Part shown: positions 1 through 64,000 of the stretch, piece by piece
How the letters are laid out: each line of letters opens with the position of its first letter
Numbering within the stretch: position 1 is the first letter of the stretch
Assembly (NCBI GenBank): GCA_009914755.4
Contig: CP086569.2
Span: forward strand, 55,904,001-55,968,000
DNA length: 64,000 nucleotides
Origin: the human T2T-CHM13v2.0 reference genome, Homo sapiens
Reading direction: 5' to 3'
Notes under the pieces: generated by a model
Told to the model about the DNA's origin: nothing
Databases searched by the model: none
What the model saw: the letters and a program-made list of their open reading frames with translations, nothing else
Position numbers and translations under genes: made by a program

Positions 1-43
1 ATCGAATGGAAAGGACTCGAATGGAAATCACTCGAATAGAATG

Positions 44-3000
44 CAATTTAATAAAATAGGATCAAATGTAATGGAATGGAATGGAAAGGAATCGAAACGA
101 AAGGAATGGAGACAGATGGAATGGAATGGAACAGAGAGCAATGGTATAGAATGGAATGGAATCATCTGGAATGGAATTGAATGGAATGGAATAATATGAA
201 ATGGAATGGAATGGAATGGAATGCCCTTGAATTAAATGGACTGGAATGGAATGGACTCGAACAGAGTGGAATGGAAAGTGTTGAGATAGAATGGAATGGA
301 CTCGTTTGGAATGGTCTAGTAGGCAATGCAATCGACTGGCAGGGAATCAAAAGGAATGTAATGGAATGGATTGGACTGGAATGCAATGGACTCGAATAGA
401 TTGGAAACGGAATGCAAAGGAATGGAATGGAATAGAATGGAATGGAATGGAAAGGAATGGAGTGGAATAGACTAGAGTGGAATGGAATGGACTGGAAAGC
501 AATAGACTGGAATGGAACTTTCTTGAATGGACTGGAATCAAACGGAATGGAATGCAATGCAATCAAATGGCATGGAATAAAATAGAATGAAAGAGAATCA
601 AATGGAATTGAATCGAATGGAATCGAATGGATTGGAAAGGAATAGAATGGTATGGAATGGAATTGACTCAAATGGAATGGACTAGAATGGAATGGATTCG
701 AATGGAAGGCAAAGGAATGGAATCTATTGGAATGGACTGTAATGGAATGGAATGGAAGGGATTGGAATGGACTCGAATGGAATGGACTGCAATAGAAAGG
801 ATTCGAATGGAATGAAAAAGAATTGAATGGAATAGAACAGAATGGAATCAAATCGAATGAAATGGAATGGAATAGAAAGGAATGGAATGAAATGGAATGG
901 AAAGGATTCGAATGGAATGCAATCGAATGGAATGGAATCGAACGGAATGGAATAAAATGGAAGAAAACTGGCAAGAAATGGAATCGAAATGAATGGAGTG
1001 TTATGGAACGGACTCAAAAGGAATTGAATGTAATAGAATGGAGTGGAGTGGACTCGAATATAATGGACTGGAATGGAATGAAATCACATGGAATGGGAAC
1101 GAATGGAATGGAATGGAAAGGAATGGAATCGAATGGAAAGGAATCGAATGGAAGGGAATGAAATTGAATCAACAGGAATGGAAGGGAATAGAATAGACGG
1201 TAATGGAATGGACTCGAATAGAATGGACACGAATGCTCAAATTGAATGGACTCGAATGGAATGGAAACGAAAGGAATGTCATCGAATGGAATTGAATCGA
1301 TTGGAATGAAATCGCATAGAATGGAGTGGAATCAAATGGAATTGAATCGAAAGGAAAGGAAGCGAATGGACTGAAATGAAATGGAATGGAATTGAATGGA
1401 AAGTAATGCAATGGAATAGAATGGAACGAAATTTCACGGAATGGAATCAAACTGAATGGAATCAAATCAATGGAATCAAATCAAATGGAATGGAAAGGAA
1501 TTGAATGGAGTAGATTGGATTGGATGGGATTGGAATGAAATGTACTGGAAAGGACTCGAATTTCATGAAACGGAATGGAATGAATTGGAACGGAATGGAC
1601 TCGAATGGAATGGAATGTCATGGAATGGCATCAAATGGAATGGCATCAAATGGAATGGAATCGAATGCAATGGAATGCTATGGAATGGAATGGAATGCAT
1701 TGGAATGGAATGTCCTCTAATGGAATGGATTCGAGTGGAATGGAATCGAATATAATGGAGTCGAATGAAATGGAATTGAAAAGAATGGGATCGAATACAA
1801 TGGAATATACTGGAATGTAATGTAATGAACTCGAATGTAATTGACTGGAATGGAATGTACATGAATGGAATGTAATCGAATGGAAAGTAATCCAATGGAA
1901 TAGAAACTAATGCAATAAAATCGACTCAAATAGAGTAGAATGTAATGGAATGGAGTGCAGTGCAATGGAATGGAATGGAATGGAATGCAATGGAATGGAA
2001 TGGAATGGAATGGAATGGGATGGAATGGTGTGGAATGGATAGTAATGGACTGGTGTGAAATGGACTGGAAAGGAATGGACTCAAATTGAAAGGGCTCGAA
2101 AGGAATGGAGTCAAATGGAATGGTCTGGAATGGAATGAACACGAATGTAATGCAATCCAATAGAATGGAATCGAATGGCATGGAATATAAAGAAATGGAA
2201 TCGAAGAGAATGGAAACAAATGGAATGGAATTGAATGGAATGGAATTGAATGGAATGGGAAGGAATGGAGTGAAATTGTATGCAGTAGAAGAGAATAGAA
2301 TGGAATGCAAGTGAAAGGAAAGGAATGGATTGGAATGGAATGGAATTCATTGGAATGGAAGGGAATGTAGTGTAATGGACAGGCCTGGAATAAAGTGGAA
2401 TGCTACGGTCTCGAATGGAATAAAAATGTATGGAATGGAATGCAATGAAACGGAATCGAATGTCATAGAATGTAATGGAATGCAACAAAATGGAATCCAA
2501 AATCATTGACTGGAAAGGCTGGGTGTCGAAAGGAATTGACTCCAATGGAATGGAATCGAATGGAATGGAAGTGAATAGAATCGAACTAAATCGAATGGAA
2601 AGGAATTGATAGGAACGGAATGGAAAGGAATGCAATGATTTGGCATGGAATGGAATCGAATGGCATCGAATGGAATGGAATGGAATGCAATGGAATGGAA
2701 TGTATTAGAATGTAATGAACTTTAATGGAATGTACTCGAATGGATTCGACTGGAATGGAATGTTCTGGAAGTGAATGGACTCCAATGGAATGGATTCAAA
2801 AGGAATGGAATCGTACGGAATGGAATCTAATGGAATGGAATTAAATGGAAATGAATCAAATTGAATAGCACGGAATTGAATTGAATGGAATGGAATGCAA
2901 TGGAATCTAATGAAACGGAAAGGAAAGGAATGGAATGGAATGGAATGGGCTGGAATGGAAAGGAATCGAAACGAATGGAATGGAATCGAACTGAAGAGAC

Positions 3001-3587
3001 TGGAATGGAATGCACTGGAATGGAAGGGAGTGTAATGGAAGGTTCTCGAAAAAAATGGAATCGAATGGAATGGAATTGAATGGAACGGAATAGAGTCGAA
3101 TGGAATTGAATGGAATGGAATGGACTAGAGTGAAATGGAATCGAACCACAAGGAATGGACAGGAATAGAATGGTCTCGAATTGAATGGAATCGTATGGAA
3201 TGGCATCAAACGGAATGGAATGGACAGCCACGGAATGGAATGCACTCGAATGCAATGGAGTCGAAACTAATGGACTGGAATAGAATGGACTCGACTGGTA
3301 CGGACTCCAATGGAATGGAATCGAATGGAAGGGAATCGAACGGAATGGACTCGAAGGGAAAAGACTGCAATGGAAAGGTCTCGAATGGAATGGAAATTAA
3401 TGGAATGGAATGGAATCGAATGAAATGGAGTCAAAAGGAATGGAATCGAATGGCAAGAAATCGAATGTAATGGAATCGCAAGGAATTGATGTGAACGGAA
3501 CGGAATGGAATGGAATCCAAAGGAATGGAATAGAATGGAATGGAATCGAATGGAAAGGACTCGAATGGAAATCACTCGAATAGAATG
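44..3587 (+). repeat. DYZ1-like HOR copy 1 (3544 bp; variant with the shorter (GGAAT) run before 'gcccttgaatt')
   Basis: Bounded by the 'atgcaatttaataaaatagg' anchor at 44 and at 3588. Confidence 0.8.
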
Positions 3588-6500
3588 CAATTTAATAAAA
3601 TAGGATCAAATGTAATGGAATGGAATGGAAAGGAATCGAAACGAAAGGAATGGAGACAGATGGAATGGAATGGAACAGAGAGCAATGGTATAGAATGGAA
3701 TGGAATCATCTGGAATGGAATTGAATGGAATGGAATAATATGAAATGGAATGGAATGGAATGGAATGCCCTTGAATTAAATGGACTGGAATGGAATGGAC
3801 TCGAACAGAGTGGAATGGAAAGTGTTGAGATAGAATGGAATGGACTCGTTTGGAATGGTCTAGTAGGCAATGCAATCGACTGGCAGGGAATCAAAAGGAA
3901 TGTAATGGAATGGATTGGACTGGAATGCAATGGACTCGAATAGATTGGAAACGGAATGCAAAGGAATGGAATGGAATAGTATGGAATGGAATGGAAAGGA
4001 ATGCAGTGGAATAGACTAGAGTGGAATGGAATGGACTGGAAAGCAATGGACTGGAATGGAACTTTCTTGAATGGACTGGAATCAAACGGAATGGAATGCA
4101 ATGCAATCAAATGGCATGGAATAAAATAGAATGAAAGAGAATCAAATGGAATTGAATCGAATGGAATCGAATGGATTGGAAAGGAATAGAATGGAATGGA
4201 ATGGAATTGACTCAAATGGAATGGACTAGAATGGAATGGATTCGAATGGAAGGCAAAGGAATGGAATCTATTGGAATGGACTGTAATGGAATGGAATGGA
4301 AGGGATTGGAATGGACTCGAATGGAATGGACTGCAATAGAAAGGATTCGAATGGAATGAAAAAGAATTGAATGGAATAGAACAGAATGGAATCAAATCGA
4401 ATGAAATGGAATGGAATAGAAAGGAATGGAATGAAATGGAATGGAAAGGATTCGAATGGAATGCAATCGAATGGAATGGAATCGAACGGAATGGAATAAA
4501 ATGGAAGAAAACTGGCAAGAAATGGAATCGAAATGAATGGAGTGTTATGGAACGGACTCAAAAGGAATTGAATGTAATAGAATGGAGTGGAGTGGACTCG
4601 AATATAATGGACTGGAATGGAATGAAATCACATGGAATGGGAACGAATGGAATGGAATGGAAAGGAATGGAATCGAATGGAAAGGAATCGAATGGAAGGG
4701 AATGAAATTGAATCAACAGGAATGGAAGGGAATAGAATAGACGGTAATGGAATGGACTCGAATAGAATGGACACGAATGCTCAAATTGAATGGACTCGAA
4801 TGGAATGGAAACGAAAGGAATGTCATCGAATGGAATTGAATCGATTGGAATGAAATCGCATAGAATGGAGTGGAATCAAATGGAATTGAATCGAAAGGAA
4901 AGGAAGCGAATGGACTGAAATGAAATGGAATGGAATTGAATGGAAAGTAATGCAATGGAATAGAATGGAACGAAATTTCACGGAATAAAATCAAACTGAA
5001 TGGAATCAAACCAATGGAATCAAATCAAATGGAATGGAAAGGAATTGAATGGAGTAGATTGGATTGGATGGGATTGGAATGAAATGTACTGGAAAGGACT
5101 CGAATTTCATGAAACGGAATGGAATGAATTGGAACGGAACGGACTCGAATGGAATGGAATGTCATGGAATGGCATCAAATGGAATGGCATCAAATGGAAT
5201 GGAATCGAATGCAATGGAATGCTATGGAATGGAATGGAATGCATTTTAATGGAATGTCCTCTAATGGAATGGATTCGAGTGGAATGGAATCGAATATAAT
5301 GGAGTCGAATGAAATGGAATTGAAAGGAATGGGATCGAATACAATGGAATATACTGGAATGTAATGTAATGAACTCGAATGTAATTGACTGGAATGGAAT
5401 GTACATGAATGGAATGTAATCGAATGGAAAGTAATCCAATGGAATAGAATCTAATGCAATAAAATCGACTCAGATAGAGTAGAATGTAATGGAATGGAGT
5501 GCAGTGCAATGGAATGGAATGGAATGGAATGCAATGGAATGGAATGGAATGGAATGGAATGGAATGGAATGGAATGGTGTGGAATGGATAGTAATGGACT
5601 GGAGTGAAATGGACTGGAAAGGAATGGACTCAAATTGAATGGGCTCGAAAGGAATGGAGTCAAATGGAATGGTCTGGAATGGAATGAACACGAATGTAAT
5701 GCAATCCAATAGAATGGAATCGAATGGCATGGAATATAAAGAAATGGAATCGAAGAGAATGGAAACAAATGGAATGGAATTGAGTGGAATGGAATTGAAT
5801 GGAATGGGAACCAATGGAGTGAAATTGTATGCAGTAGAAGAGAATAGAATGGAATGCAAGCGAAAGGAAAGGAATGGATTGGAATGGAATGGAATTCATT
5901 GGAATGGAAGGGAATGTAGTGTAATGGACAGGCCTGGAATAAAGTGGAATGCTACGGTCTCGAATGGAATAAAAATGTATGGAATGGAATGCAATGAAAG
6001 GGAATCGAATGTCATAGAATGTAATGGAATGCAACAAAATGGAATCCAAAATCATTGACTGGAAAGGCTGGGTGTCGAAAGGAATTGACTCCAATGGAAT
6101 GGAATCGAATGGAATGGAAGTGAATAGAATCGAACTAAATCGAATGGAATGGAATTGATAGGAACGGAATGGAAAGGAATGCAATGATTTGGCATGGAAT
6201 GGAATCGAATGGCATCGAATGGAATGGAATGGAATGCAATGGAATGGAATGTATTAGAATGTAATGAACTTTAATGGAATGTACTCGAATGGATTCGACT
6301 GGAATGGAATGTTCTGGAAGTGAATGGACTCCAATGGAATGGATTCAAAAGGAATGGAATCGTACGGAATGGAATCTAATGGAATGGAATTAAATGGAAA
6401 TGAATCAAATTGAATAGCACGGAATTGAATTGAATGGAATGGAATGCAATGGAATCTAATGAAACGGAAAGGAAAGGAATGGAATGGAATGGAATGGGCT

Positions 6501-7133
6501 GGAATGGAAAGGAATCGAAACGAATGGAATGGAATCGAACTGAAGAGACTGGAATGGAATGCACTGGAATGGAAGGGAGTGTAATGGAAGGTTCTCGAAA
6601 AAAATGGAATCGAATGGAATGGAATTGAATGGAACGGAATAGAGTCGAATGGAATTGAATGGAATGGAATGGACTAGAGTGAAATGGAATCGAACCACAA
6701 GGAATGGACAGGAATAGAATGGTCTCGAATTGAATGGAATCGTATGGAATGGCATCAAACGGAATGGAATGGACAGCCACGGAATGGAATGCACTCGAAT
6801 GCAATGGAGTCGAAACTAATGGACTGGAATAGAATGGACTCGACTGGTACGGACTCCAATGGAATGGAATCGAATGGAAGGGAATCGAACGGAATGGACT
6901 CGAAGGGAAAAGACTGCAATGGAAAGGTCTCGAATGGAATGGAAATTAATGGAATGGAATGGAATCGAATGAAATGGAGTCAAAAGGAATGGAATCGCAT
7001 GGCAAGAAATCGAATGTAATGGAATCGCAAGGAATTGATGTGAACGGAACGGAATGGAATGGAATCCAAAGGAATGGAATAGAATGGAATGGAATCGAAT
7101 GGAAAGGACTCGAATGGAAATCACTCGAATAGA
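3588..7133 (+). repeat. DYZ1-like HOR copy 2 (3546 bp)
   Basis: Anchor motif at 3588 and 7134. Confidence 0.8.
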
Positions 7134-10100
7134 ATGCAATTTAATAAAATAGGATCAAATGTAATGGAATGGAATGGAAAGGAATCGAAACGAAAGGAAT
7201 GGAGACAGATGGAATGGAATGGAACAGAGAGCAATGGTATAGAATGGAATGGAATCATCTGGAATGGAATTGAATGGAATGGAATAATATGAAATGGAAT
7301 GGAATGGAATGGAATGGAATGCCCTTGAATTAAATGGACTGTAATGGAATGGACTCGAACAGAGTGGAATGGAAAGTGTTGAGATAGAATGGAATGGACT
7401 CGTTTGGAATGGTCTAGTATGCAATGCAATCGACTGGCAGGGAATCAAAAGGAGTGTAATGGAATGGATTGGACTGGAATGCAATGGACTCGAATAGATT
7501 GGAAACGGAATGCAAAGGAATGGAATGGAATAGTATGGAATGGAATGGAAAGGAATGGAGTGGAATAGACTAGAGTGGAATGGAATGGACTGGAAAGCAA
7601 TAGACTGGAATGGAACTTTCTTGAATGGACTGGAATCAAACGGAATGGAATGCAATGCAATCAAATGGCATGGAATAAAATAGAATGAAAGAGAATCAAA
7701 TGGAATTGAATCGAATGGAATCGAATGGATTGGAAAGGAATAGAATGGAATGGAATGGAATTGACTCAAATGGAATGGACTAGAATGGAATGGATTCGAA
7801 TGGAAGGCAAAGGAATGGAATCTATTGGAATGGACTGTAATGGAATGGAATGGAAGGGATTGGAATGGACTCGAATGGAATGGACTGCAATAGAAAGGAT
7901 TCGAATGGAATGAAAAAGAATTGAATGGAATAGAACAGAATGGAATCAAATCGAATGAAATGGAGTGGAATAGAAAGGAATGGAATGAAATGGAATGGAA
8001 AGGATTCGAATGGAATGCAATCGAATGGAATGGAATCGAACGGAATGGAATAAAATGGAAGAAAACTGGCAAGAAATGGAATCGAAATGAATGGAGTGTT
8101 ATGGAACGGACTCAAAAGGAATTGAATGTAATAGAATGGAGTGGAGTGGACTCGAATATAATGGACTGGAATGGAATGAAATCACATGGAATGGGAACGA
8201 ATGGAATGGAATGGAAAGGAATGGAATCGAATGGAAAGGAATCGAATGGAAGGGAATGAAATTGAATCAACAGGAATGGAAGGGAATAGAATAGACGGTA
8301 ATGGAATGGACTCGAATAGAATGGACACGAATGCTCAAATTGAATGGACTCGAATGGAATGGAAACGAAAGGAATGTCATCGAATGGAATTGAATCGATT
8401 GGAATGAAATCGCATAGAATGGAGTGGAATCAAATGGAATTGAATCGAAAGGAAAGGAAGCGAATGGACTGAAATGAAATGGAATGGAATTGAATGGAAA
8501 GTAATGCAATGGAATAGAATGGAACGAAATTTCACGGAATGGAATCAAACTGAATGGAATCAAATCAATGGAATCAAATCAAATGGAATGGAAAGGAATT
8601 GAATGGAGTAGATTGGATTGGATGGGATTGGAATGAAATGTACTGGAAAGGACTCGAATTTCATGAAACGGAATGGAATGAATTGGAACGGAATGGACTC
8701 GAATGGAATGGAATGTCATGGAATGGCATCAAATGGAATGGCATCAAATGGAATGGAATCGAATGCAATGGAATGCTATGGAATGGAATGGAATGCATTG
8801 GAATGGAATGTCCTCTAATGGAATGGATTCGAGTGGAATGGAATCGAATATAATGGAGTCGAATGAAATGGAATTGAAAAGAATGGGATCGAATACAATG
8901 GAATATACTGGAATGTAATGTAATGAACTCGAATGTAATTGACTGGAATGGAATGTACATGAATGGAATGTAATCGAATGGAAAGTAATCCAATGGAATA
9001 GAAACTAATGCAATAAAATCGACTCAAATAGAGTAGAATGTAATGGAATGGAGTGCAGTGCAATGGAATGGAATGGAATGGAATGCAATGGAATGGAATG
9101 GAATGTTATGGAATGGAATGGAATGGATTGGAATGGGATGGAATGGTATGGAATGGATAGTAATGGACTGGAGTGAAATGGACTGGAAAGGAATGGACTC
9201 AAATTGAAAGGGCTCGAAAGGAATGGAGTCAAATGGAATAGTCTGGAATGGAATGAACACGAATGTAATGCAATCCAATAGAATGTAATCGAATGGCATG
9301 GAATATAAAGAAATGGAATCGAAGAGAATGGAAACAAATGGAATGGAATTGAATGGAATGGAATTGAATGGAATGGGAACGAATGGAGTGAAATTGTATG
9401 CAGTAGAAGAGAATAGAATGGAATGCAAGCGAAAGGAAAGGAATGGATTGGAATGGAATGGAATTCATTGGAGTGGAAGGGAATGTAGTGTAATGGACAG
9501 GCCTGGAATAAAGTGGAATGCTACGGTCTCGAATGGAATAAAAATGTATGGAATGGAATGCAATGAAAGGGAATCGAATGTCATAGAATGTAATGGAATG
9601 CAAAAAAATGGAATCCAAAATCATTGACTGGAAAGGCTGGGTGTCGAAAGGAATTGACTCCAATGGAATGGAATCGAATGGAATGGAAGTGAATAGAATC
9701 GAACTAAATCGAATGGAATGGAATTGATAGGAACGGAATGGAGAGGAATGCAATGATTTGGCATGGAATGCAATCGAATGGCATCGAATGGAATGGAATG
9801 GAATGCAATGGAATGGAATGTATTAGAATGTAATGAACTTTAATGGAATGTACTCGAATGGATTCGACTGGAATGGAATGTTCTGGAAGTGAATGGACTC
9901 CAATGGAATGGATTCAAAAGGAATGGAATCGTACGGAATGGAATCTAATGGAATGGAATTAAATGGAAATGAATCAAATTGAATAGCACGGAATTGAATT
10001 GAATGGAATGGAATGCAATGGAATCTAATGAAACGGAAAGGAAAGGAATGGAATGGAATGGAATGGGCTGGAATGGAAAGGAATCGAAACGAATGGAATG

Positions 10101-10702
10101 GAATCGAACTGAAGAGACTGGAATGGAATGCACTGGAATGGAAGGGAGTGTAATGGAAGGTTCTCGAAAAAAATGGAATCGAATGGAATGGAATTGAATG
10201 GAACGGAATAGAGTCGAATGGAATTGAATGGAATGGAATGGACTAGAGTGAAATGGAATCGAACCACAAGGAATGGACAGGAATAGAATGGTCTCGAATT
10301 GAATGGAATCGTATGGAATGGCATCAAACGGAATGGAATGGACAGCCACGGAATGGAATGCACTCGAATGCAATGGAGTCGAAACTAATGGACTGGAATA
10401 GAATGGACTCGACTGGTACGGACTCCAATGGAATGGAATCGAATGGAAGGGAATCGAACGGAATGGACTCGAAGGGAAAAGACTGCAATGGAAAGGTCTC
10501 GAATGGAATGGAAATTAATGGAATGGAATGGAATCGAATGAAATGGAGTCAAAAGGAATGGAATCGAATGGCAAGAAATCGAATGTAATGGAATCGCAAG
10601 GAATTGATGTGAACGGAACGGAATGGAATGGAATCCAAAGGAATGGAATAGAATGGAATGGAATCGAATGGAAAGGACTCGAATGGAAATCACTCGAATA
10701 GA
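7134..10702 (+). repeat. DYZ1-like HOR copy 3 (3569 bp; one extra GGAAT before 'gcccttgaatt'; 'ctgtaatgg' SNP)
   Basis: Anchor motif at 7134 and 10703. Confidence 0.8.
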
Positions 10703-13700
10703 ATGCAATTTAATAAAATAGGATCAAATGTAATGGAATGGAATGGAAAGGAATCGAAACGAAAGGAATGGAGACAGATGGAATGGAATGGAACAGAGAG
10801 CAATGGTATAGAATGGAATGGAATCATCTGGAATGGAATTGAATGGAATGGAATAATATGAAATGGAATGGAATGGAATGCCCTTGAATTAAATGGACTG
10901 TAATGGAATGGACTCGAACAGAGTGGAATGGAAAGTGTTGAGATAGAATGGAATGGACTCGTTTGGAATGGTCTAGTATGCAATGCAATCGACTGGCAGG
11001 GAATCAAAAGGAATGTAATGGAATGGATTGGACTGGAATGCAATGGACTCGAATAGATTGGAAACGGAATGCAAAGGAATGGAATGGAATAGTATGGAAT
11101 GGAATGGAAAGGAATGGAGTGGAATAGACTAGAGTGGAATGGAATGGACTGGAAAGCAATAGACTGGAATGGAACTTTCTTGAATGGACTGGAATCAAAC
11201 GGAATGGAATGCAATGCAATCAAATGGCATGGAATAAAATAGAATGAAAGAGAATCAAATGGAATTGAATCGAATGGAATCGAATGGATTGGAAAGGAAT
11301 AGAATGGAATGGAATGGAATTGACTCAAATGGAATGGACTAGAATGGAATGGATTCGAATGGAAGGCAAAGGAATGGAATCTATTGGAATGGACTGTAAT
11401 GGAATGGAATGGAAGGGATTGGAATGGACTCGAATGGAATGGACTGCAATAGAAAGGATTCGAATGGAATGAAAAAGAATTGAATGGAATAGAACAGAAT
11501 GGAATCAAATCGAATGAAATGGAGTGGAATAGAAAGGAATGGAATGAAATGGAATGGAAAGGATTCGAATGGAATGCAATCGAATGGAATGGAATCGAAC
11601 GGAATGGAATAAAATGGAAGAAAACTGGCAAGAAATGGAATCGAAATGAATGGAGTGTTATGGAACGGACTCAAAAGGAATTGAATGTAATAGAATGGAG
11701 TGGAGTGGACTCGAATATAATGGACTGGAATGGAATGAAATCACATGGAATGGGAACGAATGGAATGGAATGGAAAGGAATGGAATCGAATGGAAAGGAA
11801 TCGAATGGAAGGGAATGAAATTGAATCAACAGGAATGGAAGGGAATAGAATAGACGGTAATGGAATGGACTCGAATAGAATGGACACGAATGCTCAAATT
11901 GAATGGACTCGAATGGAATGGAAACGAAAGGAATGTCATCGAATGGAATTGAATCGATTGGAATGAAATCGCATAGAATGGAGTGGAATCAAATGGAATT
12001 GAATCGAAAGGAAAGGAAGCGAATGGACTGAAATGAAATGGAATGGAATTGAATGGAAAGTAATGCAATGGAATAGAATGGAACGAAATTTCACGGAATG
12101 GAATCAAACTGAATGGAATCAAATCAATGGAATCAAATCAAATGGAATGGAAAGGAATTGAATGGAGTAGATTGGATTGGATGGGATTGGAATGAAATGT
12201 ACTGGAAAGGACTCGAATTTCATGAAACGTAATGGAATGAATTGGAACGGAATGGACTCGAATGGAATGGAATGTCATGGAATGGCATCAAATGGAATGG
12301 CATCAAATGGAATGGAATCGAATGCAATGGAATGCTATGGAATGGAATGGAATGCATTGGAATGGAATGTCCTCTAATGGAATGGATTCGAGTGGAATGG
12401 AATCGAATATAATGGAGTCGAATGAAATGGAATTGAAAAGAATGGGATCGAATACAATGGAATATACTGGAATGTAATGTAATGAACTCGAATGTAATTG
12501 ACTGGAATGGAATGTACATGAATGGAATGTAATCGAATGGAAAGTAATCCAATGGAATAGAAACTAATGCAATAAAATCGACTCAAATAGAGTAGAATGT
12601 AATGGAATGGAGTGCAGTGCAATGGAATGGAATGGAATGGAATGCAATGGAATGGAATGGAATGTTATGGAATGGAATGGAATGGATTGGAATGGGATGG
12701 AATGGTATGGAATGGATAGTAATGGACTGGAGTGAAATGGACTGGAAAGGAATGGACTCAAATTGAAAGGGCTCGAAAGGAATGGAGTCAAATGGAATAG
12801 TCTGGAATGGAATGAACACGAATGTAATGCAATCCAATAGAATGTAATCGAATGGCATGGAATATAAAGAAATGGAATCGAAGAGAATGGAAACAAATGG
12901 AATGGAATTGAATGGAATGGAATTGAATGGAATGGGAACGAATGGAGTGAAATTGTATGCAGTAGAAGAGAATAGAATGGAATGCAAGCGAAAGGAAAGG
13001 AATGGATTGGAATGGAATGGAATTCATTGGAATGGAAGGGAATGTAGTGTAATGGACAGGCCTGGAATAAAGTGGAATGCTACGGTCTCGAATGGAATAA
13101 AAATGTATGGAATGGAATGCAATGAAAGGGAATCGAATGTCATAGAATGTAATGGAATGCAAAAAAATGGAATCCAAAATCATTGACTGGAAAGGCTGGG
13201 TGTCGAAAGGAATTGACTCCAATGGAATGGAATCGAATGGAATGGAAGTGAATAGAATCGAACTAAATCGAATGGAATGGAATTGATAGGAACGGAATGG
13301 AGAGGAATGCAATGATTTGGCATGGAATGCAATCGAATGGCATCGAATGGAATGGAATGGAATGCAATGGAATGGAATGTATTAGAATGTAATGAACTTT
13401 AATGGAATGTACTCGAATGGATTCGACTGGAATGGAATGTTCTGGAAGTGAATGGACTCCAATGGAATGGATTCAAAAGGAATGGAATCGTACGGAATGG
13501 AATCTAATGGAATGGAATTAAATGGAAATGAATCAAATTGAATAGCACGGAATTGAATTGAATGGAATGGAATGCAATGGAATCTAATGAAACGGAAAGG
13601 AAAGGAATGGAATGGAATGGAATGGGCTGGAATGGAAAGGAATCGAAACGAATGGAATGGAATCGAACTGAAGAGACTGGAATGGAATGCACTGGAATGG

Positions 13701-14261
13701 AAGGGAGTGTAATGGAAGGTTCTCGAAAAAAATGGAATCGAATGGAATGGAATTGAATGGAACGGAATAGAGTCGAATGGAATTGAATGGAATGGAATGG
13801 ACTAGAGTGAAATGGAATCGAACCACAAGGAATGGACAGGAATAGAATGGTCTCGAATTGAATGGAATCGTATGGAATGGCATCAAACGGAATGGAATGG
13901 ACAGCCACGGAATGGAATGCACTCGAATGCAATGGAGTCGAAACTAATGGACTGGAATAGAATGGACTCGACTGGTACGGACTCCAATGGAATGGAATCG
14001 AATGGAAGGGAATCGAACGGAATGGACTCGAAGGGAAAAGACTGCAATGGAAAGGTCTCGAATGGAATGGAAATTAATGGAATGGAATGGAATCGAATGA
14101 AATGGAGTCAAAAGGAATGGAATCGAATGGCAAGAAATCGAATGTAATGGAATCGCAAGGAATTGATGTGAACGGAACGGAATGGAATGGAATCCAAAGG
14201 AATGGAATAGAATGGAATGGAATCGAATGGAAAGGACTCGAATGGAAATCACTCGAATAGA
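10703..14261 (+). repeat. DYZ1-like HOR copy 4 (3559 bp)
   Basis: Anchor motif at 10703 and 14262. Confidence 0.8.
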
Positions 14262-17200
14262 ATGCAATTTAATAAAATAGGATCAAATGTAATGGAATGG
14301 AATGGAAAGGAATCGAAACGAAAGGAATGGAGACAGATGGAATGGAATGGAACAGAGAGCAATGGTATAGAATGGAATGGAATCATCTGGAATGGAATTG
14401 AATGGAATGGAATAATATGAAATGGAATGGAATGGAATGGAATGGAATGCCCTTGAATTAAATGGACTGGAATGGAATGGACTCGAACAGAGTGGAATGG
14501 AAAGTGTTGAGATAGAATGGAATGGACTCGTTTGGAATGGTCTAGTATGCAATGCAATCGACTGGCAGGGAATCAAAAGGAATGTAATGGAAAGGATTGG
14601 ATAGGAATGCAATGGACTTGAATAGATTGGAAACGGAATGCAAAGGAATGGAATGGAATAGTATGGAATGGAATGGAAAGGAATGGAGTGGAATAGACTA
14701 GAGTGGAATGGAATGGACTGGAAAGCAATAGACTGGAATGGAACTTTCTTGAATGGACTGGAATCAAACGGAATGGAATGCAATGCAATCAAATGGCATG
14801 GAATAAAATAGAATGAAAGAGAATCAAATGGAATTGAATCGAATGGAATCGAATGGATTGGAAAGGAATAGAATGGAATGGAATGGAATTGACTCAAATG
14901 GAATGGACTAGAATGGAATAGATTCGAATGGAAAGCAAAGGAATGGAATCTATTGGAATGGACTGTAATGGAATGGAATGGAAGGGATTGGAATGGACTC
15001 GAATGGAATGGACTGCAATAGAAAGGATTCGAATGGAATGAAAAAGAATTGAATGGAATAGAACAGAATGGAATCAAATCGAATGAAATGGAGTGGAATA
15101 GAAAGGAATGGAATGAAATGGAATGGAAAGGATTCGAATGGAATGCAATCGAATGGAATGGAATCGAACGGAATGGAATAAAATGGAAGAAAACTGGCAA
15201 GAAATGGAATCGAAATGAATGGAGTGTTATGGAACGGACTCAAAAGGAATTGAATGTAATAGAATGGAGTGGAGTGGACTCGAATATAATGGACTGGAAT
15301 GGAATGAAATCACATGGAATGGGAACGAATGGAATGGAATGGAAAGGAATGGAATCGAATGGAAAGGAATCGAATGGAAGGGAATGAAATTGAATCAACA
15401 GGAATGGAAGGGAATAGAATAGACGGTAATGGAATGGACTCGAATAGAATGGACACGAATGCTGAAATTGAATGGACTCGAATGGAATGGAAACGAAAGG
15501 AATGTCATCGAATGGAATTGAATCGATTGGAATGAAATCGCATAGAATGGAGTGGAATCAAATGGAATTGAATCGAAAGGAAAGGAAGCGAATGGACTGA
15601 AATGAAATGGAATGGAATTGAATGGAAAGTAATGCAATGGAATAGAATGGAACGAAATTTCACGGAATGGAATCAAACTGAATGGAATCAAATCAATGGA
15701 ATCTAATCAAATGGAATGGAAAGGAATTGAATGGAGTAGATTGGATTGGATGGGATTGGAATGAAATGTACTGGAAAGGACTCGAATTTCATGAAACGGA
15801 ATGGAATGAATTGGAACGGAATGGACTCGAATGGAATGGAATGTCATGGAATGGCATCAAATGGAATGGCATCAAATGGAATGGAATCGAATGCAATGGA
15901 ATGTTATGGAATGGAATGGAATGCATTGGAATGGAATGTCCTCTAATGGAATGGATTCGAGTGGAATGGAATCGAATATAATGGAGTCGAATGAAATGGA
16001 ATTGAAAGGAATGGGATCGAATAGAATGGAATATACTGGAATGTAATGTAATGAACTCGAATGTAATTGACTGGAATGGAATGTACATGAATGGAAGGTA
16101 ATCGAATGGAAAGTAATCCAATGGAATAGAATCTAATGCAATAAAACCGACTCAGATAGTGTAGAATGTAATGGAATGGAGTGCAGTGCAATGGAATGGA
16201 ATGGAATTGAATGCAATGGAATGGAATGGAATGTTATGGAATGGAATGGAATGGATTGGAATGGGATGGAATGGTATGGAATGGATAGTAATGGACTGGA
16301 GTGAAATGGACTGGAAAGGAATGGACTCAAATTGAAAGGGCTCGAAAGGAATGGAGTCAAATGGAATAGTCTGGAATGGAATGAACACGAATGTAATGCA
16401 ATCCAATAGAATGTAATCGAATGGCATGGAATATAAAGAAATGGAATCGAAGAGAATGGAAACAAATGGAATGGAATTGAATGGAATGGAATTGAATGGA
16501 ATGGGAACGAATGGAGTGAAATTGTATGCAGTAGAAGAGAATAGAATGGAATGCAAGCGAAAGGAAAGGAATGGATTGGAATGGAATGGAATTCATTGGA
16601 ATGGAAGGGAATGTAGTGTAATGGACAGGCCTGGAATAAAGTGGAATGCTACGGTCTCGAATGGAATAAAAATGTATGGAATGGAATGCAATGAAAGGGA
16701 ATCGAATGTCATAGAATGTAATGGAATGCAACAAAATGGAATCCAAAATCATTGACTGGAAAGGCTGGGTGTCGAAAGGAATTGACTCCAATGGAATGGA
16801 ATCGAATGGAATGGAAGTGAATAGAATCGAACTAAATCGAATGGAATGGAATTGATAGGAACGGAATGGAGAGGAATGCAATGATTTGGCATGGAATGCA
16901 ATCGAATGGCATCGAATGGAATGGAATGGAATGCAATGGAATGGAATGTATTAGAATGTAATGAACTTTAATGGAATGTACTCGAATGGATTCGACTGGA
17001 ATGGAATGTTCTGGAAGTGAATGGACTCCAATGGAATGGATTCCAAAGGAATGGAATCGTACGGAATGGAATCTAATGGAATGGAATTAAATGGAAATGA
17101 ATCTAATTGAATAGCACGGAATTGAATTGAATGGAATGGAATGCAATGGAATCTAATGAAATGGAAAGGAAAGGAATGGAATGGAATGGAATGGGCTGGA

Positions 17201-17820
17201 ATGGAAAGGAATCGAAACGAATGGAATGGAATCGAACTGAAGAGACTGGAATGGAATGCACTGGAATGGAAGGGAGTGTAATGGAAGGTTCTCGAAAAAA
17301 ATGGAATCGAATGGAATGGAATTGAATGGAACGGAATAGAGTCGAATGGAATTGAATGGAATGGAATGGACTAGAGTGAAATGGAATCGAACCACAAGGA
17401 ATGGACAGGAATAGAATGGTCTCGAATTGAATGGAATCGTATGGAATGGCATCAAACGGAATGGAATGGACAGCCACGGAATGGAATGCACTCGAATGCA
17501 ATGGAGTCGAAACTAATGGACTGGAATAGAATGGACTCGACTGGTACGGACTCCAATGGAATGGAATCGAATGGAAGGGAATCGAACGGAATGGACTCAA
17601 AGGGAAAAGACTGCAATGGAAAGGTCTCGAATGGAATGGAAATTAATGGAATGGAATGGAATCGAATGAAATGGAGTCAAAAGGAATGGAATCGAATGGC
17701 AAGAAATCGAATGTAATGGAATCGCAAGGAATTGATGTGAACGGAACGGAATGGAATGGAATCCAAAGGAATGGAATAGAATGGAATGGAATCGAATGGA
17801 AAGGACTCGAATGGAAATCA
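14262..17820 (+). repeat. DYZ1-like HOR copy 5 (3559 bp)
   Basis: Anchor motif at 14262 and 17821. Confidence 0.8.
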
Positions 17821-20800
17821 CTCGAATAGAATGCAATTTAATAAAATAGGATCAAATGTAATGGAATGGAATGGAAAGGAATCGAAACGAAAGGAATGGA
17901 GACAGATGGAATGGAATGGAACAGAGAGCAATGGTATAGAATGGAATGGAATCATCTGGAATGGAATTGAATGGAATGGAATAATATGAAATGGAATGGA
18001 ATGGAATGGAATGGAATTCCCTTGAATTAAATGGACTGGAATGGAATGGACTCGAACAGAGTGGAATGGAAAGTGTTGAGATAGAATGGAATGGACTCGT
18101 TTGGAATGGTCTAGTATGCAATGCAATCGACTGGCAGGGAATCAAAAGGAATGTAATGGAATGGATTGGACTGGAATGCAATGGACTCGAATAGATTGGA
18201 AACGGAATGCAAAGGAATGGAATGGAATAGAATGGAATGGAATGGAAAGGAATGGAGTGGAATAGACTAGAGTGGAATGGAATGGACTGGAAAGCAATAG
18301 ACTGGAATGGAACTTTCTTGAATGGACTGGAATCAAACGGAATGGAATGCAATGCAATCAAATGGCATGGAATAAAATAGAATGAAAGAGAATCAAATGG
18401 AATTGAATCGAATGGAATCGAATGGATTGGAAAGGAATAGAATGGAATGGAATGGAATTGACTCAAATGGAATGGACTAGAATGGAATGGATTCGAATGG
18501 AAGGCAAAGGAATGGAATCTATTGGAATGGACTGTAATGGAATGGAATGGAAGGGATTGGAATGGACTCGAATGGAATGGACTGCAATAGAAAGGATTCG
18601 AATGGAATGAAAAAGAATTGAATGGAATAGAACAGAATGGAATCAAATCGAATGAAATGGAATGGAATAGAAAGGAATGGAATGAAATGGAATGGAAAGG
18701 ATTCGAATGGAATGCAATCGAATGGAATGGAATCGAACGGAATGGAATAAAATGGAAGAAAACTGGCAAGAAATGGAATCGAAATGAATGGAGTGTTATG
18801 GAACGGACTCAAAAGGAATTGAATGTAATAGAATGGAGTGGAGTGGACTCGAATATAATGGACTGGAATGGAATGAAATCACATGGAATGGGAACGAATG
18901 GAATGGAATGGAAAGGAATGGAATCGAATGGAAAGGAATCGAATGGAAGGGAATGAAATTGAATCAACAGGAATGGAAGGGAATAGAATAGACGGTAATG
19001 GAATGGACTCGAATAGAATGGACACGAATGCTCAAATTGAATGGACTCGAATGGAATGGAAACGAAAGGAATGTCATCGAATGGAATTGAATCGATTGGA
19101 ATGAAATCGCATAGAATGGAGTGGAATCAAATGGAATTGAATCGAAAGGAAAGGAAGCGAATGGACTGAAATGAAATGGAATGGAATTGAATGGAAAGTA
19201 ATGCAATGGAATAGAATGGAACGAAATTTCACGGAATGGAATCAAACTGAATGGAATCAAATCAATGGAATCAAATCAAATGGAATGGAAAGGAATTGAA
19301 TGGAGTAGATTGGATTGGATGGGATTGGAATGAAATGTACTGGAAAGGACTCGAATTTCATGAAACGGAATGGAATGAATTGGAACGGAATGGACTCGAA
19401 TGGAATGGAATGTCATGGAATGGCATCAAATGGAATGGCATCAAATGGAATGGAATCGAATGCAATGGAATGCTATGGAATGGAATGGAATGCATTGGAA
19501 TGGAATGTCCTCTAATGGAATGGATTCGAGTGGAATGGAATCGAATATAATGGAGTCGAATGAAATGGAATTGAAAAGAATGGGATCGAATACAATGGAA
19601 TATACTGGAATGTAATGTAATGAACTCGAATGTAATTGACTGGAATGGAATGTACATGAATGGAATGTAATCGAATGGAAAGTAATCCAATGGAATAGAA
19701 ACTAATGCAATAAAATCGACTCAAATAGAGTAGAATGTAATGGAATGGAGTGCAGTGCAATGGAATGGAATGGAATGGAATGCAATGGAATGGAATGGAA
19801 TGGAATGGAATGGGATGGAATGGTGTGGAATGGATAGTAATGGACTGGTGTGAAATGGACTGGAAAGGAATGGACTCAAATTGAAAGGGCTCGAAAGGAA
19901 TGGAGTCAAATGGAATGGTCTGGAATGGAATGAACACGAATGTAATGCAATCCAATAGAATGGAATCGAATGGCATGGAATATAAAGAAATGGAATCGAA
20001 GAGAATGGAAACAAATGGAATGGAATTGAATGGAATGGAATTGAATGGAATGGGAAGGAATGGAGTGAAATTGTATGCAGTAGAAGAGAATAGAATGGAA
20101 TGCAAGTGAAAGGAAAGGAATGGATTGGAATGGAATGGAATTCATTGGAATGGAAGGGAATGTAGTGTAATGGACAGGCCTGGAATAAAGTGGAATGCTA
20201 CGGTCTCGAATGGAATAAAAATGTATGGAATGGAATGCAATGAAACGGAATCGAATGTCATAGAATGTAATGGAATGCAACAAAATGGAATCCAAAATCA
20301 TTGACTGGAAAGGCTGGGTGTCGAAAGGAATTGACTCCAATGGAATGGAATCGAATGGAATGGAAGTGAATAGAATCGAACTAAATCGAATGGAAAGGAA
20401 TTGATAGGAACGGAATGGAAAGGAATGCAATGATTTGGCATGGAATGGAATCGAATGGCATCGAATGGAATGGAATGGAATGCAATGGAATGGAATGTAT
20501 TAGAATGTAATGAACTTTAATGGAATGTACTCGAATGGATTCGACTGGAATGGAATGTTCTGGAAGTGAATGGACTCCAATGGAATGGATTCAAAAGGAA
20601 TGGAATCGTACGGAATGGAATCTAATGGAATGGAATTAAATGGAAATGAATCAAATTGAATAGCACGGAATTGAATTGAATGGAATGGAATGCAATGGAA
20701 TCTAATGAAACGGAAAGGAAAGGAATGGAATGGAATGGAATGGGCTGGAATGGAAAGGAATCGAAACGAATGGAATGGAATCGAACTGAAGAGACTGGAA

Positions 20801-21379
20801 TGGAATGCACTGGAATGGAAGGGAGTGTAATGGAAGGTTCTCGAAAAAAATGGAATCGAATGGAATGGAATTGAATGGAACGGAATAGAGTCGAATGGAA
20901 TTGAATGGAATGGAATGGACTAGAGTGAAATGGAATCGAACCACAAGGAATGGACAGGAATAGAATGGTCTCGAATTGAATGGAATCGTATGGAATGGCA
21001 TCAAACGGAATGGAATGGACAGCCACGGAATGGAATGCACTCGAATGCAATGGAGTCGAAACTAATGGACTGGAATAGAATGGACTCGACTGGTACGGAC
21101 TCCAATGGAATGGAATCGAATGGAAGGGAATCGAACGGAATGGACTCGAAGGGAAAAGACTGCAATGGAAAGGTCTCGAATGGAATGGAAATTAATGGAA
21201 TGGAATGGAATCGAATGAAATGGAGTCAAAAGGAATGGAATCGAATGGCAAGAAATCGAATGTAATGGAATCGCAAGGAATTGATGTGAACGGAACGGAA
21301 TGGAATGGAATCCAAAGGAATGGAATAGAATGGAATGGAATCGAATGGAAAGGACTCGAATGGAAATCACTCGAATAGA
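17821..21379 (+). repeat. DYZ1-like HOR copy 6 (3559 bp)
   Basis: Anchor motif at 17821 and 21380. Confidence 0.8.
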
Positions 21380-24300
21380 ATGCAATTTAATAAAATAGGA
21401 TCAAATGTAATGGAATGGAATGGAAAGGAATCGAAACGAAAGGAATGGAGACAGATGGAATGGAATGGAACAGAGAGCAATGGTATAGAATGGAATGGAA
21501 TCATCTGGAATGGAATTGAATGGAATGGAATAATATGAAATGGAATGGAATGGAATGGAATGCCCTTGAATTAAATGGACTGGAATGGAATGGACTCGAA
21601 CAGAGTGGAATGGAAAGTGTTGAGATAGAATGGAATGGACTCGTTTGGAATGGTCTAGTAGGCAATGCAATCGACTGGCAGGGAATCAAAAGGAATGTAA
21701 TGGAATGGATTGGACTGGAATGCAATGGACTCGAATAGATTGGAAACGGAATGCAAAGGAATGGAATGGAATAGTATGGAATGGAATGGAAAGGAATGCA
21801 GTGGAATAGACTAGAGTGGAATGGAATGGACTGGAAAGCAATGGACTGGAATGGAACTTTCTTGAATGGACTGGAATCAAACGGAATGGAATGCAATGCA
21901 ATCAAATGGCATGGAATAAAATAGAATGAAAGAGAATCAAATGGAATTGAATCGAATGGAATCGAATGGATTGGAAAGGAATAGAATGGAATGGAATGGA
22001 ATTGACTCAAATGGAATGGACTAGAATGGAATGGATTCGAATGGAAGGCAAAGGAATGGAATCTATTGGAATGGACTGTAATGGAATGGAATGGAAGGGA
22101 TTGGAATGGACTCGAATGGAATGGACTGCAATAGAAAGGATTCGAATGGAATGAAAAAGAATTGAATGGAATAGAACAGAATGGAATCAAATCGAATGAA
22201 ATGGAATGGAATAGAAAGGAATGGAATGAAATGGAATGGAAAGGATTCGAATGGAATGCAATCGAATGGAATGGAATCGAACGGAATGGAATAAAATGGA
22301 AGAAAACTGGCAAGAAATGGAATCGAAATGAATGGAGTGTTATGGAACGGACTCAAAAGGAATTGAATGTAATAGAATGGAGTGGAGTGGACTCGAATAT
22401 AATGGACTGGAATGGAATGAAATCACATGGAATGGGAACGAATGGAATGGAATGGAAAGGAATGGAATCGAATGGAAAGGAATCGAATGGAAGGGAATGA
22501 AATTGAATCAACAGGAATGGAAGGGAATAGAATAGACGGTAATGGAATGGACTCGAATAGAATGGACACGAATGCTCAAATTGAATGGACTCGAATGGAA
22601 TGGAAACGAAAGGAATGTCATCGAATGGAATTGAATCGATTGGAATGAAATCGCATAGAATGGAGTGGAATCAAATGGAATTGAATCGAAAGGAAAGGAA
22701 GCGAATGGACTGAAATGAAATGGAATGGAATTGAATGGAAAGTAATGCAATGGAATAGAATGGAACGAAATTTCACGGAATAAAATCAAACTGAATGGAA
22801 TCAAACCAATGGAATCAAATCAAATGGAATGGAAAGGAATTGAATGGAGTAGATTGGATTGGATGGGATTGGAATGAAATGTACTGGAAAGGACTCGAAT
22901 TTCATGAAACGGAATGGAATGAATTGGAACGGAACGGACTCGAATGGAATGGAATGTCATGGAATGGCATCAAATGGAATGGCATCAAATGGAATGGAAT
23001 CGAATGCAATGGAATGCTATGGAATGGAATGGAATGCATTTTAATGGAATGTCCTCTAATGGAATGGATTCGAGTGGAATGGAATCGAATATAATGGAGT
23101 CGAATGAAATGGAATTGAAAGGAATGGGATCGAATACAATGGAATATACTGGAATGTAATGTAATGAACTCGAATGTAATTGACTGGAATGGAATGTACA
23201 TGAATGGAATGTAATCGAATGGAAAGTAATCCAATGGAATAGAATCTAATGCAATAAAATCGACTCAGATAGAGTAGAATGTAATGGAATGGAGTGCAGT
23301 GCAATGGAATGGAATGGAATGGAATGCAATGGAATGGAATGGAATGGAATGGAATGGAATGGAATGGAATGGTGTGGAATGGATAGTAATGGACTGGAGT
23401 GAAATGGACTGGAAAGGAATGGACTCAAATTGAATGGGCTCGAAAGGAATGGAGTCAAATGGAATGGTCTGGAATGGAATGAACACGAATGTAATGCAAT
23501 CCAATAGAATGGAATCGAATGGCATGGAATATAAAGAAATGGAATCGAAGAGAATGGAAACAAATGGAATGGAATTGAGTGGAATGGAATTGAATGGAAT
23601 GGGAACCAATGGAGTGAAATTGTATGCAGTAGAAGAGAATAGAATGGAATGCAAGCGAAAGGAAAGGAATGGATTGGAATGGAATGGAATTCATTGGAAT
23701 GGAAGGGAATGTAGTGTAATGGACAGGCCTGGAATAAAGTGGAATGCTACGGTCTCGAATGGAATAAAAATGTATGGAATGGAATGCAATGAAACGGAAT
23801 CGAATGTCATAGAATGTAATGGAATGCAAAAAAATGGAATCCAAAATCATTGACTGGAAAGGCTGGGTGTCGAAAGGAATTGACTCCAATGGAATGGAAT
23901 CGAATGGAATGGAAGTGAATAGAATCGAACTAAATCGAATGGAATGGAATTGATAGGAACGGAATGGAAAGGAATGCAATGATTTGGCATGGAATGGAAT
24001 CGAATGGCATCGAATGGAATGGAATGGAATGCAATGGAATGGAATGTATTAGAATGTAATGAACTTTAATGGAATGTACTCGAATGGATTCGACTGGAAT
24101 GGAATGTTCTGGAAGTGAATGGACTCCAATGGAATGGATTCAAAAGGAATGGAATCGTACGGAATGGAATCTAATGGAATGGAATTAAATGGAAATGAAT
24201 CAAATTGAATAGCACGGAATTGAATTGAATGGAATGGAATGCAATGGAATCTAATGAAACGGAAAGGAAAGGAATGGAATGGAATGGAATGGGCTGGAAT

Positions 24301-24928
24301 GGAAAGGAATCGAAACGAATGGAATGGAATCGAACTGAAGAGACTGGAATGGAATGCACTGGAATGGAAGGGAGTGTAATGGAAGGTTCTCGGAAAAAAT
24401 GGAATGGAATGGAATGGAATTGAATGGAACGGAATAGAGTCGAATGGAATTGAATGGAATGGAATGGACTAGAGTGAATTGGAATCGAACCACAAGGAAT
24501 GGACAGGAATAGAATGGTCTCGAATTGAATGGAATCGTATGGAATGGCATCAAACGGAATGGAATGGACAGCCACGGAATGGAATGCACTCGAATGCAAT
24601 GGAGTCGAAACTAATGGACTGGAATAGAATGGACTCGACTGGTACGGACTCCAATGGAATGGAATCGAATGGAAGGGAATCGAACGGAATGGAATCGGAG
24701 GGAAAAGACTGCAATGGAAAGGTCTCAAATGGAATGGAAATTAATGGAATGGAATGGAATCGAATGAAATGGAGTCAAAAGCAATGGAATCGAATGGCAA
24801 GAAATCGAATGTAATGGAATCGCAAGGAATTGATGTGAACGGAACGGAATGGAATGGAATCCAAAGGAATGGAATAGAATGGAATGGAATCGAATGGAAA
24901 GGACTCGAATGGAAATCACTCGAATAGA
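21380..24928 (+). repeat. DYZ1-like HOR copy 7 (3549 bp; near-identical to copy 2)
   Basis: Anchor motif at 21380 and 24929. Shares private variants with 3588-7133. Confidence 0.8.
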
Positions 24929-27900
24929 ATGCAATTTAATAAAATAGGATCAAATGTAATGGAATGGAATGGAAAGGAATCGAAACTAAAGGAATGGAGA
25001 CAGATGGAATGGAATAGAACAGAGAGCAATGGTATAGAATGGAATGGAATCATCTGGAATGGAATTGAATGGAATGGAATAATATGAAATGGAATGGAAT
25101 GGAATGGAATGGAATGCCCTTGAATTAAATGGACTGGAATGGAATGGACTCGAACAGAGTGGAATGGAAAGTGTTGAGATAGAATGGAATGGACTCCTTT
25201 GGAATGGTGTAGTATGCAATGCAATCGACTGGCAGGGTATCAAAAGGAATTTAATCGAATGGATTGGACTGGAATGCAATGGACTCGAATAGATTGGAAA
25301 CGGAATGCAAAGGAATGGAATGGAATAGTATGGAATGGAATGGAAAGGAATGGAGTGGAATAGACTAGAGTGGAATGGAATGGACTGGAAAGCAATGGAC
25401 TGGAATGGAACTCTCTTGAATGGACTGGAATCAAACGGAATGGAATGCAATGCAATCAAATGGCATGGAATAAAATAGAATGAAAGAGAATCAAATGGAA
25501 TTGAATCGAATGGAATCGAATGGATTGGAAAGGAATAGAATGGAATGGAATGGAATGGACTAGAATGGAATGGATTCGAATGGAAGGCAAAGGAATGGAA
25601 TCTATTGGAATGGACTGTAATGGAATGGAATGGAAGGGATTGGAATGGACTCGAATGGAATGGACTGCAATAGAAAGGATTCGAATGGAATGAAAAAGAG
25701 TTGAATGGAATAGAACAGAATGGAATCAAATCGAATGAAATGGAATGGAATAGAAAGGAATGGAATGAAATGGAATGGAAAGGATTCGAATGGAATGCAA
25801 TCGAATGGAATGGAATCGAACGGAATGGAATAAAATGGAAGAAAACTGGCAAGAAATGGAATCGAAATGAATGGAGTGTTATGGAACGGACTCAAAAGGA
25901 ATTGAATGTAATAGAATGGAGTGGAGTGGACTCGAATATAATGGACTGGAATGGAATGAAATCACATGGAATGGGAACGAATGGAATGGAATGGAAAGGA
26001 ATGGAATCGAATGGAAAGGAATCGAATGGAAGGGAATGAAATTGAATCAACAGGAATGGAAGGGAATAGAATAGACGGTAATGGAATGGACTCGAATAGA
26101 ATGGACACGAATGCTCAAATTGAATGGACTCGAATGGAATGGAAACGAAAGGAATGTCACCGAATGGAATTGAATCGATTGGAATGAAATCGCATAGAAT
26201 GGAGTGGAATCAAATGGAATTGAATCGAAAGGAAAGGAAGCGAATGGACTGAAATGAAATGGAATGGAATTGAATGGAAAGTAATGCAATGGAATAGAAT
26301 GGAACGAAATTTCACGGAATGGAATCAAACTGAATGGAATCAAATCAATGGAATCCAATCAAATGGAATGGAGTAGATTGGATTGGATGGGATTGGAATG
26401 AAATATACTGGAAAGGACTCGAATCTCATGAAACGGAATGGAATGAATTGGAACGGAATGGACTCGAATGGAATGGAATGTCATAGAATGGCATCAAATG
26501 GAATGGCATCAAATGGAATGGAATCGAATGCAATGGAATGCTATGGAATGGAATGGAATGCATTGGAATGGAATGTCCTCTAATGGAATGGATTCGAGTG
26601 GAATGGAATCGAATATAATGGAGTCGAATGAAATGGAATTGAAAGGAATGGGATCGAATACAATGGAATATACTGGAATGTAATGTAATGAACTCGAATG
26701 TAATTGACTGGAATGGAATGTACATGAATGGAATGTAATCGAATGGAAAGTAATCCAATGGAATAGAATCTAATGCAATAAAATCGACTCAGATAGAGTA
26801 GAATGTAATGGAATGGAGTGCAGTGCAATGGAATGGAATGGAATGGAATGTAATGGAATGGAATGGAATGGAATGGAATGGAATGGGATGGAATGGTATG
26901 GAATGGATAGTAATGGACTGGAGTGAAATGGACTGGAAAGGAATGGACTCAAATTGAAAGGGCTGGAAAGGAATGGAGTCAAATGGAATGGTCTGGAATG
27001 GAATGAACACGAAAGTAATGCAATCCAATAGAATGGAATCGAATAGCATGGAATATAATGAAATGGAATCGAAGAGAATGGAAACAAATGGAATGGAATT
27101 GAATGGAATGGAATTGAATGGAATGGGAACGAATGGAGTGAAATTGTATGCAGTAGAAGGGAATAGAATGGAATGCAAGCGAAAGGAAAGGAATGGATTG
27201 GAATGGAATGGAATTCATTGGAATGGAAGGGAATGTAGTGTATTGGACAGGCCTGGAATAAAGTGGAATGCTACGGTCTCGAATGGAATAAAAATGTATG
27301 GAATGGAATGCAATGAAACGGAATCGAATGTCATAGAATGTAATGGAATGCAAAAAAATGGAATCCAAAATCATTGACTGGAAAGGCTGGGTGTCGAAAG
27401 GAATTGACTCCAATGGAATGGAATCGAATGGAATGGAAGTGAATAGAATCGAACTAAATCGAATGGAATGGAATTGATAGGAACGGAATGGAAAGGAATG
27501 CAATGATTTGGCACGGAATGGAATCGAATGGCATCGAATGGAATGGAATGGAATGCAATGGAATGGAACGTATTAGAATGTAATGAACTTTAATGGAATG
27601 TACTCGAATGGAATCGACTGGAATGGAATGTTCTGGAAGTGAATGGACTCCAATGGAATGGATTCAAAAGGAATGGAATCGTACGGAATGGAATCTAATG
27701 GAATGGAATTAAATGGAAATGAATCAAATTGAATAGCATGGAATTGAATTGAATGGAATCGAAAGCAATGGAATCTAATGAAACGGAAAGGAAAGGAATG
27801 GAATGGAATGGAATGGGCTGGAATGGAAAGGAATCGAAACGAATGGAATGGAATCGAATTGACGAGACTGGAATGGAATGCACTGGAATGGAAGGGAGTG

Positions 27901-28452
27901 TTATGGAAGGTTCTCGAAAAAAATGGAATCGAATGGAATGGAATTGAATGGAACGGAATAGAGTCGAATGGAATTGAATAGAATGGAATGGACTAGAGTG
28001 AAATGGAATCGAACCACAAGGAATGGACAGGAATAGAATGGTCTCGAATTGAATGGAATCGTATGGAATGGCATCAAACGGAATGGAATGGACAGCCACG
28101 GAATGGAATGCACTCGAATGCAATGGAGTCGAAACTAATGGACTGGAATAGAATGGACTCGACTGGTACGGACTCCAATGGAATGGAATCGAATGGAAGG
28201 GAATCGAACGGAATGGACTCGAAGGGAAAAGACTGCAATGGAAAGGTCTCGAATGGAATGGAAATTAATGGAATGGAATGGAATCGAATGAAATGGAGTC
28301 AAAAGGAATGGAATCGAATGGCAAGAAATCGAATGTAATGGAATCGCAAGGAATTGATGTGAACGGAACGGAATGGAATGGAATCCAAAGGAATGGAATA
28401 GAATGGAATGGAATCGAATGGAAAGGACTCGAATGGAAATCACTCGAATAGA
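24929..28452 (+). repeat. DYZ1-like HOR copy 8 (3524 bp; carries a 15-bp deletion 'aattgactcaaatgg' near 25541)
   Basis: Anchor motif at 24929 and 28453. Confidence 0.8.
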
Positions 28453-31400
28453 ATGCAATTTAATAAAATAGGATCAAATGTAATGGAATGGAATGGAAAG
28501 GAATCGAAACGAAAGGAATGGAGACAGATGGAATGGAATGGAACAGAGAGCAATGGTATAGAATGGAATGGAATCATCTGGAATGGAATTGAATGGAATG
28601 GAATAATATGAAATGGAATGGAATGGAATGGAATGGAATGCCCTTGAATTAAATGGACTGGAATGGAATGGACTCGAACAGAGTGGAATGGAAAGTGTTG
28701 AGATAGAATGGAATGGACTCCTTTGGAATGGTCTAGTATGCAATGCAATCGACTGGCAGGGAATCAAAAGGAATGTAATGGAATGGATTGGACTGGAATG
28801 CAATGGACTCGAATAGATTGGAAACGGAATGCAAAGGAATGGAATGGAATAGTATGGAATGGAATGGAAAGGAATGGAGTGGAATAGACTAGAGTGGAAT
28901 GGAATGGACTGGAAAGCAATAGACTGGAATGGAACTTTCTTGAATGGACTGGAATCAAACGGAATGGAATGCAATGCAATCAAATGGCATGGAATAAAAT
29001 AGAATGAAAGAGAATCAAATGGAATTGAATCGAATGGAATCGAATGGATTGGAAAGGAATAGAATGGAATGGAATGGAATTGACTCAAATGGAATGGACT
29101 AGAATGGAATGGATTCGAATGGAAGGCAAAGGAATGGAATCTATTGGAATGGACTGTAATGGAATGGAATGGAAGGGATTGGAATGGACTCGAATGGAAT
29201 GGACTGCAATAGAAAGGATTCGAATGGAATGAAAAAGAATTGAATGGAATAGAACAGAATGGAATCAAATCGAATGAAATGGAATGGAATAGAAAGGAAT
29301 GGAATGAAATGGAATGGAAAGGATTCGAATGGAATGCAATCGAATGGAATGGAATCGAACGGAATGGAATAAAATGGAAGAAAACTGGCAAGAAATGGAA
29401 TCGAAATGAATGGAGTGTTATGGAACGGACTCAAAAGGAATTGAATGTAATAGAATGGAGTGGAGTGGACTCGAATATAATGGACTGGAATGGAATGAAA
29501 TCACATGGAATGGGAACGAATGGAATGGAATGGAAAGGAATGGAATCGAATGGAAAGGAATCGAATGGAAGGGAATGAAATTGAATCAACAGGAATGGAA
29601 GGGAATAGAATAGACGGTAATGGAATGGACTCGAATAGAATGGACACGAATGCTCAAATTGAATGGACTCGAATGGAATGGAAACGAAAGGAATGTCATC
29701 GAATGGAATTGAATCGATTGGAATGAAATCGCATAGAATGGAGTGGAATCAAATGGAATTGAATCGAAAGGAAAGGAAGCGAATGGACTGAAATGAAATG
29801 GAATGGAATTGAATGGAAAGTAATGCAATGGAATAGAATGGAACGAAATTTCACGGAATGGAATCAAACTGAATGGAATCAAATCAATGGAATCTAATCA
29901 AATGGAATGGAAAGGAATTGAAAGGAGTAGATTGGATTGGATGGGATTGGAATGAAATGTACTGGAAAGGACTCGAATTTCATGAAACGGAATGGAATGA
30001 ATTGGAACGGAATGGACTCGAATGGAATGGAATGTCATGGAATGGCATCAAATGGAATGGCATCAAATGGAATGGAATCGAATGCAATGGAATGCTATGG
30101 AATGGAATGGAATGCATTGGAATGGAATGTCCTCTAATGGAATGGATTCGAGTGGAATGGCATCGAATATAATGGAGTCGAATGAAATGGAATTGAAAAG
30201 AATGGGATCGAATACCATGGAATATACTGGAATGTAATGTAATGAACTCGAATGTAATTGACTGGAATGGAATGTACATGAATGGAATGTAATCGAATGG
30301 AAAGTAATCCAATGGAATAGAATCTAATGCAATAAAATCGACTCAAATAGAGTAGAATGTAATGGAATGGAGTGCAGTGCAATGGAATGGAATGGAATGG
30401 AATGCAATGGAATGGAATGGAATGGAATGGAATGGAATGGAATGGAATGGAATGGAATGGGATGGAATGGTGTGGAATGGATAGTAATGGACTGGAGTGA
30501 AATGGACTGGAAAGGAATGGACTCAAATTGAAAGGGCTCGAAAGGAATGGAGTCAAATGGAACGGTCTGGAATGGAATGAACACGAATGTAAGGCAATCC
30601 AATAGAATGGAATCGAATGGCATGGAATATAAAGAAATGGAATCGAAGAGAATGGAAACAAATGGAATGGAATTGAATGGAATGGAATTGAATGGAATGG
30701 GAACGAATGGAGTGAAATTGTATGCAGTAGAAGAGAATAGAATGGAATGCAAGTGAAAGGAAAGGAATGGATTGGAATGGAATGGAATTCATTGGAATGG
30801 AAGGGAATGTAGTGTAATGGACAGGCCTGGAATAAAGTGGAATGCTACGGTCTCGAATGGAATAAAAATGTATGGAATGGAATGCAATGAAACGGAATCG
30901 AATGTCATAGAATGTAATGGAATGCAACAAAATGGAATCCAAAATCATTGACTGGAAAGGCTGGGTGTCGAAAGGAATTGACTCCAATGGAATGGAATCG
31001 AATGGAATGGAAGTGAATAGAATCGAACTAAATCGAATGGAATGGAATTGATAGGAACGGAATGGAGAGGAATGCAATGATTTGGCATGGAATGCAATTG
31101 AATGGCATCGAATTAAATGGAATGGAATGCAATGGAATGGAATGTATTAGAATGTAATGAACTTTAATGGAATGTACTCGAATGGATTCGACTGGAATGG
31201 AATGTTCTGGAAGTGAATGGACTCCAATGGAATGGATTCAAAAGGAATGGAATCGTACGGAATGGAATCTAATGGAATGGAATTAAATGGAAATGAATCA
31301 AATTGAATAGCACGGAATTGAATTGAATGGAATGGAATGCAATGGAATCTAATGAAACGGAAAGGAAAGGAATGGAATGGAATGGAATGGGCTGGAATGG

Positions 31401-32026
31401 AAAGGAATCGAAACGAATGGAATGGAATCGAACTGAAGAGACTGGAATGGAATGCACTGGAATGGAAGGGAGTGTAATGGAAGGTTCTCGAAAAAAATGG
31501 AATCGAATGGAATGGAATTGAATGGAACGGAATAGAGTCGAATGGAATTGAATGGAATGGAATGGACTAGAGTGAAATGGAATCGAACCACAAGGAATGG
31601 ACAGGAATAGAATGGTCTCGAATTGAATGGAATCGTATGGAATGGCATCAAACGGAATGGAATGGACAGCCACGGAATGGAATGCACTCGAATGCAATGG
31701 AGTCGAAACTAATGGACTGGAATAGAATGGACTCGACTGGTACGGACTCCAATGGAATGGAATCGAATGGAAGGGAATCGAACGGAATGGACTCGAAGGG
31801 AAAAGACTGCAATGGAAAGGTCTCGAATGGAATGGAAATTAATGGAATGGAATGGAATCGAATGAAATGGAGTCAAAAGGAATGGAATCGAATGGCAAGA
31901 AATCGAATGTAATGGAATCGCAAGGAATTGATGTGAACGGAACGGAATGGAATGGAATCCAAAGGAATGGAATAGAATGGAATGGAATCGAATGGAAAGG
32001 ACTCGAATGGAAATCACTCGAATAGA
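28453..32026 (+). repeat. DYZ1-like HOR copy 9 (3574 bp)
   Basis: Anchor motif at 28453 and 32027. Confidence 0.8.
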
Positions 32027-35000
32027 ATGCAATTTAATAAAATAGGATCAAATGTAATGGAATGGAATGGAAAGGAATCGAAACGAAAGGAATGGAGACA
32101 GATGGAATGGAATGGAACAGAGAGCAATGGTATAGAATGGAATGGAATCATCTGGAATGGAATTGAATGGAATGGAATAATATGAAATGGAATGGAATGG
32201 AATGGAATGCCCTTGAATTAAATGGACTGTAATGGAATGGACTCGAACAGAGTGGAATGGAAAGTGTTGAGATAGAATGGAATGGACTCGTTTGGAATGG
32301 TCTAGTATGCAATGCAATCGACTGGCAGGGAATCAAAAGGAATGTAATGGAATGGATTGGACTGGAATGCAATGGACTCGAATAGATTGGAAACGGAATG
32401 CAAAGGAATGGAATGGAATAGTATGGAATGGAATGGAAAGGAATGGAGTGGAATAGACTAGAGTGGAATGGAATGGACTGGAAAGCAATAGACTGGAATG
32501 GAACTTTCTTGAATGGACTGGAATCAAACGGAATGGAATGCAATGCAATCAAATGGCATGGAATAAAATAGAATGAAAGAGAATCAAATGGAATTGAATC
32601 GAATGGAATCGAATGGATTGGAAAGGAATAGAATGGAATGGAATGGAATTGACTCAAATGGAATGGACTAGAATGGAATGGATTCGAATGGAAGGCAAAG
32701 GAATGGAATCTATTGGAATGGACTGTAATGGAATGGAATGGAAGGGATTGGAATGGACTCGAATGGAATGGACTGCAATAGAAAGGATTCGAATGGAATG
32801 AAAAAGAATTGAATGGAATAGAACAGAATGGAATCAAATCGAATGAAATGGAGTGGAATAGAAAGGAATGGAATGAAATGGAATGGAAAGGATTCGAATG
32901 GAATGCAATCGAATGGAATGGAATCGAACGGAATGGAATAAAATGGAAGAAAACTGGCAAGAAATGGAATCGAAATGAATGGAGTGTTATGGAACGGACT
33001 CAAAAGGAATTGAATGTAATAGAATGGAGTGGAGTGGACTCGAATATAATGGACTGGAATGGAATGAAATCACATGGAATGGGAACGAATGGAATGGAAT
33101 GGAAAGGAATGGAATCGAATGGAAAGGAATCGAATGGAAGGGAATGAAATTGAATCAACAGGAATGGAAGGGAATAGAATAGACGGTAATGGAATGGACT
33201 CGAATAGAATGGACACGAATGCTCAAATTGAATGGACTCGAATGGAATGGAAACGAAAGGAATGTCATCGAATGGAATTGAATCGATTGGAATGAAATCG
33301 CATAGAATGGAGTGGAATCAAATGGAATTGAATCGAAAGGAAAGGAAGCGAATGGACTGAAATGAAATGGAATGGAATTGAATGGAAAGTAATGCAATGG
33401 AATAGAATGGAACGAAATTTCACGGAATGGAATCAAACTGAATGGAATCAAATCAATGGAATCTAATCAAATGGAATGGAAAGGAATTGAATGGAGTAGA
33501 TTGGATTGGATGGGATTGGAATGAAATGTACTGGAAAGGACTCGAATTTCATGAAACGGAATGGAATGAATTGGAACGGAATGGACTCGAATGGAATGGA
33601 ATGTCATGGAATGGCATCAAATGGAATGGCATCAAATGGAATGGAATCGAATGCAATGGAATGCTATGGAATGGAATGGAATGCATTGGAATGGAATGTC
33701 CTCTAATGGAATGGATTCGAGTGGAATGGCATCGAATATAATGGAGTCGAATGAAATGGAATTGAAAAGAATGGGATCGAATACCATGGAATATACTGGA
33801 ATGTAATGTAATGAACTCGAATGTAATTGACTGGAATGGAATGTACATGAATGGAATGTAATCGAATGGAAAGTAATCCAATGGAATAGAAACTAATGCA
33901 ATAAAATCGACTCAAATAGAGTAGAATGTAATGGAATGGAGTGCAGTGCAATGGAATGGAATGGAATGGAATGCAATGGAATGGAATGGAATGTTATGGA
34001 ATGGAATGGAATGGATTGGAATGGGATGGAATGGTATGGAATGGATAGTAATGGACTGGAGTGAAATGGACTGGAAAGGAATGGACTCAAATTGAAAGGG
34101 CTCGAAAGGAATGGAGTCAAATGGAATAGTCTGGAATGGAATGAACACGAATGTAATGCAATCCAATAGAATGTAATCGAATGGCATGGAATATAAAGAA
34201 ATGGAATCGAAGAGAATGGAAACAAATGGAATGGAATTGAATGGAATGGAATTGAATGGAATGGGAACGAATGGAGTGAAATTGTATGCAGTAGAAGAGA
34301 ATAGAATGGAATGCAAGCGAAAGGAAAGGAATGGATTGGAATGGAATGGAATTCATTGGAATGGAAGGGAATGTAGTGTAATGGACAGGCTGGAATAAAG
34401 TGGAATGCTACGGTCTCGAATGGAATAAAAATGTATGGAATGGAATGCAATGAAAGGGAATCGAATGTCATAGAATGTAATGGAATGCAAAAAAATGGAA
34501 TCCAAAATCATTGACTGGAAAGGCGGGGTGTCGAAAGGAATTGACTCCAATGGAATGGAATCGAATGGAATGGAAGTGAATAGAATCGAACTAAATCGAA
34601 TGGAATGGAATTGATAGGAACGGAATGGAGAGGAATGCAATGATTTGGCATGGAATGCAATCGAATGGCATCGAATGGAATGGAATGGAATGCAATGGAA
34701 TGGAATGTATTAGAATATAATGAACTTTAATGGAATGTACTCGAATGGATTCGACTGGAATGGAATGTTCTGGAAGTGAATGGACTCCAATGGAATGGAT
34801 TCCAAAGGAATGGAATCGTACGGAATGGAATCTAATGGAATGGAATTAAATGGAAATGAATCAAATTGAATAGCACGGAATTGAATTGAATGGAATGGAA
34901 TGCAATGGAATCTAATGAAACGGAAAGGAAAGGAATGGAATGGAATGGAATGGGCTGGAATGGAAAGGAATCGAAACGAATGGAATGGAATCGAACTGAA

Positions 35001-35589
35001 GAGACTGGAATGGAATGCACTGGAATGGAAGGGAGTGTAATGGAAGGTTCTCGAAAAAAATGGAATCGAATGGAATGGAATTGAATGGAACGGAATAGAG
35101 TCGAATGGAATTGAATGGAATGGAATGGACTAGAGTGAAATGGAATCGAACCACAAGGAATGGACAGGAATAGAATGGTCTCGAATTGAATGGAATCGTA
35201 TGGAATGGCATCAAACGGAATGGAATGGACAGCCACGGAATGGAATGCACTCGAATGCAATGGAGTCGAAACTAATGGACTGGAATAGAATGGACTCGAC
35301 TGGTACGGACTCCAATGGAATGGAATCGAATGGAAGAGAATCGAACGGAATGGACTCGAAGGGAAAAGACTGCAATGGAAAGGTCTCGAATGGAATGGAA
35401 ATTAATGGAATGGAATGGAATCGAATGAAATGGAGTCAAAAGGAATGGAATCGAATGGCAAGAAATCGAATGTAATGGAATCGCAAGGAATTGATGTGAA
35501 CGGAACGGAATGGAATGGAATCCAAAGGAATGGAATAGAATGGAATGGAATCGAATGGAAAGGACTCGAATGGAAATCACTCGAATAGA
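32027..35589 (+). repeat. DYZ1-like HOR copy 10 (3563 bp; its GGCC site is lost at about 34381)
   Basis: Anchor motif at 32027 and 35590. Confidence 0.8.
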
Positions 35590-38500
35590 ATGCAATTTAA
35601 TAAAATAGGATCAAATGTAATGGAATGGAATGGAAAGGAATCGAAACGAAAGGAATGGAGACAGATGGAATGGAATGGAACAGAGAGCAATGGTATAGAA
35701 TGGAATGGAATCATCTGGAATGGAATTGAATGGAATGGAATAATATGAAATGGAATGGAATGGAATGGAATGGAATGCCCTTGAATTAAATGGACTGGAA
35801 TGGAATGGACTCGAACAGAGTGGAATGGAAAGTGTTGAGATAGAATGGAATGGACTCGTTTGGAATGGTCTAGTATGCAATGCAATCGACTGGCAGGGAA
35901 TCAAAAGGAATGTAATGGAATGGATTGGACTGGAATGCAATGGACTCGAATAGATTGGAAACGGAATGCAAAGGAATGGAATGGAATAGTATGGAATGGA
36001 ATGGAAAGGAATGGAGTGGAATAGACTAGAGTGGAATGGAATGGACTGGAAAGCAATAGACTGGAATGGAACTTTCTTGAATGGACTGGAATGAAACGGA
36101 ATGGAATGCAATGCAATCAAATGGCATGGAATAAAATAGAATGAAAGAGAATCAAATGGAATTGAATCGAATGGAATCGAATGGATTGGAAAGGAATAGA
36201 ATGGAATGGAATGGAATTGACTCAAATGGAATGGACTAGAATGGAATGGATTCGAATGGAAGGCAAAGGAATGGAATCTATTGGAATGGACTGTAATGGA
36301 ATGGAATGGAAGGGATTGGAATGGACTCGAATGGAATGGACTGCAATAGAAAGGATTCGAATGGAATGAAAAAGAATTGAATGGAATAGAACAGAATGGA
36401 ATCAAATCGAATGAAATGGAATGGAATAGAAAGGAATGGAATGAAATGGAATGGAAAGGATTCGAATGGAATGCAATCGAATGGAATGGAATCGAACGGA
36501 ATGGAATAAAATGGAAGAAAACTGGCAAGAAATGGAATCGAAATGAATGGAGTGTTATGGAACGGACTCAAAAGGAATTGAATGTAATAGAATGGAGTGG
36601 AGTGGACTCGAATATAATGGACTGGAATGGAATGAAATCACATGGAATGGGAACGAATGGAATGGAATGGAAAGGAATGGAATCGAATGGAAAGGAATCG
36701 AATGGAAGGGAATGAAATTGAATCAACAGGAATGGAAGGGAATAGAATAGACGGTAATGGAATGGACTCGAATAGAATGGACACGAATGCTCAAATTGAA
36801 TGGACTCGAATGGAATGGAAACGAAAGGAATGTCATCGAATGGAATTGAATCGATTGGAATGAAATCGCATAGAATGGAGTGGAATCAAATGGAATTGAA
36901 TCGAAAGGAAAGGAAGCGAATGGACTGAAATGAAATGGAATGGAATTGAATGGAAAGTAATGCAATGGAATAGAATGGAACGAAATTTCACGGAATGGAA
37001 TCAAACTGAATGGAATCAAACCAATGGAATCAAATCAAATGGAATGGAAAGGAATTGAATGGAGTAGATTGGATTGGATGGGATTGGAATGAAATGTACT
37101 GGATAGGACTCGAATTTCATGAAACGGAATGGAATGAATTGGAACGGAACGGACTCGAATGGAATGGAATGTCATGGAATGGCATCAAATGGAATGGCAT
37201 CAAATGGAATGGAATCGAATGCAATGGAATGCTATGGAATGGAATGGAATGCATTTTAATGGAATGTCCTCTAATGGAATGGATTCGAGTGGAATGGAAT
37301 CGAATATAATGGAGTCGAATGAAATGGAATTGAAAGGAATGGGATCGAATACAATGGAATATACTGGAATGTAATGTAATGAACTCGAATGTAATTGACT
37401 GAAATGGAATGTACATGAATGGAATGTAATCGAATGGAAAGTAATCCAATGGAATAGAATCTAATGCAATAAAACCGACTCAGATAGAGTAGAATGTAAT
37501 GGAATGGAGTGCAGTGCAATGGAATGGAATGGAATTGAATGCAATGGAATGGAATGGAATGGAATGGAATGGAATGGAATGGAATGGAATGGAATGGGAT
37601 GGAATGGAATGCCCTTGAATTAAATGGACTGGAATGGAATGGACTCGAACAGAGTGGAATGGAAAGTGTTGAGATAGAATGGAATGGACTCCTTTGGAAT
37701 GGTCTAGTATGCAATGCAATCGACTGGTAGGGAATCAAATGGAATGTAATCGAATGGATTGGACTGGAATGCAATGGACTCGAATAGATTGGAAACGGAA
37801 TGCAAAGGAATGGAATGGATTAGTATGGAATGGAATGGAAAGGAATGGAGTGGAATAGACTAGAGTGGAATGGAATGGACTTGAAAGCAATGGACTGGAA
37901 TGGAACTTTCTTGAATGGACTGGAATCAAACGGAATGGAATGCAATGCAATCAAATGGCATGGAATAAAATAGAATGAAAGAGAATCAAATGGAATTGAA
38001 TCGAATGGAATCGAATGGATTGGAAAGGAATAGAATGGAATGGAATGGAATTGACTCAAATGGAATGGACTAGAATGGAATGGATTCGAATGGAAGGCAA
38101 AGGAATGGAATCTATTGGAATGGACTGTAATGGAATGGAATGGAAGGGATTGGAATGGACTCGAATGGAATGGACTGCAATAGAAAGGATTCGAATGGAA
38201 TGAAAAAGAATTGAATGGAATAGAACAGAATGGAATCAAATCGAATGAAATGGAATGGAATAGAAAGGAATGGAATGAAATGGAATGGAAAGGATTCGAA
38301 TGGAATGCAATCGAATGGAATGGAATCGAACGGAATGGAATAAAATGGAAGAAAACTGGCAAGAAATGGAATCGAAATGAATGGAGTGTTATGGAACGGA
38401 CTCAAAAGGAATTGAATGTAATAGAATGGAGTGGAGTGGACTCGAATATAATGGACTGGAATGGAATGAAATCACATGGAATGGGAACGAATGGAATGGA

Positions 38501-40986
38501 ATGGAAAGGAATGGAATCGAATGGAAAGGAATCGAATGGAAGGGAATGAAATTGAATCAACAGGAATGGAAGGGAATAGAATAGACGGTAATGGAATGGA
38601 CTCGAATAGAATGGACACGAATGCTGAAATTGAATGGACTCGAATGGAATGGAAACGAAAGGAATGTCATCGAATGGAATTGAATCGATTGGAATGAAAT
38701 CGCATAGAATGGAGTGGAATCAAATGGAATTGAATCGAAAGGAAAGGAAGCGAATGGACTGAAATGAAATGGAATGGAATTGAATGGAAAGTAATGCAAT
38801 GGAATAGAATGGAACGAAATTTCACGGAATGGAATCAAACTGAATGGAATCAAATCAATGGAATCTAATCAAATGGAATGGAAAGGAATTGAATGGAGTA
38901 GATTGGATTGGATGGGATTGGAATGAAATGTACTGGAAAGGACTCGAATTTCATGAAACGGAATGGAATGAATTGGAACGGAATGGACTCGAATGGAATG
39001 GAATGTCATGGAATGGCATCAAATGGAATGGCATCAAATGGAATGGAATCGAATGCAATGGAATGCTATGGAATGGAATGGAATGCATTGGAATGGAATG
39101 TCCTCTAATGGAATGGATTCGAGTGGAATGGAATCGAATATAATGGAGTCGAATGAAATGTAATTGAAAGGAATGGGATCGAATAGAATGGAATATACTG
39201 AAATGTAATGTAATGAACTCGAATGTAATTGACTGGAATGGAATGTACATGAATGGAATGTAATCGAATGGAAAGTAATCCAATGGAATAGAATCTAATG
39301 CAATAAAACCGACTCAGATAGAGTAGAATGTAATGGAATGGAGTGCAGTGCAATGGAATGGAATGGAATTGAATGCAATGGAATGGAATGGAATGGAATG
39401 GAATGGAATGGAATGGAATGGAATGGGATGGAATGGTATGGAATGGATAGTAATGGACTGGAGTGAAATGGACTGGAAAGGAATGGACTCAAATTGAAAG
39501 GGCTCGAAAGGAATGGAGTCAAATGGAATGGTCTGGAATGGAATGAACACGAATGTAATGCAACCCAATAGAATGGAATCGAATGGCATGGAATATAAAG
39601 AAATGGAATCGAAGAGAATGGAAACAAATGGAATGGGATTGAATGGAATGGAATTGAATGGAATGGGAACGAATGGAGTGAAATTGTATGCAGTAGAAGG
39701 GAATAGAATGGAATGCAAGCGAAAGGAAAGGAATGGATTGGAATGGAATGGAATTCATTGGAATGGAAGGGAATGTAGTGTAATGGACAGGCCTGGAATA
39801 AAGTGGAATGCTACGGTCTCGAATGGAATAAAAATGTATGGAATGGAATGCAATGAAACGGAATCGAATGTCATAGAATGTAATGGAATGCAACAAAATG
39901 GAATCCAAAATCATTGACTGGAAAGGCTGGGTGTCGAAAGGAATTGACTCCAATGGAATGGAATCGAATGGAATGGAAGTGAATAGAATCGAACTAAATC
40001 GAATGGAATGGAATTGATAGGAACGGAATGGAAAGGAATGCAATGATTTGGCATGGAATGGAATCGAATGGCATCGAATGGAATGGAATGGAATGCAATG
40101 GAATGGAATGTATTAGAATGTAATGAACTTTAGTGGAATGTACTCGAATGGATTCGACTGGAATGGAATGTTCTGGAAGTGAATGGACTCCAATGGAATG
40201 GATTCAAAAGGAATGGAATCGTACGGAATGGAATCTAATGGAATGGAATTAAATGGAAATGAATCAAATTGAATAGCACGGAATTGAATTGAATGGAATG
40301 GAATGCAATGGAATCTAATGAAACGGAAAGGAAAGGAATGCAATGGAATGGGCTGGAATGGAAAGGAATCGAAACGAATGGAATGGAATCGAACTGAAGA
40401 GACTGGAATGGAATGCACTGGAATGGAAGGGAGTGTAATGGAAGGTTCTCGAAAAAAATGGAATCGAATGGAATGGAATTGAATGGAACGGAATAGAGTC
40501 GAATGGAATTGAATGGAATGGAATGGACTAGAGTGAAATGGAATCGAACCACAAGAATGGAGAGGAATAGAATGGTCTCGAATTGAATGGAATCGTATGG
40601 AATGGCATCAAACGGAATGGAATGGACAGCCACGGAATGGAATGCACTCGAATGCAATGGAGTCGAAACTAATGGACTGGAATAGAATGGACTCGACTGG
40701 TACGGACTTCAATGGAATGGAATCGAATGGAAGGGAATCGAACGGAATGGACTCGAAGGGAAAAGACTGCAATGGAAAGGTCTCGAATGGAATGGAAATT
40801 AATGGAATGGAATGGAATCGAATGAAATGGAGTCAAAAGGAATGGAATCGAATGGCAAGAAATCGAATGTAATGGAATCGCAAGGAATTGATGTGAACGG
40901 AACGGAATGGAATGGAATCCAAAGGAATGGAATAGAATGGAATGGAATCGAATGGAAAGGACTCGAATGGAAATCACTCGAATAGA
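35590..40986 (+). repeat. DYZ1-like HOR copy 11 plus a deletion-bearing copy (5397 bp = one full copy + a 1.83-kb remnant)
   Basis: The anchor-to-anchor distance is 5397 instead of about 7120. The sequence 'ggagtgcagtgcaatgg...(GGAAT)n...gggatggaatgg' at 37505-37607 runs directly into 'aatgcccttgaattaaatggactgg' at 37608. About 1.72 kb is skipped, including the next anchor motif. Confidence 0.75.
37596..37617. other. Breakpoint of a ~1.72-kb intra-HOR deletion, inside a pure (GGAAT)n tract
   Basis: 'gggatggaatgg|aatgcccttg': the left flank is normally followed by 'tgtggaatggatagtaatgg'. The right flank is normally preceded by 'aatatgaaatggaatggaatgg'. Confidence 0.7.
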
Positions 40987-43900
40987 ATGCAATTTAATAA
41001 AATAGGATCAAATGTAATGGAATGGAATGGAAAGGAATCGAAACGAAAGGAATGGAGACAGATTTAATGGAATAGAACAGAGAGCAATGGTATAGAATGG
41101 AATGGAATCATCTGGAATGGAATTGAATGGAATGGAATAATATGAAATGGAATGGAATGGAATGGAATGGAATGCCCTTGAATTAAATGGACTGGAATGG
41201 AATGGACTCGAACAGAGTGGAATGGAAAGTGTTGAGATAGAATGGAATGGACTCGTTTGGAATGGTCTAGTATGCAATGCAATCGACTGGCAGGGAATCA
41301 AAAGGAATGTAATCGAATGGATTGGACTGGAATGCAATGGACTCGAATAGATTGCAAACGGAATGCAAAGGAATGGAATGGAATAGTATGGAATGGAATG
41401 GAAAGGAATGGAGCGGAATAGACTAGAGTGGAATGGAATGGACTGGAAAGCAATGGACTGGAATGGAACTTTCTTGAATGGACTGGAATCAAACGGAATG
41501 GAATGCAATGCAATCAAATGGCATGGAATAAAATAGAATGAAAGAGAATCAAATGGAATTGAATCGAATGGAATCGAATGGATTGGAAAGGAATAGAATG
41601 GAATGGAATGGAATGGACTAGAATGGAATGGATTCGAATGGAAGGCAAAGGAATGGAATCTATTGGAATGGACTGTAATGGAATGGAATGGAAGGGATTG
41701 GAATGGACTCGAATGGAATGGACTGCAATAGAAAGGATTCGAATGGAATGAAAAAGAATTGAATGGAATAGAACAGAATGGAATCAAATCGAATGAAATG
41801 GAATGGAATAGAAAGGAATGGAATGAAATGGAATGGAAAGGATTCGAATGGAATGCAATCGAATGGAATGGAATCGAACGGAATGGAATAAAATGGAAGA
41901 AAACTGGCAAGAAATGGAATCGAAATGAATGGAGTGTTATGGAACGGACTCAAAAGGAATTGAATGTAATAGAATGGAGTGGAGTGGACTCGAATATAAT
42001 GGACTGGAATGGAATGAAATCACATGGAATGGGAACGAATAGAATGGAATGGAAAGGAATGGAATCGAATGGAAAGGAATCGAATGGAAGGGAATGAAAT
42101 TGAATCAACAGGAATGGAAGGGAATAGAATAGACGGTAATGGAATGGACTCGAATAGAATGGACACGAATGCTCAAATTGAATGGACTCGAATGGAATGG
42201 AAACGAAAGGAATGTCATCGAATGGAATTGAATCGATTGGAATGAAATCGCATAGAATGGAGTGGAATCAAATGGAATTGAATCGAAAGGAAAGGAAGCG
42301 AATGGACTGAAATGAAATGGAATGGAATTGAATGGAAAGTAATGCAATGGAATAGAATGGAACGAAATTTCACGGAATGGAATCAAACTGAATGGAATCA
42401 AATCAATGGAATCCAATCAAATGGAATGGAGTAGATTGGATTGGATGGGATTGGAATGAAATGTACTGGAAAGGACTCGAATTTCATGAAACGGAATGGA
42501 ATGAATTGGAACGGAATGGACTCGAATGGAATGGAATGTCATGGAATGGCATCAAATGGAATGGCATCAAATGGAATGGAATCGAATGCAATGGAATGCT
42601 ATGGAATGGAATGGAATGCATTGGAATGGAATGTCCTCTAATGGAATGGATTCGAGTGGAATGGAATCGAATATAATGGAGTCGAATGAAATGGAATTGA
42701 AAGGAATGGGATCGAATACAATGGAATATACTGGAATGTAATGTAATGAACTCGAATGTAATTGACTGGAATGGAATGTACATGAATGGAATGTAATCGA
42801 ATGGAAAGTAATCCAATGGAATAGAATTTAATGCAATAAAATCGACTCAGATAGAGTAGAATGTAATGGAATGGAGTGCAGTGCAATGGAATGGAATGGA
42901 ATGGAATGCAATAGAATGGAATGGAATGGAATGGAATGCAATGGAATGGGATGGAATGGTATGGAATGGATGGTAATGGACTGGAGTGAAATGGACTGGA
43001 AAGGAATGGACTCAAATTGAAAGGGCTGGAAAGGAATGGAGTCAAATGGAATGGTCTGGAATGGAATGAACACGAAAGTAATGCAATCCAATAGAATGGA
43101 ATCGAATGGCATGGAATATAATGAAATGGAATCGAAGAGAATGGAAACAAATGGAATGGAATTGAATGGAATGGAATTGAATGGAATGGGAACGAATGGA
43201 GTGAAATTGTATGCAGTAGAAGGGAATAGAATGGAATGCAAGCGAAAGGAAAGGAATGGATTGGAATGGAATGGAATTCATTGGAATGGAAGGGAATGTA
43301 GTGTAATGGACAGGCCTGGAATAAAGTGGAATGCTACGGTCTCGAATGGAATAAAAATGTATGGAATGGAATGCAATGAAACGGAATCGAATGTCATAGA
43401 ATGTAATGGAATGCAAAAAAATGGAATCCAAAATCATTGACTGGAAAGGCTGGGTGTCGAAAGGAATTGACTCCAATGGAATGGAATCGAATGGAATGGA
43501 AGTGAATAGAATCGAACTAAATCGAATGGAATGGAATTGATAGGAACGGAATGGAAAGGAATGCAATGATTTGGCACGGAAAGGAATCGAATGGCATCGA
43601 ACGGAATGGAATGGAATGCAATTGAATGGAACGTATTAGAATGTAATGAACTTTAATGGAATGTACTCGAATGGATTCGACTGGAATGGAATGTTCTCGA
43701 AGTGAATGGACTCCAATGGAATGGATTCAAAAGGAATGGAATCGTACGGAATGGAATCTAATGGAATGGAATTAAATGGAAATGAATCAAATTGAATAGC
43801 ATGGAATTGAATTGAATGGAATCGAATGCAATGGAATCTAATGAAACGGAAAGGAAAGTAATGGAATGGAATGGAATGGGCTGGAATGGAAAGGAATCGA

Positions 43901-44514
43901 AACGAATGGAATGGAATCGAACTGACGAGACTGGAATGGAATGCACTGGAATGGAAGGGAGTGTAATGGAAGGTTCTCGAAAAAAATGGAATCGAATGGA
44001 ATGGAATTGAATGGAACGGAATAGAGTCGAATGGAATTGAATGGAATGGAATGGACTAGAGTGAAATGGAATCGAACCACAAGGAATGGAGAGGAATAGA
44101 ATGGTCTCGAATTGAATGGAATCGTATGGAATGGCATCAAACGGAATGGAATGGACAGCCACGGAATGGAATGCACTCGAATGCCATGGAGTCGAAACTA
44201 ATGGACTGGAATAGAATGGATTCGACTGGTACGGACTCCAATGGAATGGAATCGAATGGAAGGGAATCGAACGGAATGGACTCGAAGGGAAAAGACTGCA
44301 ATGGAAAGGTCTCGAATGGAATAGAAATTAATGGAATGGAATGGAATCGAATGAAATGGAGTCAAAAGGAATGGAATCGAATGGCAAGAAATCGAATGTA
44401 ATGGAATCGCCAGGAATTGATGTGAACGGAACGGAATGGAATGGAATCCAAAGGAATGGAATAGAATGGAATGGAATCGAATGGAAAGGACTCGAATGGA
44501 AATCACTCGAATAG
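40987..44514 (+). repeat. DYZ1-like HOR copy 12 (3528 bp; has the same 15-bp deletion near 41601 as copy 8)
   Basis: Anchor motif at 40987 and 44515. Confidence 0.8.
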
Positions 44515-47500
44515 AATGCAATTTAATAAAATAGGATCAAATGTAATGGAATGGAATGGAAAGGAATCGAAACGAAAGGAATGGAGACAGATGGAATGGA
44601 ATGGAACAGAGAGCAATGGTATAGAATGGAATGGAATCATCTGGAATGGAATTGAATGGAATGGAATAATATGAAATGGAATGGAATGGAATGGAATGGA
44701 ATGCCCTTGAATTAAATGGACTGGAATGGAATGGACTCGAACAGAGTGGAATGGAAAGTGTTGAGATAGAATGGAATGGACTCGTTTGGAATGGTGTAGT
44801 ATGCAATGCAATCGACTGGCAGGGAATCAAAAGGAATGTAATCGAATGGATTGGACTGGAATGCAATGGACTCGAATAGATTGCAAACGGAATGCAAAGG
44901 AATGGAATGGAATAGTATGGAATGGAATGGAAAGGAATGGAGTGGAATAGACTAGAGTGGAATGGAATGGACTGGAAAGCAATGGACTGGAATGGAACTT
45001 TCTTGAATGGACTGGAATCAAACGGAATGGAATGCAATGCAATCAAATGGCATGGAATAAAATAGAATGAAAGAGAATCAAATGGAATTGAATCGAATGG
45101 AATCGAATGGATTGGAAAGGAATAGAATGGAATGGAATGGAATTGACTCAAATGGAATGGACTAGAATGGAATGGATTCGAATGGAAGGCAAAGGAATGG
45201 AATCTATTGGAATGGACTGTAATGGAATGGAATGGAAGGGATTGGAATGGACTCGAATGGAATGGACTGCAATAGAAAGGATTCGAATGGAATGAAAAAG
45301 AATTGAATGGAATAGAACAGAATGGAATCAAATCGAATGAAATGGAATGGAATAGAAAGGAATGGAATGAAATGGAATGGAAAGGATTCGAATGGAATGC
45401 AATCGAATGGAATGGAATCGAACGGAATGGAATAAAATGGAAGAAAACTGGCAAGAAATGGAATCGAAATGAATGGAGTGTTATGGAACGGACTCAAAAG
45501 GAATTGAATGTAATAGAATGGAGTGGAGTGGACTCGAATATAATGGACTGGAATGGAATGAAATCACATGGAATGGGAACGAATGGAATGGAATGGAAAG
45601 GAATGGAATCGAATGGAATCGAATTGAAAGGAATCGAATGGAAGGGAATGAAATTGAATCAACAGGAATGGAAGGGAATAGAATAGACGGTAATGGAATG
45701 GACTCGAATAGAATGGACACGAATGCTCAAATTGAATGGACTGGAATGGAATGGAAACGAAAGGAATGTCATCGAATGGAATTGAATCGATTGGAATGAA
45801 ATCGCATAGAATGGAGTGGAATCAAATGGAATTGAATCGAAAGGAAAGGAAGCGAATGGACTGAAATGAAATGGAATGGAATTGAATGGAAAGTTATGTA
45901 ATAGAATAGAATGGAACGAAATTTCACTGAATGGAATCAAACTGAATGGAATCAAATCAATGGAATCAAATCAAATGGAATGGAAAGGAATTGAATGGAG
46001 TAGATTGGATTGGATGGGATTGGAATGAAATGTACTGGAAAGGACTCGAATTTCATGAAACGGAATGGAATGAATTGGAACGGAACGGACTCGAATGGAA
46101 TGGAATGTCATGGAATGGCATCAAATGGAATGGCATCAAATGGAATGGAATCGAATGCAATGGAATGCTATGGAATGGAATGGAATGCATTGGAATGGAA
46201 TGTCCTCTAATGGAAGGGATTCGAGTGGAATGGAATCGAATATAATGGAGTCGAATGAAATGGAATTGAAAGGAATGGGATCGAATACAATGCAATATAC
46301 TGGAATGTAATGTAATGAACTCGAATGTAATTGACTGGAATGGAATGTACATGAATGGAATGTAATCGAATGGAAAGTAATCCAATGGAATAGAATCTAA
46401 TGCAATAAAATCGACTCAGATAGAGTAGAATGTAATGGAATGGAGTGCAGTGCCATGGAATGGAATGGAATGGAATGGAATGGAATGGAATGCAATGGAA
46501 TGGAATGGAATGGAATGGAATGGGATGGAATGGTGTGGAATGGATAGTAATGGACTGGAGTGAAATGGACTGGAAAGGAATGGACTCAAATTGAAAGGGC
46601 TCGAAAGGAATGGAGTCAAATGGAATGGTCTGGAATGGAATGAACACGAATGTAATGCAACCCAATAGAATGGAATCGAATGGCATGGAATATAAAGAAA
46701 TGGAATCGAAGAGAATGGAAACAAATGGAATGGAATTGAATGGAATGGAATTGAATGGAATGGGAACGAATGGAGTGAAATTGTATGCAGTAGAAGAGAA
46801 TAGAATGGAATGCAAGCGAAAGGAAAGGAATGGATTGGAATGGAATGGAATTCATTGGAATGGAAGGGAATGTAGTGTAATGGACAGGCCTGGAATAAAG
46901 TGGAATGCTACGGTCTCGAATGGAATAAAAATGTATGGAATGGAATGCAATGAAACGGAATCGAATGTCATAGAATGTAATGGAATGCAACAAAATGGAA
47001 TCCAAAATCATTGACTGGAAAGGCTGGGTGACGAAAGGAATTGACTCCAATGGAATGGAATCGAATGGAATGGAAGAGAATAGAATCGAACTAAATCGAA
47101 TGGAATGGAATTGATAGGAACGGAATGGAAAGGAATGCAATCATTTGGCATGGAATGGAATCGAATGGCATCGAATGGAATGGAATGGAATGCAATGGAA
47201 TGGAATGTATTAGAATGTAATGAACTTTAATGGAATGTACTCGAATGGAATCGACTGGAATGGAATGTTCTGGAAGTGAATGGACTCCAATGGAATGGAT
47301 TCAAAAGGAATGGAATCGTACGGAATGGAATCTAATGGAATGGAATTAAATGGAAATGAATCAAACTGAATAGAACGGAATTGAATTGAATGGAATCGAA
47401 TGCAATGGAATCTAATGAAACGGAAAGGAAAGGAATGGAATGGAATGGAATGGGCTGGAATGGAAAGGAATCGAAACGAATGGAATGGAATCGAACTGAA

Positions 47501-48087
47501 GAGACTGGAATGGAATGCACTGGATGGAAGGGAGTGTAATGGAAGGTTCTCGAAAAAAATGGAATCGAATGGAATGGAATTGAATGGAACGGAATAGAGT
47601 CGAATGGAATTGAATGGAATGGAATGGACTAGAGTGAAATGGAATCGAACCACAAGGAATGGACAGGAATAGAATGGTCTCGAATTGAATGGAATCGTAT
47701 GGAATGGCATCAAACGGAATGGAATGGACAGCCACGGAATGGAATGCACTCGAATGCAATGGAGTCGAAACTAATGGACTGGAATAGAATGGACTCGACT
47801 GGTACGGACTCCAATGGAATGGAATCGAATGGAAGGGAATCGAACGGAATGGACTCGAAGGGAAAAGACTGCAATGGAAAGGTCTCGAATGGAATGGAAA
47901 TTAATGGAATGGAATGGAATCGAATGAAATGGAGTCAAAAGGAATGGAATCGAATGGCAAGAAATCGAATGTAATGGAATCGCAAGGAATTGATGTGAAC
48001 GGAACGGAATGGAATGGAATCCAAAGGAATGGAATAGAATGGAATGGAATCGAATGGAAAGGACTCGAATGGAAATCACTCGAATAG
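44515..48087 (+). repeat. DYZ1-like HOR copy 13 (3573 bp; ~10-bp insertion near 45611)
   Basis: Anchor motif at 44515 and 48088. Confidence 0.8.
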
Positions 48088-51000
48088 AATGCAATTTAAT
48101 AAAATAGGATCAAATGTAATGGAATGGAATGGAAAGGAATCGAAACGAAAGGAATGGAGACAGATGGAATGGAATGGAACAGAGAGCAATGGTATAGAAT
48201 GGAATGGAATCATCTGGAATGGAATTGAATGGAATGGAATAATATGAAATGGAATGGAATGGAATGGAATGGAATGCCCTTGAATTAAATGGACTGGAAT
48301 GGAATGGACTCGAACAGAGTGGAATGGAAAGTGTTGAGATAGAATGGAATGGACTCCTTTGGAATGCTGTAGTATGCAATGCAATCGACTGGCAGGGAAT
48401 CAAAAGGAATGTAATCGAATGGATTGGACTGGAATGCAATGGACTCGAATAGATTGGAAACGGAATGCAAAGGAATGGAATGGAATAGTATGGAATGGAA
48501 TGGAAAGGAATGGAGTGGAATAGACTAGAGTGGAATGGAATGGACTCGAAAGCAATGGACTGGAATGGAACTTTCTTGAATGGACTGGAATCAAACGGAA
48601 TGGAATGCAATGCAATCAAATGGCATGGAATAAAATAGAATGAAAGAGAATCAAATGGAATTGAATCGAATGGAATCGAATGGATTGGAAAGGAATAGAA
48701 TGGAATGGAATGGAATTGACTCAAATGGAATGGACTAGAATGGAATGGATTCGAATGGAAGGCAAAGGAATGGAATCTATTGGAATGGACTGTAATGGAA
48801 TGGAATGGAAGGGATTGGAATGGACTCGAATGGAATGGACTGCAATAGAAAGGATTCGAATGGAATGAAAAAGAATTGAATGGAATAGAACAGAATGGAA
48901 TCAAATCGAATGAAATGGAATGGAATAGAAAGGAATGGAATGAAATGGAATGGAAAGGATTCGAATGGAATGCAATCGAATGGAATGGAATCGAACGGAA
49001 TGGAATAAAATGGAAGAAAACTGGCAAGAAATGGAATCGAAATGAATGGAGTGTTATGGAACGGACTCAAAAGGAATTGAATGTAATAGAATGGAGTGGA
49101 GTGGACTCGAATATAATGGACTGGAATGGAATGAAATCACATGGAATGGGAACGAATGGAATGGAATGGAAAGGAATGGAATCGAATGGAAAGGAATCGA
49201 ATGGAAGGGAATGAAATTGAATCAACAGGAATGGAAGGGAATAGAATAGACGGTAATGGAATGGACTCGAATAGAATGGACACGAATGCTCAAATTGAAT
49301 GGACTCGAATGGAATGGAAACGAAAGGAATGTCATCGAATGGAATTGAATCGATTGGAATGAAATAGCATAGAATGGAGTGGAATCAAATGGAATTGAAT
49401 CGAAAGGAAAGGAAGCGAATGGACTGAAATGAAATGGAATGCAATTGAATGGAAAGTTATGTAATGGAATAGAATGGAACGAAATTTCACGGAATGCAAT
49501 CAAACTGAATGGAATCAAATCAATGGAATCAAATCAAATTGAATGGAAAGGAATTGAATGGAGTAGATTGGATTGGATGGGATTGGAATGAAATGTACTG
49601 GAAAGGACTCGAATTTCATGAAACGGAATGGAATGAATTGGAACGGAACGGACTCGAATGGAATGGAATGTCATGGAATGGCATCAAATGGAATGGCATC
49701 AAATGGAATGGAATCGAATGCAATGGAGTGCTATGGAATGGAATGGAATGCATTGGAATGGAATGTCCTCTAATGGAATGGATACGAGTGGAATGGAATC
49801 GAATATAATGGAGTCGAATGAAATGGAATTGAAAGGAATGGGATCGAATACAATGGAATATACTGGAATGTAATGTAATGAACTCGAATGTAATTGACTG
49901 GAATGGAATGTATATGAATGGAATGTAATTGAATGGAAAGTAATCCAATGGAATAGAATCTAATGCAATAAAATCGACTCAGATAGAGTAGAATGTAATG
50001 GAATGGAGTGCAGTGCAATGGAATGGAATGGAATGGAATGCAATGGAATGGAATGGAATGGAATGGAATGGAATGGGATGGAATGGTGTGGAATGGATAG
50101 TAATGGACTGGAGTGAAATGGACTGGAAAGGAATGGCCTCAAATTGAAAGGGCTCGAAAGGAATGGAGTCAAATGGAATGGTCTGGAATGGAATGAACAC
50201 GAATGTAATGCAATCCAATAGAATGGAATCGAATGGCATGGAATATAAAGAAATGGAATCGAAGAGAATGGAAACAAATGGAATGGAATTGAATGGAATG
50301 GAATTGAATGGAATGGGAACGAATGGAGTGAAATTGTATGCAGTAGAAGAGAATAGAATGGAATGCAAGCGAAAGGAAAGGAATGGATTGGAATGGAATG
50401 GAATTCATTGGAATGGAAGGGAATGTAGTGTAATGGACAGGCCTGGAATAAAGTGGAATGCTACGGTCTCGAATGGAATAAAAATGTATGGAATGGAATG
50501 CAATGAAACGGAATCGAATGTCATAGAATGTAATGGAATGCAAAAAAATGGAATCCAAAATCATTGACTGGAAAGGCTGGGTGTCGAAAGGAATTGTCTC
50601 CAATGGAATGGAATCGAATGGAATGGAAGTGAATAGAATCGAACTAAATCGAATGGAATGGAATTGATAGGAACGGAATGGAAAGGAATGCAATGATTTG
50701 GCATGGAATGCAATCGAATGGCATCGAATGGAATGGAATGGAATGCAATGGAATGGAATGTATTAGAATGTAATGAACTTTAATGGTATGTACTCGAATG
50801 GATTCGACTGGAATGGAATGTTCTGGAAGTGAATGGACTCCAATGGAATGGATTCAAAAGGAATGGAATCGTACGGAATGGAATCTAATGGAATGGAATT
50901 AAATGGAAATGAATCAAATTGAATAGCACGGAATTGAATTGAATGGAATCGAATGCAATGGAATCTAATGAAACGGAAAGGAAAGGAATGGAATGGAATG

Positions 51001-51642
51001 GAATGGGCTGGAATGGAAAGGAATCGAAACGAATGGAATGGAATCGAACTGAAGAGACTGGAATGGAATGCACTGGAATGGAAGGGAGTGTAATGGAAGG
51101 TTCTCGAAAAAAATGGAATGGAATGGAATGGAATTGAATGGAACGGAATAGAGTCGAATGGAATTGAATGGAATGGAATGGACTAGAGTGAAATGGAATC
51201 GAACCACAAGGAATGGACAGGAATAGAATGGTCTCGAATTGAATGGAATCGTATGGAATGGCATCAAACGGAATGGAATGGACAGCCACGGAATGGAATG
51301 CACTCGAATGCAATGGAGTCGAAACTAATGGACTGGAATAGAATGGACTCGACTGGTACGGACTCCAATGGAATGGAATCGAATGGAAGGGAATCGAACG
51401 GAATGGACTCGAAGGGAAAAGACTGCAATGGAGAGGTCTCGAATGGAATGGAAATTAATGGAATGGAATGGAATCGAATGAAATGGAGTCAAAAGGAATG
51501 GAATCGAATGGCAAGAAATCGAATGTAATGGAATCGCAAGGAATTGATGTGAACGGAACGGAATGGAATGGAATCCAAAGGAATGGAATAGAATGGAATG
51601 GAATCGAATGGAAAGGACTCGAATGGAAATCACTCGAATAGA
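48088..51642 (+). repeat. DYZ1-like HOR copy 14 (3555 bp; extra GGCC at ~50134 from 'ggaatggcctc')
   Basis: Anchor motif at 48088 and 51643. Confidence 0.8.
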
Positions 51643-53494
51643 ATGCAATTTAATAAAATAGGATCAAATGTAATGGAATGGAATGGAAAGGAATCGAAAC
51701 GAAAGGAATGGAGACAGATGGAATGGAATGGAACAGAGAGCAATGGTATAGAATGGAATGGAATCATCTGGAATGGAATTGAATGGAATGGAATAACATG
51801 AAATGGACTGGAATGGAATGGAATGCCCTTGAATTAAATGGACTGGAATGGAATGGACTCGAACAGAGTGGAATGGAAAGTGTTGAAATATAATGGAATG
51901 GACTGGTTTGGAATGGTCTAGTATGCAATGCAATCGACTGGCAGGGAATCAAAAGGAATGTAATCGAATGGATTGGACTGGAATGCAATGGACTCGAATA
52001 GATTGGAAACGGAATGCAAAGGAATGGAATGGAATAGTATGGAATGGAATGGAAAGGAATGGAGTGGAATAGACTAGAGTGGAATGGAATGGACTCGAAA
52101 GCAATGGACTGGAATGGAACTTTCTTGAATGGACTGGAATCAAACGGAATGGAATGCAATGCAATCAAATGGCATGGAATAAAATAGAATGAAAGAGAAT
52201 CAAATGGAATTGAATCGAATGGAATCGAATGGATTGGAAAGGAATAGAATGGAATGGAATGGAATTGACTCAAATGGAATGGACTAGAATGGAATGGATT
52301 CGAATGGAAGGCAAAGGAATGGAATCTATTGGAATGGACTGTAATGGAATGGAATGGAAGGGATTGGAATGGACTCGAATGGAATGGACTGCAATAGAAA
52401 GGATTCGAATGGAATGAAAAAGAATTGAATGGAATAGAACAGAATGGAATCAAATCGAATGAAATGGAATGGAATAGAAAGGAATGGAATGAAATGGAAT
52501 GGAAAGGATTCGAATGGAATGCAATCGAATGGAATGGAATCGAACGGAATGGAATAAAATGGAAGAAAACTGGCAAGAAATGGAATCGAAATGAATGGAG
52601 TGTTATGGAACGGACTCAAAAGGAATTGAATGTAATAGAATGGAGTGGAGTGGACTCGAATATAATGGACTGGAATGGAATGAAATCACATGGAATGGGA
52701 ACGAATGGAATGGAATGGAAAGGAATGGAATCGAATGGAAAGGAATCGAATGGAAGGGAATGAAATTGAATCAACAGGAATGGAAGGGAATAGAATAGAC
52801 GGTAATGGAATGGACTCGAATAGAATGGACACGAATGCTCAAATTGAATGGACTCGAATGGAATGGAAACGAAAGGAATGTCATCGAATGGAATTGAATC
52901 GATTGGAATGAAATCGCATAGAATGGAGTGGAATCAAATGGAATTGAATCGAAAGGAAAGGAAGCGAATGGACTGAAATGAAATGGAATGGAATTGAATG
53001 GAAAGTAATGCAATGGAAAAGAATGGAACGAAATTTCACGGAATGGAATCAAACTGAATGGAATCAAATCAATGGAATCAAATCAAATGGAATGGAAAGG
53101 AATTGAATGGAGTAGATGGGATTGGATGGGATTGGAATGAAATGTACTGGAAAGGACTCGAATTTCATGAAACGGAATGGAATGAATTGGAACGGAATGG
53201 ACTCGAATGGAATGGAATGTCATGGAATGGCATCAAATGGAATGGCATCAAATGGAATGGAATCGAATGTAATGGAATGGAATGCATTGGAATGGAATGT
53301 CCTCTAATGGAATGGATTCGAGTGGAATGGAATCGAATATAATGGAGTCGAATGAAATGGAATTGAAAGGAATGGGATCGAATACAATGGAATATACTGG
53401 AATGTAATGTAATGAACTCGAATGTATTTGACTGGAATGGAATGTACATGAATGGAATGTAATCGAATGGAAAGTAATCCAATGGAATAGAATC
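51643..53494 (+). repeat. DYZ1-like terminal HOR copy, truncated at 1852 bp by the junction with the AT-rich satellite
   Basis: The anchor is at 51643. The pentamer satellite stops at '...aaagtaatccaatggaatagaatc' (53494), where other copies continue 'taatgcaataaaatcgactca'. Confidence 0.8.
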
Positions 53495-54542
<1,048 letters not shown>

Positions 54543-55109
54543 ATAATTTTTAAATGAAAAAAAATTTCAAAGGTACTCTGCTTGGTACAATAATCAAATG
54601 TATAAACTGAGGAATAAAACATAACCATGAAACCTACTTATAACTGCATATGGAAAATACAAAGGATAATTTTTTAAATAACATATTGTTAAAGCCTTAA
54701 CTAGTAATTTGAAGAGTTGGCATTTGAAAGGCCAGTATGAATATACCTTCACAGCAGCAACACAGGTTCCCCATGAGAAAAAGCAAACTCAGGGAAAATA
54801 AAACCACAAAGGTTCAATCTCTTCTGACCTTTGAAAGACACAGCACAGACAGTGGTCCTTAGGACGAAGAGCAGGAGACCCCTAATTCCGTCACCATGGC
54901 GATAGGGCATAAACATTGCTGGGTAAGGGCACAATCCACATTGTGAGGTCCAACTGCTGCCAGGAAGACAGGAGTGCTTTTACATAGACCGAAAGGTCAT
55001 TGAAGGCTCAGAGTTTTGTTTCAAGAACTGAATCCCAAGCCCACACGTTATTAGGCTGCGCTTCTTAAAATAAGTTATGAGATGGGAAAAAGGGCACCCA
55101 CAAACATAC
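54543..55109. other. Low-repeat ~567-bp segment of the DYZ2-like unit (origin unidentified). Recurs at 56963-57529, 59383-59949 and 61803-62369.
   Basis: Moderate-GC sequence ('...ggaaaatacaaaggataattttttaaataacatattgttaaagcc...gggcacccacaaacatacg') lying between the Alu and the AT-rich block. It carries a 61-aa minus-strand ORF in every copy. Confidence 0.6.
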
Positions 55110-63924
<8,815 letters not shown>

Positions 63925-64000
63925 TTTTTTTTTAGACAGAGTCTTGTCCTGTTGCACAGGGTGGAGTACAATGGCGCCATCTTTGCTCACTGCAACATCT
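63925..64000. repeat. DYZ2-like unit 5, start only (truncated by the window end)
   Basis: Poly-T plus 'agacagagtcttgtcctgttgcacagggtggagtacaatggcgccatctttgctcactgcaacatct' restarts at 63925. Confidence 0.8.
63925..64000 (-). mobile_element. Alu copy within DYZ2-like unit 5 (3' end only; window truncated)
   Basis: Poly-T plus the Alu 3' region restarts. Confidence 0.75.

What the first reader, a model, noticed from the sequence alone, without database searches (positions are those of the whole stretch)
1..53494. ~3.55-kb higher-order repeat with one GGCC (HaeIII) site per copy, matching the classical DYZ1 definition
A long unique-ish motif recurs 15 times at spacings of 3524-3574 bp. GGCC ('ggacaggcctgg') occurs once per copy at 2382, 5931, 9500, 13059 and so on. 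This reproduces the 3.56-kb HaeIII ladder by which DYZ1 was first defined. Together with the flanking 2.42-kb Alu-containing unit, it places the window in Yq12 heterochromatin. It is not in a 9q12, 15p or acrocentric HSat3 block. This sets the context for everything else in the window.
Basis: partly seen in the sequence, partly recalled or inferred. Interest (0 to 1): 0.5.

Follow-up and report, generated by a model that had tools for sequence, protein, structure and literature searches.

The report
Human Y-chromosome DYZ1 satellite array

Summary
Window 1-53494 is a (GGAAT)n-derived satellite arranged in a ~3.55-kb higher-order unit, with copies 97.8-100% identical. It abuts exact 2,420-bp units containing an Alu from 53495 onward. 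It is DYZ1 (HSat3A6). The published HSat3A6-specific 24-mer occurs 28 times, and the marker 24-mers of the other 13 HSat2/3 subfamilies occur 0 times. Eight published DYZ1 primers each map once per unit, in the published order. GC and CpG densities match the published DYZ1 and DYZ2 values. The neighbouring unit has the published DYZ2 length and anatomy. The HaeIII ladder is real but less regular than described. There are 13 phase-conserved GGCC sites, not 15. One site was lost to a 1-bp deletion at 34388. One unit is a 5,402-bp hybrid, which gives an 8,966-bp fragment. One unit has a second site, at 50135. Traces of array turnover are visible. Nearly all indels are multiples of 5 bp. The hybrid unit's breakpoint lies in a perfect (GGAAT)n run. 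A block of at least 6 kb recurs almost identically 17,795 bp (five units) away. The DYZ1-to-DYZ2 junction geometry recurs in an independent public contig. Verdict: already known, correctly interpreted, low interest.

The parts
1..53494 (+). DYZ1 (HSat3A6) array. The GGAAT-rich strand is on +. It holds about 15 unit-equivalents of a ~3.55-kb higher-order unit.
   Evidence: TRF period 5 over 65-53493. blastn tiling at 97.8-100% identity. HSat3A6 24-mer found 28 times and the other subfamily markers 0 times. Published DYZ1 primers map in the published order.
1..2381 (+). Partial DYZ1 unit, cut by the window edge (unit positions 1164-3549).
2382..34387 (+). Nine full DYZ1 units of 3,524-3,574 bp. 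Each starts at a conserved HaeIII site within GGACAGGCCTGG.
34388..39789 (+). A 5,402-bp hybrid DYZ1 unit. Its HaeIII site was lost to a 1-bp deletion. Unit position ~3196 is joined back to ~1330-1365, so about 1.85 kb of the unit is present twice.
37555..37587 (+). Breakpoint interval of the hybrid unit. It lies inside a perfect (GGAAT)n run that is homologous to both parental positions.
   Evidence: Overlapping blastn segments and three-way sequence comparison.
39790..50439 (+). Three full DYZ1 units. The last one carries a second GGCC at 50135.
50440..53494 (+). Terminal DYZ1 unit, truncated at unit position ~3070 where the array meets DYZ2.
1..5999 (+). Copy 1 of a near-identical block. 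Its partner is 17791-23794, 17,795 bp (five units) away. 5,348 bp are exact (652-5999). Its left edge lies outside the window.
17791..23794 (+). Copy 2 of the near-identical block. Divergence returns to about 1.2% immediately to its right.
53495..55100 (+). First DYZ2 (HSat1B) unit, 1,606 bp. It begins at unit position 47 and lacks positions ~138-897 of the AT-rich part.
55101..62360 (+). Three full DYZ2 units of exactly 2,420 bp each, ungapped, 98.6-100% identical to one another.
62361..64000 (+). Partial DYZ2 unit, cut by the window edge.
54245..54536 (-). 5'-truncated Alu subunit of DYZ2. It aligns to AluY consensus positions 13-289 at 80.5% identity. It recurs at +2420, +4840 and +7260.
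   Evidence: Alignment to an AluY consensus written from memory. Alu-derived mir-1268 matches below threshold at a 2,420-bp period.

Best explanation
Window 1-53494 is the end of a DYZ1 array. DYZ1 is the Y-specific Human Satellite 3 subfamily HSat3A6, found in Yq12 heterochromatin. The array meets a DYZ2 (HSat1B) array at 53494/53495.

It is a nested tandem repeat. An ancestral GGAAT/ATTCC pentamer array diverged, and a ~3.55-kb stretch of it was then amplified as a unit. The classical one-per-unit HaeIII site is simply a diverged pentamer position inherited by each copy.

Mechanism, inferred from the anatomy and from published work on Yq12: the array is maintained and remodelled by intrachromosomal unequal exchange, slippage in pentamer register and gene conversion. 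These processes keep copies about 98-100% alike while producing length variants, hybrid units and multi-unit duplications.

The array is non-coding constitutive heterochromatin. Any trans effect, such as acting as a dense platform of GGAATG (TEAD-core) sites, comes from the literature and was not shown here.
For: Shown here:
- Higher-order tiling at 97.8-100% identity, against only about 0.65 self-match at a 5-bp lag.
- Only the HSat3A6 marker 24-mer is present, 28 times, out of 14 subfamily markers (markers listed).
- Eight published DYZ1 primers map in the published order, once per unit (primers).
- Two classical sexing primers, recalled from memory, give a 154-bp amplicon in each unit.
- GC and CpG densities equal the published DYZ1 and DYZ2 values.
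- The DYZ2 unit is exactly 2,420 bp and has the AT-rich block, the 5'-truncated Alu and the ACATACG joint.
- Independent public contigs, which are human contamination, carry the same unit at 97-99.9% identity with HaeIII spacings of 3,539-3,562 bp.

Evidence for the turnover mechanism:
- 31 of 33 gap runs between units are multiples of 5 bp.
- The hybrid unit's breakpoint lies in a perfect (GGAAT)n run.
- A near-identical block of at least 6 kb sits at a five-unit lag and has a sharp right edge.
- DYZ2 units become more diverged towards the array edge: 98.0, 98.6, 99.3 and 100%. This matches the published pattern.
- Unequal exchange, sister-chromatid exchange and gene conversion in Yq12 are reported in the literature.
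- GGAATG occurs 45 times per kb in the DYZ1 part and 0.4 times per kb in the DYZ2 part. TEAD binding to HSat3 is reported.
Against: - No alignment to a human reference such as T2T-CHM13v2.0 chrY was possible. The position within Yq12, and the individual, are unknown.
- Only one marker 24-mer per subfamily could be tested. The stored copy of the full list is cut before the HSat3A6 entries.
- Altemose 2014 listed a possible minor HSat3A6 signal on chr7.
- DYZ2/HSat1B alone is not Y-specific.
- The exact 5,348-bp duplicate could be an assembly or polishing artefact rather than a biological event.
- The functional statements are from the literature, and the TEAD experiments there used XX cells.
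Confidence: 0.95

Rival explanations
1. An HSat3 array on an acrocentric short arm, or on 9q12 or 15p, that happens to lie next to acrocentric HSat1B.
For: HSat3 and HSat1B both occur on acrocentric short arms, so adjacency alone does not prove a Y origin.
Against: The marker 24-mers of HSat3A1-A5 and B1-B5, which include the chr15, chr9 and acrocentric subfamilies, are all absent, while the HSat3A6 marker occurs 28 times. The unit length of 3.52-3.57 kb and the primer map fit DYZ1. The published repeat units of the acrocentric and chr15 clones are 0.6-1.8 kb, with 3.6 kb also listed for the chr15 clone.
Confidence: 0.02
2. DYZ1-derived sequence that lies outside the main Yq12 block. Two candidates are the 2.7-kb DYZ1/DYZ18 chimeric array at the Yq11/Yq12 border, and Yq12 heterochromatin translocated onto another chromosome in the sampled individual.
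For: A 2.7-kb array with 77% of its unit 97% identical to DYZ1 exists near DYZ18. From general knowledge, Y;acrocentric heterochromatin translocations occur as rare variants.
Against: The units here are full-length 3.55 kb, not 2.7 kb. All eight primer sites spread across the unit are present. The array abuts canonical 2,420-bp DYZ2 units, which is the architecture of Yq12 proper. A translocated copy would still be DYZ1 by sequence.
Confidence: 0.02
3. For the sub-feature only: the exact 5,348-bp duplicate (652-5999 and 18447-23794) is an assembly or polishing artefact, not a real recent duplication or conversion.
For: Zero differences over 5.3 kb, where neighbouring units differ by about 1%. 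Yq12 is among the hardest regions to assemble.
Against: T2T-Y shows many exact matches of 2,000 bp or more, and iterative duplications, in Yq12. Near-identity continues to the left with only 2 mismatches and one 5-bp indel. The right edge is sharp. Both are as expected for a real five-unit duplication or a conversion tract.
Confidence: 0.2

Closest known systems
DYZ1 / HSat3A6 (Nakahori et al. 1986 3,564-bp HaeIII unit; Altemose 2014; T2T-Y, Rhie 2023; Hallast 2023)
   Same: Pentamer-derived ~3.55-kb higher-order unit with one conserved HaeIII site per unit. The HSat3A6 marker 24-mer is present. The primer map is colinear with the published unit. GC is 38.7% and there is 1 CpG per 36 bp. Copies are about 98% or more identical. 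The array is adjacent to DYZ2.
   Different: Nothing essential. Local variants are a 5,402-bp hybrid unit, one lost and one extra HaeIII site, and a five-unit near-identical block.
DYZ2 / HSat1B (the neighbour from 53495 to 64000)
   Same: Exact 2,420-bp unit. It consists of an AT-rich block, a 5'-truncated Alu about 20% diverged from AluY, and a GC-richer HSATI block ending in ACATACG. GC is 24% and there is 1 CpG per ~150 bp.
   Different: The first unit at the junction is 1,606 bp and has an internal gap of about 760 bp.
Autosomal HSat3 arrays (HSat3B5 on 9q12, HSat3A5/D15Z1 on chr15, HSat3A1-A4 and B-types on acrocentrics)
   Same: The same ancestral GGAAT/ATTCC pentamer and the same dense GGAATG motifs.
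   Different: None of their subfamily marker 24-mers are present. The higher-order periods differ.

Membership tests
DYZ1 (HSat3A6) | Tandem higher-order unit of about 3.5-3.6 kb (3,564 bp published), built from diverged TTCCA/GGAAT pentamers. | tested here: met
   Units are 3,523-3,574 bp, and one is exactly 3,564 bp. Each unit has 234-241 GGAAT. The published count is 184-235 TTCCA per unit.
DYZ1 (HSat3A6) | One HaeIII (GGCC) site per unit, giving the 3.4-3.56-kb male-specific ladder. | tested here: met
   13 phase-conserved sites. 10 of the 12 fragments between them are 3,523-3,574 bp. The exceptions are one lost site (the 8,966-bp fragment) and one extra site.
DYZ1 (HSat3A6) | Contains HSat3A6-specific 24-mers and lacks those of the other HSat2/3 subfamilies. 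| tested here: met
   TCGTTTCGATTCCTTTCCATTCCA occurs 28 times. The other 13 subfamily markers occur 0 times. Only one marker per subfamily could be tested.
DYZ1 (HSat3A6) | Colinear with the published DYZ1 unit sequence. | tested here: met
   Eight published primers, at published unit positions 16-3606, map in order. Each maps 12-16 times with at most 1 error, and offsets are within about 15 bp for B-G. No full reference sequence was available to align.
DYZ1 (HSat3A6) | Male- and Y-specific, located at Yq12. | not testable with these tools
   No human genome assembly or XX/XY read sets were available. The feature is inferred from the markers above and from the adjacency to DYZ2.
DYZ2 (HSat1B) | Unit of about 2.4 kb (2,413/2,420 bp), consisting of an AT-rich repeat, a 5'-truncated Alu and HSATI, with ACATACG at the HSATI/AT-rich joint. 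| tested here: met
   Three ungapped 2,420-bp units. The Alu aligns to consensus positions 13-289 at 80.5% identity. ACATACG lies at 55104-55110. GC is 24%.
Autosomal HSat3 (9q12 HSat3B5, chr15 HSat3A5, acrocentric A1-A4 and B1-B4) | Presence of the subfamily's own marker 24-mer. | tested here: not met
   0 matches on either strand for every one of these markers.

The most novel reading that the evidence does not exclude
The DYZ1-to-DYZ2 junction in this window may be one ancestral junction copied across many or all Yq12 block boundaries by the iterative multi-block duplications. The junction has DYZ1 cut at unit position ~3070, DYZ2 entered at position 47, and a first DYZ2 unit of 1,606 bp, which gives a ~3.97-kb HaeIII junction fragment. 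An independent, noisy public contig shows the same geometry. If so, junction variants, together with markers such as the 5.4-kb hybrid unit and the 17.8-kb five-unit block, could serve as characters for reconstructing the duplication history of Yq12 across haplogroups.
Probability: 0.4. Interest if true: 0.2.

Novelty: already known. Interest (0 to 1): 0.07.

Why it matters
The main value is context. It fixes the window as human Yq12 heterochromatin, at a DYZ1/DYZ2 array boundary. Any other finding in this window should therefore be read as satellite DNA, not as genes or microbial sequence. The long 'ORFs' on the minus strand, the Alu and mir-1268-like hits and the strong strand skews are all by-products of the satellites. 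The small structural variants illustrate textbook satellite turnover by unequal exchange and conversion in a non-recombining chromosome. They add no new principle.

Tried and rejected
- Literature search for the two classical sexing primers as exact strings found no paper in the held library. They are cited only as my recollection, although they map and give a 154-bp amplicon.
- A '154 bp' plus DYZ1 search returned an unrelated STS/TSPY assay.
- The full list of subfamily-specific 24-mers (Altemose 2014, Dataset S2) is stored truncated. Part 1, the only part read, lists only HSat2A1 entries, and a search found no HSat3A6 term in the file. Only the Table 1 markers were used.
- An exact 32-mer across the DYZ1/DYZ2 junction had 0 matches in metagenome and genome contigs. 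The junction was instead recovered through a noisy contig fetched with the HaeIII-site 23-mer.
- Ungapped autocorrelation did not show the higher-order period cleanly, because units differ by 5-bp-multiple indels. blastn tiling did.
- I looked for a general five-unit super-repeat. Only u1 and u6 are identical, and the other pairs five units apart (u2/u7, u3/u8, u4/u9) differ by 24-42 mismatches. It is therefore a single block, not a regular higher period.
- I looked for long internal sub-repeats within the 3.55-kb unit and found none beyond 5-bp and 15-bp periodicities.
- Rfam gave only sub-threshold Alu-derived mir-1268 matches.
- The protein tools were not used. The ORFs are artefacts of stop-free (ATTCC)n frames.
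Full report
**Observation**

The window has a very skewed composition: A 25,727, G 17,465, T 15,070 and C 5,738. GGAAT occurs 3,567 times on the + strand, against 7 ATTCC. Tandem Repeats Finder reports one 5-bp array over 65-53493. GC content drops from about 0.38-0.41 to 0.14-0.40 after 53.5 kb.

A blastn of the stretch between the first two GGCC sites (2382-5930) tiles the whole of 1-53494 at 97.8-100% identity. The tiling runs as follows:
- a partial unit, 1-2381
- nine full units, to 34387
- a rearranged stretch, 34388-39789
- three full units, to 50439
- a truncated terminal unit, 50440-53494

The full units are 3,523-3,574 bp long, and one is exactly 3,564 bp. Self-match at a 5-bp lag is only about 0.65. 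This is therefore a true higher-order repeat: diverged pentamers amplified together as a 3.55-kb block.

**The HaeIII ladder**

The 12-mer GGACAGGCCTGG occurs 13 times, against 0 in 100 shuffles.

The ladder is not as regular as the finding states:
- At 34388 the site is GGCTGG, a 1-bp deletion.
- The unit that starts there is 5,402 bp, because unit position ~3196 is joined back to ~1330-1365.
- That breakpoint (37555-37587) lies inside a perfect (GGAAT)n run that matches both parental positions.
- As a result there is one 8,966-bp fragment.
- A second GGCC at 50135 splits one unit into 3,248 and 305 bp.

The count of GGCC sites in the array (14) equals a first-order Markov expectation of 14.6. 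What is non-random is the phase of the sites, not their number.

**Identity**

Five lines of evidence support DYZ1.

1. Altemose et al. [quoted passage not shown] Only the HSat3A6 marker (Y, DYZ1) is present. It occurs 28 times, twice per unit, all on the strand expected. The markers for chr9 HSat3B5, chr15 HSat3A5, the acrocentric subfamilies and HSat2 are all absent.
2. Eight primers published for the 3,564-bp DYZ1 HaeIII unit (PMC3925983 Table 5) each map 12-16 times with at most 1 error. They lie in the published order and orientation.
3. Two classical Y-sexing primers, recalled from memory and not confirmed in the literature available here, flank the HaeIII site and give a 154-bp product in each unit.
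4. The array has 38.7% GC and 1 CpG per 36 bp. The neighbour has 23.9% GC and 1 CpG per 154 bp. Hallast et al. report 38% and 1/35 for DYZ1, and 24% and 1/150 for DYZ2.
5. Independent public contigs carry the same unit at 97-99.9% identity to the window consensus. They were fetched with the 23-mer around the HaeIII site. Their HaeIII spacings are 3,539-3,562 bp.

**The neighbour**

From 53495 the sequence consists of units of exactly 2,420 bp: 55101-57520, 57521-59940 and 59941-62360, followed by a partial unit. They are ungapped and 98.6-100% alike.

Each unit has three parts:
- an AT-rich block of about 1.55 kb
- an Alu on the minus strand (54245-54536), aligning to AluY consensus positions 13-289 at 80.5% identity (consensus written from memory)
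- a GC-richer block that ends in ACATACG (55104-55110)

This matches the published DYZ2/HSat1B description, including the 2,420-bp consensus length, the 5'-truncated Alu about 20% diverged from AluY, and the ACATACG joint. Rfam gives only sub-threshold Alu-derived mir-1268 matches, spaced 2,420 bp apart.

**The junction**

DYZ1 stops at unit position ~3070. DYZ2 begins at its position 47. The first DYZ2 unit is only 1,606 bp and lacks positions ~138-897.

An independent, noisy contig (BNJU01004413.1, locus L019) shows the same geometry. DYZ1 is followed by DYZ2 positions 898-2420. The last DYZ1 HaeIII site lies 3,976 bp from the first Alu site, against 3,966 bp in the window.

**How it works**

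The sequence shows several traces of array turnover:
- 31 of 33 gap runs between units are multiples of 5 bp.
- One unit is a hybrid formed by an out-of-register join within perfect pentamer runs.
- Block 1-5999 is nearly identical to 17791-23794, 17,795 bp (five units) away. 5,348 bp are exact, and the rest has 2 mismatches and one 5-bp indel.
- That block has a sharp right edge, after which divergence returns to about 1.2%.
- DYZ2 units become more diverged towards the boundary.

These features fit the published model, in which Yq12 evolves by intrachromosomal unequal exchange, iterative duplication and gene conversion, with more divergent units at array edges. That the particular events here arose in this way is an inference. 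The exact duplicate could also be an assembly artefact.

Function is also inferred. The array is non-coding heterochromatin. It carries 45 GGAATG (TEAD-core) motifs per kb, against 0.4 per kb in DYZ2. HSat3 has been reported to bind TEAD and other factors.

**Comparison and verdict**

All defining features of DYZ1 that I could test are met. The defining markers of the autosomal HSat3 subfamilies are not met. Y-linkage itself could not be tested directly, because no human assembly was available. This is an already known satellite, and the interest is low.

Noticed in passing
window 34388-39789 (breakpoint about 37555-37587): A 5,402-bp hybrid DYZ1 unit. Unit position ~3196 is joined back to ~1330-1365 inside perfect (GGAAT)n runs. 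Its HaeIII site was lost to a 1-bp deletion (GGCCTGG to GGCTGG), which produces an 8,966-bp HaeIII fragment.
   Followed up: yes
window 1-5999 and 17791-23794: A near-identical block at a lag of 17,795 bp (five units). 5,348 bp are exact (652-5999 and 18447-23794). The right edge is sharp and the left edge lies outside the window. It is a recent five-unit duplication, a conversion tract or an assembly artefact.
   Followed up: partly
window 53495-55100; L019 4090-5892: The first DYZ2 unit at the DYZ1/DYZ2 junction is 1,606 bp and lacks unit positions ~138-897. The same junction geometry, with a ~3.97-kb HaeIII junction fragment, is present in an independent, noisy metagenome contig, BNJU01004413.1.
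   Followed up: partly
window 1-53494 (whole DYZ1 unit): A 15-bp sub-periodicity is stronger than the 5-bp one. Self-match is 0.69 at lag 15 and 0.665 at lag 30, against 0.645 at lags 5, 10 and 20. Indels between units are multiples of 5, commonly 10 bp.
   Followed up: partly
L001-L006 (genome contigs), e.g. BMRF01000076.1 'Actinomadura cremea', BMTN01000077.1 'Streptomyces kurssanovii', BNBB01000077.1 'Streptosporangium violaceochromogenes': Six contigs filed under bacterial genomes are human DYZ1 units, 97-99.9% identical to the window consensus. Some (two of the six, and several metagenome contigs) are about 3.6 kb, which is one collapsed unit. This is human male DNA contamination, as the T2T-Y paper predicted.
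   Followed up: partly
window 162-52576, minus strand: All 39 ORFs of 150 aa or more lie on the minus strand of the DYZ1 part, and nearly all start with TTG. They are stop-free reading frames of (ATTCC)n, not genes.
   Followed up: no
window 50135 and 54406: Two extra private GGCC sites. One is in DYZ1 unit 46887-50439. The other is in the Alu of the first DYZ2 unit only, which has a site at 54406 that the later units lack.
   Followed up: no
window 54349-54415, 56769-56835, 59189-59255, 61609-61675 (minus strand): Sub-threshold Rfam mir-1268 matches (34-38 bits against a gathering score of 83), spaced 2,420 bp apart. They fall inside the Alu subunit of DYZ2 and reflect the Alu origin of that miRNA family. 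They are not miRNA genes.
   Followed up: no

What the first reader, a model, noticed from the sequence alone, without database searches (positions are those of the whole stretch)
1000..23700. Near-identical multi-kb block duplicated at an offset of exactly 17,795 bp (5 HOR copies)
Segment ~1.0-5.9 kb reappears at ~18.8-23.7 kb with rare private variants preserved. The shortened (GGAAT)n configuration around 1960-2040 / 19755-19835 gives the otherwise unique 197-aa artefactual ORF at 1717 and 19512. The 'LILFREISF' variant is shared at 4713 and 22508. The 'HCIPFHSIPYY...ALPTRPFQ' variants are shared at 3706 and 21501, and the 'STAFLSIPFHT' variant at 3891 and 21686. The intervening copies (7-18 kb) belong to a different subfamily. 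This points to a recent duplication spanning several HOR units, or a super-HOR of about 17.8 kb, layered on the 3.55-kb HOR.
Basis: seen in the sequence. Interest (0 to 1): 0.55.

Follow-up and report, generated by a model that had tools for sequence, protein, structure and literature searches.

The report
Recent five-unit duplication inside Y-chromosome DYZ1 satellite
The window is human Y-chromosome heterochromatin (a DYZ1 satellite array abutting a DYZ2 array), and the reported near-identical block is real. It is an ordinary trace of recent out-of-register recombination between repeat units five apart, a process already documented for this region.

Summary
**Observation: confirmed, and sharper than reported.**
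- Window 652-5999 is 100% identical to 18447-23794: 5,348 bp at an offset of 17,795 bp.
- The whole visible block, 1-5999 vs 17791-23794, differs by two substitutions and one 5-bp indel, about 99.95% identity.
- Background identity between units is 99.0%. The next-longest exact repeat in the window is 1,407 bp.
- The block is cut by the window start and ends sharply at about 6.0 kb.

**Identity of the sequence.**
- 1-53493 fits DYZ1/HSat3A6: units of about 3.55 kb, one HaeIII site per unit, 38.7% GC and 1 CpG per 35.5 bp.
- 53494-64000 fits DYZ2/HSat1B: a 2,420-bp unit with an Alu fragment and 23.9% GC.

**Interpretation: partly supported.**
- A recent five-unit out-of-register event fits the data. 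It is most likely an unequal sister-chromatid exchange that made a 17.8-kb tandem duplication, with the first copy lying mostly upstream of the window. A long conversion tract is the alternative.
- A periodic 17.8-kb super-HOR is not supported. Beyond about 6.6 kb the five-unit diagonal falls to background, and no third copy follows.

**Novelty and interest.** Unequal exchange, local duplications and gene conversion in Yq12 are already published. Low interest.

The parts
1..53493 (+). DYZ1 (HSat3A6) satellite array. It holds 15 units of about 3.55 kb derived from (GGAAT)n, starting at 1, 3545, 7094, 10663, 14222, 17791, 21340, 24889, 28413, 31987, 35550, 40947, 44476, 48049 and 51603. The last unit is truncated.
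   Evidence: TRF finds a pentamer AATGG array at 65-53493. Anchor k-mer spacing is 3524-3574 bp. There is one GGCC (HaeIII) site in most units. GC is 38.7% with 1 CpG per 35.5 bp, matching the published DYZ1 values. The DYZ1 primer pair matches in nearly every unit (13 and 14 sites) and gives a 154-bp amplicon.
1..5999 (+). Copy A of the near-identical block: unit c1 plus the first 2,455 bp of c2. It is cut by the window start.
17791..23794 (+). Copy B of the near-identical block: unit c6 plus the first 2,455 bp of c7.
652..5999 (+). Core of perfect identity, 5,348 bp, equal to 18447-23794 at offset 17,795.
   Evidence: It is the longest exact repeat in the window; the next longest is 1,407 bp.
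5813..6000 (+). Right breakpoint interval in c2, homologous to 23608-23795 in c7. The last shared private variant is at 5812 and the first discordant site is at 6000.
   Evidence: In the variant table, at 6000 c2 carries the G of c3/c4/c5/c10 while c7 has the consensus C. Downstream, c7 has 6 private variants plus one shared only with c14 (24393-24782), and c2 is consensus-like. So c2 is the chimeric unit and c7 the intact one.
199..322 (+). Short patch in c1 that carries the c2/c7 states: one AATGG fewer, and G at 322. Its partner c6 (17989-18117) does not carry them. This is probably a secondary short conversion tract laid down after the main event.
   Evidence: The 322 G is found only in c1, c2 and c7.
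53494..64000 (+). Flanking DYZ2 (HSat1B) array: a 2,420-bp unit with more than 85% AT sequence, an antisense Alu fragment and a GC-richer part.
   Evidence: Period 2,420 at 98.2% self-identity, GC 23.9% and 1 CpG per 154.5 bp. The Alu-like sequence lies at 54250-54540. GC peaks recur every 2.4 kb. Sub-threshold mir-1268 hits recur every 2,420 bp. All of this matches the published description.

Best explanation
**What the sequence is.** It is human Yq12 heterochromatin: the end of a DYZ1 (HSat3A6) array abutting a DYZ2 (HSat1B) array.

**What happened (inferred).** Two sister chromatids, or one chromatid with itself, paired five 3.56-kb units out of register within the DYZ1 array and recombined.

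**Favoured form.** The favoured form is an unequal sister-chromatid crossover that created a tandem duplication of one 17,795-bp segment.
- The junction between the two copies lies at about window 6000.
- The second copy is 6000-23794.
- The first copy would be -11,795 to 5999, so only its last 6 kb is visible. That visible part matches the last 6 kb of the second copy.
- Unit c2 is the recombinant joint and c7 is the intact original.

**Later changes (inferred).** A short conversion tract (199-322) and one point mutation (651) altered copy A.

**Shown:** the identity, extent, right boundary and shared private variants.
**Inferred:** the crossover mechanism and the unseen upstream part.

The block has no function of its own. 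It is a snapshot of satellite turnover.
For: **DYZ1/DYZ2 identity**
- Unit lengths and HaeIII fragments of 3549, 3559 and 3569 bp. Hallast et al. report 3,569 bp as the modal fragment.
- GC and CpG densities equal the published values.
- The neighbouring repeat is 2,420 bp and Alu-bearing.
- The DYZ1 primer pair matches in nearly every unit.
- Contigs 98.9-99.3% identical sit in bacterial assemblies, and similar ones in a human gut metagenome, as expected for Y-satellite contamination.

**Recent common ancestry**
- 5,348 bp are exact and about 99.95% identity holds over 5,999 bp, against a 99.0% background.
- There are 15 shared private variants.

**Sharp right boundary with an intact c7 and a chimeric c2**.

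**The mechanism is documented in this region**
- The same array holds other small events: c3 and c4 are adjacent near-identical units, and c11 is an out-of-register recombinant unit.
Against: **Limited view.** Only 6 of the predicted 17.8 kb of copy-to-copy identity can be seen. The rest lies upstream of base 1, so the tandem-duplication form is untested.

**Clustered differences.** All three differences fall in the first 651 bp and none in the next 5,348 bp.
- Weighted for local mutability, p is about 0.003 for three events and about 0.02 if the indel and 322 count as one event.
- This hints that the perfectly identical tract may have its own left boundary near 652. That would fit a conversion patch, or a second round of exchange, better than a single clean duplication.

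**Other related units are isolated.** c10 vs c3/c4 is a single unit. Patchy transfer, or later trimming of larger duplications, therefore also occurs in this array.
Confidence: 0.55

Rival explanations
1. The block is a long-tract, non-reciprocal transfer: a gene conversion, SDSA/BIR-type copying or a double crossover. About 5.3 to more than 6 kb was copied from c6-c7 into c1-c2, two positions five units apart, without changing the number of units.
For: - The identity tract visible in the window spans only about 1.7 units.
- The differences cluster left of 652, suggesting a left boundary there.
- c7 is intact and c2 chimeric, which fits c6-c7 as donor.
- c10 is an isolated single-unit relative of c3/c4.
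- Pedigree data attribute about 17% of de novo Yq12 SNV events to intra-array gene conversion.
- A short secondary tract is visible at 199-322.
Against: - c1 and c6 still share a private variant at 436, left of the supposed boundary.
- From my own knowledge, tracts longer than 5 kb are long for human gene conversion.
- The left flank cannot be seen.
Confidence: 0.33
2. The block is part of a true 17.8-kb super-HOR: five DYZ1 units form a larger unit repeated three or more times, with the remaining copies upstream of the window.
For: The offset is an exact multiple of five units, and the block runs into the window start, so upstream copies cannot be excluded.
Against: Downstream there is no third copy. 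c6-c10 vs c11-c15, and c3:c8, c4:c9 and c5:c10, are all at background. No other diagonal shows multi-unit periodicity.
Confidence: 0.05
3. The block is an assembly artefact: a false local duplication or mis-join in a satellite array that is hard to assemble.
For: Perfect identity over 5.3 kb, at a spacing close to a HiFi read length, is the kind of pattern a mis-assembly can produce. Recent population assemblies still flag errors in Yq12.
Against: - The two copies are not identical throughout. There are three differences near the left end, and two of them match real variant states seen in c2/c7.
- The right boundary coincides with sites that are polymorphic among units, not with an arbitrary break.
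- Unit phase is preserved exactly.
Confidence: 0.05
4. The shared variants are chance coincidences among units that are 99% identical anyway.
For: Units are all about 99% identical, so a casual reading overestimates similarity.
Against: At 1% divergence, a 5,348-bp mismatch-free run has probability of about e^-53. The block is an extreme outlier among 612 comparisons.
Confidence: 0.01

Closest known systems
DYZ1 / HSat3A6 arrays of human Yq12, alternating with DYZ2 / HSat1B (Rhie et al. T2T-Y; Hallast et al., 43 Y assemblies)
   Same: It has the pentamer-derived unit of about 3.55 kb, a single HaeIII site per unit, 38.7% GC and 1 CpG per 35.5 bp. It abuts a 2,420-bp AT-rich repeat carrying an Alu fragment. 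Units become more divergent towards the array edge.
   Different: Nothing differs at the family level. Which individual and which of the alternating Yq12 arrays this is cannot be determined here.
Recent tandem duplications and expansions in Yq12 by unequal exchange (T2T-Y, Extended Data Fig. 8)
   Same: An exact long match lies off the main diagonal at a whole number of repeat units, in the same orientation and with phase preserved.
   Different: The scale differs. The published examples range from events within sub-arrays up to 5 Mb spanning many arrays. This one is 17.8 kb (five units) inside a single array, and only 6 kb of it is visible.
Intra-array gene conversion in Yq12 seen in father-son transmissions (PMC13252187)
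   Same: Variant states are transferred between non-adjacent units of the same array. The 199-322 patch in c1 looks like such a short tract.
   Different: The main block is at least 5.3 kb long. The published de novo events were detected as single or clustered SNVs.
Alpha-satellite higher-order repeats and 'super-HOR' layering in centromeres
   Same: Variation is nested and multi-level within a tandem array.
   Different: No periodic recurrence was found. Only one pair of copies exists in the window.

Membership tests
DYZ1 / HSat3A6 (human Yq12) | Derived from the pentamer GGAAT/TTCCA (CATTC) | tested here: met
   TRF reports a period-5 AATGG array at 65-53493. There are 125-141 GGAAT per 2 kb on the + strand and essentially none on the - strand.
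DYZ1 / HSat3A6 (human Yq12) | Nested repeat unit of about 3.5-3.6 kb | tested here: met
   Unit lengths are 3524-3574 bp, with one 5,397-bp variant. Published values are about 3.5 kb, 3,564 bp and a modal 3,569 bp.
DYZ1 / HSat3A6 (human Yq12) | One HaeIII (GGCC) site per unit, giving the classical 3.4-3.57-kb male-specific fragment | tested here: met
   GGCC spacing is 3549, 3569, 3559, 3569, 3549, 3549, 3524 and 3574 bp, and so on. One site is lost in c10 and one is gained in c14.
DYZ1 / HSat3A6 (human Yq12) | Base composition of about 38% GC with about 1 CpG per 35 bp | tested here: met
   38.7% GC and 1 CpG per 35.5 bp, against the values in Hallast et al..
DYZ1 / HSat3A6 (human Yq12) | Arrays alternate with DYZ2/HSat1B (about 2.4 kb; AT-rich plus Alu fragment; 24% GC; 1 CpG per 150 bp) | tested here: met
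   53494-64000 has a period of 2,420 bp, 23.9% GC, 1 CpG per 154.5 bp and an antisense Alu-like segment.
DYZ1 / HSat3A6 (human Yq12) | Matches the classical DYZ1 sexing primers (154-bp product) | tested here: met
   The primers match in convergent orientation in nearly every unit: 13 and 14 sites with 0-1 mismatch, one primer missing in c10. An example amplicon is 2246-2399, 154 bp. The primer sequences were recalled from memory and were not found in the paper library, so treat this as supporting evidence only.
DYZ1 / HSat3A6 (human Yq12) | Physical location on the human Y long arm | not testable with these tools
   No human genome is available to the tools. Indirect support: contigs 98.9-99.3% identical occur as contaminants in bacterial assemblies, and similar contigs occur in a human gut metagenome. 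This is what the T2T-Y paper reports for Y HSat3/HSat1B.
Super-HOR (periodic multi-unit repeat) | Three or more tandem copies of the multi-unit period, with position-specific variants recurring at that period | tested here: not met
   On the five-unit diagonal only c1:c6 and about the first 70% of c2:c7 are near-identical. All other pairs are at background, and the ten-unit diagonal is also at background. Upstream of the window is not testable.
Tandem segmental duplication by unequal crossover | Two adjacent copies that are near-identical over the whole duplicated length (here 17.8 kb), with one recombinant junction unit | tested here: inconclusive
   The recombinant junction unit (c2) and the right end are seen. 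Only 6.0 of the 17.8 kb of copy-to-copy identity lies inside the window.
Gene-conversion patch | An identity tract flanked on both sides by background divergence, with unit number unchanged | tested here: inconclusive
   The right flank reaches background from 6598. The left flank is cut by the window start. Differences cluster at 224-651, but a shared private variant remains at 436.

The most novel reading that the evidence does not exclude
The 17.8-kb relation is the visible end of a locally periodic five-unit super-repeat, with three or more copies extending upstream. That would mean part of this DYZ1 array is being amplified in five-unit blocks rather than in single units.
Probability: 0.06. 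Interest if true: 0.25.

Novelty: already known. Interest (0 to 1): 0.1.

Why it matters
It matters little beyond bookkeeping. The block is a clean, small-scale example of how Yq12 satellite arrays turn over.

- An out-of-register exchange five units apart left a 5.3-kb tract with no differences at all.
- A short conversion patch and pentamer slippage followed.
- Such blocks could serve as markers for dating or tracking array rearrangements between Y haplogroups.
- They are also places where read mapping and assembly validation need care.

The block reveals no new element, gene or mechanism.

Tried and rejected
**Coding potential: rejected.** The long minus-strand ORFs, including the 197-aa one, give no Pfam match above threshold, only low-complexity Extensin and pentapeptide noise. 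From my own reading, they exist because (ATTCC)n lacks stop codons.

**Exact-product look-ups: nothing found.** The 197-, 174- and 305-aa ORF products are not on record in public assemblies.

**Search for the c2/c7-specific 51-mer (4975-5025): 0 hits** in genome contigs and in metagenome contigs. The variant haplotype could not be traced elsewhere.

**Scan with a conserved DYZ1 23-mer.**
- It returned 6 contaminated bacterial contigs and 33 metagenome loci.
- The three long contigs (52-55 kb) are noisy, at 91-98% identity with hundreds of gaps, and are held only in part.
- They cannot resolve 99.0% from 99.9%, and so cannot test the five-unit periodicity.

**Literature confirmation of the primers: not found** in the held library.

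**Super-HOR: rejected within the window**.

**Chance similarity: rejected**.
Full report
**What the window is.**

Bases 1-53493 are a single array derived from the pentamer GGAAT. TRF reports a period-5 AATGG array at 65-53493, and there are 125-141 GGAAT per 2 kb on the + strand only.

Anchor k-mers recur every 3524-3574 bp. They define 15 units:
- c1-c15 start at 1, 3545, 7094, 10663, 14222, 17791, 21340, 24889, 28413, 31987, 35550, 40947, 44476, 48049 and 51603.
- One unit is aberrant at 5,397 bp, and the last is truncated.

Several measurements match the published description of DYZ1:
- Each unit has one HaeIII site, giving fragments of 3549, 3559 and 3569 bp.
- GC is 38.7%, with one CpG per 35.5 bp.
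- Hallast et al. give for DYZ1 a unit of about 3.5 kb, a modal HaeIII fragment of 3,569 bp, 38% GC and 1 CpG per 35 bp. The classical description is a 3.4-kb HaeIII fragment and a 3,564-bp unit of TTCCA repeats.
- The classical DYZ1 primer pair, which I recalled from memory and could not confirm in the paper library, matches in convergent orientation in nearly every unit and gives a 154-bp amplicon.

At 53494 the sequence switches to a different repeat:
- Its period is 2,420 bp, with 98.2% self-identity, 23.9% GC and one CpG per 154.5 bp.
- It is made of more than 85% AT sequence, an antisense Alu fragment and a GC-richer part.
- Sub-threshold hits to mir-1268 recur once per unit. From my own knowledge that microRNA family is Alu-derived.
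- This is the published description of DYZ2/HSat1B, which alternates with DYZ1 in Yq12.

A conserved DYZ1 23-mer retrieves contigs in six 'bacterial' assemblies that are 98.9-99.3% identical to the window. It also retrieves metagenome contigs, including one titled human gut metagenome. The T2T-Y paper reports exactly this kind of Y-satellite contamination.

I conclude with high confidence that the window is a DYZ1-to-DYZ2 boundary of human Yq12.

**Check of the observation.**

I aligned 1-10700 to 17791-28490 base by base:
- Up to 5999 there are only three differences: a 5-bp indel at 224, G/T at 322/18117 and T/A at 651/18446.
- 652-5999 equals 18447-23794 exactly, which is 5,348 bp at offset 17,795.
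- Mismatches follow at 6000 and 6035, and background density resumes from 6598.

The block is an extreme outlier in this array:
- The 5,348-bp exact repeat is the longest in the window, and the next is 1,407 bp.
- Units differ from each other by a median of 36 substitutions (range 3-57; mean identity 99.0%). c1:c6 differ by 3 and c2:c7 by 10.
- In 612 sliding 6-kb comparisons on diagonals of 1-12 units, the block scores 3-4 differences. The median is 68 and the 5th percentile 33. The best window outside this block scores 16.

The variant table shows that the pairs are true sisters:
- c1 and c6 share private variants at 436, the 5-bp deletion at 1989, 2054, 2262 and 2601.
- c2 and c7 share private variants at 4004, 4987, 4988, 5011, 5246, 5247, 5568, 5640, 5784 and 5812.

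- The 197-aa ORF occurs only at 1717-2310(-) and 19512-20105(-).
- The peptide strings occur in pairs 17,795 bp apart, with one extra ALPTRPFQ at 306-329.

The block starts at or before base 1 and ends at 5999.

**Anatomy of the event.**

*Right boundary.*
- The last shared private variant is at 5812.
- At 6000, c2 switches to the G carried by c3, c4, c5 and c10, while c7 keeps the consensus base.
- Downstream, c7 carries six private variants and one shared only with c14 (24393-24782), whereas c2 is consensus-like.
- c7 is thus divergent along its whole length and looks intact. c2 is a chimera joined somewhere in 5813-6000.

*Left side.*
- The block runs into the window start.
- The indel at 224 and the SNV at 322 both give c1 the states of c2/c7. 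The G at 322 occurs only in c1, c2 and c7.
- One short secondary conversion tract (199-322) from a c2/c7-type unit explains both differences.
- The T at 651 is private to c1 and is a simple mutation.
- All three differences fall in the first 651 bp and none in the next 5,348 bp. This is unlikely under uniform decay: p is about 0.003 for three events and about 0.02 for two, weighted for local variability.
- The perfect tract may therefore have its own left edge near 652. Against that, c1 and c6 still share a private variant at 436.

**Super-HOR?**

No periodic super-repeat appears in the window. On the five-unit diagonal, the differences per quarter unit read 4 0 0 0 | 0 0 2 8, then 14 6 18 10 and background thereafter. 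The ten-unit diagonal is also at background. c3:c8, c4:c9 and c5:c10 differ by 45, 23 and 26 substitutions. Whether more copies lie upstream cannot be tested with the sequence available.

**Mechanism.**

A 17,795-bp tandem duplication made by an unequal sister-chromatid crossover would place its junction at about 6000.
- The second copy would be 6000-23794.
- The first copy would be -11,795 to 5999.
- This predicts exactly what is seen: the last 6 kb of each copy are identical, the boundary at 6000/23795 is sharp, c2 is chimeric and c7 intact.
- It also predicts about 11.8 kb more identity upstream of the window.

I favour this form (0.55) for two reasons:
- Unequal exchange is the documented mode of Yq12 evolution. 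The T2T-Y paper reports iterative tandem duplications, smaller expansions and deletions, and sister-chromatid exchanges in about 15% of Strand-seq libraries.
- A conversion tract longer than 5 kb would be unusually long, from my own knowledge.

The main rival (0.33) is a non-reciprocal long-tract transfer from c6-c7 into c1-c2. Three observations support it:
- The differences cluster at the left end.
- Isolated single-unit relatives exist in the same array, such as c10 vs c3/c4.
- Pedigree data show gene conversion in Yq12.

The remaining rivals are less likely:
- An assembly artefact (0.05) is unlikely because the copies differ at biologically sensible sites. It cannot be excluded without reads.
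- A periodic super-HOR gets 0.05.
- Chance is excluded.

**Comparison with what is known, and verdict.**

Everything here falls within published knowledge of Yq12: alternating DYZ1 and DYZ2 arrays, units more than 98% identical, more divergent units at array edges, unequal exchange and gene conversion. The window shows the same gradient. Private variants rise from 0-6 variant columns per unit in c1-c4, c6, c7, c9 and c10 (c5 has 11) to 11-15 in c8 and c11-c14, and to 22 in the half-unit c15 at the boundary.

The specific 17.8-kb event is an ordinary instance of a known process. Novelty: already known. Interest: about 0.1. The single decisive step is to read the 18-36 kb upstream of the window.

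Noticed in passing
window 35550-40946 (unit c11): This is an aberrant 5,397-bp DYZ1 unit. HOR positions of about 203-2037 are present twice (35753-37586 and 37587-39420). The two halves differ at 20 sites (1.1%, background level). Both breakpoints lie in pure (AATGG)n runs. It looks like an out-of-register recombinant between two different units, not a fresh duplication.
   Followed up: partly
window 7094-14221 (c3, c4) and 31987-35549 (c10): c3 and c4 are adjacent units differing by only 3 substitutions and one 10-bp indel, which indicates a one-unit tandem duplication. c10, six to seven units away, differs from them by only 8-9 substitutions and is an isolated single-unit relative.
   Followed up: partly
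window 24889-28412 (c8) and 40947-44475 (c12): These two units share two 15-bp deletions and several private substitutions, yet differ from each other at 38 sites. This indicates an older duplication at an offset of 16,058 bp.
   Followed up: no
window 53493/53494: This is the DYZ1-to-DYZ2 junction. The last DYZ1 unit is cut at about HOR position 1,890 and joins directly to the AT-rich part of a DYZ2 unit. Units become more divergent towards this edge: c15 has 22 private variant columns in 1.9 kb. A noisy long-read metagenome contig (L019, BNJU01004413.1) aligns in one piece across the same junction, 49211-55151 at 94.7%.
   Followed up: partly
window ~34389 (c10) and 50135 (c14): c10 has lost its HaeIII site, and one DYZ1 primer site, through a 1-bp deletion (GGCC to GG-C). 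Together with the long c11 unit this gives an 8,966-bp HaeIII fragment. c14 has gained a second GGCC 305 bp upstream of the normal one.
   Followed up: partly
L001-L006 (genome contigs), e.g. BMRF01000076.1 'Actinomadura cremea JCM 3308', NZ_JBFAJD010000109.1 'Streptomyces sp.': Contigs of 1-3.6 kb in six bacterial or MAG assemblies are 98.9-99.3% identical to this DYZ1 array. This is human Y-satellite contamination of microbial records, as described in the T2T-Y paper.
   Followed up: partly
window 54349-54415, 56769-56835, 59189-59255, 61609-61675 (- strand): Sub-threshold Rfam hits to mir-1268 (34-38 bits against a gathering score of 83) recur once per DYZ2 unit, inside the Alu-like segment. 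They most likely reflect the Alu fragment (my own knowledge that mir-1268 is Alu-derived), not a microRNA gene.
   Followed up: no
window HOR positions ~200 and ~1960-2040 of every unit (e.g. 199-223, 1989, 7293): The pure (AATGG)n runs are hotspots for 5- and 10-bp length changes. They show homoplasy between otherwise unrelated units, and they are also the breakpoints of the c11 rearrangement.
   Followed up: partly
window 1-53493, minus strand: There are 39 ORFs of 150-313 aa on the minus strand. From my own reading, they arise because (ATTCC)n-like sequence has few stop codons. Pfam shows only sub-threshold low-complexity matches, so they are not genes.
   Followed up: yes
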